Below are positions 1 through 40,617 of a stretch of 40,617 nt of DNA, one piece after another. The notes under the pieces are model-generated. The model searched no databases. It saw only the letters and a program-made list of their open reading frames with translations, and was not told where the DNA came from. The stretch is taken from positions 1-40,617 of the forward strand of contig JAZDDW010000027.1 of NCBI GenBank assembly GCA_043809365.1, written 5' to 3'. This stretch comes from a bacterium. GTDB lineage: Bacteria > Patescibacteriota > Microgenomatia > UBA1400 > UBA12108. Numbering within the stretch: position 1 is the stretch's first letter; each line of letters starts with the position of its first letter. The translations under genes were made by a program, and so were the position numbers.

Positions 1-124
1 AGGCAGGTTCGGAACCTGGGGAAGAAACCTGTGTCACAGTGTCACGTGTCACAGGGGAGTGAGTAGCTGAATAAGCCCAGATGATGAGAGTGAGAATAGG
101 TAAGAGTAAGAGCAGTTTTTTCAT
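1..124 (-). CDS. 5' part of a secreted/membrane protein, truncated by the window edge (MKKLLLLLPILTLIIWAYSATHSPVTRDTVTQVSSPGSEPA...)
   Basis: Translated by hand from ATG at 124. It has a signal-peptide-like N-terminus and is open to base 1. It contains a GTGTCAC tandem repeat (31-52) and one arm of the CCTGCC palindrome (1-7). Confidence 0.6.
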   Translation of the reverse strand, partial: MKKLLLLLPILTLIIWAYSATHSPVTRDTVTQVSSPGSEPA

Positions 125-232
125 ACGAGCAAATCCGCGCCTAGCGTGGATGTTAAATATCTAGTTCCATTAAGCACTATTTTAGGAGGAAAGGCAAGGG
201 GTATTGCATGTGGGGAAAATGAGATATACTAA

Positions 233-1003
<771 letters not shown>

Positions 1004-1006
1004 CCT

Positions 1007-2427
1007 ATGATGCATACGTTTGAGTACTGTATAGAGAAGAAAAAAGACTGGGGACAGGTGAGTGAGTTGGGGGAGCTACTGGTAGGAGTGTCGGGACTCA
1101 CTGGGGTAATGATTGGAGAGGGGGTGGCGTTTGAGGGAGGTGAACACGGGCGGATCATGGCGATTAGAGAAGAGCAGGTGGAGATCATGCGCTTGTCGCG
1201 AGTACAAGTATTGATGGGAGAGCGAGTAGCGGCAACGGGGATGCCCATCATGACTAGCTGCGGGAAGGGAGTCTTGGGGAAGATGATTAACGGACTAGGA
1301 TATGCAATTGGGGAGGGAAGAGAAAAGAGTAAGGAGAGTGAGTCCCGAGAGATCGATACTAGACCCATGGGGATTGTGGGGCGGACGAGAGTCACAGAGT
1401 ATTTAGAAACAGGCATTAGCCTCTTGGATCAACTAGTGCCGATTGGCCACGGACAACGAGAGCTCGTTATAGGCGACCGCAAGTCGGGCAAGACCCAACT
1501 TTTGCTCCAGATTTTGATTAATCAAGTACGCCAAGGGACGGTGGGGATCTACTGTGCCATTGGCAAGCGGGCGAGTGAGATCAAGCGGATCGAGGAATAC
1601 TTGGTCAAACACAAAATCCGAGATAAATGTTTGATTGTGGCTTCTTCGGCTGCTTCGGTAGCGGGTGAAGTCTATGTGACCCCTTTTACAGCCATGACGC
1701 ACGCGGAGTATTTCCGTGATCAGGGCAAAAACGTCTTGCTGATCCTAGATGATCTCTCTAGTCATGCCAAGTACTACCGTGAGATAGGACTAGCGGCCAA
1801 ACAGTTCCCCGGGAGAGAGTCGTACCCAGGGGATGTGTTCCATATCCAAGCTAAACTCTTGGAGCGGGCAGGGAATTTTTTGATCAAGGGCAAAGCTAAG
1901 GCTATTACCTGTTTGCCAGTGGCCGAGAGTTTGCTGGGGGACATGACTGGCTTTATCCAGACCAACCTTATGTCGATTACAGATGGCCACTGGTTCCTGG
2001 ATACCCAGATTTTCCATACAGGAGCCCGTCCGGCGGTGAACGTGTTTTTGTCGGTCAGCCGAGTTGGGAGACAAACTCAACCGCGCCTGGTGCGGGAGGT
2101 GGGAGAAAAGCTCATGACACTGCTGAAAGAAAGTGAGGCAGTGTCTAGGTTTATGCAGTTTGGCTCGGAGCTAAATAAGGACATAATAGCCATGGTCGAG
2201 CGGAGCCGGCGAATACGCAACGTCTTTAACCAAGTGGGAGGGGCTTTGATCCCGCTCCAGGTGCAGTTGCTCGTGATTATGATGGCGTGGCATGGTTATT
2301 TTGACGGCAAAGGGGTGAAAGAGTTGGTCGAAAAGTACAAGAAGGAGCCATTTACACTAAAAGCCAAAAACTGGGAAGAACTTTTTGCAGAAACGGCAGA
2401 GCAAAACAAGTGGCAGAGGTGGCTGAT

Positions 2428-2431
<4 letters not shown>
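1007..2431 (+). CDS. atpA: F1-type ATPase alpha subunit (divergent, short N-terminus)
   Basis: Motifs PIGHGQRELVIGDRKSGKT, PGRESYPGDVF, TNLMSITDG and SVSRVG. Confidence 0.93.
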
Positions 2432-4879
<2,448 letters not shown>

Positions 4880-5017
4880 GGTAGAATAGAGGGAATGGAA
4901 AAGAAAAAAGTCTGAGCTTAGAATATAAAAAGACTGGCATCAGCGGTCGGTCGAAACCTTAGGCCTATCCAGTCATGGTGATAGGATTAATATAACACAA
5001 AAACGGAGAAATGCAAG

Positions 5018-6763
5018 ATGAAAGTGATCAGAGAGGCGATAAAAAAGACCTTAATGGTCAATGATCAATGGCCAATGGTCGATTTTGTTGTCGAACATCC
5101 CAAGGAGGAGAGTCATGGGGACTACAGTAGCAATGTGGCGCTGATTTTGGCGAAACAGATAGGAAAGAATCCGCGGGAGTTGGCGGAAGCCATTGTAAAG
5201 CAGTGTCACAGTGACACGGTGTCACAGATATGGGAACGGGTGGAGGTGGCGGGAGCGGGATTTATCAATTTTTACCTGAAAAAAGAGTTTTTCCTGGCCG
5301 AAACGAAAAAAGCGATAGAGCCTGGATATGGGAAGAATGAAACTTTGAAGGGCAAAAAAATCATGGTCGAGTATACCGATCCTAACCCCTTCAAAGAAAT
5401 GCATATCGGGCACTTGATGAGTAATACGATTGGGGAGAGTCTGGCGAGGTTGCAAGAAGCCAGTGGGGCGGAAGTGAGGCGGGCGTGTTACCAGGGAGAT
5501 GTAGGGTTGCACGTAGCCAAGGCGATTTGGGGATGGCAGCGGAAAATGGACCAGGAGGGTAAAACGCTGGCTGACTTTAAGGGTCGGACCCTTAAAGTGA
5601 AGGCGAATTATCTGGGGCAGGCGTACGCCTACGGAGCCACAAAATACGAAACCGACGAAACGGCGAAATCAGAAATGAACGCCATGAACAAAGTGATTTA
5701 TGACAAGTCGGATGAAACGATAGATGAGTTGTACCAGGCTGGAAGGGAGTGGAGCCTAGAATATTTTGAGAGCATATACCTCCGGTTGGGGACCAAATTT
5801 GACGAGTATTTTTTTGAGAGCGAGGCGGGACCAGTGGGGCTCAAAGTAGTTGAGGAAGGTTTAGCAAAGAAGGTACTGGAAATAGGGGATGATGGGGCGG
5901 TGGTGTACAGAGGAGAGAAGGATGGACTTCATACTAGAGTATTTCGTAACAAACTGGGACTGCCGACATACGAGGCCAAAGATTTGGGGCTTGCCAAGAC
6001 GAAGTATGAAAGATACAAATATGATTTTTCCTATAACGTGACGGGGAACGAGATCACGGAATATTTCAAAGTGGTGTTGCGAGTGATGGAACAACTTTAT
6101 CCAGATTTGCGGGCGAAAACAACGCATATGCCCCACGGGATGATGAGGCTCACAACGGGCAAGATGAGCTCGCGAACAGGGAAGGTCGTGACGGGAGAAG
6201 GGCTCTTGAATGAGCTAAAAGTGGTGGTACTAACCAAGATGGGAGGGCGCGAGATAGGGGATAAAGATAAAGTGGCAGATATGATTGCGGTGGGAGCGCT
6301 CAAGTATAGTGTGCTCAAGCAGGCGATCGGGGGAAATATCGTCTATGAACCAGAGAAGATGACGAACCTGGAGGGAGACACGGGACCGTATCTGCAGTAT
6401 ACATTCGCAAGATGCTCGAGCGTCTTGCGAAAATCACAAATCTCAAACCCGCCTGCCGGACGGGCAGGTTCTCAAATTCTCAAATTGGGAGCATTACAAA
6501 GTTACGAACCTTGTAATACGGAAGAGCTGGCGATTTTGCGCTGGATTTATCGATATCCAGAAGTGGTATCCGAAGCTGGAGAAAAGATGGCCCCGCACCT
6601 CTTGGCTACGTACTTGTTTGAGTTGGCGCAAAGATTTAATACTTTTTACAATCAACACCAAATTGTGGGGGATGAAGGGCGGATATTGTTGACGAGTGCG
6701 GTGGCAAATGTGCTAAAGAGTGGACTGGGGTTGCTCGGGATCCAGGCTCCGGAGGAGATGTAA
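5018..6763 (+). CDS. argS: Arginine--tRNA ligase
   Basis: HGDYSSNVA, PNPFKEMHIGH (HIGH), KMSSRTG and GDTGPYLQYTFAR. Confidence 0.97.
   Translation: MKVIREAIKKTLMVNDQWPMVDFVVEHPKEESHGDYSSNVALILAKQIGKNPRELAEAIVKQCHSDTVSQIWERVEVAGAGFINFYLKKEFFLAETKKAIEPGYGKNETLKGKKIMVEYTDPNPFKEMHIGHLMSNTIGESLARLQEASGAEVRRACYQGDVGLHVAKAIWGWQRKMDQEGKTLADFKGRTLKVKANYLGQAYAYGATKYETDETAKSEMNAMNKVIYDKSDETIDELYQAGREWSLEYFESIYLRLGTKFDEYFFESEAGPVGLKVVEEGLAKKVLEIGDDGAVVYRGEKDGLHTRVFRNKLGLPTYEAKDLGLAKTKYERYKYDFSYNVTGNEITEYFKVVLRVMEQLYPDLRAKTTHMPHGMMRLTTGKMSSRTGKVVTGEGLLNELKVVVLTKMGGREIGDKDKVADMIAVGALKYSVLKQAIGGNIVYEPEKMTNLEGDTGPYLQYTFARCSSVLRKSQISNPPAGRAGSQILKLGALQSYEPCNTEELAILRWIYRYPEVVSEAGEKMAPHLLATYLFELAQRFNTFYNQHQIVGDEGRILLTSAVANVLKSGLGLLGIQAPEEM
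5053..5080 (+). repeat. AATGGYC heptamer tandem repeat x4, inside argS
   Basis: aatggtc aatgatc aatggcc aatggtc; same family at 19776-19808. Confidence 0.85.
5201..5227 (+). repeat. CAGTGWCA octamer tandem repeat x3, inside argS
   Basis: cagtgtca cagtgaca cggtgtca cag, encoding QCHSDTVS; near-identical copy at 20082-20105. Confidence 0.88.
5574..5598. repeat. REP-like palindrome (RAYT-associated family), inside argS
   Basis: ACTTTAAGGGTC-G-GACCCTTAAAGT with perfect 12-bp arms; the outer arms match the RAYT-flanking palindromes. Confidence 0.88.
6431..6486 (+). repeat. AAAT(T)CTC tandem repeat with a nested 21-nt CCTGCC-family element (6448-6468), inside argS
   Basis: aaatcac aaatctc aaa[cccgcctgccggacgggcagg]ttctc aaattctc aaatt. 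Confidence 0.9.
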
Positions 6764-6765
6764 TT

Positions 6766-7521
6766 TTAGATTTTGCTTTTGAGAAATTCTCCAAAATTAG
6801 TTATTCGTTTACTATCTGAAAGGTTTAATAGGAAAGGGGCGACATCTCTGGCAAGATCAGATAAATTAAGAGTATCCACATACTTGATGAGTTTACGGAG
6901 TTGATCTTTGAGAGAAACTTCCGCGACTGTTTGTAAGTACTCTATATCTGGTTCGGTCAGACCCCACAGATAAGTGACGTCGTAAAGATCGCGACCTTTG
7001 GGACGCTTGCGCTCACCAATAGTCAGCAGTTTTTTGGATAATATTGTACTGGCAGGAGCGACTTTGATGGTCTCAAAGACCCCGTATTTGTTGAGGATGT
7101 GAGGTGTGGATTGGAATGATTGACAGGTAGTGGCGTCGATTTTGATGAGGAGTTTTTCTTCGCTGTATCCCGAAATTCCAAACGATTTGAGGACGTGAGG
7201 GAATTTGAGGTAGCAGTGATAAGTACCCTTGTGAACTAGGCGAGATTCGATCACAAATCCCTTGGCGGTCATGTCAATGATTGTATTTTTCAGTAATTCA
7301 TCAGAGGCGTCAAGCTTGGAGGTGTCAAAATCTAGATCTTGCGAGAAGCGAATGCCTCCGTAGCAGATGCGGATGGCAGTACCGCCAATAAAAGAGAAAA
7401 ATTCACTATTATTTTGCGAAAAAAGACTGGATAGCAGCTCGTGCTGGTAGTATTCGGTCAAGATATTTTTGGTAATACGCGAGGCGGTTGTATACGACAA
7501 AATCTGTTTAAGCGTGAGCAT
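6766..7521 (-). CDS. AbiEii-family nucleotidyltransferase toxin (type IV TA)
   Basis: FIGGTAIRICYGGIRFSQDLDFD and KGRDLYD; overlaps the upstream antitoxin gene. Confidence 0.88.
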   Translation of the reverse strand: MLTLKQILSYTTASRITKNILTEYYQHELLSSLFSQNNSEFFSFIGGTAIRICYGGIRFSQDLDFDTSKLDASDELLKNTIIDMTAKGFVIESRLVHKGTYHCYLKFPHVLKSFGISGYSEEKLLIKIDATTCQSFQSTPHILNKYGVFETIKVAPASTILSKKLLTIGERKRPKGRDLYDVTYLWGLTEPDIEYLQTVAEVSLKDQLRKLIKYVDTLNLSDLARDVAPFLLNLSDSKRITNFGEFLKSKI

Positions 7522-8107
7522 ACATTTCCTCCAGTAATCTGATCAAATAATCCAGGCGCTTGTGTTGAAAGATGGCTAGGTAGGATTGGAGTTTGGGCCA
7601 ATCTATATTTTCGAGATTGAGACGGAGCTCTGCGAGATCTTTGGAGTTTTTGATACTGGGGGTTAGGTAGAAATAATCGAGCAAAGCTTTTTCGCCATCG
7701 GCCAGATTGTAGGGAAGGGGGTGATCTTGGATGTAGGTATAGCCAAAAAATAGCTGAGGGGGGAGGTGCTGGTAAGTGAAGTTACCTTGGGCAAGTTGAT
7801 ATGAGCGGGTGCCTTTGGAGGTTATAGATGTGGCGGTAAAGACTGCTTCGGGGATAATGCCATGATGTGAGAGCGCAAAGGAGAGGGAGAGATAGCTGGG
7901 AGTGACGAGACGGCAGGCAATCATGGCGGAAGAGAGCTCGGGGAGAGAGTCGGAGTAGGCATATAGGCCTCCGCGTAGCTTGGTGAGATAGCCTTTGGCT
8001 TGCCAGGAAGTTAGTTGGGAAGGGGTGTAGCCAGCCCCGAGATTTTTGAGGGTTTGAGAGGTGAAGATCGGGGGCGTGACGAGTTTTCTAAACTCAATGT
8101 ATTTCAT
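7508..8107 (-). CDS. AbiEi-family antitoxin / transcriptional regulator
   Basis: N-terminal wHTH (KLRGGLY), PSYLSLSFALSHHGIIPE and EKALLDYFY. Confidence 0.85.
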   Translation of the reverse strand: MKYIEFRKLVTPPIFTSQTLKNLGAGYTPSQLTSWQAKGYLTKLRGGLYAYSDSLPELSSAMIACRLVTPSYLSLSFALSHHGIIPEAVFTATSITSKGTRSYQLAQGNFTYQHLPPQLFFGYTYIQDHPLPYNLADGEKALLDYFYLTPSIKNSKDLAELRLNLENIDWPKLQSYLAIFQHKRLDYLIRLLEEMYAHA

Positions 8108-8139
8108 GTATTTATAAAAAAATATAAATGTATGAAATA
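8100..8139. promoter_or_regulatory. 17-bp imperfect inverted repeat over the abiEi start; probable autoregulatory operator
   Basis: TATTTCATGTATTTATA-N6-TATAAATGTATGAAATA (2 mismatches). AbiEi proteins are known to bind inverted repeats in their own promoter. Confidence 0.6.
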
Positions 8140-8247
8140 AGTGTGGCAGGTTGAGGGGAGTTTGTCAAGTTGGCAGGTGTGAGAAAATAGGGGCATGGGA
8201 GCGGAAGATTATTTTGTGTTGTTGCAGGTGGGGTGAAACCTTGAAAA

Positions 8248-8676
8248 TTAAGCCCAGGGGTATTTAAGATTAGCGCCAAAGAGGAGTGAGGCCAAGAGAA
8301 TTTGGGAACGATCTTCGGGGAGGGTGTCTTCGCGGGTGAGGCGCCGTGCCATAAAAAGGGGAGAAGGGAAAGAGGCGAATTGAGACTGGATGTGCATATA
8401 GAGATCAGTAAAAGCGGTGAGTTCGGCGTCGGAGAGAGGATGAACGACTTGAGGTTGCTGATCGGGAAAGGAAAGCGGGCGGCGGGTGCGGCGGCCGTCG
8501 TGATCGAGAGTGGCGACATAAAGTCGCCGGTTGACAGTGTCAAGTGGGAACGAACCCGCGCAGTAGTGGAGGAGGGCGTGGGGTGGGGCAAGGGGAAGAA
8601 TGGTGTCTTTAACAAAGGGATCGAGCTCGGTTTCTACCCATTTGATTGCTTCGGGACTGATGGCCTGATATACCAT
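8248..8676 (-). CDS. Hypothetical protein
   Basis: ORF with TATAAT 6 nt upstream of ATG 8676. Confidence 0.55.
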   Translation of the reverse strand: MVYQAISPEAIKWVETELDPFVKDTILPLAPPHALLHYCAGSFPLDTVNRRLYVATLDHDGRRTRRPLSFPDQQPQVVHPLSDAELTAFTDLYMHIQSQFASFPSPLFMARRLTREDTLPEDRSQILLASLLFGANLKYPWA

Positions 8677-8722
8677 GGGTGAATTATAGCGGATATTGGG
8701 GTAGATAGCTTGTTTACTTACT

Positions 8723-8760
8723 GAACCCGTGACTTTGATGTGACTCTCCGTCACGGGTTC
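8723..8760. terminator. Stem-loop downstream of the 8780-9215 cassette
   Basis: GAACCCGTGAC-N16-GTCACGGGTTC, a perfect 11-bp stem with no clear U-tract. Confidence 0.4.
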
Positions 8761-8779
8761 GACTTACAGTCAGCTTGCG

Positions 8780-9001
8780 TTAAGGAGCGAAATCGTACGA
8801 TGTTCCGATGGGGACGAGTGCCTCGTTGGCATCAGCGCCAGAGATGATCATCACTGGAACGTGCGTTGCGCTTGCGCGCTCACGCGTGATGACGATGGCG
8901 CCTTCCGCCAACTCAATTGGTCTCTGACCATCGAGTGAGACTGCTTTCGCGCCTTTCGGAAGAACTGCGCGTGTTTTGGGGGCAGCAAACTGGAGTTGCA
9001 T
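8780..9001 (-). CDS. Small hypothetical protein (73 aa)
   Basis: ATG lies 1 nt after the upstream gene's stop, suggesting translational coupling. Confidence 0.55.
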   Translation of the reverse strand: MQLQFAAPKTRAVLPKGAKAVSLDGQRPIELAEGAIVITRERASATHVPVMIISGADANEALVPIGTSYDFAP

Positions 9002-9002
9002 G

Positions 9003-9215
9003 TTACCGCCACTTGTGTCCGCAGTTTTTGCACTCATGCTCTTTTTCGGCGTTCGAGCCTTTTTGAGCGTGGTGTTCATGTTTGCCGCATTGGTCCCCAC
9101 AGGAGGGACATTTGTGGTTGCAATCCCCGTGTTGGGGCTGCGGTTGGGGGATGGCGCCGAGGGCGGCGATCAGGCCGACGAACAGGGTGGTCAAAATCGG
9201 AATCCAGCGTTTCAT
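9003..9215 (-). CDS. Small secreted Cys/His-rich protein (70 aa)
   Basis: AGGAG RBS, signal-peptide-like MKRWIPILTTLFVGLIAALGA, and CNHKCPSCGDQCGKHEHH...HECKNCGHKW. Confidence 0.6.
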   Translation of the reverse strand: MKRWIPILTTLFVGLIAALGAIPQPQPQHGDCNHKCPSCGDQCGKHEHHAQKGSNAEKEHECKNCGHKWR

Positions 9216-9495
9216 TTTTTCTCCTGTTGGGTTTGAAAAGAATTGTTGAGCCATGAAGTGGCTCGAGGGACGGGGTGGGGGGGGGAATTGGGGGATGTAT
9301 TTTTTCGAAAACCTCCTTTCATGGGTTTCGCGCTGGGCACGAGGGGGCGTGCACAAGACGAAACCCATGATCCGCAAGCTATCTGTTAAGGTGCGTGGAT
9401 GGCCAGGGTCGGCGCGTGTGCCGGAAGGCCTATATTGATGATGTGAGGATTGTAGCATTTTTGGGGAAAATGTGTAGGGATTGCGTATTAAGGGG

Positions 9496-9810
9496 CTAAT
9501 ACCCTGGTGTGTAGACACCACATTTTGTTTGTTGATCGTAAGTGCGTCTCGAACCTAAATCTCTAGGCATTCCACTACCATCGCAATTTAGTGCTTGAAG
9601 ACCTGTCTCGAGAGTGCGTGCTTTGTCGAATTTGCCAAGTGAAGCGTGAATACAAAGAGCGCAAGTTCCTGGAGAGCAAGCTTCCATAAATGCGACGATT
9701 CCGGCAGTCTCGCTATTGCGCTCGTGGTCACGATCGCTGTTAGCACGTCGCAGTTCGCGGAGTTTTTTTATGTAAGCCTGTCTTTGTTCAAGGTTGATCA
9801 TGCCAGGCAT
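9496..9810 (-). CDS. Hypothetical protein with CxxxxCxxC
   Basis: 104-aa ORF; no family recognised. Confidence 0.5.
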   Translation of the reverse strand: MPGMINLEQRQAYIKKLRELRRANSDRDHERNSETAGIVAFMEACSPGTCALCIHASLGKFDKARTLETGLQALNCDGSGMPRDLGSRRTYDQQTKCGVYTPGY

Positions 9811-9860
9811 TGTAAAGGGGGAGGCATAGTTTTGTCAATAGGAAAAAGATATGGGGTAGG

Positions 9861-9889
9861 TTGACACGGGGTGAGGGTGGGTGTAGAGT
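9861..9889 (+). promoter_or_regulatory. Sigma70 promoter TTGACA-17-TAGAGT
   Basis: Canonical spacing; the start codon is 6 nt downstream, consistent with a leaderless mRNA. Confidence 0.7.
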
Positions 9890-9895
9890 AGAAAT

Positions 9896-10504
9896 GTGAT
9901 GAATAGTGGTAGGAAAATTACCAGTAAAAAGAATAAATTGGTCGAGTTAGCCAAGTGGGGGGGAGTGGTGTTTACGGCACAGGATTTAGCCGTGATCTGG
10001 GGATATACAGATGAGCGGAAGTTGTTTGAAACGATAAAATACTATGTTCGCCGAAAAGAGATGTTCGCGATTTCGAGAGGGTTGTATGCAGGAAAAGATT
10101 ATTGCGAGAAGGAGATTAGAGGTAATACTACTTTGCAGTACCAGATAGCCAACAAGCTAATTCCCAACTCGTACGTTTCGCTATACACAGTATTAAAGAG
10201 TGAGGGCGTGATCGACCAATATTATGATGGCGTTTATTCGGTGGCAGGAAGGAAAGCGAGTAGAGTGGTGCGGGGTGTCAAGTTTGAGTACCGGAGGGTA
10301 AGGGGGAGAATACTGTGGAGTGATTGGGGGGTTAACAAAGGAAATGGAGCGCGGGTGGCGAGCTTGGAGCGGGCAGTGCTTGATACCTGGTATTGTGAGC
10401 CAGACTGGGAACTAGGGCGGGTGGAGAAAGTGGATGTGCTAAAACTAAAGGAAGGAGCTAAATTGTATGGGGGGAAGGTCATGCGGAGGGTAAAAGAATG
10501 TTAA
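9896..10504 (+). CDS. AbiEi-family antitoxin
   Basis: ISRGLY, NSYVSLYTVLKSEGVIDQ and ASLERAVLDTWY. Confidence 0.82.
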   Translation: MMNSGRKITSKKNKLVELAKWGGVVFTAQDLAVIWGYTDERKLFETIKYYVRRKEMFAISRGLYAGKDYCEKEIRGNTTLQYQIANKLIPNSYVSLYTVLKSEGVIDQYYDGVYSVAGRKASRVVRGVKFEYRRVRGRILWSDWGVNKGNGARVASLERAVLDTWYCEPDWELGRVEKVDVLKLKEGAKLYGGKVMRRVKEC

Positions 10505-11178
10505 ACATTGAAACGCACAGACAGCAGTTAAGTAGGATCCTCCTGGCGCTGATCAGTGATAAAATGCTGGCGGCAAGGCTAGGATTTAAGGGGGGGACGG
10601 CACTATATTTTTTTGAAGAATTACCGCGTTTTTCGACTGATTTGGATTTTGACTTGATCGGAGAAACGGATCCGACACTGGAGAAAACAATCAGGTCGAT
10701 TGTGGCGGAGTATTTGACCATCGTGGACGAAAAAACCAAGCGTTTCACCTGGTTTTGGCAGGGGAGTTATGGGAAGGGAGAGGCAAAGATTAAGGTAGAA
10801 GTTAACACGCGCAAATATCCCAATTATTATGAAACGAGAGACTGGCGAGGTTATGGAGTTAAGGTCATGGTGAAAGAAGACATGCTGGCGCACAAGCTGT
10901 GTGCGATAACGGATCGAAAAAAGTTGCAAAATCGAGATCTGTACGACGCGTGGTGGATGCTAAAGCGGGGTTGGGAAGCGAATGAGGAGATAATCCAGTT
11001 GCGAACTGACATGAAGTTGAAGGCATATTGGAAAATATTGCTCGCGAAATTGCGAGCGTTACCAGTGAAATATGACGTACTAGCGGGGTTGGGGGAGGTA
11101 ATGAGTCAGAGTCAAAAAGATTGGGTGAAGGCGAAATTGCGAACGAGTTTGGAGCTAGAGTTGGCGAGCAGACTATGA
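10498..11178 (+). CDS. AbiEii-family nucleotidyltransferase toxin
   Basis: FKGGTALYFFEELPRFSTDLDFD, AHKLCA and NRDLYD. Confidence 0.88.
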   Translation: MLNIETHRQQLSRILLALISDKMLAARLGFKGGTALYFFEELPRFSTDLDFDLIGETDPTLEKTIRSIVAEYLTIVDEKTKRFTWFWQGSYGKGEAKIKVEVNTRKYPNYYETRDWRGYGVKVMVKEDMLAHKLCAITDRKKLQNRDLYDAWWMLKRGWEANEEIIQLRTDMKLKAYWKILLAKLRALPVKYDVLAGLGEVMSQSQKDWVKAKLRTSLELELASRL

Positions 11179-11741
11179 AGAAATTAGCCGAGATTGTGAG
11201 CAGAGTCTTTGATCCTGTCTGGGAGATACCGGCGGCGATTGTCATGGCTGTGGTTTTTGCCCTGCAGGAGGGACTGCGGTGGCGGTTTCTGGGCCTCCTG
11301 CTTTTTATCGATGGGGTTGTACCTTTGATCTTTTTCTTGACCATGTTGTATCACCGGCAGATCACGAGTTGGGATATTCGCAAACGTGCGGAGCGGATTC
11401 CGCTGTACCTCTTTACCCTGGCCTGTCACTTGGGTGGGGTGTGGCTGGCGCACGAGGTGGGGAAGGTGGACTTGGCGTGGATCCTGGGCGTGTTTTGGCT
11501 AATTGCAGTCGTATTTGCATCCATCACTATCTTCTGGAAAATTAGCATCCATGCAGGGGTGAATGCCGTCCTCATAACCACGGCCAATGTGTTTTATGGT
11601 TGGCGCTACGCTTGGTTATACCTAGTGTTATGTCTGGTATGTTGGGTGCGGGTGTACCAAAAGCACCATAGCTGGGTGCAGGTCGGCGTGGGGGCGGTGC
11701 TCGGGGGAGGAATGGTAGGAATCGGACTCGGTCTCGTGTAA
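11175..11741 (+). CDS. PAP2-like integral membrane protein
   Basis: Multiple TM helices with WKISIH and RVYQKHHSWVQV motifs; ATGA overlap with the upstream gene. Confidence 0.7.
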   Translation: MKKLAEIVSRVFDPVWEIPAAIVMAVVFALQEGLRWRFLGLLLFIDGVVPLIFFLTMLYHRQITSWDIRKRAERIPLYLFTLACHLGGVWLAHEVGKVDLAWILGVFWLIAVVFASITIFWKISIHAGVNAVLITTANVFYGWRYAWLYLVLCLVCWVRVYQKHHSWVQVGVGAVLGGGMVGIGLGLV

Positions 11742-11757
11742 GATATGGTAAGATACG

Positions 11758-11836
11758 GGGCTATTAGCCTGCCTGTCGGCAGACAGGCTTATTTGGTAGA
11801 GCACCGCACCTGCCTGCCGGCAGGCAGGTTCGCATT
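11758..11836 (+). pseudogene. 5' half of an outer tRNA-Ala(CGC), interrupted by two 20-nt palindromes
   Basis: Removing 11768-11787 and 11809-11828 gives GGGCTAT TA GCTT ATTTGGTA GAGC A CCGCA TTCGCAT. Confidence 0.8.
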
Positions 11837-11841
11837 AAAAA

Positions 11842-12078
11842 ATGTACTTTGTTTATATTCTCAAAAATTCTGAGAATTTCCTCTACAAGGGAATTACAGA
11901 TAATCTGGAACGACGTATTAGTCAGCATAATCATAACCAGTCGGCTGGTACTAGGGGTAAGGGGCCATGGAAATTGGTCTATAGTGAAATTCGTGCTAGC
12001 AGGTCTCTGGCAAGAATACGAGAAAAATATCTGAAATCTGGTGCGGGGAGAGAATTCCTTAAGTCGGTGATAAAATAA
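11842..12078 (+). CDS. Stand-alone GIY-YIG nuclease (UPF0213/Slx1-like, 78 aa)
   Basis: YFVYIL...YKGIT.NLERRISQHN...PWKLVYSE...REKYLKSGAGR. Confidence 0.9.
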   Translation: MYFVYILKNSENFLYKGITDNLERRISQHNHNQSAGTRGKGPWKLVYSEIRASRSLARIREKYLKSGAGREFLKSVIK

Positions 12079-12088
12079 CTTGTTGGTA

Positions 12089-12159
12089 GGGCTCGTAGTA
12101 TAGTGGGAGTACGGTACATTCGCATTGTACAGACGGGGGTCCGATTCCCCCCGAGTCCA
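12089..12159 (+). tRNA. tRNA-Ala(CGC), intact inner copy
   Basis: Cloverleaf: acceptor GGGCTCG/CGAGTCC with G3:U70, anticodon arm GTACA-TTCGCAT-TGTAC, T arm GGGGG/CCCCC. Confidence 0.92.
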
Positions 12160-12178
12160 CCTAGGCGTGTGATATGAT

Positions 12179-12283
12179 CGCATTCGCACCTGCCAAGGGC
12201 AGACAGACCTGCCTGCCGGCAGGCAGGTTGTAGATAGGGCGGGGTCTGCCTACGGCAGATAAATTCGAAACCGCCATGGTCCA
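12179..12283 (+). pseudogene. 3' half of the outer tRNA-Ala(CGC), interrupted by hairpin insertions
   Basis: Removing 12189-12227 and 12243-12263 gives CGCA TTCGCAT TGTAG ATAG GGCGG TTCGAAA CCGCC ATGGTCC A. ATGGTCC pairs with GGGCTAT at 11758, including G3:U70. Confidence 0.78.
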
Positions 12284-12313
12284 CCCGACCCAGATCAGTA
12301 TATTTGGAGATGA

Positions 12314-12553
12314 ATGAATATGAGAGTCACCTATAAAGAAGACGAATACGAAATGACAATGTGTGAAAGGATGTTATTTAAAAGAGGGGGCCTTGGGAAA
12401 GAAGAGGGTTGGAGAGCTGTGTTGTGTTCGACGGAGAATGATGGACGTGAACCACTATATTTTCCCCCAGTGTGGGATCCGGCTATGGGAACTAGAGATG
12501 AATTACTACTATATTTAGGTGCAAGCGGAGTTGAAGTTGGAGACATCCAATGA
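12314..12553 (+). CDS. Hypothetical protein (79 aa)
   Basis: GGAG RBS; ATGA overlap with the downstream peptidase. Confidence 0.55.
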   Translation: MNMRVTYKEDEYEMTMCERMLFKRGGLGKEEGWRAVLCSTENDGREPLYFPPVWDPAMGTRDELLLYLGASGVEVGDIQ

Positions 12554-13812
12554 AGTTTGATGTCAGCTATACCAAGTTGAAGAATGGGGTGAGAGTGCTC
12601 ACGGTGCCCATGGTGGGAGTGGAGTCGGTGACGGCGATGATCCTGGTGAAAACGGGATCAAGGAATGAAACTCTGGAGCAAGCGGGGATCTCCCACGTTT
12701 TGGAGCATATGGTGTTTAAGGGGACAAAAAAATATCCCAGTCCCCTGCATATTGCGGAGGCGGTTGATTCGATTGGGGCAGAGCAGAATGCGTTTACGAG
12801 CAAAGAATATACGGGATACTACATTACCAGTGCGGCGAAACACTTGGGACTAACCTTGGATATTCAGGCTGAGATGTTGACCAAGCCTCTGTTGCCCCAG
12901 GCAGACTTGGAGCGCGAGCGGGAGGTGATTGTGGAAGAAATCAATATGTACGAGGACCAGCCCATGGCTATGGCGGGAGAGTTATTTGAAAACTTGATGT
13001 ATGACGGATCCTCGATGGGAAGACTGATTATTGGGACAAAGGAAACGGTGCGGGGAACGAATGCAACTGATTTGCGAAAGTACATGGGAGAGTGGTACAG
13101 GGGGGGGAATGTGTTGGTGGTGGTGGCAGGAAAAATCTCAAATCTTAAACCCGCCTGCCGGACGGGCAGGTTCTCAAATTCTCAAATTGAGGAGAAATTT
13201 GGGGAAATGAGTGAAGGGCATATTTCTGGATATACAACGAGGGCTAGGTATGGAAAGTCGGAGGCGAGACACCAGAAAAAGAAAACCGAGCAGGCTCATT
13301 TTGTGATGGGAGTACCCGCGCTTCCCATGACAGATCCGAGGCGCTACGCCTTGTCGATCGCACAGGTCGTGCTGGGGGGGACGATGAGTAGCCGACTCTT
13401 TAACGAAATCAGGGAAAAACGGGGACTAGCTTATTATGTGCGAGCTGATTTGGATACTGCATATGACTGCGGATATTTGGCGGTGAGGTCGGGAGTCAAA
13501 CTGACAAAGCTGGGGGAGGCGATGGAAGTAGTCAAAGCCGAGATGCTGAGGTTGGGGGAAACCATCACCGTGGCGGAACTTAAGCGAGGACAGGACTACC
13601 TCCTAGGGAAGATGCCATTAACACTTGAGGATTCGATGGGGGTGGCCCAGTTTTTTGGGACTCGAACCTTGATACTTGACGAGGTTCGTCAGCCAGATGA
13701 GGTGGAGCGAGCCATCAAAGCGGTGAAAATAGGGGACGTAAGGGAAGTGCTGGAGGAATTGGTGAAGGAAGAATTAATCAGATCGGTCGTGGTAGGACCA
13801 AAAGCAAGCTAA
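12550..13812 (+). CDS. M16 family (insulinase/pitrilysin) zinc peptidase
   Basis: HVLEHMVFKGT (HxxEH), NAFTS and SRLFNEIREKRGLAY. Confidence 0.93.
   Translation: MKFDVSYTKLKNGVRVLTVPMVGVESVTAMILVKTGSRNETLEQAGISHVLEHMVFKGTKKYPSPLHIAEAVDSIGAEQNAFTSKEYTGYYITSAAKHLGLTLDIQAEMLTKPLLPQADLEREREVIVEEINMYEDQPMAMAGELFENLMYDGSSMGRLIIGTKETVRGTNATDLRKYMGEWYRGGNVLVVVAGKISNLKPACRTGRFSNSQIEEKFGEMSEGHISGYTTRARYGKSEARHQKKKTEQAHFVMGVPALPMTDPRRYALSIAQVVLGGTMSSRLFNEIREKRGLAYYVRADLDTAYDCGYLAVRSGVKLTKLGEAMEVVKAEMLRLGETITVAELKRGQDYLLGKMPLTLEDSMGVAQFFGTRTLILDEVRQPDEVERAIKAVKIGDVREVLEELVKEELIRSVVVGPKAS
13133..13188 (+). repeat. AAAT(T)CTC tandem repeat with a nested 21-nt CCTGCC-family element (13150-13170), inside the peptidase
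   Basis: Identical 21-mer and junction to the argS copy, read in a different frame (PACRTGR). Confidence 0.9.
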
Positions 13813-13820
13813 CTCGTGTG

Positions 13821-13891
13821 TCGGGGTGCTGGGAATTGAACCCAGTCCTCGCGATCCCGAACCGCGCGGTCTACCGGTGACCTACACCCCG
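13821..13891 (-). tRNA. tRNA-Pro(CGG)
   Basis: Acceptor CGGGGTG/CACCCCG, anticodon loop TTCGGGA, T arm CTGGG-TTCAATT-CCCAG. Confidence 0.93.
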
Positions 13892-13950
13892 ATGGGGATA
13901 ATTATACCTTAATATTCTGTGATAGAATTATAAAAGAAGGAGAAAACAAT

Positions 13951-14421
13951 ATGACCATGCAAAGGACTGCCGTACTTGTAAAACCAGACGGATTACAGCG
14001 GGGGCTGATCGGGGAGATCATGCACAGGTTTGAACGGAAAGGGATGAAGCTCGTGGGGCTCAAGATGATGAGATTGTCAGATTCGCTCTTGGATACCTGG
14101 TACGCGCATCATAAAGAAAAATCATTTTTTACTGATCTGAAAGCGTTTATGACTTGGACCCCGATTGTGGCGATGGTGTGGGAAGGGCAGGAAGCAATCA
14201 GCGCGGTGCGCAAGATTGTGGGAGTAACTAAGGGGTACGAGGCGGAGGCGGGGAGCATTCGCGGAGACTTTGCCATGTCGGGGAGCCAAAACTTGATTCA
14301 CGCGTCGGATTCGCCGGAGACAGCGGAGAAAGAGATTGGCTTGATTTTTGCCCCAGAGGAAATTTTCCAGTACGAGACAGCGGAGGCATGCCTCATTTAT
14401 TCGGAGTTGGAGCGAAAATAG
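13951..14421 (+). CDS. ndk: Nucleoside diphosphate kinase
   Basis: KPDGLQRGLIGEI, GSIRGDF and NLIHASDS. Confidence 0.97.
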   Translation: MTMQRTAVLVKPDGLQRGLIGEIMHRFERKGMKLVGLKMMRLSDSLLDTWYAHHKEKSFFTDLKAFMTWTPIVAMVWEGQEAISAVRKIVGVTKGYEAEAGSIRGDFAMSGSQNLIHASDSPETAEKEIGLIFAPEEIFQYETAEACLIYSELERK

Positions 14422-14442
14422 AGCGAGCGAAGCGAGTCGAAG

Positions 14443-14506
14443 TGCCCCCACCAAGAATTGTCAGCCCAAGGCTGATCCGCCTAGGGCGGAAACTTGGACC
14501 TGAGAG
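14443..14506 (-). pseudogene. 3' half of an outer tRNA-Arg with a 30-nt double-hairpin insertion in the T loop
   Basis: Removing 14461-14490 (tcagcc-caa-ggctga plus tccgcc-tag-ggcgga) gives CTCTC AGGT CCAAG TTCAATT CTTGG TGGGGGC A. Confidence 0.75.
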
Positions 14507-14578
14507 TGTCCCCGGAAAGAATTGAACTTTCATCACAGGTTTAGGAAACCTGGGCTCTATCCGTTGAGCTACGAGGAC
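14507..14578 (-). tRNA. tRNA-Arg(CCT), intact inner copy
   Basis: Acceptor GTCCTCG/CGGGGAC, anticodon arm CAGGT-TTCCTAA-ACCTG, T arm GAAAG-TTCAATT-CTTTC. Confidence 0.93.
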
Positions 14579-14593
14579 TTTATTGTATTATAA

Positions 14594-14651
14594 CTCGGAA
14601 ACCTGCCTGCCGGCAGGCAGGCCTCTGTTCTATCCGTTAAACTATGGGAGC
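14594..14651 (-). pseudogene. 5' half of an outer tRNA-Arg(CCG), interrupted by the 20-nt palindrome (14602-14621)
   Basis: GCTCCCA TA GTTT AACGGATA GAAC A GAGG[20 nt]T TTCCGAG. GCTCCCA pairs with TGGGGGC at 14444-14450. Confidence 0.78.
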
Positions 14652-14675
14652 GTTAGGGCTATTTTAACTTATTTT

Positions 14676-14703
14676 AGTTTGATCGTGTAGAGATTGGGGA
14701 TGG
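14676..14703. repeat. 28-bp direct repeat, copy 1 (orphan PEGA-gene 3' end)
   Basis: AGTTTGATCGTGTAGAGATTGGGGATGG, identical to 15885-15912. Confidence 0.92.
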
Positions 14704-14723
14704 GTGATTTTGTGGAAGTATGT

Positions 14724-14762
14724 TCCATAAAATTTGACAAATTTATGGATTTGAGATAAGGT
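14724..14762 (+). promoter_or_regulatory. Promoter TTGACA-17-TAAGGT with an inverted repeat over the -35 box
   Basis: TCCATAAAATTT-GAC-AAATTTATGGA; the ATG is 6 nt after the -10 box. Confidence 0.6.
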
Positions 14763-14768
14763 GGAGAC

Positions 14769-15899
14769 ATGCAAATACCCAGGATTTATGATGACATCGA
14801 GAAATTACTCGCGCCGGGGAAAGTGCTGGTGATATATGGCCCAAGGCAGGTGGGTAAAACGACCTTGGTCAAAAACTACCTGGAGAAAACCCAGTGGAAG
14901 TATCGACTAGATCAGGGTGACAACGTAGATTTACAGGAGACATTGGGATCGAGATCATTCTCCAAGGTATTACCAGTTGTAGAAGGATTGGAGTTGTATG
15001 TGATTGATGAGGCGCAAAAAATACCCCACGTTGGCGAGGTTTTGAAAATTTTGGTTGATCAACGGCCCGATTTGCGGATTATTGCAACGGGGTCTTCGTC
15101 TTTTGAGCTCGCGGACCAGGTGGGAGAACCACTGACAGGTCGTAAGCAGACGATTACCCTGTATCCTTTGGCACAAATGGAGCTGGTGCGAAAGTGGAAT
15201 CGGCATGAATTGGCGCAGAGGAAGACAGATTTTTTGGTATATGGAAGCTATCCGCGAGTTGTGATGGAAGAGAGGAAGAGCCAGAAGGAAGGGTTGCTGG
15301 CAGAGCTCGTGGGCTCGTATTTGTTTAAAGATGTTTTGTCGATGGAAAGAATCAAAGGAGCCAAGGTCCTGAAACAGATTTTACAATTACTGGCATATCA
15401 AATTGGATCGACGGTTTCGTACAACGAGATTGCGAACAAGATCTTGATCGACGTCAAGACAGTCGCGAGGTACTTGGATCTACTCGAGAAAACATTTGTC
15501 ATCACCTCGCTCCCAGGGTTTGGGCGCAATTTGCGAGAGGAAGTCACGAGCCAGAAGAAATATTATTTTTGGGATAACGGAGTTCGTAATGGGATTATTC
15601 AGCAGTTTAATGATTTGGACGTGAGGAATGATGTGGGGCAACTTTGGGAAAACTTTATTATGATCGAGCGAATTAAAAAACGAAGTTATAGTGCAATTCA
15701 AGCGAATATCTATTTTTGGCGGACACATACGCAAAAAGAAATTGATTTGGTGGAGGAGAGGGGAGGGAAATTGTTTGGATATGAAATTAAGTGGGGTGAG
15801 GATCAGGCGAAGCACAAGTCAGCCTGGCTCGCACAATATCCAGGCGAAGCTGAACTCTTGGTGATTAATCAGAAGAATTACTTGAGTTTGATCGTGTAG
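14769..15899 (+). CDS. AAA_14 family ATPase with DUF4143/PD-(D/E)xK-like C-terminus
   Basis: GPRQVGKT, IDEAQ, ATGSS, LTGR, WENF and EIDLV...YEIKW. Confidence 0.9.
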   Translation: MQIPRIYDDIEKLLAPGKVLVIYGPRQVGKTTLVKNYLEKTQWKYRLDQGDNVDLQETLGSRSFSKVLPVVEGLELYVIDEAQKIPHVGEVLKILVDQRPDLRIIATGSSSFELADQVGEPLTGRKQTITLYPLAQMELVRKWNRHELAQRKTDFLVYGSYPRVVMEERKSQKEGLLAELVGSYLFKDVLSMERIKGAKVLKQILQLLAYQIGSTVSYNEIANKILIDVKTVARYLDLLEKTFVITSLPGFGRNLREEVTSQKKYYFWDNGVRNGIIQQFNDLDVRNDVGQLWENFIMIERIKKRSYSAIQANIYFWRTHTQKEIDLVEERGGKLFGYEIKWGEDQAKHKSAWLAQYPGEAELLVINQKNYLSLIV

Positions 15900-15912
15900 A
15901 GATTGGGGATGG
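15885..15912. repeat. 28-bp direct repeat, copy 2
   Basis: Identical to 14676-14703; it contains the ATPase gene's stop codon. Confidence 0.92.
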
Positions 15913-15935
15913 TGCCTTCGGAAAACTGAATGCGG

Positions 15936-15955
15936 CCTGCCTGCCGGCAGGCAGG
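15936..15955. repeat. 20-bp palindrome CCTGCCTGCCGGCAGGCAGG
   Basis: Perfect palindrome, identical at 11809, 12208 and 14602. Confidence 0.95.
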
Positions 15956-15961
15956 GTGATG

Positions 15962-17368
15962 TCATTTTAGTTTTATTGTGTATAAATTTGGCAGAGCTCC
16001 ATCAGAAAAAGCAATCTTAGTGATTATTTTACTTCCGTCTGGCCAGGGATAGATAATCGAGGGGTCCATGGGACCACCGTAGATGGTGACGCGATTAGTC
16101 CCGTCGTACTCCATGATTTCTATACCTGTACTAGTGCCAAGAAGGAGATGGGAAGAGTCGGGATACCACTGGATTCCACCTACGAAGATGGGGGAGTACT
16201 GGGCGTTAAAGAGTGCAATCGACTCTACCGGAGTAACATTTTTTTGGAGGGTACGAAAAGCCGAGGGAGAGGAGATGAGCTCGGCGGGGAGGGGAACTTG
16301 GAAATTGGAGAGCAACATGAGCTTGATCGGCCCCCTCAGACCGCTTCGCGTCTCGGGGCATTTCTCAGGCGCTTTCGCGCTTGATGTGCAGGGTTTGGGG
16401 AGTGATCCCTCAGAGATTAAAAAGTTTTTGTCTTCTTTGAGATCGTAGACATACCAAAATCCAGGTTCGGTACTACGAGATTGGATTTGGGTAGAGGAAG
16501 AGGGGAGAGCGGGGACTAATCCGTCAGGGAGCGTAAAGGCGGAGGTAGCTTGATATAAGAGTCGGTCAGCATCGGGAGAAAAATAAAGATTGGTGGCCGA
16601 GGTCGTGGCAACACCTGCCATAAAGTCGGGGAGTTTGAGGAGTTGGACTCGCTCTTCCCGCGCCAGTTCTAGCTCCCATTCGGAGAGAATTTGGGGAAGG
16701 CGGACGGTCACGTCTTTGAGGACGGTTAAATCATTAAAGCGGGTGGTATCGAGGAGGATGTGGGCGCTACTTCCGCCTGAAGGCGAGACAGGACTAAAGG
16801 CAACCAGCAACTCGCTGCCGTTGGGGCTCCAGGTATAATGGCTAGTAGTATAGTCGAAATTGAGGTCGGAGCGGGCAATTTGGCGGGCGGTTTTGTTGAG
16901 GGAAATCGGAGAAGAGTTTAGGTCTTGAATATAAAGTCCGTTCTTGGTCATGGCGCTAGCGGAGGCGACGGTAAAGGCCAGCTTGGTTCCGTCTGGGGAA
17001 GGAACGGTGTTTTGTGAGCCAGTATAGGTTAAAGGGACTAGTTCGGGGGTGGCGGGGAAAAGTTGGGCGTTGGTTGCGGTGACTAGTTCGGCGGTAATCG
17101 TGAGGAGTTTGCTCCAGGAGTGATAACCATCTTTTTTGATTGTTACCTGGTACTCTCCTGGATCGAGGTTGAGGGTATTATCGGTGGCGGTTGTAAGTTT
17201 ATCGTTGATATAAACCTCCCCAGCGGTGGGGAAGGAGTTGGCGGAGAGGAGACCGGTGCCCTTGATCGTGCCGGTCGTGGTGGGACGATAACCCTGGGCG
17301 TAGCGGATCATCAAAATGGTACCCCCGATGACAAATGTTAAGGTGGCGACAAAGATAAGTAGACGCAT
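15962..17368 (-). CDS. PEGA-domain membrane-anchored protein with TolB-like beta-propeller repeats
   Basis: N-terminal TM helix, PEGA motif LDPGEYQVTIKKDGYHSW and WSPNG/SPDG/WYPD repeats. Start chosen at the ATG 6 nt after TATAAT. Confidence 0.8.
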   Translation of the reverse strand: MRLLIFVATLTFVIGGTILMIRYAQGYRPTTTGTIKGTGLLSANSFPTAGEVYINDKLTTATDNTLNLDPGEYQVTIKKDGYHSWSKLLTITAELVTATNAQLFPATPELVPLTYTGSQNTVPSPDGTKLAFTVASASAMTKNGLYIQDLNSSPISLNKTARQIARSDLNFDYTTSHYTWSPNGSELLVAFSPVSPSGGSSAHILLDTTRFNDLTVLKDVTVRLPQILSEWELELAREERVQLLKLPDFMAGVATTSATNLYFSPDADRLLYQATSAFTLPDGLVPALPSSSTQIQSRSTEPGFWYVYDLKEDKNFLISEGSLPKPCTSSAKAPEKCPETRSGLRGPIKLMLLSNFQVPLPAELISSPSAFRTLQKNVTPVESIALFNAQYSPIFVGGIQWYPDSSHLLLGTSTGIEIMEYDGTNRVTIYGGPMDPSIIYPWPDGSKIITKIAFSDGALPNLYTIKLK

Positions 17369-17375
17369 AGGGATA

Positions 17376-18284
17376 TTATAGCGCAAGGGCGGCGGATGGG
17401 GTGGATTCAAGAATTAAGTAGTTAAAGGTTGAGTTTTGGGAAACGGGAAAATCCGTGTGGAGGGTGAATGACCCTTGAGCGGGAGCAATCCAGTATTTTT
17501 TCGCGGGAGCGTAGTCGGTCGTAAAGTTGGCGGTGACGAGGGTAGTGGGAGAAATCGCTGGATGGGAAACCGAGATTTGATTTTGACCTTTGTTGAGTGT
17601 GGCTGATCCAGAGATGAGGGAGGCATTGTCTAGTTGGAGAGTAGAGACTGGTTTTACCTGGGCTTCTTGGAGCATTTCTGTCGAGAGATGGTTTTGGAAT
17701 TTGGCTAGGAGGTCATCAACTCGAGGGTCCAGAGTGCTAGTTGCGACCCCTTGTACCTGAGGAGATATGGGGGTGGAGACTCGATTAAAAAGAAAGTGGT
17801 AAAGAGTGAGGAGGGTGAGGGTAAGGAGAAGATTGGCGAGAATAACTGTGGGGACTGTCTTTTCTCGAGTATCCTGTAGGGTCTGACCTTCCCCGCCTTG
17901 GTATCTGCGGGGTTGGGCACTTCCTTCAAGGTCAGACCCTTTTTTCAGCTCGTCCAGTTTTTCAAGTAGTCGGGCTTTGGGATAGTAAGTATTGCCCGAA
18001 GTAATAAAGGGATGAATTTTTCCCTCGTTTTCCCAACGATCGATAGTGCTAGGGGAAACACCGCAGAGAGTGGCGGCTTGAGAAATGCTCAATAAGTCTT
18101 TTTGTTCCCTGATGACATTGTGTTTGAGGGCGTCGAGGATTTGGAGATCATCGAGGGAGTAGCGACGTTGATTGCCGAGGGTGCGACTCCCGGAGAAACG
18201 ACCAGCCTCTTCCCACCTTCTTAGAGTTTTGTCGGAGAGGTTGAGACGGGTTGCGACTTCATTGATAGTGTAGAGCTTGTCCAT
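17376..18284 (-). CDS. Tandem MerR/Xis-type HTH + TM helix + C-terminal beta domain
   Basis: YTINEVA...TLRRWE...RTLGNQRRYS, a second HTH (ISQAA...TIDRWE), and the hydrophobic segment VILANLLLTLTLLTLYHFLF. Confidence 0.75.
   Translation of the reverse strand: MDKLYTINEVATRLNLSDKTLRRWEEAGRFSGSRTLGNQRRYSLDDLQILDALKHNVIREQKDLLSISQAATLCGVSPSTIDRWENEGKIHPFITSGNTYYPKARLLEKLDELKKGSDLEGSAQPRRYQGGEGQTLQDTREKTVPTVILANLLLTLTLLTLYHFLFNRVSTPISPQVQGVATSTLDPRVDDLLAKFQNHLSTEMLQEAQVKPVSTLQLDNASLISGSATLNKGQNQISVSHPAISPTTLVTANFTTDYAPAKKYWIAPAQGSFTLHTDFPVSQNSTFNYLILESTPSAALAL
17878..17940. repeat. REP doublet AGGGTCTGACCTT...AAGGTCAGACCCT, in-frame in the MerR-like gene
   Basis: 13-bp inverted repeat with an internal CCCCGC/GCGGGG hairpin; same arms at 32799-32876. 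Confidence 0.8.
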
Positions 18285-18452
18285 AACTTGGTCATCCAGA
18301 TATATGTCTAGGTTTGGAGGGTATGTTTTTAGTGTAGATTGTTGCCAGATGATTGTCAAATCGAATAATTAACGCAAATATTAGGTCAGGCGTGCGGGAA
18401 TAGATACTTTAGTGCGGGAAATGATTGGGGGCGTGAAAAGGTATATTCCAAT

Positions 18453-18479
18453 GAGGACAGTCCCTTCGGGACTGTCCTC
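18453..18479. repeat. REP-like hairpin GAGGACAGTCCC-TTC-GGGACTGTCCTC upstream of mreB
   Basis: Perfect 12-bp stem; each arm is itself quasi-palindromic. Confidence 0.65.
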
Positions 18480-18505
18480 TTATAAGACGTGATAAAATGT
18501 AAATT

Positions 18506-19507
18506 ATGAAGTTTAATAAACGATTGGGGGTTGATCTGGGGACAGCCAACTCTCTCGTGTGGGTAGTGGGACAGGGACTGGTACTAAATGAACCTACGGT
18601 GGTGGCGGTATCGGTCGAAGACATGAAGGTAGTGGCGGTAGGGAACGAAGCCAAGATAATGTTGGGGCGTACCCCCGGGAATATTATCGCAAGCCGCCCC
18701 ATGAAGGATGGAGTGATCGCGGACTATGCCATGACTGAAGCAATACTTAAATACTTTATTCAGCGGGCCGTAGGGAAGACTGTAGTGTTTCGACCAGAGG
18801 TGATGATTTGTGTGCCGGCAGGGTGTACTCAAGTCGAGAGACGAGCAGCACTGGATGCTACTTATGCCGCTGGAGCTAAACAGGTATATCTGATTGATGA
18901 ACCATTAGCGGCGGCGATCGGAGCTGGCGTACCCATTGCAGAGGCGTCGGGGAATATGATCTTGGATATCGGTGGAGGTTCCGCAGAGACAGCAGTGATA
19001 GCGCTTGGGGGAGTAGTAGTACACAAAAGTGTGCGAGTAGGAGGAACAAAACTAGATGAGGCGATTGTGGATTATGCCAGGCGTAATCACGCACTAATCA
19101 TTGGTGATCAGACCGCAGAATCGGTCAAGATCAAGCTTGGTTCAGCGACAAAACTGCAGCGAGAGGAGAGTATGCCCGTCAAAGGTCGGGATACGGTCAC
19201 TGGATTACCGCGAACGATTACCCTAACTTCAGGCGATGTTAATCAAGCGTTAACTAAACCACTTTCCCAGATCATTGGAGTGATTAAAGCAGTTTTGGAA
19301 GAGACTCCACCCGAATTATCTTCGGATATTATTGACCGGGGGATCGTCATGAGTGGGGGGACCTCTCTATTGCGCAATCTTGACGCTCTAATTACTCGAG
19401 AAGTGGGGGTACCGGCATATATTGCGGAAGACCCGTTGCTTTGTGTGGTCAAGGGGACGGGAAGGGCAATAGAGAATATTGATACTTACCGAAGAGCACT
19501 TAGGTGA
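18506..19507 (+). CDS. mreB: Rod shape-determining protein MreB
   Basis: DLGTAN, RPMKDGVIAD, EPLAAAIGAG and DIGGG. Confidence 0.96.
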   Translation: MKFNKRLGVDLGTANSLVWVVGQGLVLNEPTVVAVSVEDMKVVAVGNEAKIMLGRTPGNIIASRPMKDGVIADYAMTEAILKYFIQRAVGKTVVFRPEVMICVPAGCTQVERRAALDATYAAGAKQVYLIDEPLAAAIGAGVPIAEASGNMILDIGGGSAETAVIALGGVVVHKSVRVGGTKLDEAIVDYARRNHALIIGDQTAESVKIKLGSATKLQREESMPVKGRDTVTGLPRTITLTSGDVNQALTKPLSQIIGVIKAVLEETPPELSSDIIDRGIVMSGGTSLLRNLDALITREVGVPAYIAEDPLLCVVKGTGRAIENIDTYRRALR

Positions 19508-19529
19508 GATAGTCTGGTATGATTGTGAT

Positions 19530-20651
19530 ATGGTGATTGGAATTGATTGCTCGAGAGCGTTTAGTGAGCACAAAACAGGTACGGAGAACTACTCCTACCA
19601 CCTTGTCAAACACTTGTTACGAGTGCCAGATTCAAAACAACACAAGTTTGTGCTGTTTATCCGTCCAAATGCTGTGATTGAAAGGGAAATAGTTGGATAT
19701 AGCAATGTAATCATCAAAGAAATCAAGTTGAAGTATTTGTGGACGCAAGTTGGATTGGCCTGGGAGACATGGCAGCAATGGCCAATGGCCAATGGTCTAT
19801 GGTCAATGTTGGATGTGTTGTGGATTCCGGCGCATACTTTGCCAGTTTTGCGTAAACCTGGGATTAGGACAATTGTGACTATTCATGGTCTGGAATATCA
19901 GTGGTTGCCAGAGTACAAAAACTGGCTCCAAAAATGGTACCTACCGTTATCCACGATTTACGCGACGAAAAAAGCAACAAAACTCATTGCAGTGTCGGAA
20001 TTTACCAAGAAACAGCTGGAAAAAGAGCTACATACTAGCTCAAATAAGATCAAAGTGATATATGAGGGAGTGGATTGCGCGCAGTGTCACAGTGACACAG
20101 TGTCACTGCAAAAGTATGGAGTGGAAAGTAAAAAATACGCCTTGTTTGTGGGGACGGTTCAGCCAAGAAAGAACTTGGTAGCTCTGGTTGAGGCATTTGC
20201 TAAGACTCAAATAGAGAAATTGGTGATTGCGGGTGGAGTAGGATGGATGGCAGAGGATATTTTGCGGGCTCCCCTCAAGTATGGAGTGCAGGATAGAATC
20301 GTCTTTACGGGCCGAGTGAGCGAGGAGGAATTAGAGAGTTTGTATCTGGGAGCGGGGGTATATGTACAACCGTCCGTGACAGAGGGGTTTGGGTTGCCGG
20401 TCCTCGAAGCAATGGCGATGGGGATTCCAGTGATTAGTAGCGATGGGGGGGCACTAAGGGAAGTAGTGGGGGAAGCGGGAGTAATAATCAAATTGGGGAA
20501 CAGATTTGTAGAGCGGCTTGCAATAGCGATAAAGCGGGTAATAGACGATAAAAAATTACATAATACACTAATATCTATGGGATATGAGAGAGTAAAGGAA
20601 TTTAGTTGGGAGAAAACGGCACAACAAACACTCAATGTCCTTACGGGGTAG
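19530..20651 (+). CDS. GT4 (group 1) glycosyltransferase
   Basis: VGTVQPRKN and EGFGLPVLEAMAMG; contains in-frame tandem repeats at 19776-19808 and 20082-20105. Confidence 0.92.
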   Translation: MVIGIDCSRAFSEHKTGTENYSYHLVKHLLRVPDSKQHKFVLFIRPNAVIEREIVGYSNVIIKEIKLKYLWTQVGLAWETWQQWPMANGLWSMLDVLWIPAHTLPVLRKPGIRTIVTIHGLEYQWLPEYKNWLQKWYLPLSTIYATKKATKLIAVSEFTKKQLEKELHTSSNKIKVIYEGVDCAQCHSDTVSLQKYGVESKKYALFVGTVQPRKNLVALVEAFAKTQIEKLVIAGGVGWMAEDILRAPLKYGVQDRIVFTGRVSEEELESLYLGAGVYVQPSVTEGFGLPVLEAMAMGIPVISSDGGALREVVGEAGVIIKLGNRFVERLAIAIKRVIDDKKLHNTLISMGYERVKEFSWEKTAQQTLNVLTG

Positions 20652-20670
20652 GGATATAATTAATTATTTG

Positions 20671-20705
20671 AATCATAAATCATAAATTCTTAAATTCTCA
20701 AATTT
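20671..20705 (+). repeat. Intergenic AAATCAT/AAATTCTC tandem repeat with no nested element
   Basis: aatcat aaatcat aaattctt aaattctc aaattt. Confidence 0.75.
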
Positions 20706-20932
20706 AAGATATTATGTATGTATAAATAATTTGTACAAAATGGCAAAAAAGGGGGAAAAGCTTTAGAAATATTTGGTCTTAGAGTAATATTTGGAGAGAT
20801 ACTGGCCAATAACTGATTGGTGTTTTTGTCAATATATGTTATAAGTTATATATTAACTAATATTTTCTGTTGATTTTTGCACAAAATAGATAGAGTTGGT
20901 ATGATGAATGTTGGTTTAACAAGGAGGGATCG

Positions 20933-21763
20933 TTGCAAAAAGCTAAAGTATCGTCTAAACATAGTCAAGTTAGGTCGCAAAGAAGCAATGAAAAGGTGGA
21001 TAAACCCGTAGAAATCTTCGGTGTGACCATCTTTGGCACTCACAGACAAGAAGTGCTAAAGAAAATTGGGCTCCAGAGGAAAGATATGTTGCATGTGGCA
21101 ACGGTCAATCCCGAGTATGTGATGGAGGCGAGGCACAGCCCTGAATTTAGAGAAATTTTAACACATTGTTTGACGGTTGCTGATGGGCATGGAGTGGTGT
21201 GGGCATATCAAATCATAAATCACAAATTCCCTGCCTTGCCGGCAGGCAGGTCAAATTCTCAAATTGAAAGGATAAGTGGCGCCAGGCTGGTGGAGGAGAT
21301 CCTGAAGAGAGCTAACAAGAGGGGGGAGAAAGTGTTTTTGTTGGGAGCCAAGCCGGGAATTGCGGAGAAGGCGGCAACCGAGATGGCTAGACGATATCCG
21401 GGGGCGAGATATGCCTGGTTTGAGGGAGCGAGGACTGTGGCGGTAGAGGCGAGTGAGGAGGCGAGTATGACGATAGCCAAGATCAATGGGTTTGAGCCTG
21501 ACTACCTCCTCGTTGCGTATGGCTCTCCCTGGCAAGATATCTGGATAGAAGAGAATAGATCATATCTGCGGACTAGAGTAGCGATGGGGGTGGGGGGGGT
21601 ACTCGATGAGTGGGCAGGGGTGGTGGCAATTTGCCCCAAATGGTTAGATCGGCTAGGACTTAAGTGGGCATGGCGAGTAATCCATGAACCATGGAGGCTT
21701 TCAAGAGTACTAAAAGTGTTCCAATTTGCTACTCTGGTCTTGTACCATAAGTTAGTAGATTGA
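20933..21763 (+). CDS. WecB/TagA/CpsF family glycosyltransferase
   Basis: TVNPE, ADGHG, VAYGSPWQD, GVGG and EPWR. Start uncertain. Repeat insertion at 21210-21265 with a 21-nt palindrome at 21230-21250. Confidence 0.9.
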   Translation: MQKAKVSSKHSQVRSQRSNEKVDKPVEIFGVTIFGTHRQEVLKKIGLQRKDMLHVATVNPEYVMEARHSPEFREILTHCLTVADGHGVVWAYQIINHKFPALPAGRSNSQIERISGARLVEEILKRANKRGEKVFLLGAKPGIAEKAATEMARRYPGARYAWFEGARTVAVEASEEASMTIAKINGFEPDYLLVAYGSPWQDIWIEENRSYLRTRVAMGVGGVLDEWAGVVAICPKWLDRLGLKWAWRVIHEPWRLSRVLKVFQFATLVLYHKLVD

Positions 21764-21764
21764 T

Positions 21765-22781
21765 CTATTTGGTTCTGAAGTAGTGGGAGTGAGAGAAGGT
21801 AAGTTGTTCTAGTAAGAGATTTTTGAAGGTGAGGAGGGAGTTTTGTTCGTAGAAGAGGAGGAGAGCGTCGCAATATGATTTTTCGTCAACTGTTCGATAT
21901 GAAATGGGGATGAGGTTGTGCGATAACAGGAGAACGTTGCCAATAGTCCGAGCTGTGCGCTTGTTGCCATCCACAAAGGGTTGGATATATGAAAGCATAG
22001 CAACGGCAATGAGCGTCTTTTCAAGTGGATTTTGGGTTTGATTGATAATCTCGATAGTCTGTTTGAGAGACAAGAAAATAGTTTGAGGGTTGGTGAGAGG
22101 CAGGTAAAGAGAGCCACTAATGCCTACTGGGAGGTGGCGAATTCCCGGTTTGATGTTGAGTCCAGCCGTGAGTAATGTGTGAATATGGAGGATATAATCT
22201 AGTGAAAGTTGATTGGGTTTGAGCGGGTGATCCCAGATATAGTTGAGGGTGTCGCGGTGATTGAGAATCATTTGAGTTTCGTAGCTAGTTTTGGAAATGG
22301 CGGGAGAGCCGGTGGTCAAGAGAGTAGCTGTCTCTGATAGAGTATAAGTGTTGCCCTCGATAGCGGAGGATTTCCAGGCAAAATCGATAATAAACCGCTC
22401 CTTTTCTTTTTTGGTGATTATAGGACCGAGGATTTGGATGGCTTCATGTAAATTGCGGAGAGGAAGACTTTGTTCTGCGGGTGTGAGGAGGTGATGGAGG
22501 TGATCAAAAATGGTGGGATTAAAACGTATCTCGAGGTTGAGATCGCGTGACCTGGGATGGGACAAAAGTGGATTGTAGTCCGCGAGTTGATAGAGGGTAG
22601 AGCGGCCAGTGCCAAGAGTGATAATTTGACCAGATAAAAGCAATTTTTGGAGGTCTCGCAGGAGGGTGGGCCGGGTAATATTTTGCAGGCTTGCTTGCAG
22701 ATTGAGACGAGAAAGGGGACCACTGGCGAGGAGGTTAAGGATTGATTCCAGACGTGGTGCGTTTTTCGTCTCATTTTTCAT
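21765..22781 (-). CDS. Fic family protein with N-terminal wHTH
   Basis: SSAIEGNT and QPFVDGNKRTAR (Fic motif with Gln in place of the catalytic His). Inverted repeat 22766-22807 over the start. Confidence 0.88.
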   Translation of the reverse strand: MKNETKNAPRLESILNLLASGPLSRLNLQASLQNITRPTLLRDLQKLLLSGQIITLGTGRSTLYQLADYNPLLSHPRSRDLNLEIRFNPTIFDHLHHLLTPAEQSLPLRNLHEAIQILGPIITKKEKERFIIDFAWKSSAIEGNTYTLSETATLLTTGSPAISKTSYETQMILNHRDTLNYIWDHPLKPNQLSLDYILHIHTLLTAGLNIKPGIRHLPVGISGSLYLPLTNPQTIFLSLKQTIEIINQTQNPLEKTLIAVAMLSYIQPFVDGNKRTARTIGNVLLLSHNLIPISYRTVDEKSYCDALLLFYEQNSLLTFKNLLLEQLTFSHSHYFRTK

Positions 22782-22850
22782 GGTTTTATCGTATCAAAAT
22801 GAAACGATTTGGTCAAATGCGGAGAAAGGGGTGAGTGTTACAATCATCGC

Positions 22851-23909
22851 ATGAGTTTTTGGGAAGATATTTTTAACGTGAATAAGAGAGTTGTGGGATT
22901 GTCGCCGATGGATGGGGTGAGTGACGCGGCATTTCGCTATATGGTGGGGAAGTATGGGAGGCCGGATGTGATGTTCACCGAGTTTGTGAGTGTGGATGCG
23001 TTACATTATGCCACCGGGGAAAGGAGAGAGCGACTGCTAAAAACGTTTGTGCGGGCAAGGGATATTAAACCATCAAACCATTACACCATTACACCATTTG
23101 AGGTGGCACAAGTCTTTGGTCACACGCCCGAATTTTTTGCTGAGGCGGCTGTGTTGGTCGAGAGTCTAGGCTTTGACGGCATCGATATCAACATGGGATG
23201 TCCGGCCCATAACGTGGAAGAACAGGGGAGTGGGGCTGGTCTCATACGGACGCCAAAGCTCGCGCAAGAGCTTATCAGGGTGACACGTGAGGCAACTGTG
23301 CTCCCCGTATCGGTGAAGACGCGGATAGGGATCAAAGATAAAAGTGAGATGGAAGAGTGGATCATGGTTTTGATGGAAGCAAAACCAGTAGTCATCAGTC
23401 TGCATGGGCGGACGCTCAGGCAACTGTATCAGGGAAAAGCGGACTGGGAGACGATAGGGAGGGCGGGAAGAATTGTGCATAAGATGGGGGGGCACATTTT
23501 AGGGAATGGAGACATGACTAGCTTACAGCAAGCGGCTTACAGCGTAGAGCAATATGGAGTGGATGGAGTACTAATCGGGAGGGCGGCAGAGGGGAATCCG
23601 GGGATATTTGCAAAATCACAAATCTCAAATTCTCAAATTCTCCAATTGGAGCCAACAAGGGAGCAGAGATTGGCGTGGGCGGTCGAGCATGCGAAAATAT
23701 TTGAAAAAATTGTTACTGAAAGGGTTCAACCCTTAAAGTCCGAACAAGCGACTTTAAGGGTTGAACCCTCCAAGTTGTTTATGCCGATGAGAAAACATTT
23801 AGCTTGGTATTGTCGAGGATTCCCGGGAGCGGTGGAGCTACGGATGAAGCTGATGCAGGCTAATAGTGCGGACGAGGTGGAGCTTGTGCTTAAAGGGTTG
23901 ATCCTTTGA
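22851..23909 (+). CDS. dus: tRNA-dihydrouridine synthase
   Basis: SPMDGVSD, DINMGCP, SVKTRIG, HGRT, GNGD and IGRAAEGNP. Confidence 0.93.
   Translation: MSFWEDIFNVNKRVVGLSPMDGVSDAAFRYMVGKYGRPDVMFTEFVSVDALHYATGERRERLLKTFVRARDIKPSNHYTITPFEVAQVFGHTPEFFAEAAVLVESLGFDGIDINMGCPAHNVEEQGSGAGLIRTPKLAQELIRVTREATVLPVSVKTRIGIKDKSEMEEWIMVLMEAKPVVISLHGRTLRQLYQGKADWETIGRAGRIVHKMGGHILGNGDMTSLQQAAYSVEQYGVDGVLIGRAAEGNPGIFAKSQISNSQILQLEPTREQRLAWAVEHAKIFEKIVTERVQPLKSEQATLRVEPSKLFMPMRKHLAWYCRGFPGAVELRMKLMQANSADEVELVLKGLIL
23067..23098 (+). repeat. AMACCATY octamer tandem repeat x4, inside dus
   Basis: aaaccatc aaaccatt acaccatt acaccatt. Confidence 0.8.
23613..23647 (+). repeat. AAAT(T)CTC tandem repeat inside dus (empty-site form)
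   Basis: aaatcac aaatctc aaattctc aaattctc caatt; nearly identical to the argS repeat minus its 21-mer. Confidence 0.88.
23721..23769. repeat. REP doublet (REPIN-like), in-frame in dus
   Basis: AGGGTTCAACCCTTAAAGTC-N9-GACTTTAAGGGTTGAACCCT, a perfect 20-bp inverted repeat. Confidence 0.9.
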
Positions 23910-23939
23910 AGTCGAGTATTACTTTGAAGGATCAACCCT
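23894..23939. repeat. REP doublet overlapping the dus stop codon
   Basis: AGGGTTGATCCTTTGAAGT-N8-ACTTTGAAGGATCAACCCT (two G:T pairs). Confidence 0.82.
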
Positions 23940-23944
23940 CAAAA

Positions 23945-24151
23945 TTAACTTTGATCGGGGTTAATACCTAACAACCACTGGACCTGCTCTTTCTTGTATC
24001 GTCTGTCACCACGTGAGTTGATGCGGATCGCCGGGAGTTTGCCACGTTTACCCCAACGCTTGAGGGTGAGGGGGGAGACGCGGAGGAGATCGGCAACTTC
24101 ACGAACAGTAAGTAGATCAGGAAGATTTTTCAAATCAACTTTATCAGCCAT
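23945..24151 (-). CDS. Excisionase-family (HTH_17/MerR-like) DNA-binding protein
   Basis: LLTVREVADLLRVSPLTLKRW...GDRRY. Confidence 0.88.
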   Translation of the reverse strand: MADKVDLKNLPDLLTVREVADLLRVSPLTLKRWGKRGKLPAIRINSRGDRRYKKEQVQWLLGINPDQS

Positions 24152-24212
24152 ACGTGCATATTAACAATTGTCGCGGTATGTGTCAATAGGATAGCATTTG
24201 ATGAGGTGTATG

Positions 24213-24247
24213 TAGCAGTTAGTAGTTAGTAGATAGTAGATGGTATA
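24213..24247 (+). repeat. Intergenic TAGTAGW heptamer tandem repeat
   Basis: tagcagt tagtagt tagtaga tagtaga tggtata. Confidence 0.65.
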
Positions 24248-24389
24248 TAAACTGATAGATTGATGTAGTTAGATTGTGCGTCATCCTACGCACGTTATGC
24301 TACGGAATGATTCACAATTATGATTGGCTGGACACTATGGGTAGGGGGTAGGAAAAGTGGGGAAATGGGGATAAGTAAAAAAAGTCTGA

Positions 24390-25715
24390 TTAGCGATATT
24401 TTTTGAGGATGTCGAGTGCAGAGTTGGTATCGAGCGGCATGCGATTTAGTAATCGAGTGGTGCGTTCGAATATTTCTGTTGCATGGTAACTAGGGGGAAT
24501 AATAGTTGCGCTTTGGACGTGGTCGCGCTGATCTCTAGGGGGAACGGTGGCATAGAGAGTGTCTGGACCAAAGGGAAATAGGTGAGCAAAGGTAGATAAA
24601 AGGCTGATGATAGTATCAAGTTGTTCTGGTGGGAGATGATCATAAGTGGTGCCAAGGAGAGAGTGAAGTGCATGTTGGATATCGTGTCGATATTGGGTGT
24701 GATGGGCAAGAGTGGGGGTCGCGAGAGTGGACAATTCGATCGCATTTAGAATTGATGTGGTCAGAAAGCTGTCGGTAAAAAGTGCATGACCAAGATTAGC
24801 GATGGTGCCAGCCGCCTGGTCGAGGGTAAAGTTGGCTCTGATAGCTGGGCGATTAGTGAGTAGCGAATCAACTTCGAGCTGGTTGGGGAAAAGACCATGT
24901 TGGACCATCGCGCGAATGAGTCGAGAGGTTGAGTTGAGCCAGCTCCCATAACTAGGAGATGTAGCGTGGGAGCGGATGGTGATATGGCGTGGATCTGTTT
25001 CGGGGAGCTTGACTTGAAAGCCTCGGCGGTCAAAAATGACAGGCTGACGTTGAAGATCTCGAAGTGTATGGACACGACTATGTTCGTCTGGTTGGGGAGT
25101 GTTGGTTGTGATAAAGTTGATCCCGGCATGTGTCGTGTCGCGAGTATTAGTCATGCGAATATACGATAAACCTTGGGAATTCCGAATGAGGCTCAAAACA
25201 AAATGTTCGGCGTGACTTGAGTAGGTCTGAATGGCTAAAAGAGTTGCGAAAAGTGTAGTCAAGTTGTCAGGTTTGGGAGAGCGAAATTGGGCGACAAAAT
25301 CATGATTGGGAGCAAGGTACATGAGTACTCGACGCCAAGTTTCGGTCACGGGGTCAAGTTGGGCAGGATCTAGTTCTCCCAGGGCGAAAGAGGCAAAGAG
25401 GCCGTGGTGAGGGGCGGAAGCCGAAAAAATGGGCTGGAGGAGTTGAACCAGTCCAGAGCGGGGATGCTCGGATTGAAAACGAGTGGTAGTGGCGCTACCG
25501 TTAGCAGTTAAGTCGGTGAGAAGATGTTCGTGGAGAAATGTAAAGAGTATATCGTCGAGAGCATCGCCTCCTGCTTGGGCAGAGCGGCCTAGAGTAAATT
25601 CTGGATTCCAGAGTGGAGGTCGGAATTCAAAGAAAGGGCGGTAGCTTGGATCGATGCAACCAGTGAGAAACTCGGTTGCGCGCATGCTATAAGCTGGGTA
25701 GTCTGGCGTAAACAT
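24390..25715 (-). CDS. Hypothetical protein (start may be ATG 25685)
   Basis: Long 441-aa ORF; no family recognised. Confidence 0.65.
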   Translation of the reverse strand: MFTPDYPAYSMRATEFLTGCIDPSYRPFFEFRPPLWNPEFTLGRSAQAGGDALDDILFTFLHEHLLTDLTANGSATTTRFQSEHPRSGLVQLLQPIFSASAPHHGLFASFALGELDPAQLDPVTETWRRVLMYLAPNHDFVAQFRSPKPDNLTTLFATLLAIQTYSSHAEHFVLSLIRNSQGLSYIRMTNTRDTTHAGINFITTNTPQPDEHSRVHTLRDLQRQPVIFDRRGFQVKLPETDPRHITIRSHATSPSYGSWLNSTSRLIRAMVQHGLFPNQLEVDSLLTNRPAIRANFTLDQAAGTIANLGHALFTDSFLTTSILNAIELSTLATPTLAHHTQYRHDIQHALHSLLGTTYDHLPPEQLDTIISLLSTFAHLFPFGPDTLYATVPPRDQRDHVQSATIIPPSYHATEIFERTTRLLNRMPLDTNSALDILKKYR

Positions 25716-26784
25716 AGCCTACTCCTCGTTTGGTATTGATGAGAATGGGTAGATGTAAATTGTGTAGCTTTTGGCGTAGTCGGCGCATGGATTGGTCGAG
25801 TGCCCAGTCGGAATATAAGTTACTCCAGTTGGTACCCCAGATTAGCTCGGCGGCTTGTTCGCGGGAGAGGTAACTATCACTCTGTATGAGAGCAAACAGT
25901 AATCCAAGTTCTTTGGGGGTAAAGTAAGGTGTCAGATCTCTACCTTTGCAGATGATGGAGTGAGGTTGAATATTGAGATTGGCGGTTTGGGCAGAAAGAA
26001 TATGGGGAGCAGACCATGATCCATACAGTTGACCATCTTGACCCGTGAGGTTGTAAAGACAAATTTCTTGGGTTAGTTGAGGGGATCGAGACATGGGTGT
26101 GATGATCCAGTCTTGGTAACAAGCAGGGAGATGGTTCCAGATTAGTTGACATTTTTCCCGAAAGATTTGGTTATCGGCTATTTGAATAAGGGTAGTATCA
26201 GAGCAATGGATAAGTTGGCGTAGGTATTCGTTGATAAGCCATAGCTGGTTACCACAGAGTGCCAATATTTGATCTACCTGATCTTTTGAGAGAGAAAGGT
26301 GCCAGTCACGCGCGAGGTTATGAATATATGTGGGGAGATCATGGGGGTGAGGGAGGGGATAGAGAAAATGATTTTGGTAAAGGAGACTAGGTAGGGATGT
26401 AGCGTCTAATTCGGAGGGAGCACACTCGTGGACAAGGATAATCGATTGATCAGAGCAGGCAAAAGCCTGTTGTAAGATTTCGCCGAAGGCGAGGCGATCT
26501 GGTCCGAGGAACTGACGGTGAGCGACAACAATAATAGGGGTGGTTGTGTGAGATAGTTGTGAACTTAGAGATAGGGGGTTGTTGATGGGTAGGTTGAGGT
26601 CGAAAAGCGCGATTTTGAGACTATGGGTTTGACGTAACCAGTGCACATATTGTGCCAGACGGTAGGTTAATCCAGTATGGGGTAAGAAAAAGACGTTGCC
26701 ACCCTGCTTGGTGGTAATGAGTTGGTATAGACGAGTAAAGTGGGGAAGCTGAGTACTGATGGGTAGATGAGCAAAGTGTTGCAT
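25687..26784 (-). CDS. Degenerate P-loop/STAND-like protein with C-terminal OmpR-type winged helix
   Basis: FTPKELGLLFAL...LSREQAAELIWG...LDQSMRRLRQKL...TKRGVGY. The N-terminal FLPHTGLT looks like a decayed Walker A. Confidence 0.72.
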   Translation of the reverse strand: MQHFAHLPISTQLPHFTRLYQLITTKQGGNVFFLPHTGLTYRLAQYVHWLRQTHSLKIALFDLNLPINNPLSLSSQLSHTTTPIIVVAHRQFLGPDRLAFGEILQQAFACSDQSIILVHECAPSELDATSLPSLLYQNHFLYPLPHPHDLPTYIHNLARDWHLSLSKDQVDQILALCGNQLWLINEYLRQLIHCSDTTLIQIADNQIFREKCQLIWNHLPACYQDWIITPMSRSPQLTQEICLYNLTGQDGQLYGSWSAPHILSAQTANLNIQPHSIICKGRDLTPYFTPKELGLLFALIQSDSYLSREQAAELIWGTNWSNLYSDWALDQSMRRLRQKLHNLHLPILINTKRGVGYVYARLPSL

Positions 26785-26853
26785 AAGCTGACTTATCTGA
26801 CATTGTTATGTCAGTTAACTAATCAAGCTATTTTAGCAGAGTGTGTCAAGATT

Positions 26854-27273
26854 ATGGGGTTAATTTTTGAGAGGGTATTTGGTATGAGAAGAGACAAATA
26901 TACGGACAACATGATGAATAGCAATGATGGAGGCTTTGCGATAGATGTGGCGGGAGTTTTGCAACGACATGGTTATGACTTGTCAAATAGCACATTGAAG
27001 GAATTTTGGGGGTTGACAGAGGCATTTTATGGGCAATCATATGAATGGTTAGCATCAATGGTCGTAAGAAGTGTATATTTGTGGACTACCCAGGGGAGTG
27101 GTGAGTTATCAGATACAAAAGTAACGAAGTTTATCAAACGTGCGGAAAAAGAAGGTCAGAAGTATGCGAAGCAGCACAACTTGCGCTACGGAGACGATGC
27201 GTTCAGAAGGGAAGAACATAGTGAGTTTTACTGGCCTGTGCTCCAGGGAATGATGATTGAAGGGGAAGAGTGA
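26854..27273 (+). CDS. Hypothetical protein
   Basis: ORF with uncertain start; GTGA overlap with the next gene. Confidence 0.5.
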   Translation: MGLIFERVFGMRRDKYTDNMMNSNDGGFAIDVAGVLQRHGYDLSNSTLKEFWGLTEAFYGQSYEWLASMVVRSVYLWTTQGSGELSDTKVTKFIKRAEKEGQKYAKQHNLRYGDDAFRREEHSEFYWPVLQGMMIEGEE

Positions 27274-27644
27274 ATAGGGTTGATGTTAAAACCAGGTGGA
27301 ACGCAGACGAAGAAGCGCTCGATTTAACGATGTCGGCAGAAGCTTTTGAAGAGTCGGGAATGTACGATTTGTTGCATGGGGACGGGACAATGTTAATGGC
27401 AATATTGGGATGTGGTGGATGTGGAGAGCGAGTGGAGGCAGTGGAGCGTATGCCGGTGAGCCAGGTGGAGCGACCATGGTTTGTGGGGAGAATGACGGCT
27501 GATCCAGCGTTAATCAGGCTAAAGTGTAAGTATTTGCAATGGATTATGTTGAGATCGGGGGGTAAAGGGAAGTTACCCCCGTGTATAAGGTTACGTGAGT
27601 TAATTAGAGTGAATAGTGTTCCTGGTTTAGAAGACAATATCTGA
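27270..27644 (+). CDS. Hypothetical protein with CGGC motif
   Basis: 124-aa ORF coupled to the upstream gene. Confidence 0.5.
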   Translation: MNRVDVKTRWNADEEALDLTMSAEAFEESGMYDLLHGDGTMLMAILGCGGCGERVEAVERMPVSQVERPWFVGRMTADPALIRLKCKYLQWIMLRSGGKGKLPPCIRLRELIRVNSVPGLEDNI

Positions 27645-27699
27645 TGGGTCGATCGTAGCGGTGAGGGAGAAGGAAAAATAATGGCTTTCTTTGTTAATC

Positions 27700-27725
27700 A
27701 AAAAGCCCCCAGGTGTGGGGGCTTT
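27700..27725 (-). terminator. Rho-independent terminator after rplL
   Basis: AAAGCCCCCA-N4-TGGGGGCTTT hairpin followed by a T-run on the minus strand. Confidence 0.75.
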
Positions 27726-27747
27726 GAGATCGTCTTTGGGACAAGTA

Positions 27748-28140
27748 TTATTTCAATTCGACAGTGGCGCCGGCTTCTTCGAGCTTTTTCTTGGCGGTTT
27801 CGGCGTCTTCTTTTTTCGCACCTTCCAAAACAGTCTTAGGAGCGGCTTCGACTAGATCCTTGGCTTCTTTGAGGCCGAGGGTCTGGTTGAGTTCGCGGAC
27901 TGCTTTGATGACAGCAATTTTGTTGGCACCGCCTGACGCGAGTACGACGTCAAAGGCGTCTTTCTCTTCCACCGGAGCGGCGGCTGCGGCAGTTGCGGGA
28001 GCAGCCATCACGGGAGCAGCGGCGCTTACGCCAAATTTCTCTTCCAAAGCTTTGACGAGGTCAGCAACCTCCAAAACGGATAATTTTTCGATTTTCTCGA
28101 CGATCTCAGTGAGAACGGGAGAAAGTTTAATGTCGGACAT
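27748..28140 (-). CDS. rplL: 50S ribosomal protein L7/L12
   Basis: [20 protein letters not shown] and [11 protein letters not shown]; AGGAGG RBS. Confidence 0.97.
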
Positions 28141-28171
28141 ATGTCCTCCTTTTTTACTCAATAATAACTAA

Positions 28172-28708
28172 TTAATTGGCTTTGGCTTGCTTTGTTTGGA
28201 TAGCAGAGATGGCATAAACGAGGCTACGCATGGGAGCAACGAGGATCCCCACCATGTTGCGTGCAGGGTTCACCAGGGTACCGAGGAGTTTGGCGATCAA
28301 TTCGAGCTTACTGGGAAGTTTAGAAAGCTGAATAACTTGTGTGAACGATAAGATTTCTTTGCCCAAGATACCCGCCTTTAGCTTGGGTAATTCTTTTTCA
28401 TTGCTACCGGAAAACTCTACCATGGCCTTGAGTGGGGCGATGGCATCTTTGGTAGCAAAGAGGGTGATGTTGGGACCAGTGAGGTCGGATTCCAATTTGG
28501 TAGTATCAAGGCCCTGATTGGTCATGGCTATTTTAAGCAAGCTATTTTTGGCAACGGTCATGTCACCCCCTGCCGCTTGAATAGCTTGGCGAAGTTTGAC
28601 CTGTTCTTTGACGGTGAGACCGGCGTAGTCAGCGAGGTAAACGGCTTGGGCTAGGGATAATTTGGTTTCTAGTTCTGCGACTGCAGATATATTCTGTTTG
28701 TTTGGCAT
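28172..28708 (-). CDS. rplJ: 50S ribosomal protein L10
   Basis: ADYAGLTV, VAKNSLLKIA and LSKLPSK; operon position. Confidence 0.95.
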   Translation of the reverse strand: MPNKQNISAVAELETKLSLAQAVYLADYAGLTVKEQVKLRQAIQAAGGDMTVAKNSLLKIAMTNQGLDTTKLESDLTGPNITLFATKDAIAPLKAMVEFSGSNEKELPKLKAGILGKEILSFTQVIQLSKLPSKLELIAKLLGTLVNPARNMVGILVAPMRSLVYAISAIQTKQAKAN

Positions 28709-28710
28709 AG

Positions 28711-28755
28711 ACTCCTTCGGTGTGACTTACTATATTGCGCACTGTCTTGAGGATA
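28711..28755 (-). promoter_or_regulatory. Possible L10 leader (autogenous control element)
   Basis: AAGACAGTGCG...CACACCGAAGG resembles the L10-leader kink-turn core; TACAAT lies upstream. Confidence 0.4.
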
Positions 28756-28774
28756 GGGGTATTGTAGCAGGCAA

Positions 28775-29752
28775 CTAGTTAAGTTGCAACTTGATCCCGG
28801 GGGACATGGTACTGGCGAGGACGGCTTTGCCGATATTCTTGGGTTTGACGGCAGAGAGGAGTGCCTGGATATTGGCCACAAGTTCGTCCTCAGCTTGGTT
28901 GATTTTGCCGACGGTAATATGCATGATCGGGAACTTGGGTTCGGCTTTGACCACCGTTTTGCCCGCGGCAAACTCCTTGGCCTTGGCCTCGGGGTTGGGG
29001 GTCACAGTACCGGCTTTGGGGGAGGGCATAAGGCCTTTGGGGCCCAGAACTTTGGCAAATTTGGCCAGCTTGGGCATGAATGAGGGGTGAGTGACCAAGA
29101 TATCAAACTCGAGTTTACCAGCCTCGATATCCTTGAGGAGTTCGTCAGAGACAATGGCGACACGTTTGGCTTCCCCGGCCATATGGGGGAAAGTCAGTTC
29201 GACCCGAGTGGGAGCATCTTTGCCGGTTAAGTTAAGGTGAACGGTGACGGTGCTGACAAATTTGGTAATATTGGTTTTTTTGAGAAGTTTAACGGCATCG
29301 GTGATACTGTAGAGCTGGGTACGGTCAATCTGGGACTTGGCGGCGAGGATGGCCTTGCCGTTTTTAAAGTCATGGCGTTTGTTGGCAGGACGGGGGCCAG
29401 TGGATTCCTTGAGGGTCTCTCCTCCCAGCTCTGCTGTCCCGACTTGGCCTTCGGCCAGGTCTCCCTCCTTTGCTGGAGCTACGGCGGGCAGGCCTGTTGA
29501 GGAGAGACCCTGGGGAACAGATAGATCAGGAGAATATTTAGTCCTAATTTCTTCGAGACCGTTTTCAAAGATACCCTCAAGGGCAGTGATATCGCCGTCG
29601 GTCATGTTCGTCAGCTGTTCGGGCTTGACGCGAGCAGTACGCAAGGCTTCCGCGACAGCCGGAGAGAGGTCTGTATAGAGCTCTTCCCAGATAGTCATGG
29701 ATTTTTGTTTCTTAGGAGCTACTTTACCAGTTGTATCTTTGCGTTTGCCCAT
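28775..29752 (-). CDS. rplA: 50S ribosomal protein L1 with a long N-terminal extension
   Basis: LGPKGLMPSPKAGTVT and STMSPGI; roughly 120 extra N-terminal residues. Confidence 0.93.
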   Translation of the reverse strand: MGKRKDTTGKVAPKKQKSMTIWEELYTDLSPAVAEALRTARVKPEQLTNMTDGDITALEGIFENGLEEIRTKYSPDLSVPQGLSSTGLPAVAPAKEGDLAEGQVGTAELGGETLKESTGPRPANKRHDFKNGKAILAAKSQIDRTQLYSITDAVKLLKKTNITKFVSTVTVHLNLTGKDAPTRVELTFPHMAGEAKRVAIVSDELLKDIEAGKLEFDILVTHPSFMPKLAKFAKVLGPKGLMPSPKAGTVTPNPEAKAKEFAAGKTVVKAEPKFPIMHITVGKINQAEDELVANIQALLSAVKPKNIGKAVLASTMSPGIKLQLN

Positions 29753-29822
29753 ATGATTTTCTCCTTAAGGTCTCGGCTAGGCCGGACTCAAGTAATAATG
29801 AATTAGTGGGTGAATTGTAGCA

Positions 29823-30434
29823 TCAAGACGTACTAATGTCGATGAGGCTCCGGAGAATTGTATCTTTGTCAGTTTCAAATCCAGGCATCCATTCGATTTC
29901 TTCGCGATAGGAAATATCTTTGTGATAAGCGAGTTGTTCGCGAAATAATCTTGAGTTAAATTCACCAATACCAAATAATTCTTCGGCTTTATTGATAATC
30001 TCTTTGAGAGTATGATGCTGAAAAATAAAATATAAATCCGCGTAATCTTTCCATTTGTTTCTCTGGCCCATGGCAAAGGCTTTCATGGCGCCAATCGTCA
30101 AATCATCTGGCATGCTGATATATTTGTCAAACCATTGCGGGTGAGTGATTGGATATTGAAAATGGAAAAAAGTTGTTTTGATTTGATCAAGGATCATGGT
30201 AAATTCTCCAACCGATTCGATGTGAACATTATCAATTTTGTGTTGTGAGCGGATCTTCTGGCGTATTAATCGATTTGAGAATGACACAGAGCTAAATAAG
30301 TCAAAATCAAGCGAGCGACGATGACCATATTGGAGGGCCAAAGCTGTGCCTCCTACCAAATAAAAATCTGAGGAGAATTTTTGAATAAGTGGTAGGAGTA
30401 ATGCTTGTTCAGGCGTAAGAATATTTGGGTGCAT
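29823..30434 (-). CDS. AbiEii-family nucleotidyltransferase
   Basis: FYLVGGTALALQYGHRRSLDFDLF and RNKWKDYADLY. Confidence 0.88.
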   Translation of the reverse strand: MHPNILTPEQALLLPLIQKFSSDFYLVGGTALALQYGHRRSLDFDLFSSVSFSNRLIRQKIRSQHKIDNVHIESVGEFTMILDQIKTTFFHFQYPITHPQWFDKYISMPDDLTIGAMKAFAMGQRNKWKDYADLYFIFQHHTLKEIINKAEELFGIGEFNSRLFREQLAYHKDISYREEIEWMPGFETDKDTILRSLIDISTS

Positions 30435-30708
30435 AGCGATCAAAGTAGTGCGAATAATAGTTGCGAGCTAGTTTGTGAAGATTGGATCTGGGTTGAGCAT
30501 TGTGCCAGGCGAAAATCGCGGCAGTTTTATCCATGCCTAGAATTGTGATTAAATGCTGAGTTTGTTCCCAGGAGCCATAGTTGAGCACGGCCTCGACCAC
30601 GGAGCGAATATCTAGAGTGTCATAGGACTTGGTATACCAGATGAGAGATGGGTCCTGGCGAATGATATCTTGAGCCGCTTTGAGCTGGTTTTTTGGCAAA
30701 TCAAACAT
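30409..30708 (-). CDS. Small putative antitoxin partner (DUF6922-like)
   Basis: LIWY...VVEAVLNYGSWE; overlaps the NTase gene and has its own TATAAT. Confidence 0.7.
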   Translation of the reverse strand: MFDLPKNQLKAAQDIIRQDPSLIWYTKSYDTLDIRSVVEAVLNYGSWEQTQHLITILGMDKTAAIFAWHNAQPRSNLHKLARNYYSHYFDRYAPKYSYA

Positions 30709-30726
30709 GGGTATATTATAGCAAAA

Positions 30727-31155
30727 TTACCCTTCGACTTCGACTCCCATGCTACGAGCTGTGCCAGCGACCGATTTCATGGCAGAGGCAAGGGAAGTAG
30801 TGTTTAAGTCTGGCATTTTATCTTTGGCAATTTTCTCTAGTTGGGTTTGGGTGAGTTTGCCTACCTTGGTTTTGTTGGGAGTGCCCGAGCCTAATTTGAG
30901 TTTGAGTTCCTGCTTAATCATCTCAGAGACTGGGGGGAGTTTGATGATAAAAGTGAAGGTGCGATCTTCGTAGATCGTAATTTCGGCGGGAGTCTTTTGG
31001 CCTTTTTTGTCTTGGGTGGCTTTGTTGTATTGGTTGACAAACTCCATGATGTTGACGCCATGCTGACCTAGAGCAGGGCCTATGGGAGGGGCAGGAGTGG
31101 CGGCGCCGCCAATGGGGAAAACTTTGATAATTGTCTTGATTTTCTTTTTTGCCAT
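30727..31155 (-). CDS. rplK: 50S ribosomal protein L11
   Basis: [21 protein letters not shown] and GTARSMG. Confidence 0.98.
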
Positions 31156-31162
31156 AAGGGTA

Positions 31163-31777
31163 TTATATCTTAGACACCTGGGCGAAGTCTAGCTCGACTG
31201 GGGTTTCGCGACCGAAGATAGAGACCAAAACCGAGAGTTTGCCCTTGGTTTCGTCAATATGGTCGACAGTACCCAGGAAGTCAGTGAAAGGACCTTCCAC
31301 GATCTTGACGGCTTCGCCGGCAGAGAAAGTACTCTTGTATTTGGGAGCCTGGACTTCCATGAACTTCATGATGGTATCAACTTCGCGCTGGGGGATGGGG
31401 GTGGGGCGCTTGCCGATACTACCAATAAAAGCAGTGACACCTTGGGTAGTGCGGACGGCCAGCCAGGACTGATCATCGACAATCATTTTGATCAAGATAT
31501 AACCGGGGAGGATCTTTTCCTTGATGGTTTTCTTCTGACCTTTTTTGACCTGGATTTTGTCTTGTGCGGGGATAACCACTTCAAAAATTTTGCCTTCAAC
31601 GTGCATGCTCTCGATGCGGATTTTGAGCTGTTCGGCCACTTTGAGTTCGTGCCCGCTATAGGTGTGAACGACATACCACTTGGCTTTGGCGGATAAGACC
31701 TCACTGGTGTCATAGATGACGTGGTAGGGGTTGGGAACTTTGACTTCGGACAAGATGTCGCTCGTATCTTCTGGCAT
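31163..31777 (-). CDS. nusG: Transcription termination/antitermination factor NusG
   Basis: [23 protein letters not shown] and [10 protein letters not shown]. Confidence 0.97.
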
Positions 31778-31856
31778 GATTAATTTTCCTATACTAAATA
31801 ACTAATTATTTGGGGGAACTTGTCAAGTATAACACATGGGTGGGAAAAGAAAAAGG

Positions 31857-32309
31857 TCAAGTTTGGGCGAAACCAAGCCTGGCTTGGAGGGTCAGGAGAA
31901 GAATGGTTTCTTCGTCACTAGCGAAGATTTCTTTAATCTGGGAAGCGGGTATTGGGAGCCTAGTTTGTTCGAGGTAAGATTGTAGGGTGAGTTGGGGGGT
32001 TAGAGTAATAATTTGGAGTTGGTCAAGTCGAAGTAGACCCCGGTCACACATTTCTCGCAAGGCCCAAAAACCGAATAATCGATATCGTTTTTGTCATATA
32101 TTTAACAACCCAATGTCGTTACCGGAGTATCCTATATCTTCTGGATCGACGACCAGAAGATCAAAGTCGCGTTTTCGGAGTTGAGGAATGATTTCCCCGG
32201 TAAGAGGATTGGTTGTGGTGAAGAGGAGTAAGTTGTCGTCGTAAATGGGCGGATAGAGGTGACCATAGGTTTCTCGACTAAGGGCGGAGATTACGAGAGG
32301 ATGTCTCAT
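31857..32309 (-). pseudogene. 150-codon ORF interrupted by one in-frame TGA (32094-32096)
   Basis: The 71-aa and 67-aa ORFs are in the same frame: ...GLLNI*QKRYRLFGFWALREM... Confidence 0.55.
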
Positions 32310-32358
32310 ATGAGTTTATTGTATCTTAGTAGTCAAGGCTCCCGGAGTGGAGGGTGAA

Positions 32359-32577
32359 TTAGGCAAAGACGGAAGTGGTGGCGGGGGAGGCGATCTTGAG
32401 TTTTTTCTCGATCTTGCGGAGGCGTTTGTCGTGTTGGTTGACTTTGGTTTTGGTGAGCGTATGTTCCTGATCACTACGAGTGACTATCTTGAGAACTCGA
32501 TCAATCTTGATTTCAATGCGATCAACTTCTTCTTTAAATATTTCTTGGATAGTGAGTTTATCGTCGTTGGTGAGCAT
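32359..32577 (-). CDS. Small coiled-coil hypothetical protein
   Basis: 72-aa ORF directly downstream of secE. Confidence 0.6.
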   Translation of the reverse strand: MLTNDDKLTIQEIFKEEVDRIEIKIDRVLKIVTRSDQEHTLTKTKVNQHDKRLRKIEKKLKIASPATTSVFA

Positions 32578-32592
32578 GATTTTATTTAAGCA

Positions 32593-32772
32593 TTATTTGA
32601 GAAATAATCCAAGGAGATTGGTGAAGAGAACGTCGAGACCACCGACATAGAGACCCACGGCGAGAGAAGCTACAATAATAATCACGGTCAGCTTGGTGGC
32701 TTCGGCGCGAGTTGGCCAGGTGACCTTGCCGAGTTCAAGACGAACTTCGCGTAGGTATTGCAAAATATTCAT
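32593..32772 (-). CDS. secE: Preprotein translocase subunit SecE (not in the ORF track)
   Basis: Hand translation MNILQYLREVRLELGKVTWPTRAEATKLTVIII...GLDVLF; upstream of nusG. Confidence 0.95.
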   Translation of the reverse strand: MNILQYLREVRLELGKVTWPTRAEATKLTVIIIVASLAVGLYVGGLDVLFTNLLGLFLK

Positions 32773-32798
32773 AGTATATATCGTACCACAGTTTTATT

Positions 32799-32876
32799 AG
32801 GGTCTGACCTGGTCTCGTTCTTGTAGATGCTCGACTAAACACTCACTACGTTCGTCTCCTTAGCAGGTCAGACCCT
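32799..32876. repeat. REP doublet AGGGTCTGACCTG...CAGGTCAGACCCT between secE and frr
   Basis: Perfect 13-bp inverted repeat with a 52-nt spacer. Confidence 0.78.
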
Positions 32877-32952
32877 CTCATCTACGTCTGATGTCTGGAG
32901 TTGGTCATTGCAGGTCTCTCCACCTTTGCGTTTTTATGCTAACATACATTTG

Positions 32953-33510
32953 ATGAGCGACGTAATACTAGATCGACTAAAGCTACGACTGGAGGCGACT
33001 CTTGAAGTGGTGAGGAAGGACTTGGGAAGCGTGCGAACTGGGCGAGCCAAACCATCACTGGTCGAAGATGTGAAGGTTGAGGCCTATGGCGTGGTCATGA
33101 CCATCAAGGAACTGGCGACTATTTCGGCACCGGACACCTCACTTATTTTGATTGCGCCGTGGGATAAGGGCTTGGTTGCCGCCATATCTACGGGGATACA
33201 AAAAGCGGGGCTCAATATCCAGCCGATAGTTGATGGGGATACAGTGAAGATCTCTATTCCCTCGCTTACCCAAGAGAGGCGAGAGGAACTAGTCAAGTTG
33301 GTGCATCAGAAGATTGAGGCGGGGCGCGTGATGGTGAGGGGAGTGCGGACAGAAATCAAAGAGGAGATCGAAGCCCAAGAGGGAGAGGCAGGAATTAGCG
33401 AAGATAGTATCAAGATGTGGTTGAGTACGATGCAAAAGACCATTGAGGAATATATGACCAAGCTTGATGCAATAGCCCAAGAAAAAGAAAAGGAGCTCAT
33501 GGCGCTATGA
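32953..33510 (+). CDS. frr: Ribosome recycling factor
   Basis: VRTGRAKP, IAPWDK, PSLTQERREELVK and KEKELM. Confidence 0.96.
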   Translation: MSDVILDRLKLRLEATLEVVRKDLGSVRTGRAKPSLVEDVKVEAYGVVMTIKELATISAPDTSLILIAPWDKGLVAAISTGIQKAGLNIQPIVDGDTVKISIPSLTQERREELVKLVHQKIEAGRVMVRGVRTEIKEEIEAQEGEAGISEDSIKMWLSTMQKTIEEYMTKLDAIAQEKEKELMAL

Positions 33511-34397
33511 AAAAAGTTAGAAAAGCCGTCATCCCAGCGGCCGGGTTTGGGACGCGCTTCTTGCCACAAACCAAGGCGATGCCCAAGGAAATGCTGCCGA
33601 TTGTGGATAAACCGATTATCCAGTATGTGGTGGAGGAGCTGGTGGAGGCGGGGATCACTGACATTATTATTGTGACCGGGTACCATAAGCGGACGATCGA
33701 AGACCATTTTGACGCCCCGAGCCGTGATCTGGTTGAGAACCTGGTGATGGGGGGACCCAAGAAAAAGGAGATGCTCGATAACCTGCAAGGCATCTCCGAG
33801 ATGGCCAACTTTGTGTATGTGCGACAAAAGGGCCCCTATGGGAACGGCACACCCCTTATGAACGTGCGACACCTTGTGGGTAACGAACCATTTATTTACG
33901 CCTGGAGTGATGATTTTGTGGTGGCCACTCCGTCGCGGTTTAGACAGTTGATTGCGGCCTACCAAAAATATGGAGTGTCATGTCTAGGATCAATTCGCGC
34001 CAAGAGTGACGAAGATTATAATCGCTACGGATTTGTGGGGGGAGAAGAGATCGAGCCTGGGGTGATTGACGCCAAAGTAATTATTGAAAAGCCAGGGAAG
34101 GTGAGCGCACCTTCGGATCTAGGTAATGTGTCGGGTTTCTTATTTACCCCAGATATTTTTGAGTACTTAGAACAAGCGGCGGAAAATCTCAATTTGGGCC
34201 AGGAACTATACTATAACAATGCATTGCAACTGATGTTGGCAGATGGGAAACGAGTATTGGCAGTTGAGATTAAAGGCGGCAAATACTACGATACGGGAAA
34301 TAAAATGGAATATCTAAAGACCGTAGTCGAGTTTGCGCTCAAACGGCCTGACATCAACGGGGAGTTCCGCGCGTATCTCAAGGAATTGGTCAAGTAA
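33507..34397 (+). CDS. galU: UTP--glucose-1-phosphate uridylyltransferase
   Basis: KAVIPAAGFGTRFLPQTKAMPKEMLPIVDKP. Confidence 0.94.
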   Translation: MKKVRKAVIPAAGFGTRFLPQTKAMPKEMLPIVDKPIIQYVVEELVEAGITDIIIVTGYHKRTIEDHFDAPSRDLVENLVMGGPKKKEMLDNLQGISEMANFVYVRQKGPYGNGTPLMNVRHLVGNEPFIYAWSDDFVVATPSRFRQLIAAYQKYGVSCLGSIRAKSDEDYNRYGFVGGEEIEPGVIDAKVIIEKPGKVSAPSDLGNVSGFLFTPDIFEYLEQAAENLNLGQELYYNNALQLMLADGKRVLAVEIKGGKYYDTGNKMEYLKTVVEFALKRPDINGEFRAYLKELVK

Positions 34398-34399
34398 AA

Positions 34400-35128
34400 C
34401 TAGGGTTGGTGCCACTCACCAAAGCCGTAGTTGGTGTAAGAGAGGACGTGTTCGGGTGAGTAGGTGTCGGATTCTAGGATGGCGAGGAGAGTGGTAGCGG
34501 TCCAGTCTGGGGTGAGATAAACTTTACCACTATGTTGCTTGGCTAATTTCTCCTTCATCGACCAAGGTCCAAACTCGGTTAGGACAGAATCGAGAGCAAT
34601 GTGAACAAAGTGCGGATTTTTCTGTGCATATTCTTGCGCCAGACAGAGGGTAAGACCGCGGAGCGCGAATTTGGTAGAGTTGTAGGTAGAGCGACCGGGT
34701 TTGGGGATGACGCCGGCAAGGGAGCCAATGTTGACAACTAATGAATCGGGAGATTTTTCCAGCAAGGGCATGAGATCGCGGGACAGAATCAGAGGAGCGT
34801 GGACATTGAGTTCGTAGGAGCTGTACCAATCTTGATCAGAAATTTCGGGGAGATCGGTGTAGAGACCAATCCCAGCATTATTGATCAGGATGTCTAATTG
34901 GCGGTGCGAGGCGATAATTTGGGCAAGAACTTGTTGGCGCGAGGAGGGACTTGAGAGATCGCAAGCATATGTTGTTGCCTGTAGTTTTTGACCGAGCGCA
35001 TCTAATTTGACAGAGTTGCGCCCCAGGAGAATAAGATGGGCGCCACACTCAAATAGTTTTTGGGCGAGGACCGAACCGATCCCGCCCGTCGCGCCTGTAA
35101 CTAGAATAGTTTTGTCTGTTAGATTCAT
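34400..35128 (-). CDS. SDR family oxidoreductase
   Basis: TGATGGIG, NNAG and YNSTK. True start is ATG 35128; the ORF-track extension runs through tRNA-Tyr. Confidence 0.9.
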   Translation of the reverse strand: MNLTDKTILVTGATGGIGSVLAQKLFECGAHLILLGRNSVKLDALGQKLQATTYACDLSSPSSRQQVLAQIIASHRQLDILINNAGIGLYTDLPEISDQDWYSSYELNVHAPLILSRDLMPLLEKSPDSLVVNIGSLAGVIPKPGRSTYNSTKFALRGLTLCLAQEYAQKNPHFVHIALDSVLTEFGPWSMKEKLAKQHSGKVYLTPDWTATTLLAILESDTYSPEHVLSYTNYGFGEWHQP

Positions 35129-35213
35129 GGTGCTGAGGATAGGATTCGAACCTATGTAGCCGTGAAGCAGCAGATTTACAGTCTGCCCTCGTTGACCGCT
35201 TGAGTACCTCAGC
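35128..35213 (-). tRNA. tRNA-Tyr(GTA) with encoded CCA
   Basis: Acceptor GCTGAGG/CCTCAGC, anticodon arm GCAGA-CTGTAAA-TCTGC, long variable arm. Confidence 0.95.
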
Positions 35214-35246
35214 AATCGATACTTATTACATTGTAAACGAATTTTG

Positions 35247-35319
35247 AGCCAACGTCGGGGATCGAACCCGAGACCTCATTCTTACCAAGAATGCGCTCTA
35301 CCAACTGAGCTACGTCGGC
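35247..35319 (-). tRNA. tRNA-Thr(GGT)
   Basis: Acceptor GCCGACG/CGTTGGC, anticodon arm CATTC-TTGGTAA-GAATG. Confidence 0.95.
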
Positions 35320-35362
35320 TTCTGATTTAGCTATTATCTATCAAGTGTTACAATTTTACTAG

Positions 35363-36892
35363 ATGAAAACAGATTGGCAAGAAGATCTACTGATTACTAG
35401 TCAGAATAAGAGACGAGGATATCAAGGGGAGGGAACCACGAGTTCAAGAAGTGTGCGAGTGAGGGTACGGATAGTGTGGAGTTTGTACACCATAATCGTG
35501 GCGGTGATTATTGCCAAGATAGTTTATCTACAAACGGTCGAACGAGGGCAACACGTGCTATCGGCCGAGTCTAACCATGTAGAACTCAAGCGAGAGGTGG
35601 CGCCGCGAGGAGTGATTAATGATCGACGAGGGGTGGGATTGGTGAGAGACCAGGCTACTGCGCCGATTGTGGGATACATAAGCGAGGTCAAGAAAGAAGA
35701 GATTGGCTGTAGAGATGGTCTTTGCTACCAGAGTGGGATGATGATTGGGAGGGCAGGGCTAGAACAGATATTTGAAAGTAGTTTACGGGGGAGGGATGGA
35801 GGGAGGCTAGTCGAGACTGATGCCGGGGGAATCGAGGTACGAGAACTAGGGAGTAACCAAGCAGAGGCAGGAACGGATATAAAGCTCTCTATGGATGGCC
35901 GACTACAGGAGATCATGTATAGCGCACTGGGTGGGAGAAAAGGATCAGCGGTAGCGATGGACACCCAAGGACGAGTATTGGGATTGGTCTCGTCTCCCTC
36001 ATACGACCCCAACAAGATTACGGATTATTTGAGCGATAAAGAGAATTTGTATTTTTTTAACCGAGCGATTAGTGGTACATATGCGCCGGGATCGGTGTTT
36101 AAATTGGTGACTGGTCTGGCAGGCTTGACAGAGGGGAAAATTAGCCAGACCACAGAGTACGAAGATACCGGAGAGATCAGGGTCGGGGATTATCGTTACG
36201 GGAACTGGTATTTTGACCAGTATGGGGGCAAGGAGGGCAAGATTGATCTGGTCCGGGCTTATGCCAGGTCCAACGATATTTATTTTTACAAAGTGGGCGA
36301 GGAGGTGGGGGTGGACTCTCTGGTCAGATGGGCGCGTCGGTTTGGGCTCGGAGAGAAAACAGGAATTGAGCTACCGGGGGAGGCGGCTGGATTGGTACCC
36401 GACCGATTGTGGAAAGAGCGCAAAACAGGAGAGAAGTGGTTCTTGGGCAATACTTATCACCTCTCAATCGGGCAAGGAGATCTACTCGTGACTCCCTTGC
36501 AGGTGGCGAGAATGACGCTCTCGGCGATCTCGGGACGTAAATGTAGCGTGACATTGCTGGCCGACAAAGTCGTAGAGTGTAGTGATTTGGGGCTAAAAAC
36601 TGAGGATATCAATCTGGTGAGGGAGGGGATGAGACAAGCGTGCAGTAGCGGGGGAACGGCATTCCCACTTTTTCAGTTTGATCCGTATGTGCTGTGTAAG
36701 ACAGGGACGGCGCAACACAGCGGACAATTGACCGAGAAAGACTTGCCCCACGCCTGGATTACAGTAGCCTACCCGGGAGAGAATCCAGAGATGATCCTGA
36801 CGGTGATGCTCGAGGCCGCGGGTGAGGGATCGGCCGAGGCTGGACCTGTGGCTAAGGAAATTTTGACTAAGTGGAAAGAGATGGGAGAATGA
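35363..36892 (+). CDS. mrdA: Class B penicillin-binding protein (PBP2-like)
   Basis: PGSVFK (SxxK), SND (SxN position) and KTGT; N-terminal TM helix. Confidence 0.85.
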   Translation: MKTDWQEDLLITSQNKRRGYQGEGTTSSRSVRVRVRIVWSLYTIIVAVIIAKIVYLQTVERGQHVLSAESNHVELKREVAPRGVINDRRGVGLVRDQATAPIVGYISEVKKEEIGCRDGLCYQSGMMIGRAGLEQIFESSLRGRDGGRLVETDAGGIEVRELGSNQAEAGTDIKLSMDGRLQEIMYSALGGRKGSAVAMDTQGRVLGLVSSPSYDPNKITDYLSDKENLYFFNRAISGTYAPGSVFKLVTGLAGLTEGKISQTTEYEDTGEIRVGDYRYGNWYFDQYGGKEGKIDLVRAYARSNDIYFYKVGEEVGVDSLVRWARRFGLGEKTGIELPGEAAGLVPDRLWKERKTGEKWFLGNTYHLSIGQGDLLVTPLQVARMTLSAISGRKCSVTLLADKVVECSDLGLKTEDINLVREGMRQACSSGGTAFPLFQFDPYVLCKTGTAQHSGQLTEKDLPHAWITVAYPGENPEMILTVMLEAAGEGSAEAGPVAKEILTKWKEMGE

Positions 36893-36922
36893 CTTTAAGG
36901 GAGTCTCCCTTAAAGTCATTCT
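36886..36922. repeat. REP palindrome at the RAYT 3' end
   Basis: AGAATGACTTTAAGGGAG-T-CTCCCTTAAAGTCATTCT, perfect 18-bp arms containing both convergent stop codons. Confidence 0.92.
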
Positions 36923-37587
36923 AAGGTGAGTTGTGGAGTATCATTTAGTTCCGAAACTGACTCTTCGACAAAGGATCGATAGCTGTTTTTTGGATTTGTT
37001 TGAGAAAAATATGTGATAACGTTGTCAGTATGAATCCATGATTGATTAATTATTCTGAGATAGTTGCGATAGCTAGAGTATGGATACTCGGAAAGTTTGG
37101 TTGTCAGCTCAAGTGGATTACGGTGAATATATTTGGTGAGATAAAGGAATTGTTGCTCTTCATGAATCAGAACAGCCTTGTAAGTTCCTTGAAAGAGTTT
37201 TCCTACACGTTTGTATTTTTTATTGAAATACATAGAATATTTGGTGGCTAATGAGCGCATAAAATAACTGATAGCCATTCGATCAGTCTGACGAATACAG
37301 AGATGAAAGTGATTGGGCATTAGACAATAGGCAACAAGTTCAATTCTGCCAGTATGGTTCTTTGGTTGTTGAGAGGGGTAGTAAATATAGGTTCTTTCTT
37401 CCTTGATGACTTTAAGGGAGACTCCCTTAAAGTGAAGAGGAATGGGGGTAAGGTAGAATTTAAGATCAGCAAGGAAAGCGACATAATCGTCATGGTCTTG
37501 GAAAATGGTGCGTTTTTCGACCCCACGATTATATATGTGATAGTAGCTGTCGTCGACGTATGTTTTGAGACTATTCTTTGGAGGCAT
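36916..37587 (-). mobile_element. REP-associated tyrosine transposase (RAYT, Y1 HUH family)
   Basis: YHIYNRG, YCLMPNHFH (HUH), LFQGTYK, YIHRNP and YPYSS; flanked by identical palindromes. Confidence 0.9.
37409..37433. repeat. REP palindrome inside the RAYT coding sequence
   Basis: ACTTTAAGGGAG-A-CTCCCTTAAAGT, translated as FKGVSLKV. Confidence 0.92.
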
Positions 37588-37611
37588 TAGTTAAAATATA
37601 TCATTTTCGTG

Positions 37612-37636
37612 ACTTTAAGGGAGTCTCCCTTAAAGT
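37612..37636. repeat. REP palindrome upstream of RAYT, abutting the tRNA-Thr 3' end
   Basis: ACTTTAAGGGAG-T-CTCCCTTAAAGT. Confidence 0.92.
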
Positions 37637-37637
37637 G

Positions 37638-37710
37638 AGCCACCTCTGGGACTCGAACCCAGCACCTACGGTTTACAAAACCGTTGCTCTACCACATGAG
37701 CTAAGGTGGC
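37638..37710 (-). tRNA. tRNA-Thr(TGT)
   Basis: Acceptor GCCACCT/AGGTGGC, anticodon arm ACGGT-TTTGTAA-ACCGT. Confidence 0.95.
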
Positions 37711-37733
37711 TATCGGTAAATTATATCAGGAGA

Positions 37734-38309
37734 TTAGGTTTGTGGAGCAGTTGGGGTGGCATCGGCTGTGGCAGCGGACTTTAAGGAATCAAGTTCTTTT
37801 TGGATCTCGGCTAGGGCGGCTTCGTCGGCTTGCGGGTTGCCGGTGGGGGTAGCGCCGAGGGGAGCTGGAGTAGGGAGGGGAGCGGGCGAGGGACTGGCGG
37901 GCAATGGGGGGAGGTCAAGCGGGGGGACAGAAAGGGGCGGGATAGAAGGGGCAACAGGTTCGGACTTAGGTGGGGGCGGAACTTCCAGTGGTGGCTTTGG
38001 TAATGAGGGACTCCCAGGCTGCTGCGCGCCTGGAGTCATTTCTCGGGTCGCTTCAGGCGACTCGATGTGCAGAGGTGGGTTGCTTGACGCACCACCGAGT
38101 TTGGCGATGGACTCGTCGGCGAGCTTCATCCGGCGCTCGGTAGCTTTTTGGAAAATCTCTAATTCTTTGGTAATGGTAGGGAAGACTTTGGGGAGATCGG
38201 GCTCGGTAGTATTGTTGACGATGTCAATGAGGTTGATCTTAATAGGCTCGCGGAGAGGTGAGTCAATAAGAAGGTTGATGAGCGCTTGCTTGTTTAGTGT
38301 GTCGGGCAT
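37734..38309 (-). CDS. Proline-rich hypothetical protein
   Basis: Helical N-terminus, Pro-rich linker and a short C-terminal helix. Confidence 0.7.
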   Translation of the reverse strand: MPDTLNKQALINLLIDSPLREPIKINLIDIVNNTTEPDLPKVFPTITKELEIFQKATERRMKLADESIAKLGGASSNPPLHIESPEATREMTPGAQQPGSPSLPKPPLEVPPPPKSEPVAPSIPPLSVPPLDLPPLPASPSPAPLPTPAPLGATPTGNPQADEAALAEIQKELDSLKSAATADATPTAPQT

Positions 38310-38347
38310 TAGATATCATTTAGCGCCGTTTGTGATAAAATGTCAAT

Positions 38348-38527
38348 ATGGGAAAAGCGAGCAAAGGACCACGACAAGCATTTGGACTCAAGTGCTCGGT
38401 GTGTTCTAAATTTAATTACATCACGATGCGCAACAAGCTGAATACAGTTGAGAAATTGGTGTTATCCAAGTATTGTCCAACCTGCAAAAAACATACAGAT
38501 CACAAAGAGAGCAAGAAGTTAAAATAA
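38348..38527 (+). CDS. rpmG: 50S ribosomal protein L33, zinc-binding type (not in the ORF track)
   Basis: Hand translation [59 protein letters not shown]. Confidence 0.95.
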
Positions 38528-39868
38528 TTTCCGGTGAAGCTTAAGGATGTTGTCGGCGCCGCGGGAGGTGGGGCGGGCGAGGTGGTTGGCACGAGTGAGA
38601 GCGAGCTCTACCCAAGGCCTATTTTTTTCAATGGGCATTGTTACAATCGCGCGTAATTGGGCTAGGATATTTTCAATGTCGGCACGGATGGAGACTCCTT
38701 GGGACTCTGTATAGGCACGAATATTCTCTTCCCATTCTCCCCAGGGGTGAAGAGTCAAGAGGAAACAGCCAGCCGCGATCGCCTCATAGGCCATATCACC
38801 GCTTGGTTTAGTAATAATTCCATCGGCCCAAGGGAATATATAGTCGAGGAGGAGCTCATTGGCGTCAACTATGTCATTACCACGAAAAACGCGGAAGGGA
38901 GCTTGGGGGTCGGTCATTTCCCCGATTTTAATCTGGTGGACGCGGGCAAAAGTGGTAAACATGGTCTCAAAATCAACGTGTACCCCGGCGTAAGCGGCGA
39001 GATGAAGCTCACCTTTTTTGATGGCAGGAGCGAGATGAGTCAGAAGGTTTTCAATTTCGGGTTTATTGGTGCCTAATCCACCGGTGGTGATGGCGAGGCG
39101 GAGAGGGCGTCCCGCTAAACGGGATTTCCCTACGGTCAAATATCTGCCCTTGTAGTGATTACGATCCTTGGTAATTATTCTGGGATCTACGGGACAACCA
39201 GTCACGTGGACGCGCTTTTCCTCGACTTTGTGGCCAAGAATATAGGCGAGTTCGATAAGGCGAGCCTTGGTCAGTTCGTCAAAGACGGCCCATGATAGTT
39301 TGGGATTGTCGGCGTGGGTTAGATATTGTGGGCGGACATGAGGATCGGTGACAACTTGGAGCACGGTTTTACCATTCTCGAGCAAGATATTGCCGGCTTC
39401 GTAGTGGAGGGAGATGAGGGGGCGAGTGACGCGCCCGGTGACGTAGGTCAAGGGTTCGCGAATAGCTCCGGTGAGGGGGAGTTGGTTGCGCAGGCGGGTA
39501 TCCATAAGGTCCTTGAGTTCTTTGAGAATGGGGGAGCGGGCAATGAGGCGACCCATACGCTCTGTAAACATAATTTTGGGCCAATCTTTGGCCGAGACGT
39601 AGTTGGTGGGGTCAATCATCCAGAAGGTTTGGCGATTTTTGGTGGCTGCCACCACCAGAGCGTTGGCCATAGAATAGTGGGCGCGGGAGAAGGTGACGTC
39701 GGGAGTTTCCTCGGTCGGCTTTTCGCCAAAACGAGCTTCAAGTTCTTCTTTAAAAGTGGCCGAAACGGTGACGATGGGGATCTGCACAGTCTCGAGGAGA
39801 TGGCGTTCTTCGTGGGCGGTCCGCTTAAATTCGAGATCCTCGGGAATGGGGCGGTGTAGGGTGGGCAT
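38519..39868 (-). CDS. Putative GT-B fold glycosyltransferase (GT28/MGDG synthase-like)
   Basis: [26 protein letters not shown]...EAIAAG and GEWEEN. Confidence 0.65.
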
Positions 39869-39889
39869 GAGAACAGGATAGCGCAAACG

Positions 39890-40300
39890 TTACAGAGAAG
39901 CAACGTCACGAGTAGTGACTAAGCTAGCCAAGTTGACAGTTTTGTGTTCTGCAGTCCAGACAAGGCCTTTGGAGGGAGAAATATATGGAGTTTTTGGACG
40001 AAAGTTCACTGCACGAGAGTTAAATATGGTTGCTTGAACGCCCCTCATTTGCTCCAATACAATTTTGTGTGTTTGTTCTTCAGGTTCCATGGCTCTCAAC
40101 ATGCTTTGGATAACTTCTAGCTCTCTACGACTAATGAGTTGTTCGATCCGAAGAACTGCTCCCGGAGTATTACTGCAGTTTTTAATTAGAGGGTATGAGA
40201 GTCCTGATTTTGATAATAATCCTAGCTTGCGAGCGACTGAATAGAGTACGCTTTTATTTATTGAACCCTCGTAGAATGCAGTGTCGAAAAGTAGAGACAA
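39890..40300 (-). CDS. Hypothetical protein; frame stays open to about 40474 without a standard start
   Basis: Open frame only; start uncertain. Confidence 0.4.
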   Translation of the reverse strand: MSLLFDTAFYEGSINKSVLYSVARKLGLLSKSGLSYPLIKNCSNTPGAVLRIEQLISRRELEVIQSMLRAMEPEEQTHKIVLEQMRGVQATIFNSRAVNFRPKTPYISPSKGLVWTAEHKTVNLASLVTTRDVASL

Positions 40301-40617
40301 TTCTTGTTGAAAATCGGTGTATTGGGTGATGAGCTCAATTGCATCAAGTTCGTGGAGAATGGGAGCATGTTGGAGATTGTCTATAAGCTGGGAGTAGGGG
40401 GTGGGAGCAAGATGTTGATTTTCGTGCTGACACCATTCTATATACTGGGCATCGCTTTCAAATGATTTCGGAGTTTAGGTAATGTAATCAATCGGTGTGG
40501 CTAGTTAGGGGTTTAGTAGTCGTTTCCACTTGTCCCATAGCAGTTTCCGGCGGCGGGGAGTTTTGAGTCTCGAAAACGCGAGCTTCCAGCACATAATCGA
40601 CAATTGTTTTCCCTTGC

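Follow-up and report, generated by a model that had tools for sequence, protein, structure and literature searches.

Rickettsia palindromic elements (RPE; about 100-150 bp) lie in frame in protein-coding genes, are translated and belong to one lineage. Fungal mitochondria have mobile GC clusters and double-hairpin elements, which are small GC-rich palindromes entering AT-rich spacers and, at times, genes. Phage tRNA clusters contain free-standing GIY-YIG homing endonuclease genes (e.g. T4 SegB); we know of no dispersed hairpin partner for them. REP/BIME sequences are short, dispersed, GC-rich and extragenic palindromes, presumably mobilised in trans in the form of single-stranded hairpins; their partner RAYT gene encodes a Y1 enzyme and is bracketed by repeats. 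Palindrome-associated elements derived from IS200/IS605 have distinct left and right subterminal hairpins, are inserted 3′ of a fixed tetra- or pentanucleotide and generate no target duplication. According to the main text of PMC11893778, Y1 enzymes of IS200/IS605 cut and rejoin single-stranded DNA hairpins and insert without duplication. The same text describes the Ssn nucleases, single-domain GIY-YIG proteins (about 80-95 aa) that cut single-stranded DNA beside hairpin repeats flanking their own genes (Chenal et al. 2025, PMC11893778). These repeats (NTS/SRM, motif of the ATTCCC-N8-GGGAAT type) are found on one or both sides of the nuclease gene and as many solo copies elsewhere, with hundreds per genome.

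The element described here is a 20-nt palindrome, CCTGCCTGCCGGCAGGCAGG. It resembles the Ssn repeats in its dispersed copies and its position on one or both sides of small GIY-YIG genes, the protein encoded in the window having 78 aa. It differs in its motif (unrelated by eye), its copy number (8-13 per genome), the location of its cassette in duplicated tRNA genes, its copies in coding sequences (CDSs) and its identical sequence across phyla. The main text of PMC11893778 has no mention of tRNA, Patescibacteria or Bacteroid, and neither half of the palindrome is present in its 10 supplementary files. Like RPEs, the palindrome is found in frame in CDSs, but it is far shorter and crosses phyla. 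The fungal GC clusters are found in organelles, are longer and have no nuclease gene in tRNA genes as partner. SegB-type genes also place a small GIY-YIG gene beside tRNA genes, and a homing-like target duplication is plausible, whereas the ORF of the window encodes the catalytic domain only. In contrast to REPs, the palindrome has a GIY-YIG gene as its putative partner. Unlike the IS200/IS605-derived elements, whose lack of target duplication it shares, it is a single symmetric hairpin with no fixed flank. No published description of this 20-bp palindrome was found.

The 20-nt unit and its insertion sites

The window is the whole stretch of DNA analysed (40,617 nt; contig JAZDDW010000027.1 of assembly GCA_043809365.1, here genome G000). 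It contains four exact copies and one variant with two mismatches, all non-coding, at the positions given in the preliminary description; 0.00 matches are expected (100 dinucleotide-preserving shuffles). As single-stranded DNA, the exact copy nearest the GIY-YIG gene folds into a hairpin of -10.8 kcal/mol (z -3.4); the variant retains a 7-bp hairpin despite its mismatches. The first seven bases of the window are suggestive of a partial copy; no other partial palindrome was found at contig ends among the 63 contigs of the genome.

Features of the window (positions are those of the window; D1 and D2 are duplicated sequences)
Positions	Strand	Feature	Context
1..7		Possible cut-off palindrome copy (AGGCAGG)	Identical to the final 7 bases of the palindrome; contig start; too short for proof
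6448..6468	+	21-nt form B, CCCGCCTGCCGGACGGGCAGG	In frame in ArgRS; inside AT-rich repeat 6427-6493
11754..11835	+	tRNA-Ala-like 5′ fragment	Limits approximate; interrupted by two 20-mers
11768..11787		Decayed 20-nt copy	D-arm region of the tRNA-Ala-like fragment
11809..11828		Exact 20-nt palindrome	Same fragment, anticodon-stem 5′ strand/loop junction; 13 nt 5′ of the GIY-YIG start codon
11842..12078	+	GIY-YIG nuclease gene, 78 aa, single-domain	Pfam PF01541, E 2.5e-16, residues 1-66
12089..12161	+	Intact tRNA-Ala(cgc)	Directly 3′ of the nuclease gene
12208..12227		Exact 20-nt palindrome	47 nt 3′ of tRNA-Ala(cgc)
13150..13170	+	21-nt form B, CCCGCCTGCCGGACGGGCAGG	In frame in M16 peptidase; inside AT-rich repeat 13126-13192
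14506..14578	-	Intact tRNA-Arg(cct)	
14602..14621		Exact 20-nt palindrome	Stem/loop junction of the duplicated tRNA-Arg 5′ fragment
14622..14665	-	Diverged duplicate of tRNA-Arg(cct) 5′ half	D2: 14622-14655 vs 14549-14582, 71% identical
14669..14703, 15878..15912, 15962..15996		D1, 35 nt	3′ end of PEGA-domain gene
15936..15955		Exact 20-nt palindrome	Flanked by the PEGA-domain ORF stop codon and by a 35-nt duplicate of the 3′ end of that gene
20668..20709	+	AT-rich repeat without palindrome	Intergenic; unoccupied host element
21230..21250	+	21-nt form A, CCTGCCTTGCCGGCAGGCAGG (T doubled at position 8)	In frame in WecG/TagA-family glycosyltransferase; inside AT-rich repeat 21202-21271
23601..23650	+	AT-rich repeat without palindrome	In frame within Dus gene
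36916..37587		Y1 transposase gene	Flanked by ACTTTAAGGGAGACTCCCTTAAAGT at 36892 and 37612

The palindrome is a discrete 20-bp unit, inserted precisely and without target-site duplication, as had been proposed; every non-coding junction that could be checked is exact. Once its 20 bases are removed, a copy on another contig (C43:13195) is identical to an intact tRNA-Pro 300 nt away over 30/30 positions across the junction. In a related genome, two loci (G024:C51, tRNA-His; G024:C179, tRNA-Pro) differ from the adjacent intact tRNA solely by the 20 bases. Deletion also restores tRNA arms in the window, as previously claimed: the local alignment score to real tRNAs of the genome rises from 36 to 46 for the Ala fragment, which is then identical to the 5′ half of tRNA-Ala(tgc) at 31/37 bases, and from 29 to 39 for the Arg fragment. 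The claimed restoration of tandem-repeat units is confirmed for one copy, outside the window (C26:11523; 24/24 identical to GTCACTGT-type repeat arrays elsewhere). That of a Thr codon at 15956/15935 is weak, the codon lying in a short remnant frame that starts just past a TAA. The empty sites sought by ortholog alignment are found in the HIT gene: 12 of 14 orthologs are empty and two are filled at the identical nucleotide. The filled orthologs belong to different clades, each supported 100/99, and 0/200 bootstrap trees fit a single change. A MITE was considered and rejected: the palindrome is a single 20-bp unit with neither target-site duplication nor terminal inverted repeats around an internal segment.

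The perfect conservation and the strong hairpin could also point to a host functional site (protein-binding operator, terminator or processing hairpin) maintained by selection rather than inserted, and one copy (C24:4236) ends 8 nt 5′ of a start codon, where it supplies a GGAGG-like stretch. This reading is contradicted by the filled and empty orthologs and by the empty state of most relatives. Copies are also found in dead tRNA fragments and in all three phases of CDSs, and neither a T-run nor a fixed position relative to genes was found at the cross-phylum and viral loci. It is very unlikely.

The palindrome is present at ≤1 mismatch in 17 of 41 related genomes; the reversed control gave 0 matches. 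The exact 20-mer was found at at least 121 places in assembled genome contigs, with unrelated flanks, from Patescibacteria, Bacteroidota (isolates included), Omnitrophota, Planctomycetota, Gammaproteobacteria, Bdellovibrionales, Thermodesulfovibrio and Chloroflexi; viral contigs include 40 places. A short perfect palindrome looks like a synthetic linker, and a partial copy opens the window, as would be seen with a sequencing or assembly artefact (adapter, linker, amplification chimera). Such an artefact is extremely improbable. The genomes come from many unrelated projects and, by their titles, include cultured strains and complete MAG chromosomes; copies have point mutations, for the most part transitions; frame-corrected variants are found in genes; and the sequence is continuous across the insert. 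The palindrome appears to be a miniature mobile element that had not been described.

Target preference is weak. A is found at -1 in 56/126 sites and T at +1 in 49/126, with no conserved tetranucleotide. After removal of the palindrome, 25/126 junctions fall in a further hairpin (stem ≥5), at its loop or centre, versus 88/756 control positions. Copies nested in other copies are found at two loci (L040, L063), and many sites lie within tandem repeats. These features, the missing duplication and target, and the junction variation of CDS copies (e.g. the extra base beside the palindrome in the HIT gene) would suit a repair filler rather than a replicating element: freed self-complementary 20-mers would form blunt duplexes and be ligated into double-strand breaks at hairpins, palindrome centres and slippery repeats, the spread being passive and the link to a nuclease incidental. 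However, the hairpin enrichment is modest (20% vs 12%), the exactness of the checkable non-coding junctions stands against it, and both the occurrence of one identical sequence in many phyla and a roughly 100-fold excess adjoining GIY-YIG genes are left unexplained. Passive filling is considered unlikely.

Coding copies and the AT-rich host repeat

In this genome, 15 of the 22 family copies are inside CDSs. Eleven of them are changed in length (nine of 21 nt, two of 18 nt) by at least six different internal indels, and all 11 are in Pfam-confirmed or long open frames. The six non-coding copies have 20 nt, as has one that lies within the final codons of a gene. The three 21-nt copies previously placed in the window are confirmed, all in frame. 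One host, named wecB in the preliminary description, was misnamed; Pfam assigns it to Glyco_tran_WecG (WecG/TagA/CpsF), and the other two hosts to ArgRS and M16 peptidase.

Length correction in CDSs, also proposed there, is confirmed in that the net insert is a multiple of three wherever measurable, but it is not always +1: two copies have 18 nt, and in the HIT gene the extra base is beside the 20-nt palindrome, not within it. Nor does 20 nt outside genes and 21 nt inside hold as a strict rule. Four 20-nt cores are in CDSs of this genome (HIT, a signal peptide, DprA and the last codons of a TrxB-like gene), and across phyla 26 of 116 exact copies, among the matches listed, are in a frame open over 320 nt. 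In this independent set, an identical base on both sides (G..G or C..C, giving a 21-nt unit) is found in 14/26 open-frame exact copies versus 19/88 elsewhere (Fisher p 0.0027). The phases of copies in 43 open frames are 18, 14 and 11.

In this genome, peptide-adding inserts are found in ArgRS, TopA, DprA, trigger factor and M16 peptidase. The copies in essential genes (TopA, ArgRS) must have been in frame at birth, because a 20-bp frameshift in an essential gene should be immediately lethal; the simple model proposed below does not account for this.

All three 21-nt copies of the window are nested in a separate 35-nt AT-rich repeat. Form A lies 3 nt deeper in this repeat than form B. The site in ArgRS is a variable linker, and the G009 ortholog has the AT-rich repeat without the palindrome, as has the M16 peptidase ortholog in G008. 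Four identical copies of form B are found genome-wide, all at one position of the AT-rich repeat; form B therefore probably spread with or between these repeats.

GIY-YIG genes, tRNA cassettes and Y1 transposases

The 20-mer recurs just 5′ of genes encoding GIY-YIG proteins of about 80 aa, lodged in duplicated tRNA genes. In the window, two exact copies bracket the nuclease gene plus tRNA-Ala(cgc). The encoded protein, a candidate member of the Ssn clade (cd10448), has UPF0213 protein BH0048 as nearest solved structure (1zg2, E 1.1e-5) and matched no NCBIfam family. The palindrome also flanks a GIY-YIG gene at C43, G015:C13, G014:C3, G024:C51 and G024:C179; bracketing on both sides is found in the window, at G015:C13 and at G014:C3. 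No nuclease ORF was found at the tRNA-Arg duplicate of the window. A tRNA intron (archaeal-type or group I) was considered and rejected, the hosts in the window being truncated 5′ fragments that adjoin intact tRNAs. One tRNA-Met, on a viral contig (L211), is complete and contains the 20-mer within the variable region.

A GIY-YIG gene is ≤60 nt away from 7 of 68 copies in this genome and its relatives, where about 0.07 are expected (rough estimate). Among the matches listed, a GIY-YIG ORF is within 150 nt at 5/121 cross-phylum loci, and one is within 300 nt at 1/40 viral loci. No GIY-YIG gene is nearby for 61/68 and 116/121 (among the matches listed) of these copies and cross-phylum loci, respectively. 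Presence and absence are not associated: a small GIY-YIG homolog is encoded by 15/17 genomes with the palindrome and 20/24 without it. Two genomes (G001, G005) have the palindrome and no GIY-YIG homolog at E≤1e-5. Palindrome-adjacent GIY-YIG proteins share 37-50% identity with that of the window, whose closest homolog (54%, G010) is from a genome without the palindrome. The adjacency may be indirect, cassettes and palindrome both favouring, or being tolerated in, dead tRNA fragments.

The preliminary description inferred an active 20-bp element; its activity is presumptive, and it is not self-sufficient, the palindrome being linked to GIY-YIG/tRNA cassettes. That link, the exact copies in other phyla and the nesting in AT-rich repeats were absent from the preliminary description.

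Alternatively, the palindrome would be moved by HUH/Y1 transposases of these genomes (RAYT-like, IS200/IS605-type), as an orphan REP-like hairpin family whose adjacency to GIY-YIG genes is a by-product of shared sites in tRNA fragments. Hairpin cutting and rejoining and duplication-free insertion are established for IS200/IS605. Each of five genomes examined has at least one Y1_Tnp gene, this one having five (about 220-227 aa); that of the window scores 46.8 bits to the NCBIfam REP-associated tyrosine transposase (cut-off 80). However, all five genes of this genome are flanked on both sides by their own distinct palindrome of about 20-28 nt, and CCTGCC...GGCAGG flanks 0/5 of them. The lack of a conserved tetranucleotide beside the 20-mer at 126 sites also differs from REP/RAYT systems. 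Mobilization by Y1 enzymes is improbable.

Proposed spread and its meaning

The reading preferred here, to which an even chance is given, regards the palindrome as a hairpin insertion element that is non-autonomous and acts as partner repeat to Ssn-like GIY-YIG nucleases, about 80 aa in size and lodged in tRNA genes. Present-day mobility and the enzyme responsible are inferred. The cassette would consist of a duplicated tRNA 5′ fragment with the hairpin, the nuclease ORF and the intact tRNA. By analogy with Ssn nucleases and their own repeats, the nuclease may recognise the palindrome hairpin in single-stranded DNA, and by cutting it would free or copy the 20-mer. Ligation or repair by the host would insert this 20-mer into other exposed hairpins, repeats or breaks. 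The joining step must be assumed because GIY-YIG enzymes cut DNA and, to our knowledge, have no joining activity. Old copies would decay while the sequence stays identical, since, under this proposal, solely exact copies are recognised and propagated.

Most insertions would be of exactly 20 bp and, in genes, the survivors would be those with a net length that is a multiple of three. The frame may be reached through an additional base, within the palindrome or next to it, through the loss of 2 bases, or through an alteration of an adjoining repeat. The peptides gained (e.g. LPAGRQ, PACRQAG, CLPAGR) would lie in tolerant linkers. Form B would then have spread, probably by short-patch conversion among AT-rich repeat copies or together with the repeat.

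In its fullest form, which is put forward tentatively and at less than even chance, the 20-bp palindrome would be an entire mobile element, smaller than any other known, and would be moved in trans by Ssn-like GIY-YIG single-stranded DNA nucleases resident in tRNA genes. It would cross eight or more bacterial phyla, with phages as a possible vehicle, insert footprint-free into single-stranded hairpins and repeatedly add loops of 6-7 residues to essential proteins.

Annotation is affected too: the inserts give rise to pseudo-tRNAs, may interrupt assemblies and can pass for frameshifts or artefacts. The nuclease/hairpin pairs are candidates beyond the published Ssn examples and of interest as single-stranded DNA tools. 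Essential proteins gain small in-frame peptide insertions through the palindrome. Should it be mobile, 20 bp would be a new lower size bound for a transposable unit, and a hairpin alone would be able to cross phyla when a matching nuclease travels along.

Copies of the 20-bp palindrome and their precise insertion

The 20-bp hairpin unit is real, not due to chance and precisely inserted. The genome that carries the window as its contig C27 (G000; 818,764 bp, 63 contigs, 46% G+C) contains eight exact copies and three copies with 1-2 substitutions, 5 of these 11 being in the window, where no match is expected (100 shuffles). Forms of 21 nt and 18 nt appear once indels are permitted in the search, giving a family of 22 copies in G000, one of which (C9:3037) is doubtful. 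The window has a bacterial gene content (F-type ATP synthase, MreB, ArgRS). GC skew is very strong: all 2-kb bins of the window fall between +0.15 and +0.37, and across the G000 contigs values reach about ±0.4.

Filled sites were compared with their empty counterparts. Without its 20 bases, the copy at C43:13195 is identical to the intact tRNA-Pro located 300 nt downstream (30/30 bases over the junction), and the copy at C26:11523 to GTCACTGT-type repeat arrays found elsewhere in G000 (24/24 bases). In the related genome G024, fragments of tRNA-His and tRNA-Pro differ from the adjoining intact genes solely by 20 bases. The restoration of tRNA arms by deletion of the 20-mer, claimed in the preliminary description, is borne out by both pseudo-tRNA fragments of the window, whose alignment to real tRNAs rises (36 to 46; 29 to 39). 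Empty sites are also present in orthologs: in a HIT-family gene (C17), the exact 20-mer follows the identical nucleotide in G000 and in the relative G025, and the site is empty in 12 other orthologs. The two filled genes belong to separate clades (support 100/99 each) and a single change is possible in 0/200 bootstrap trees, which leaves two hits on this site or the transfer of a short patch. Birth in situ from a CCTG microsatellite is unlikely, since the empty tRNA and HIT sites have no CCTG repeat.

A sequencing or assembly artefact as the source of the 20-mer is rejected, as is a terminator or operator role. RNA-level excision is also rejected: the reading frames, as predicted, are open straight through the insert, so that neither excision nor bypass would be required.

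The octamer repeats GTCACTGT at G000:C26:11478-11590 lie among the codons for the signal peptide of a secreted fn3-domain protein, with the palindrome lodged inside the array. As an 8-nt unit shifts the frame, this array looks like a phase-variation switch. The stretch 14669-15996 of the window looks like a serial insertion that duplicated the end of a PEGA-domain gene.

Features of the window and of the G000 genome (bare coordinates: window; C, contig)
Feature	Location	Strand	Description
Exact 20-mer, CCTGCCTGCCGGCAGGCAGG	11809, 12208, 14602, 15936		
Variant 20-mer	11768		two mismatches to CCTGCCTGCCGGCAGGCAGG
Non-coding copies	five in window; C43		n=6, every one 20 nt
Gene-end copy			20 nt; last codons of TrxB-like gene, 8 nt ahead of malic-enzyme start
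CDS-interior copies, 20-nt core			n=3: HIT, signal peptide, DprA
CDS-interior copies, 21 nt			n=9: form B x4, form A x3, TopA, ComM-like gene
CDS-interior copies, 18 nt			n=2: YqeY, T2SSE ATPase
Form B, CCCGCCTGCCGGACGGGCAGG	6448; 13150; C24:4408; C63:6034		ArgRS; M16; TrxB-like gene; hydrolase; inside AT-rich repeat
AT-rich repeat	6427-6493, 13126-13192, 20668-20709, 21202-21271, 23601-23650		37 further places in G000
AbiEii-family nucleotidyltransferase toxin genes	6766-7521, 10498-11178		two genes, 3 kb apart
AAA_14/DUF4143 ATPase gene	14769-15899	+	between the 35-nt direct repeats
35-nt direct repeats	14669-14703, 15878-15912		94% identical
Third copy of 35-nt repeat	15962-15996		74% identical; true 3′ end of minus-strand PEGA-domain ORF
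RAYT-like Y1 transposase gene	36916-37587	minus	223 aa; locus 36892-37636
25-nt palindrome, ACTTTAAGGGAGACTCCCTTAAAGT	36892, 37409, 37612		outer copies bracket Y1 gene; 37409 in frame within it
tRNA-Thr	37637-37710		abutted by Y1 gene

Copies in coding sequences and the AT-rich host repeat

The three 21-nt coding copies of the window (6448, 13150, 21230) exist and are read in frame. The preliminary description correctly named ArgRS and the M16 peptidase as hosts; the third host is a WecG/TagA-family transferase and not wecB. Its rule of 20 nt outside genes and 21 nt inside genes stands in a wider version. All non-coding copies of G000 are indeed 20 nt long, but 20-nt cores are found in CDSs too, and it is the net length, wherever measurable, that is a multiple of three. 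The extra base is not always within the palindrome: the HIT copy has a net gain of 21 nt, the additional base being immediately downstream. The signal-peptide core sits within an octamer repeat, and the DprA core has one mismatch. Form A (T doubled at position 8) is hosted by genes encoding WecG/TagA, a PD-(D/E)XK nuclease and trigger factor; the TopA copy has a doubled A and the ComM-like copy an extra G. No CDS-interior copy in G000 has a broken frame. Peptides predicted from the inserts include LPAGRQ, PACRQAG and CLPAGR. The net insert length in a CDS must be a multiple of three, although the correcting base may fall outside the palindrome. In essential genes, a copy must have been in frame on arrival, which implies either occasional imprecise events or copying of pre-corrected forms.

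In an independent cross-phylum set, the frame is open across all 320 nt for 26 of the 116 exact copies listed, versus 6% of shuffles; among 43 open frames, all three phases are used (18, 14 and 11). The bases flanking the palindrome are identical on both sides in 14 of these 26, versus 19/88 elsewhere (p 0.0027); a matching base on either side makes a 21-nt unit.

All three 21-nt copies of the window are nested in a longer AT-rich repeat, approximately AATCNCAAATCNNAAATTCTCAAATTCTCAAAT, which is G-free, about 35 nt long and made of 7-8-nt units (AATCNCA / AAATTCTC). G000 has 42 copies (nhmmer profile, E<=1e-4), the orientation of 41 of them matching the sign of the local GC skew. Thirteen are inside long open frames (strict test); the remainder are mostly intergenic, often directly 3′ of a stop codon and ahead of a GGAG-like stretch. 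Among 41 genomes searched, 14 have the core pattern, all of them from one family.

The GC palindrome is carried by 5 of the 42 repeats. Form B is identical in four of them, always between AAA and TTCTC; form A, at 21230, is in one, 3 nt deeper. The insertion sites in ArgRS and M16 are a hypervariable linker. No palindrome is found in the aligned orthologs of relatives (0/10 ArgRS, 0/13 M16), and the AT-rich repeat is present without it in the ArgRS ortholog of G009 and the M16 ortholog of G008. As judged from these sequences, form B went into AT-rich repeats that were already there. Form B does not represent three fresh 20+1 events. Since form B is identical at four places, it probably spread among the repeats by conversion or was carried along with the repeat.

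In the linker that holds form B in the ArgRS of G000, other hairpins (ACAAGGTACGGAACCTTGT) are found in G003, G005 and G007. The ArgRS matches of several relatives are two-part, with breaks near query residues 232 or 410 within uninterrupted frames of 613-739 aa (ArgRS orthologs and loci L002, L003 and L012), which suggests more in-frame insertions.

Distribution and target sites

The palindrome is present at <=1 mismatch in 17 of 41 related genomes (1-13 copies each), in which a reversed control pattern has no match. Across one genome per species, exact matches are found at at least 121 places. According to record titles, the matches listed include many Patescibacteria classes, Bacteroidota, Omnitrophota, Planctomycetota, Gammaproteobacteria, Bdellovibrionales, Thermodesulfovibrio and Chloroflexi; those with titles of cultured Bacteroidota include Winogradskyella echinorum, Flagellimonas yonaguniensis, Longitalea luteola and Flavivirga sp. 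The flanks of the listed cross-phylum copies are unrelated to each other. Viral contigs contain 40 places, a single 29.5-kb contig holding seven copies.

No fixed flanking sequence was found among 126 sites (A at -1 in 56, T at +1 in 49). Once the palindrome is taken out, the junction falls within another hairpin, in its loop or at its centre, at 25/126 sites versus 88/756 control positions; these sites include nesting within other copies of the same palindrome. Five tRNA fragments (C43 and loci L037, L058, L238 and L240) share a D-arm site, between GGT(T)AGA and GC. On a viral contig (L211, bases 256-347), a full 92-nt tRNA-Met(cat) carries the exact 20-mer in its variable region (ARAGORN), where it resembles an artificial long variable arm.

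Adjacency to tRNA-lodged GIY-YIG nuclease genes

A 78-aa GIY-YIG ORF, at 11842-12078, begins 13 nt downstream of the copy at 11809; next come an intact tRNA-Ala and the 12208 copy, in this order. A paralogous ORF lies 18 nt downstream of C43:13195, with an intact tRNA-Pro next. In relatives, the palindrome adjoins a GIY-YIG gene at G024:C51, G024:C179 and G014:C3; at G015:C13 the gene has it on either side. In G000 and relatives, a GIY-YIG gene lies no more than 60 nt away from 7 of 68 copies (rough expectation: about 0.07). Of the 121 listed cross-phylum loci, 5 have a GIY-YIG ORF in their 150-nt flanks; of 40 viral loci, 1 has such an ORF in its 300-nt flanks.

Among 20 GIY-YIG loci from relatives, 18 have a tRNA gene (ARAGORN), and several are arranged as tRNA 5′ fragment with hairpin, ORF, intact tRNA. 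A perfect hairpin (stem >=6) lies in the 170 nt upstream of the ORF at 18/20 loci (script-marked, uncontrolled count). As only four of these 18 are the CCTGCC...GGCAGG palindrome, the hairpin is a variable part of a common cassette, of which this palindrome is one widespread version. In a further cassette (G000:C2:28150-28240), a 16-nt palindrome, TCCCGACTTGTCGGGA, replaces the anticodon arm of a duplicated tRNA-Lys fragment; it has a second copy elsewhere in G000.

Most palindrome copies are solo, which counts against a simple link with the nuclease. Presence of the palindrome is not associated with that of small GIY-YIG genes (15/17 carriers versus 20/24 non-carriers). GIY-YIG genes adjoining the palindrome are 37-50% identical to the window protein, whose nearest homolog (54%) is from a genome without the palindrome and which has no NCBIfam family.

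RAYT-like (REP-associated tyrosine transposase) Y1 genes are the other candidates considered. G000 has five, one in the window and four paralogs elsewhere; CCTGCC...GGCAGG surrounds none of them, each being bracketed by its own different palindrome. The window locus appears to be a REP/RAYT-type system, carried by an ultra-small genome.

Among published systems, Ssn comes closest: its GIY-YIG ssDNA nucleases have a single domain, and dispersed hairpin repeats, SRM, flank their genes (PMC11893778). The main text of that paper has no mention of tRNA, Patescibacteria or Bacteroid, and neither palindrome half is in the ten supplement files searched; a supplement table includes Flagellimonas and Winogradskyella genomes, apparently with few SRM matches. 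In bioRxiv 10.64898/2026.09.22.753630, SsnA repeats serve as a benchmark. Non-intron rRNA insertions of CPR hold GIY-YIG ORFs (PMC11270868); "palindrom", "hairpin" and "tRNA" are absent from its text. The exact 20-mer is absent from the literature searched by sequence, and no published account of the palindrome was found in the literature on GIY-YIG with tRNA genes, CPR/Patescibacteria, Bacteroidetes or SsnA hairpin repeats.

We infer the present-day mobility of the 20-mer, the enzyme responsible and the joining step. The most likely reading of the 20-bp hairpin is a non-autonomous unit partnered with GIY-YIG nucleases that lodge in tRNA genes.

What the first reader, a model, noticed from the sequence alone, without database searches (positions are those of the whole stretch)
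11758..12283. Russian-doll tRNA-Ala: a tRNA split at the anticodon encloses a GIY-YIG nuclease gene and a different intact tRNA-Ala
Seen: after removing short hairpin insertions, 11758-11836 is a tRNA 5' half and 12179-12283 a 3' half. Their acceptor strands pair (GGGCTAT/ATGGTCC, with Ala-type G3:U70), and CGCATTCGCATT is duplicated at both junctions. Between them lie a GIY-YIG gene and a complete tRNA-Ala(CGC) of clearly different sequence. This is not the usual integrase att pattern, because there is no integrase and the inner tRNA is not a copy of the outer 3' end. Inference: a minimal selfish cassette (nuclease plus replacement tRNA) that inserts in the anticodon loop of the cognate host tRNA and compensates for the loss. 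Alternatively it is a tRNA intron carrying a tRNA.
Basis: partly seen in the sequence, partly recalled or inferred. Interest (0 to 1): 0.92.

Follow-up and report, generated by a model that had tools for sequence, protein, structure and literature searches.

The report
Nuclease-plus-tRNA cassette nested in a tRNA
A tiny nuclease gene travelling with its own alanine tRNA sits inside the broken remains of the resident alanine tRNA gene, and the same nuclease-in-tRNA design recurs in many bacterial phyla, pointing to an undescribed selfish element that replaces tRNA genes.

Summary
With five short GC-rich palindromes and a 342-bp insert removed, 11758-11836 and 12179-12283 join into a tRNA-Ala(CGC) that ARAGORN accepts. 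It is 88% identical to an intact tRNA at the same position in one same-genus genome. The insert holds a 78-aa GIY-YIG (UPF0213) gene and a complete, different tRNA-Ala(CGC). That inner type is the only tRNA-Ala(CGC) at this locus in five other same-genus genomes. A 12-nt stretch of the anticodon arm is repeated at both junctions. No integrase and no group I intron was found.

The layout recurs. Two more cassettes (Pro, Lys) lie in this genome. In 189 related loci, 102 have a co-oriented tRNA directly after the nuclease gene, 92 of them with a partial 5' copy of that tRNA upstream and 27 with a 3' remnant downstream. Carriers include CPR phyla, Bacteroidota isolates and Nitrospirota. One 20-nt palindrome occurs in 55 of the 189 loci, across these phyla. 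In all 34 placeable cases it is a clean insertion.

Best reading: a homing-type selfish cassette that breaks a cognate tRNA gene and brings the replacement. Nuclease activity and how it moves are inferred. A second nested tRNA, without a nuclease gene, lies at 14443-14651.

The parts
11758..11836 (+). Outer (resident) tRNA-Ala(CGC), 5' part: positions 1-39, interrupted by two 20-nt palindromes
   Evidence: 11787-11808 is 100% identical to the intact G005 tRNA (L033) over 22 nt. The peeled whole is 88% identical to L033.
11768..11787 (.). Palindrome copy 1 (2 mismatches), inserted between tRNA positions 10 and 11
   Evidence: A clean insertion when compared with the L033 tRNA.
11809..11828 (.). 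Palindrome copy 2 (exact), inserted between positions 31 and 32
11837..12178 (+). Inserted cassette (342 bp): 5-nt A-rich leader, GIY-YIG ORF, 10-nt spacer, complete tRNA-Ala(CGC), 17-nt tail. Flanked by the 12-nt repeat of outer positions 28-39.
   Evidence: The syntenic loci of 6 same-genus genomes hold one tRNA-Ala(CGC) and no GIY gene.
11842..12078 (+). 78-aa stand-alone GIY-YIG nuclease gene (UPF0213/YhbQ type)
   Evidence: Pfam PF01541 E 2.5e-16, residues 1-66. PDB 1zg2 UPF0213 BH0048, E 1.1e-5. Y5, Y15, G17, R25, H29, E61 are invariant in 15 homologues.
12089..12161 (+). Inner, intact tRNA-Ala(CGC). It is the only Ala(CGC) gene that ARAGORN finds in the assembly.
   Evidence: It is 88-90% identical to the sole tRNA-Ala(CGC) at the syntenic locus in 5 same-genus genomes.
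12179..12283 (+). Outer tRNA-Ala(CGC), 3' part: second copy of positions 28-39, then positions 40-73, interrupted by three hairpin insertions
12189..12207 (.). Degenerate palindrome copy (19 nt)
   Evidence: Read. The CTGCC...GGCAG core is listed.
12208..12227 (.). Palindrome copy (exact). Together with the copy before it, it lies between positions 37 and 38.
12243..12263 (.). 21-nt insert with a 7-bp hairpin between T stem and T loop (positions 53|54)
   Evidence: no tRNA is called if it is kept. L030 has the 20-nt palindrome at the equivalent junction, scored 52|53 on its 73-nt tRNA.

Best explanation
A minimal selfish cassette is inserted just after the anticodon loop of a resident, allelic tRNA-Ala(CGC) gene. 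It consists of a leader, a 78-aa stand-alone GIY-YIG nuclease gene and its own complete tRNA-Ala(CGC).

SHOWN:
- The resident gene survives as two dead halves around the cassette, with 12 nt of its anticodon arm present on both sides.
- The cassette's tRNA is the only Ala(CGC) gene found in the assembly.
- Both tRNA types occur alone at this locus in sister genomes.
- The same design (partial tRNA copy, nuclease gene, full tRNA, often a 3' remnant) recurs for many isotypes, in this genome and across phyla.
- A conserved 20-nt palindrome is precisely inserted in the displaced copies.

INFERRED:
- The nuclease breaks a cognate tRNA gene that lacks the cassette.
- The break is repaired by copying the cassette from a filled allele (homing with short or micro-homology, which leaves variable overlaps of 12 to about 35 nt).
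- The carried tRNA keeps the cell viable and makes the cassette hard to lose.
- The nuclease gene is read from the tRNA's own promoter, with RNase P freeing the tRNA.
- Later recombination between inner tRNA and outer 3' remnant gives the commoner 'partial 5' copy, nuclease, tRNA' form.

The role of the palindromes is open. My preferred guess is that they break the displaced copies. This would stop them from being cut again and from recombining with the functional tRNA, which would delete the cassette.
For: Anatomy and peeled tRNA.

Allelic proof: of 6 same-genus syntenic loci with a tRNA-Ala(CGC), none has a GIY gene. 1 is outer-type (88% identical) and 5 are inner-type (88-90% identical).

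Sole isoacceptor genes: Ala(CGC), Pro(TGG) and Lys(TTT) are each found once, and each sits in a cassette.

Recurrence in 189 loci (29 from relatives, 80 from metagenomes, 80 from named genomes):
- a co-oriented tRNA starts -79 to +60 nt from the nuclease stop in 102 loci, and ends within 60 nt upstream in 34 more (one further locus has tRNAs on both sides and is counted among the 102);
- 39 loci have none and 14 are cut by a contig end;
- chance for one gene is about 0.3% (39 tRNAs in 819 kb, my arithmetic).

Partial copies: 92 of the 102 have an upstream copy of the tRNA's 5' part and 27 of the 102 a 3' remnant downstream. 28 of the 34 'upstream tRNA' loci have a 3' copy after the nuclease gene.

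L104 is another tRNA-Ala(CGC) nested in a divergent outer gene.

Intact genes: catalytic-type residues are invariant, and few of the listed matches carry stop codons.

Nuclease lineages partly track tRNA isotype: 36 changes against a shuffled mean of 49.4 and a minimum of 44 in 200 shuffles.

Other public contigs show the same frame with a different nuclease gene.

Precedent: phage SegB, a GIY-YIG enzyme, cuts inside tRNA genes and co-localises with them (passages of PMC13096335).
Against: - No cleavage, transcription or mobility has been observed.
- The protein is only a catalytic domain (Pfam covers residues 1-66 of 78). It lacks the DNA-binding domain by which known GIY-YIG homing enzymes find long targets.
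- In most loci the displaced copy is identical to the functional tRNA. The enzyme could therefore not tell target from replacement by tRNA sequence alone.
- Tandem units (L143) could come from unequal crossing-over rather than repeated homing.
- The overlaps at the junctions (12 to about 35 nt) are not what a 2-nt staggered GIY-YIG cut would give by itself (the 2-nt stagger is recalled).
- A nest without any nuclease gene exists in this window.
- 39 of 189 homologues have no tRNA within 60 nt, though some of these hide palindrome-broken tRNAs.
- E. coli yhbQ (36% identity) is annotated as a DNA-damage exonuclease, so the family also has ordinary cellular members.
- The tree has 78 columns and weak support.
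Confidence: 0.6

Rival explanations
1. The palindrome is the mobile agent. The short GC-rich palindromes are miniature elements that the small GIY-YIG enzyme mobilises or cuts, as a structure- or palindrome-specific nuclease acting in trans. tRNA genes are preferred targets. The partial tRNA duplications and the spare tRNA are then repair products, or rescues selected after palindrome hits, and not cargo of a homing cassette.
For: - The same 20-nt palindrome occurs in 55 of 189 nuclease loci across CPR phyla, Bacteroidota and Nitrospirota.
- All 34 placeable copies are clean insertions, and 24 of them lie at tRNA positions 20-24.
- Other hairpins sit at the same tRNA position in Flavobacteriaceae loci.
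- In Algoriphagus (L137) a full second tRNA copy is broken only by two palindromes.
- Copies lie far from nuclease genes: 11 in this genome, some reading in frame through HIT-like, DprA-like and topoisomerase-like ORFs, and 1-13 in 24 of 61 relatives.
- None of the 6 relatives without a nuclease match holds the palindrome.
Against: - 31 of the 55 relatives with a nuclease match hold no palindrome.
- Many cassettes carry other hairpins or none with a stem of 6 or more (26 of 91).
- The 0-of-6 result is weak (about p 0.04 by my arithmetic, and kin are not independent).
- This reading does not by itself explain why a divergent complete tRNA sits inside the outer gene here.
Confidence: 0.17
2. The nuclease gene is a passenger. 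The small GIY-YIG gene is an ordinary cellular (YhbQ-like repair) gene that has settled in tRNA operons for expression. The partial tRNA copies come from ordinary recombination or replication slippage at tRNA genes, or from integration of a circular intermediate by homologous recombination. Nuclease-driven homing plays no part.
For: - The family includes E. coli yhbQ and phage copies that are not next to tRNAs.
- 39 of 189 homologues have no adjacent tRNA.
- Many ORFs run into the tRNA and stop at its T8-A9-G10, as expected for tight co-transcription.
Against: - The stereotyped junctions in the anticodon arm recur for about 19 isotypes.
- Displaced halves lie on both sides.
- The cassette is absent from all 6 syntenic loci of the genus.
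- The nuclease gene differs within an otherwise conserved frame in other runs.
- Near-relatives of the gene occur across phyla.

All of these are marks of a mobile insertion.
Confidence: 0.13
3. The outer gene is a working split or intron-containing tRNA. The cassette and the hairpins would be removed from the transcript, or the halves joined in trans, to give a second tRNA-Ala(CGC).
For: The insertion lies at the anticodon loop, where bacterial group I tRNA introns sit (recalled). The acceptor halves still pair.
Against: - No intron or ribozyme family matches 11400-12700 at E<=10.
- Six separate insertions in D stem, anticodon loop and T loop would all need removal.
- The anticodon stem carries a C.A mismatch compared with the intact orthologue.
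- An identical-anticodon tRNA is already present inside.
Confidence: 0.03
4. The layout is an assembly artefact: a chimeric contig that joins reads of two strains with different tRNA-Ala alleles.
For: The genome is a 63-contig assembly. Many homologous cassettes lie at contig ends, so these repeats do disturb assemblers.
Against: - Logan contigs of other runs span the left junction (X1 identical over 11615-11801; X2 over 11691-11835, running on into a new GIY-like start).
- One 1423-nt contig (X3) joins outer 5' part, a 257-nt middle, inner tRNA and the right junction.
- The same nested design is seen in complete or long contigs of other genomes.
Confidence: 0.02

Closest known systems
Phage T4/T6 SegB, a free-standing GIY-YIG homing endonuclease in tRNA gene clusters
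   Same: SegB is a GIY-YIG nuclease gene sitting among tRNA genes. It cuts inside tRNA genes, co-localises with tRNAs of many isotypes, and drives recombination that duplicates tRNA-plus-nuclease units (passages of PMC13096335 read, which cites Brok-Volchanskaya 2008).
   Different: SegB is a phage protein with extra domains; its length of roughly 220 aa is recalled, not tested. It lies between tRNA genes, not inside one, and no displaced tRNA halves or conserved palindrome are described in the passages I read. The protein here is 78 aa, chromosomal, of UPF0213 type, and found in CPR, Bacteroidota and other phyla.
Free-standing endonuclease ORFs in organelle genes that bring a replacement gene end (for example the Allomyces atp6 case, recalled from Paquin, Laforest and Lang 1994; not read here)
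   Same: A mobile nuclease gene inserts into an essential gene. It carries a copy of the displaced part, so function is kept, and the resident fragment is left behind as a pseudogene.
   Different: Those targets are protein-coding genes in mitochondria and only a gene end is carried. Here the target is a tRNA gene, a whole tRNA is carried, and palindromes mark the displaced pieces.
Integrase-borne genomic islands and prophages at tRNA genes
   Same: A tRNA gene is the target, function is restored by element-borne sequence, and a partial tRNA repeat is left at the far end.
   Different: No recombinase was found. The element is 342 bp. The repeat is 12 nt of the anticodon arm rather than the 3' end. 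The restored tRNA is a separate complete gene.
Group I introns with homing endonuclease genes in bacterial tRNA anticodon loops
   Same: The insertion site is the anticodon loop of a tRNA gene, and a GIY-YIG gene can ride inside (recalled).
   Different: No ribozyme core is present. The interrupted tRNA is not rescued by splicing but replaced by a second gene.
Short palindromic repeats that insert into genes (Rickettsia palindromic elements, REP/RAYT systems; recalled)
   Same: These are dispersed GC-rich palindromes, some read through in frame inside protein genes. REPs have a dedicated nuclease or transposase.
   Different: The element here is 20 nt, identical across phyla, preferentially placed in displaced tRNA copies, and possibly partnered by a GIY-YIG enzyme. 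None of this was in the papers I could search.

Membership tests
GIY-YIG nuclease superfamily (Pfam PF01541), UPF0213/YhbQ branch | Sequence match to the GIY-YIG catalytic domain above the curated cut-off | tested here: met
   60.2 bits against a cut-off of 22.6, E 2.5e-16, residues 1-66. PDB UPF0213 BH0048 (1zg2), E 1.1e-5. E. coli yhbQ, 36% identity. No NCBIfam model matched.
GIY-YIG nuclease superfamily (Pfam PF01541), UPF0213/YhbQ branch | Conserved Tyr, Tyr/Gly, Arg, His and Glu of the active site | tested here: met
   Y5, Y15, G17, R25, H29 and E61 are invariant in 15 homologues. Assigning them to catalytic roles is recalled, not tested.
GIY-YIG nuclease superfamily (Pfam PF01541), UPF0213/YhbQ branch | Nuclease activity | not testable with these tools
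   Needs biochemistry.
Free-standing homing endonuclease gene | Presence/absence polymorphism at an otherwise conserved site | tested here: met
   All 6 same-genus syntenic loci with a tRNA-Ala(CGC) lack the cassette. Other runs carry a different nuclease gene in the same frame.
Free-standing homing endonuclease gene | Inserted in or beside its own conserved target gene | tested here: met
   Lies inside tRNA-Ala(CGC). In 136 of 189 homologous loci a co-oriented tRNA adjoins the gene.
Free-standing homing endonuclease gene | Enzyme cuts the empty allele and spares the filled one | not testable with these tools
In most loci the displaced copy and the functional tRNA are identical, which leaves self-sparing unexplained.
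Free-standing homing endonuclease gene | DNA-binding module that recognises a long target | tested here: not met
   The protein is 78 aa and the Pfam domain fills residues 1-66. No second domain is present. I therefore say it 'works like' a homing endonuclease gene and do not file it as a typical member.
Group I intron in a tRNA gene | Group I ribozyme core | tested here: not met
   Rfam scan of 11400-12700 at E<=10: only the inner tRNA passes, with no intron family.
Integrase-mediated island at a tRNA att site | Tyrosine or serine recombinase gene in the element | tested here: not met
   Pfam on 16 ORFs between 5018 and 19507 gave ArgRS, AbiEii twice, M16 peptidase, NDK, AAA/DUF4143, PEGA, MerR/HTH and MreB, and no recombinase. 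Only ORFs of 110 aa or more were listed. Five of the 16 ORFs had no Pfam match.
Integrase-mediated island at a tRNA att site | Direct repeat made of the tRNA 3' end | tested here: not met
   The repeat is 12 nt of anticodon stem and loop, positions 28-39.
Archaeal-type split or bulge-helix-bulge intron tRNA | Bulge-helix-bulge motif at the exon junctions and a splicing endonuclease | not tested
   Not examined. The host looks bacterial, and the outer gene has five further insertions outside the anticodon loop.

The most novel reading that the evidence does not exclude
A two-part 'tRNA gene drive' spread across bacterial phyla. One part is a domain-sized GIY-YIG nuclease that recognises structured DNA (the cloverleaf-coding region or the extruded 20-nt palindrome) rather than a long sequence. 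The other part is a conserved palindrome that is written cleanly into displaced tRNA copies. Together they knock out a resident tRNA gene and install their own allele. tRNA alleles at a locus would then turn over by selfish replacement: the two Ala(CGC) types and the two Arg(CCT) types in this genus would be snapshots of that process. The essential cargo tRNA would act as an addiction module.
Probability: 0.3. Interest if true: 0.92.

Novelty: new variant of a known kind. Interest (0 to 1): 0.8.

Why it matters
If the reading holds, this would be the smallest self-sufficient homing-type element I know of: about 340 bp, made of one catalytic domain plus one tRNA. It would answer how a nuclease gene can invade an essential RNA gene without an intron, namely by bringing a spare.

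It would give a function to part of the large orphan UPF0213 family. It would explain why assemblies of CPR and Bacteroidota genomes break at tRNA genes, and why tRNA scanners miss or miscount genes there. It would also identify selfish replacement as a force in tRNA gene evolution.

The 20-nt palindrome, identical from CPR to Bacteroidota and Nitrospirota while the proteins beside it are only about 45-60% identical to the window's, is a strong candidate for a cis-acting site of unknown kind. Cultured carriers exist (Algoriphagus litoralis, Gillisia limnaea, Mesonia algae), so the idea can be tested at the bench.

Tried and rejected
- ARAGORN with intron search on the raw region found only the inner tRNA, plus a weak reverse-strand 'Arg' with an intron at a relaxed threshold. 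I disregarded the latter.
- A generic hairpin-stripping routine over-trimmed into the flanks and was dropped.
- A library of 181 tRNAs blasted against the tRNA-masked genome recovered only the remnants at the three cassette loci above noise. It missed the Arg nest.
- The promoter scan found no sigma-70-like site in 11500-12600. The only + strand 'terminator' was palindrome 1. This is uninformative for this kind of organism.
- Sequencing runs: no RNA holder was listed, so expression could not be examined. All holders had small shares (at most 0.15 of the words). Parts of the stretch without contig cover say nothing.
- Homodimer job on the nuclease, asked because a palindromic site would suit a dimer: 'no answer'.
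- Phage and plasmid collections: 12 and 8 records at no more than 50% identity. The two phage loci I opened have no tRNA beside the gene, so no vector was identified.
- Literature: six full-text searches found no paper describing small GIY-YIG genes nested in bacterial tRNA genes, nor the palindrome string. Subscription journals are not in that library. Supplements are closed; the supplementary neighbourhood tables of PMC13096335 might list bacterial cases.
- Papers seen: I read passages of PMC13096335, and the abstract and outline of PMC2677866. All other papers were seen as search listings only.
- Taxonomy of the window's genome was not established. The nearest named nuclease homologue is from a Candidatus Shapirobacteria MAG (62% identity).
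- Considered and rejected: tandem triplication of a tRNA followed by decay. The two outer pieces pair with each other, both match one allele (L033), and the middle gene matches another allele.
Full report
WHAT IS THERE

The window is contig C27 of an 819-kb, 63-contig, 46% G+C genome. Between a membrane-protein ORF (11121-11741) and an M16 peptidase gene (12550-13812) lie, on the + strand:
- a stretch that begins like a tRNA (11758 onward);
- a 78-aa ORF (11842-12078) that matches the GIY-YIG catalytic domain (PF01541, E 2.5e-16, residues 1-66);
- an intact tRNA-Ala(CGC) (12089-12161; ARAGORN, and Rfam 60.5 bits);
- a stretch that ends like a tRNA (to 12283).

The two tRNA-like stretches are interrupted by short GC-rich palindromes. 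The 20-nt perfect palindrome CCTGCCTGCCGGCAGGCAGG occurs at 11809-28 and 12208-27, and with two mismatches at 11768-87. The window holds five matches against none in 100 shuffles. A degenerate copy lies at 12189-12207, and an unrelated 21-nt hairpin insert at 12243-63.

TESTING THE JOINED HALVES

I removed those five inserts and 11837-12178 by coordinates inside a script. ARAGORN then calls a 75-nt tRNA-Ala(cgc) with a G3.U70 pair, a second wobble pair in the acceptor stem and one C.A mismatch in the anticodon stem. If the T-loop insert is kept, nothing is called.

I chose the boundaries with a tRNA in mind, so the stronger evidence comes from relatives. I fetched the M16 locus from all ten other genomes of the genus. 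Six of them hold a tRNA-Ala(CGC) in the locus, beside the M16 gene. It lies between the membrane-protein gene and M16 in the five loci where that gene matched, and it is inverted in L039. None has a GIY-YIG match there.
- One of them (L033, genome G005) is 88% identical to the peeled outer tRNA and 61% to the inner one.
- The other five are 88-90% identical to the inner tRNA and 66-70% to the outer one.

Both the outer and the inner gene are therefore real alleles of the tRNA-Ala(CGC) at this position. The window shows one nested in the other. Compared with L033, every palindrome is a clean insertion (at positions 10|11, 31|32, 37|38 and 53|54). The outer gene also has two changes in the 3' strand of the anticodon stem.

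IS THE ASSEMBLY SOUND?

No run holds most of the stretch. Laying Logan contigs of four runs gave three useful pieces:
- a 187-nt contig identical over 11615-11801, running from the upstream gene into the outer 5' part;
- a contig matching 11691-11835 with nine differences, which continues into a different sequence beginning with an ATG;
- a 1423-nt contig that matches 11787-11834 exactly, then has 257 other letters, then matches 12089-12229 with 17 differences.

The nested frame therefore exists in other samples, with another gene in the middle.

NOT AN INTRON, NOT AN INTEGRASE ISLAND

An Rfam scan of 11400-12700 at E<=10 finds only the inner tRNA above threshold, and no intron or ribozyme family. 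Pfam on 16 ORFs between 5018 and 19507 finds ArgRS, two AbiEii toxins (one beside an AbiEi-like antitoxin), M16, NDK, an AAA/DUF4143 protein, PEGA, a MerR/HTH protein and MreB. No recombinase is among them.

RECURRENCE IN THE SAME GENOME

tblastn finds four small GIY-YIG genes.
- On C43, the first 23 nt of tRNA-Pro(TGG), the same 20-nt palindrome and 7 more tRNA nucleotides precede a GIY gene. The full tRNA-Pro(TGG) follows it.
- On C2, a GIY gene and the full tRNA-Lys(TTT) lie between two overlapping pieces of a Lys-like tRNA whose anticodon arm is replaced by a GC-rich tetraloop hairpin.
- The C15 copy belongs to a sub-group that sits after tRNAs in relatives, with a repeat of the tRNA 3' end downstream.

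Ala(CGC), Pro(TGG) and Lys(TTT) are each found only once in the assembly, inside these cassettes.

RECURRENCE ELSEWHERE

55 of 61 related genomes have matches, often several, and often at contig ends. I analysed 189 loci: 29 from relatives, 80 from metagenome contigs and 80 from named genomes.
- In 102, a co-oriented tRNA starts between -79 and +60 nt of the nuclease stop.
- In 34 more, a co-oriented tRNA ends within 60 nt upstream. One further locus has tRNAs on both sides and is counted among the 102.
- 39 have none, and 14 are cut by a contig end.

For one gene in this genome the chance of the first pattern is about 0.3% (39 tRNAs in 819 kb).

Many ORFs lack a stop of their own and end in the tRNA's T8-A9-G10 (offset -10).

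Of the 102, 92 carry a copy of the 5' part of that very tRNA within 220 nt upstream. It usually starts at position 1, ends in the anticodon arm and is split by extra sequence. 27 also carry a 3' remnant within 700 nt downstream, which is the full 'Russian doll'. Of the 34 with the tRNA upstream, 28 have a copy of its 3' part after the nuclease gene.

L104 is another tRNA-Ala(CGC) nested in a divergent outer gene. L030 has the palindrome at the T-stem/T-loop junction of its 3' remnant, as hairpin 5 does here. L082, L097 and L042 show a terminator carried after the inner tRNA. L143 has two tandem units before one tRNA.

Named carriers span many CPR phyla, Bacteroidota (22 of 29 loci tRNA-linked, including the isolates Gillisia limnaea, Mesonia algae and Algoriphagus litoralis), Nitrospirota, Omnitrophota, Thermodesulfobacteriota, Myxococcota and Pseudomonadota.

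THE NUCLEASE

It is a bare catalytic domain of the UPF0213/YhbQ kind (PDB 1zg2, E 1.1e-5; E. coli yhbQ 36% identity). Y5, Y15, G17, R25, H29 and E61 are invariant among 15 homologues of 43-55% identity.

A tree of 103 homologues is poorly resolved (78 columns). The tRNA isotype label needs 36 changes, against 49.4 on average and never fewer than 44 in 200 shuffles. Lineages therefore tend to stay with an isotype but switch often. Kin share labels, so this is only a hint.

THE PALINDROMES

Between the start of the upstream tRNA copy and the ATG, 65 of 91 loci have a GC-rich hairpin with a stem of 6 or more. The shuffled mean best stem is 4.4, and in 45 loci at most 1 of 50 shuffles reaches the observed stem.

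The very same 20-nt palindrome (up to 2 mismatches) occurs 67 times in 55 of the 189 loci, in CPR phyla, Bacteroidota, Nitrospirota and one Pseudomonadota MAG. In all 34 cases where both flanks can be matched to the neighbouring intact tRNA, the insertion is exact, with no duplication and no loss. 24 of the 34 lie at positions 20-24, at the end of the D loop. Flavobacteriaceae loci carry a different, longer hairpin at the same place. In Algoriphagus a complete second tRNA-Leu copy is broken only by two palindromes.

The palindrome is also dispersed. There are 11 copies in this genome, some reading in frame through protein genes, and 1-13 copies in 24 of 61 relatives, with zero matches to the reversed control. 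None occurs in the six relatives that lack a nuclease match.

Twenty identical nucleotides persist across phyla beside proteins only about 45-60% identical to the window's. This speaks for function or for frequent transfer. What the palindrome does is not shown.

A SECOND NEST IN THE WINDOW

On the minus strand, a tRNA 5' part (14651-14594, with the palindrome at 14602-21 in its anticodon stem), 15 nt, the intact tRNA-Arg(CCT) (14578-14506) and a tRNA 3' part (to 14443, with two other hairpins in the T loop) form the same design without any nuclease gene.

The outer pieces match an intact tRNA-Arg(CCT) in genome G001, at 100% over 30 nt and over 19 nt. The outer gene is therefore an Arg(CCT) allele broken inside its anticodon. 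Genome G006 keeps the 55-nt hairpin-laden 3' remnant at 100% identity beside an NDK gene that is only 77% identical. Either the nuclease gene was lost here, or nests can form with a nuclease supplied in trans.

HOW IT MOST LIKELY WORKS

Shown:
- an insertion of nuclease gene plus tRNA into a cognate tRNA gene;
- repeated, with the same design, for about 19 isotypes and in many phyla;
- with the cassette's tRNA as the only working gene for its anticodon here.

Inferred:
- the nuclease breaks a cognate tRNA gene;
- repair copies the cassette from a filled allele;
- the cargo tRNA keeps the cell alive and ties the cell to the cassette;
- recombination between repeats later trims the nest.

The closest precedent is phage SegB. 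It is a GIY-YIG enzyme that cuts inside tRNA genes, co-localises with tRNAs and drives duplication of tRNA-nuclease units (passages of PMC13096335).

Points against a simple homing model:
- the missing DNA-binding domain;
- the identity of displaced and functional copies in most loci;
- the long and variable overlaps at the junctions;
- the nuclease-less nest.

The main rival is that the palindromes are the mobile agents, the enzyme is their nuclease, and tRNA duplication is a consequence.

NOVELTY

Six full-text searches found no description of this arrangement or of the palindrome. The library lacks most subscription journals. I class it as a new variant of a known kind (free-standing homing-type nuclease genes), with a conserved palindrome component that has no counterpart I know of.

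Noticed in passing
window 14443-14651, minus strand: A second nested tRNA with no nuclease gene. The outer Arg(CCT)-type halves carry the 20-nt palindrome at 14602-21 and two other hairpins at 14476-90 and 14461-75. They lie around the intact tRNA-Arg(CCT) at 14506-14578. An intact orthologue of the outer gene exists in G001. G006 keeps the same 55-nt 3' remnant at 100% identity.
   Followed up: yes
G000 C43:13167-13571 and C2:28175-28633: Two more GIY-YIG cassettes in this genome, around tRNA-Pro(TGG) and tRNA-Lys(TTT). In the Lys case, both outer pieces have the anticodon arm replaced by a GC-rich tetraloop hairpin and overlap by about 30 nt.
   Followed up: yes
G000 C17:193-212, C34:134-153, C34:2151-2170; window 15936-15955: Copies of the 20-nt palindrome away from tRNAs. 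Three read through in frame inside ORFs that look like a HIT-family protein, DprA and topoisomerase I (my reading of the translations; no family search was run). One lies between two convergent ORFs.
   Followed up: partly
window 13155-13169 (M16 peptidase) and 6453-6467 (ArgRS): A related palindrome core (CTGCCGGACGGGCAG) lies inside two protein genes. In M16 it falls in a linker whose length varies among the eight genus sequences aligned.
   Followed up: partly
window 6766-8107 and 9896-11178: Two AbiEii-type toxin genes (type IV toxin-antitoxin). The second has an AbiEi-like antitoxin ORF directly upstream (NCBIfam E 1e-8, below the cut-off). They lie just upstream of the cassette region.
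   Followed up: no
L137 (Algoriphagus litoralis DSL-12), about 730-1330 of the oriented locus: In a cultured isolate: an intact tRNA-Leu(CAA), a terminator, a GIY-YIG gene, then a full second tRNA-Leu copy broken only by two palindromes (in the D arm and the T loop). This is a ready experimental system.
   Followed up: partly
many loci, e.g. L006, L015, L029, L042, L055, L132: The nuclease ORF has no stop codon of its own. It runs through the first 7 nt of the tRNA and ends at the tRNA's conserved T8-A9-G10 (TAG).
   Followed up: partly
G000 C62:3780-3809: Two tandem 15-nt palindromes of the TCCGCC...GGCGGA type, the same family as one of the hairpins in the Arg nest. Their context was not examined.
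   Followed up: no

What the first reader, a model, noticed from the sequence alone, without database searches (positions are those of the whole stretch)
14443..14651. Second nested tRNA: an intact tRNA-Arg(CCT) inside a split tRNA-Arg(CCG)
Seen on the minus strand, in order: a 5' half (GCTCCCA...TTCCGAG, with the 20-nt palindrome in its anticodon stem), about 15 nt of spacer, a complete tRNA-Arg(CCT), and then immediately a 3' half (CCAAG-TTCAATT-CTTGG TGGGGGC A, with a 30-nt double hairpin in its T loop). The outer acceptor strands pair 7/7. The architecture matches the Ala locus 2.3 kb away but has no nuclease, which suggests a recurrent process rather than a one-off. Inner and outer tRNAs share the amino acid but not the anticodon, so CGG decoding needs another gene, wobble, or processing of the outer tRNA.
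Basis: partly seen in the sequence, partly recalled or inferred. Interest (0 to 1): 0.85.

Follow-up and report, generated by a model that had tools for sequence, protein, structure and literature searches.

The report
Spare tRNA inside a dead tRNA
A working arginine tRNA gene sits inside the broken remains of the older arginine tRNA gene it replaced, apparently the scar of a small mobile nuclease-plus-tRNA cassette that invades tRNA genes in these tiny groundwater bacteria.

Summary
The nested layout is real. An intact tRNA-Arg(CCT) (14507-14578, minus strand) lies between two halves of a second tRNA, and those halves carry a 20-nt palindrome and a 30-nt double hairpin. The outer gene is not tRNA-Arg(CCG). 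With the palindrome removed, its 5' half matches positions 1-35 of the intact tRNA-Arg(CCT) of relatives (35 of 35). Its last 26 bases also match (26 of 26). The break falls inside the anticodon, and the 'G' of 'CCG' is the first base of the insert.

The outer gene is therefore the dead resident tRNA-Arg(CCT). The inner gene is a foreign allele (55 of 72 identical to the resident type) that arrived with its own TATAAT box.

Relatives G015 and G021 have the same layout with an 81-aa GIY-YIG nuclease gene between the 5' fragment and the inner tRNA. Three loci in this genome (Ala, Pro, Lys) have it too. A syntenic metagenome contig carries the same palindrome, junction and inner tRNA (115 of 116) joined to a different resident 5' end, and it has no 3' half.

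Best reading: a nuclease-less relic of tRNA-gene replacement by a mobile nuclease-plus-tRNA cassette. Nothing supports splicing of the outer tRNA. I found no description of such cassettes in five literature searches.

The parts
14661..14666 (-). TAAAAT, a -10-like hexamer 9 nt upstream of the outer 5' half: the resident tRNA promoter element
   Evidence: Read by eye. The same element precedes the intact tRNA-Arg(CCT) in relatives. The consensus scan found no full two-hexamer promoter on the minus strand.
14622..14651 (-). Outer 5' fragment, positions 1-30 of the resident 'type A' tRNA-Arg(CCT): acceptor strand, D arm and start of the anticodon stem
   Evidence: 30 of 30 identical to the intact tRNA of G001, G013, G021 and G023.
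14602..14621 (.). Perfect 20-nt palindrome (pal20), inserted between positions 30 and 31 of the outer tRNA. It belongs to a dispersed family.
   Evidence: 21 copies in the genome within 3 edits. Also found in many relatives. The same copy sits at the same position in L099.
14597..14601 (-). TTTCC, positions 31-35 of the outer tRNA. The resident gene ends inside its anticodon, after CC.
   Evidence: Identity to type A ends at position 36.
14579..14596 (-). 18-nt left end of the insert, with TATAAT at 14592-14587, 8 nt upstream of the inner tRNA. Probably the last codons and stop of a deleted GIY-YIG gene overlapping the -10 box of the cassette tRNA.
   Evidence: It resembles the nuclease 3' end plus -10 box in G015 and G021 (short match, weak). 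17 of 18 identical in L099.
14507..14578 (-). Inner, intact tRNA-Arg(CCT) of foreign 'type C': the working gene
   Evidence: ARAGORN; Rfam 65.1 bits. 55 of 72 identical to type A and 53 of 72 to type B. Identical copy in L099, and in L098 as far as that contig reaches.
14491..14506 (-). Outer 3' fragment, part 1: remnant of the anticodon stem 3' strand, the variable loop, the T stem 5' strand and the first two T-loop bases
14461..14490 (.). 30-nt double hairpin inserted in the T loop of the outer tRNA. It is a dispersed repeat.
   Evidence: In 4 groundwater and sediment runs, many unrelated contigs cover only about 14458-14494, with loose ends on both sides. Copies occur in G042, G024, G039 and G058.
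14443..14460 (-). Outer 3' fragment, part 2: rest of the T loop, T stem 3' strand, acceptor 3' strand and discriminator A
   Evidence: With part 1, the last 26 bases are 26 of 26 identical to type A. The 55 nt at 14442-14496 are 100% identical in G006.
13951..14421 (+). ndk, the convergent neighbour used as synteny anchor and divergence yardstick
   Evidence: PF00334, E 1.3e-50. 72.5-82% DNA identity to relatives over regions of 411-548 nt that include ndk.

Best explanation
The locus is the scar of a gene replacement. The resident tRNA-Arg(CCT) gene ('type A', the allele found intact at this site in relatives) was broken inside its anticodon. The break was made by a small cassette carrying a complete, foreign tRNA-Arg(CCT) ('type C') with its own -10 box.

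The inner tRNA is now the working AGG decoder. It would be cut out of the transcript by the ordinary tRNA-end processing enzymes. The outer halves are dead DNA and have also picked up two dispersed hairpin elements.

By inference from sister loci, the cassette originally also held a roughly 80-aa stand-alone GIY-YIG nuclease gene between the 5' fragment and the tRNA. In this model the nuclease cuts tRNA genes. Repair from a cassette-bearing donor, with crossovers inside the tRNA sequence, copies in nuclease plus spare tRNA, so the host never loses the tRNA function. The nuclease gene later decayed and was deleted here, leaving about 10 nt of its end.

Shown: the outer gene is a broken CCT gene, the inner gene is a foreign allele, and palindrome, junction and inner tRNA travel together. 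Inferred: the nuclease does the cutting, and it was once present at this locus.
For: 1. Outer gene is the resident CCT gene. The 5' half without the palindrome is 35 of 35 identical to the intact type A tRNA-Arg(CCT), and the last 26 bases are 26 of 26 identical. Type A is intact at the syntenic ndk-linked site in same-genus G001. The intact allele also appears in run X7.
2. Inner gene is foreign. It is 55 of 72 identical to type A and 53 of 72 to type B. Among the 16 family-f1 genomes whose tRNA-Arg(CCT) I read, 7 have type A, 7 have type B, and only G000 and G015 have C-like genes, both as nested inner copies. Types A and B are mixed within genera g1 and g5.
3. The same architecture occurs with the nuclease present. 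G015 has type A 5' fragment, 81-aa GIY-YIG ORF, C-like tRNA, type A 3' fragment. G021 has type B fragments, 81-aa GIY-YIG ORF and type A tRNA. The ORFs match Pfam GIY-YIG, and Tyr, Tyr, Arg, His and Glu columns are invariant in the 6-protein alignment.
4. There is a decay series. The full nuclease gene is present in G015 and G021. Only its last roughly 30 nt (encoding the ...LLKRLGLK end) remain upstream of the tRNA in G016, G020 and G023. About 10 nt remain here.
5. The cassette moves as a unit. Metagenome contig L099 is syntenic (ndk 82%, other genes 70-78%). It has a type B 5' end, then the same palindrome, TTTCC, the spacer and an identical type C tRNA, 115 of 116 identical to 14506-14621, and no 3' half.
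6. It recurs. 3 of 6 GIY-YIG matches in this genome sit between a tRNA 5' fragment and the full tRNA (Ala, Pro, Lys). Of 36 loci that encode relatives of the Arg-locus nuclease, 8 have a same-strand tRNA 7-79 nt downstream and 6 have one 43-161 nt upstream. Those 36 include G015 and G021 again.
Against: - There is no nuclease gene at this locus. The claimed remnant is a match of only about 9 of 11 bases.
- The nucleases are minimal, Slx1-like UPF0213 proteins with no DNA-binding domain. PMC1564403 describes that group as mostly vertically inherited. No cleavage activity or target site is known.
- In G006 the replacing tRNA plus promoter is inverted and has no nuclease trace, which simple homing followed by deletion does not predict.
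- The 55-nt 3' half is 100% identical between G000 and G006, while the 548-nt alignment that contains it is 76.8% identical. A dead remnant should not be that conserved unless it was recently transferred or has some use.
- All 13 outer 5' fragments I read carry hairpin inserts in or near the anticodon arm. The model does not explain this.
- The promoter scan found no full sigma-70-type promoter on the tRNA strand.
Confidence: 0.7

Rival explanations
1. The cassettes move, but the GIY-YIG protein is not the driver. The hairpin elements (pal20, the 24-nt hairpins, the double hairpin) are the recombination or transposition sites, comparable to REP elements with their transposase or to integron attC sites. 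Promoter-plus-tRNA units are moved by hairpin-specific machinery, and the nuclease gene is a frequent passenger or a structure-specific helper.
For: - All 13 outer 5' fragments read have hairpins at or near the junction.
- In G021 and at the Ala locus, the same hairpin plus tRNA piece flanks the nuclease-plus-tRNA unit as a direct repeat.
- In L099 and G000, pal20 lies inside the shared near-identical unit (14506-14621), next to its left boundary.
- G000, L099 and G006 have tRNA cassettes without a nuclease gene.
- The nucleases are Slx1-like, and Slx1 is a structure-specific nuclease (PMC1564403).
Against: - 15 of 21 pal20-family copies in this genome lie in long open frames far from any tRNA or nuclease gene, so the hairpins spread on their own.
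- No transposase or integrase was seen beside the cassettes in the regions I read, though I did not search for one systematically.
- Different cassettes carry unrelated hairpins.
Confidence: 0.2
2. There was no mobile element. A local tandem duplication of tRNA-Arg genes was followed by decay, deletion and random hairpin insertions, and this happens to look nested.
For: Tandem tRNA arrays are common in bacteria. The outer halves are plainly decaying.
Against: - The inner gene is only 55 of 72 identical to the outer type, and C-like alleles were otherwise found only in other families or as nested copies.
- The two halves are two ends of one gene, not two genes.
- The same junction sits in a different resident allele in L099.
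- The architecture recurs at four other tRNA species with a nuclease gene.
Confidence: 0.05
3. One reading: the outer gene is a functional split tRNA-Arg(CCG). Its halves are joined, and its three inserts removed, at the RNA level.
For: - Acceptor strands pair 7 of 7.
- After in-silico removal of all three inserts, a 72-nt cloverleaf can be drawn.
- No other tRNA-Arg(CCG) was found in the assembly, although CGG makes up 12.8% of Arg codons in long open frames.
Against: - The 'CCG' is a junction artefact, because identity to intact CCT genes ends at position 36.
- ARAGORN reads the joined sequence as Gly(TCC) in another register.
- Three separate inserts would need removal, and Rfam finds no intron family in the window.
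- L099 has the same 5' junction and no 3' half.
- tRNA-Arg(TCG) is present and can read CGG by ordinary U-G wobble (textbook knowledge).
- ACG and GCG are also missing from the assembly, so absence of one tRNA is uninformative.
Confidence: 0.02
4. The layout is an assembly artefact: a chimeric join of reads from strains that carry different tRNA-Arg alleles.
For: The genome is a 63-contig metagenome-type assembly. tRNA alleles A, B and C co-occur in related populations. No independent data cover the 3' junction.
Against: - The 5' junction is reproduced in an independent contig from a different organism (L099) and in a contig of run X5.
- G015 and G021 show the same nested plan in other assemblies.
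- G006 has the identical 3' half beside ndk.
Confidence: 0.03

Closest known systems
Phage T4 SegB, a free-standing GIY-YIG homing endonuclease in the tRNA gene cluster (PMC2330249; abstract and passages read)
   Same: A GIY-YIG nuclease gene sits among tRNA genes. SegB recognises a conserved tRNA-gene motif (the T-psi-C stem-loop), cuts tRNA genes of nuclease-less relatives, and spreads itself together with neighbouring tRNA genes.
   Different: - SegB is a phage protein whose gene is cloned on a 687-bp fragment; it was not compared with these proteins here. These are roughly 80-aa minimal Slx1-like proteins in bacterial chromosomes.
- In the passages I read, the SegB homing product is described as replacement of the tRNA region, with loss of the T2L markers; no nested or fragmented tRNA gene is mentioned.
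- Here the target's own fragments stay on both sides of the nuclease-plus-tRNA unit.
- The break lies in the anticodon arm (class 1), not only at the 3' end.
Mobile endonuclease ORFs of fungal mitochondria that carry a foreign gene end (Allomyces atp6; Glomus atp6, atp9, cox2, nad3). PMC3630166, passages read.
   Same: An endonuclease ORF inserts into a gene and brings a foreign copy of the displaced part. The native part stays downstream as an unexpressed remnant. The remnant matches close relatives and the inserted copy is divergent, which is the same identity pattern as here.
   Different: Those elements replace only the C-terminal coding part of protein genes, in organelles, mostly with LAGLIDADG enzymes. 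Here a whole RNA gene with its own promoter element is supplied, in a bacterial chromosome, with a minimal GIY-YIG enzyme. The 'class 2' elements noted in passing (full tRNA, nuclease gene, then a duplicate of the last 14-18 nt of the tRNA) are the closer structural match.
Split, intron-containing or permuted tRNA genes of archaea and some algae; group I introns in bacterial tRNA anticodon loops (recalled; PMC4090602 seen only in a search listing)
   Same: A tRNA gene is interrupted in or next to the anticodon loop.
   Different: Those genes yield a functional tRNA through a defined splicing signal. Here no such signal was found, part of the anticodon loop is missing, and the 3' half is dispensable.
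Prokaryotic Slx1-like / UPF0213 stand-alone GIY-YIG proteins (PDB 1zg2, 1ywl; PMC1564403, passages read)
   Same: The cassette nucleases match these by sequence profile (1zg2 E 2.4e-13, 1ywl E 3e-9). They are the same minimal single-domain form.
   Different: That family has no assigned function and was described as mainly vertically inherited and repair-related. Here its members sit in patchy, decaying cassettes wedged into tRNA genes.
Rickettsia palindromic elements and REP-type repeats (recalled, not looked up)
   Same: Short dispersed palindromes occur in RNA genes and, without breaking the frame, in protein-coding frames.
   Different: The sequences are unrelated, and no associated transposase was identified here. 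I did not test membership.

Membership tests
Functional split or intron-bearing tRNA gene | Anticodon loop complete once the insert is removed | tested here: not met
   Identity to intact orthologues ends at position 36 and resumes at about position 41. ARAGORN reads the joined sequence in a different register, as Gly(TCC).
Functional split or intron-bearing tRNA gene | Recognisable splicing signal (group I or II intron, or bulge-helix-bulge motif) | tested here: not met
   The Rfam gathering-threshold scan of the whole window gave 6 matches, all tRNA. I did not scan for a bulge-helix-bulge motif separately.
Functional split or intron-bearing tRNA gene | Both halves kept wherever the insert is present | tested here: not met
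   L099 has the same 5' junction and inner tRNA but no 3' half. G006 has the 3' half but no 5' half.
Free-standing homing endonuclease cassette (T4 Seg-like) | Endonuclease ORF at the locus | tested here: not met
   None lies between 14443 and 14651. It is present at the homologous loci of G015 and G021 and at the Ala, Pro and Lys loci of this genome.
Free-standing homing endonuclease cassette (T4 Seg-like) | Patchy presence among close relatives, with decayed copies | tested here: met
   Full nuclease gene in G015 and G021; 3'-end remnants in G016, G020 and G023; none in G001, G004 and G010. Alleles A and B are mixed within genera.
Free-standing homing endonuclease cassette (T4 Seg-like) | Co-conversion of flanking target sequence | tested here: met
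   14506-14621 is 115 of 116 identical in L099, against 82% for ndk. The resident-specific 5' end differs (type A versus type B), which places a crossover inside the tRNA.
Free-standing homing endonuclease cassette (T4 Seg-like) | Site-specific cleavage of the nuclease-less allele | not testable with these tools
   This needs biochemistry.
Free-standing homing endonuclease cassette (T4 Seg-like) | Nuclease of the homing-endonuclease clade, with a DNA-binding domain | tested here: not met
   The ORFs are 78-88 aa and hold the catalytic domain only. The best solved relatives are UPF0213 proteins 1zg2 and 1ywl. Only 2 of 6 weakly match the NCBIfam group I intron endonuclease model (best E 9.1e-5).
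Gene-part replacement by a mobile endonuclease ORF (Allomyces atp6 type) | Native remnant matches close relatives, and the inserted copy is divergent | tested here: met
   Remnant: 35 of 35 and 26 of 26 identical to same-genus G001. Inserted tRNA: 55 of 72.
GIY-YIG nuclease superfamily (proteins at the sister loci) | Pfam GIY-YIG match with conserved Tyr, Tyr, Arg, His and Glu | tested here: met
   PF01541, E 2.5e-16 for the Ala-locus ORF. 6 matches in the genome. Invariant Y5, Y15, R25, H29 and E61 in alignment A1. The assignment of these columns to catalytic roles is recalled from I-TevI.
Dispersed palindromic repeat (REP- or RPE-like) for pal20 and the double hairpin | Many copies in unrelated contexts within and between genomes | tested here: met
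   21 pal20-family copies in G000 and exact copies in many relatives. Double-hairpin-only contigs with loose ends occur in 4 of 4 runs laid.

The most novel reading that the evidence does not exclude
Candidate-phyla-radiation bacteria harbour an undescribed class of selfish element. It consists of a minimal Slx1-like GIY-YIG nuclease gene, one or more hairpin modules, and a complete spare tRNA gene with its own promoter element.

The element homes into the anticodon arm of the matching chromosomal tRNA gene. Because it brings its own replacement tRNA, it needs no splicing. It leaves nested tRNA-in-tRNA scars and drives horizontal turnover of tRNA alleles across genera.

The hairpins, present in all 13 outer 5' fragments read, would be either the structure that this DNA-binding-domain-less nuclease recognises or marks that protect the leftover fragments from being cut again. 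This would give the orphan UPF0213 family its first biological role.
Probability: 0.45. Interest if true: 0.8.

Novelty: new variant of a known kind. Interest (0 to 1): 0.62.

Why it matters
If the reading holds, tRNA genes in these reduced genomes are not stable housekeeping loci. They are targets of a selfish element that avoids harming its host by carrying a full spare of the gene it destroys. Homing elements are known to solve this problem with introns, inteins or partial gene ends, and a whole spare gene would be a further solution.

Three consequences follow:
- It explains why tRNA-Arg alleles do not follow taxonomy in this family.
- It warns annotators that tRNA fragments and 'split' tRNAs in such genomes are scars, not exotic genes.
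- It links the function-less UPF0213 / bacterial Slx1-like nucleases to a testable activity on tRNA-gene DNA and hairpins.

For this particular locus the practical message is modest. It holds one ordinary working tRNA-Arg(CCT) plus debris.

Tried and rejected
- ARAGORN with introns allowed gave only spurious chimeras between neighbouring tRNAs and did not find the outer gene.
- Partial removal of inserts: none of the 6 variants recovered the outer gene. Three gave only the inner tRNA, two gave nothing, and one gave a spurious Ala with an intron.
I re-sent the two Arg-locus nucleases as alignment A2.
- Sequencing runs: no RNA holder was listed, and no run held more than 0.12 of the sampled words. 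Expression therefore could not be examined. The laid runs were contigs only. Parts without cover mean nothing.
- The first metagenome pattern, spanning spacer and inner tRNA start, found nothing. The second, inside the inner tRNA, found L098 and L099.
- The promoter scan found no two-hexamer promoter on the tRNA strand. The -10 boxes I cite were read by eye.
- Literature: five searches found no paper describing nuclease-plus-tRNA cassettes nested in tRNA genes, and none linking GIY-YIG genes to tRNA genes in these bacteria. The paper on insertions in the rRNA genes of candidate-phyla-radiation bacteria (PMC11270868) has zero occurrences of 'tRNA' in its main text. Subscription journals are not covered.
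- I considered, from hand pairing, that the outer Ala halves might not be one gene (acceptor 4 of 7). I did not pursue it.
- I did not test whether the relatives normally have a tRNA-Arg(CCG).
Full report
WHAT IS THERE. On the minus strand of 14443-14651 the sequence reads, in order:
- 14651-14622: 30 bases that look like the start of a tRNA.
- 14621-14602: a perfect 20-nt palindrome.
- 14601-14597: TTTCC.
- 14596-14579: an 18-nt spacer holding TATAAT.
- 14578-14507: a complete tRNA-Arg(CCT). ARAGORN calls it, and the Rfam tRNA model scores it 65.1 bits against a gathering score of 29.
- 14506-14491: 16 bases.
- 14490-14461: a 30-nt double hairpin.
- 14460-14443: 18 bases ending in an acceptor 3' strand and discriminator A.

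THE ORGANISM. The window is contig C27 of an 818,764-base, 63-contig assembly rated 95.8% complete. Named relatives found with a protein from a sister locus are Candidatus Woesebacteria and other candidate-phyla-radiation bacteria. Partial matches to the stretch come from groundwater and sediment metagenomes.

THE OUTER GENE IS AN OLD tRNA-Arg(CCT), NOT CCG. I searched 60 relatives and the window's own genome with the 301-base region, and 51 of the 61 genomes had a match. ARAGORN on the 30 fetched loci found an intact tRNA-Arg in 28 of them: 26 with anticodon CCT, one TCT and one CCG.
- One allele, which I call type A, is intact in G001 (same genus), G013, G016, G018, G019, G021 and G023.
- With the palindrome removed, the outer 5' half is identical to type A for positions 1-35. 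The first difference is at position 36, the third anticodon base.
- With the double hairpin removed, the last 26 bases of the outer 3' half are identical to type A.
- In G001 the intact type A gene sits at the syntenic site, with the same upstream flank (88.9% over 45 nt) and ndk downstream (78.6%).
- A contig in run X7 joins 14460 directly to 14622 through 24 bases that complete an intact type A gene with anticodon CCT (table 5c).

So the two halves are the ends of one resident gene broken inside its anticodon. About five positions (36-40) are missing.

When I removed all three inserts in a script, ARAGORN drew a 72-nt cloverleaf but in another register, as Gly(TCC). No partial removal recovered the outer gene.

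THE INNER GENE IS FOREIGN. The inner tRNA (type C) is 55 of 72 identical to type A and 53 of 72 identical to type B, a second allele. Type B is found intact at the syntenic site in same-genus G004 and G010 and as an intact gene in G008. In G006 it sits at this site in inverted orientation.

Among the 16 genomes of the family whose tRNA-Arg(CCT) I read, 7 carry A, 7 carry B, and only G000 and G015 carry C-like genes. In both of those the C-like gene is the inner copy of a nested locus. A and B are mixed within genus g1 and within genus g5. tRNA-Arg alleles therefore do not follow taxonomy here.

THE SAME PLAN WITH A NUCLEASE GENE.
- G015: type A 5' fragment with a 24-nt hairpin replacing positions 22-33; then an 81-aa ORF; then a C-like tRNA-Arg(CCT) directly after the stop codon; then a type A 3' fragment with hairpins.
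- G021: the same plan, with type B fragments outside and type A inside.
- The ORFs are GIY-YIG nucleases. Pfam PF01541 scores E 2.5e-16 for the homologous ORF at the Ala locus of this window, with further family-wide hits. The Tyr, Tyr, Arg, His and Glu columns are invariant in a six-protein alignment.
- Their stop codon overlaps the -10 box of the tRNA.
- G016, G020 and G023 keep only the last 30 or so bases of this ORF in front of an otherwise ordinary tRNA-Arg(CCT).
- In the window, the spacer's first bases resemble the last codons plus -10 box of that ORF. The match is only about 9 of 11 bases, so it is weak.

I read this as a decay series: full gene, 3' stub, near-complete deletion.

THE CASSETTE TRAVELS AS A UNIT. 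An exact-match scan of metagenome contigs with a 32-base piece of the inner tRNA found two contigs. L099 is syntenic with the window: ndk is 82% identical and other genes 70-78%. At the tRNA site it reads: type B positions 1-30, the same 20-nt palindrome at the same position, TTTCC, the spacer with one difference, and an identical type C tRNA followed by CCA. Then ndk follows, with no outer 3' half.

Window 14506-14621 is 115 of 116 identical to L099. So palindrome, junction, spacer and inner tRNA have been placed into two different resident alleles (A here, B there). The left crossover lies in the stretch that A and B share. That is the signature of gene conversion from a cassette donor. It also shows that the 3' half is dispensable, which removes the case for a functional split tRNA.

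RECURRENCE.
- In this genome, a BLAST of all 39 ARAGORN tRNAs against the genome found exact extra fragments of tRNA-Lys(TTT) (a 5' 28-mer and a 3' 26-mer flanking the full gene) and of tRNA-Pro(TGG) (a 5' 23-mer).
- Reading those loci shows a 5' fragment with hairpin, a GIY-YIG ORF, then the full tRNA. The Ala(CGC) locus in the window (about 11757-12290) has the same plan.
- That accounts for 3 of the 6 GIY-YIG matches in the genome. One of the others lies in a 428-codon open frame and was not examined further.
- In another family, G042 has the same plan at tRNA-Ser(TGA), with a version of the double hairpin in the anticodon loop.
- Of 36 loci that encode relatives of the Arg-locus nuclease (G015 and G021 are among them), 8 have a same-strand tRNA 7-79 nt downstream: Arg-CCT twice, Trp three times, Cys, Ile-TAT and Arg-TCG. 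Six have one 43-161 nt upstream. Twenty-two have no ARAGORN tRNA within 170 nt.
- Of 29 small GIY-YIG loci sampled from the family, 7 are adjacent to a tRNA.

The association is strong but not universal.

WHAT KIND OF NUCLEASE. A profile of the six cassette proteins matches the solved UPF0213 proteins 1zg2 (E 2.4e-13) and 1ywl (E 3e-9), and faintly an SLX1 homologue. PMC1564403 (passages read) places these bacterial proteins in the Slx1 family as the minimal form of the domain, without auxiliary domains, and regards them as mainly vertically inherited. They are therefore not members of the classical homing-endonuclease clade. Calling them homing enzymes is an inference from genomic behaviour, not from family membership.

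HOW IT MOST LIKELY WORKS.
- Shown: the outer gene is a broken resident CCT gene. The inner gene is a foreign CCT allele with its own -10-like box. The left part of the composite is shared almost exactly with a distant relative that has a different resident allele.
- Inferred: a nuclease-plus-tRNA cassette invaded the resident gene after a break in its anticodon arm. Repair used tRNA-sequence homology on both sides, leaving the target's ends as flanking fragments. The supplied tRNA kept the cell viable without any splicing. The nuclease gene then decayed and was deleted.
- Today the locus should produce one tRNA-Arg(CCT), cut from a transcript that may start at either -10 box.
- My confidence is about 0.9 that the outer gene is a dead CCT gene replaced by an imported allele, and about 0.6 that the GIY-YIG protein was the agent. 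Overall I give 0.7.

WHAT DOES NOT FIT.
1. All 13 outer 5' fragments that I read carry one or two hairpins in or next to the anticodon arm. These are Arg, Ala, Pro and Lys in G000; Arg in G015 and G021; Ser in G042; L063, L066, L077, L088 and L097; and L099. In G021 and at the Ala locus the same hairpin flanks the cassette on both sides. Neutral accumulation seems unlikely. The hairpins may be targets, protective marks or recombination sites.
2. The 55-nt 3' half with its double hairpin is 100% identical in G006, while the 548-nt alignment containing it is 76.8% identical. That points to recent transfer or to a function.
3. In G006 the replacing type B tRNA with its promoter is inverted and has no nuclease trace.

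COMPARISON WITH KNOWN SYSTEMS. It works most like two known things.
- Phage T4 SegB is a GIY-YIG homing enzyme that recognises the T-psi-C motif of tRNA genes and spreads itself with neighbouring tRNA genes (PMC2330249).
- Mobile endonuclease ORFs of fungal mitochondria insert into a gene, bring a foreign copy of the displaced end and leave the native end as a silent remnant (PMC3630166).

It differs in four ways. A whole RNA gene is supplied. It sits in a bacterial chromosome. The enzyme is a minimal Slx1-like protein. Hairpin modules are always present. Five literature searches found no description of it, though supplements were closed and subscription journals are not covered. I rate it a new variant of a known kind.

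The assembly has Arg tRNAs with anticodons CCT, TCT and TCG only. CGG makes up 12.8% and CGT plus CGC 45% of Arg codons in long open frames. At least one CGN-reading tRNA is therefore missing or hidden, and the absence of CCG carries no weight. tRNA-Arg(TCG) can read CGG by ordinary wobble (textbook knowledge).

VERDICT. The locus itself is one working tRNA plus debris. The process that made it appears undescribed and is worth a dedicated survey and a nuclease assay.

Noticed in passing
window 6448-6468, 13150-13170, 21228-21250; also C24:4233-4255, C26:11520-11542, C34:2149-2170, C53:2053-2074 and others: The 20-nt palindrome family has 21 copies in the genome. 15 lie inside stop-free frames of 141-666 codons without breaking them, for example in the M16 peptidase ORF at 12550-13812. 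This resembles the palindromic elements known from Rickettsia protein genes. Only the peptidase frame was confirmed as a real gene.
   Followed up: partly
window 11757-12290: Ala locus: a tRNA-Ala(CGC) 5' fragment with two palindromes, a 78-aa GIY-YIG ORF (11842-12078), a full tRNA-Ala(CGC) (12089-12161), then a 3' fragment with three hairpins. By hand, the outer acceptor strands pair only 4 of 7, so the two fragments may come from different rounds of invasion.
   Followed up: partly
G000 C2:28176-28632 (L061) and C43:13172-13571 (L033): Two further nested or flanked loci. tRNA-Lys(TTT) lies between overlapping Lys fragments whose anticodon arm is replaced by a 16-nt hairpin, with an 83-aa GIY-YIG ORF. 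tRNA-Pro(TGG) is preceded by a 23-nt exact 5' fragment, the 20-nt palindrome and an 85-aa GIY-YIG ORF.
   Followed up: partly
L043, L050, L055, L058; G000 C15:28590-28960 (L054): A second architecture. In L043, L055 and L058 a full tRNA (Gln, Gly-CCC, Glu) is followed by a conserved terminal repeat, a roughly 92-aa GIY-YIG ORF, the inverted copy of that repeat, and a duplicate of the last 14-18 nt of the tRNA. In L050 (Ser-GCT) the contig ends inside the ORF, so only the first three parts are seen. This resembles the fungal mitochondrial gene-end replacement. The copy in this genome at C15 sits after a sequence that no tRNA finder recognised.
   Followed up: partly
window 14669-14703 and 15879-15935, flanking 14769-15899: The AAA ATPase / DUF4143 gene is flanked by direct repeats of the end of the upstream PEGA-domain gene. 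It is absent from the syntenic contig L099, so it looks like a separate insertion between that gene and the tRNA.
   Followed up: no
window 14442-14496 versus L003 (G006) 1501-1555: The outer 3' half with its double hairpin is 55 of 55 identical between two species, while the 548-nt alignment that contains it and ndk is 76.8% identical. In G006 it lies next to an inverted type B tRNA-Arg(CCT).
   Followed up: partly
window 14461-14490; G024 contig C88 (five copies within 1.3 kb): The 30-nt double hairpin is itself a dispersed repeat. Many unrelated contigs in all four runs laid cover only it, and G024 has a cluster of copies.
   Followed up: no
whole genome G000: The tRNA set looks incomplete or partly hidden. 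There is no tRNA for Cys or Trp, and no Arg(ACG or GCG) although CGT plus CGC make up 45% of Arg codons. Odd calls include 'Ser(ACT)' at C18:9759-9848 (also in G019, L050), Ile(TAT) at C49:30561-30636, and a weak tRNA-like hit at C56:22308-22377 that only Rfam and relaxed ARAGORN report. Some missing genes may be disrupted by cassettes or hairpins.
   Followed up: no
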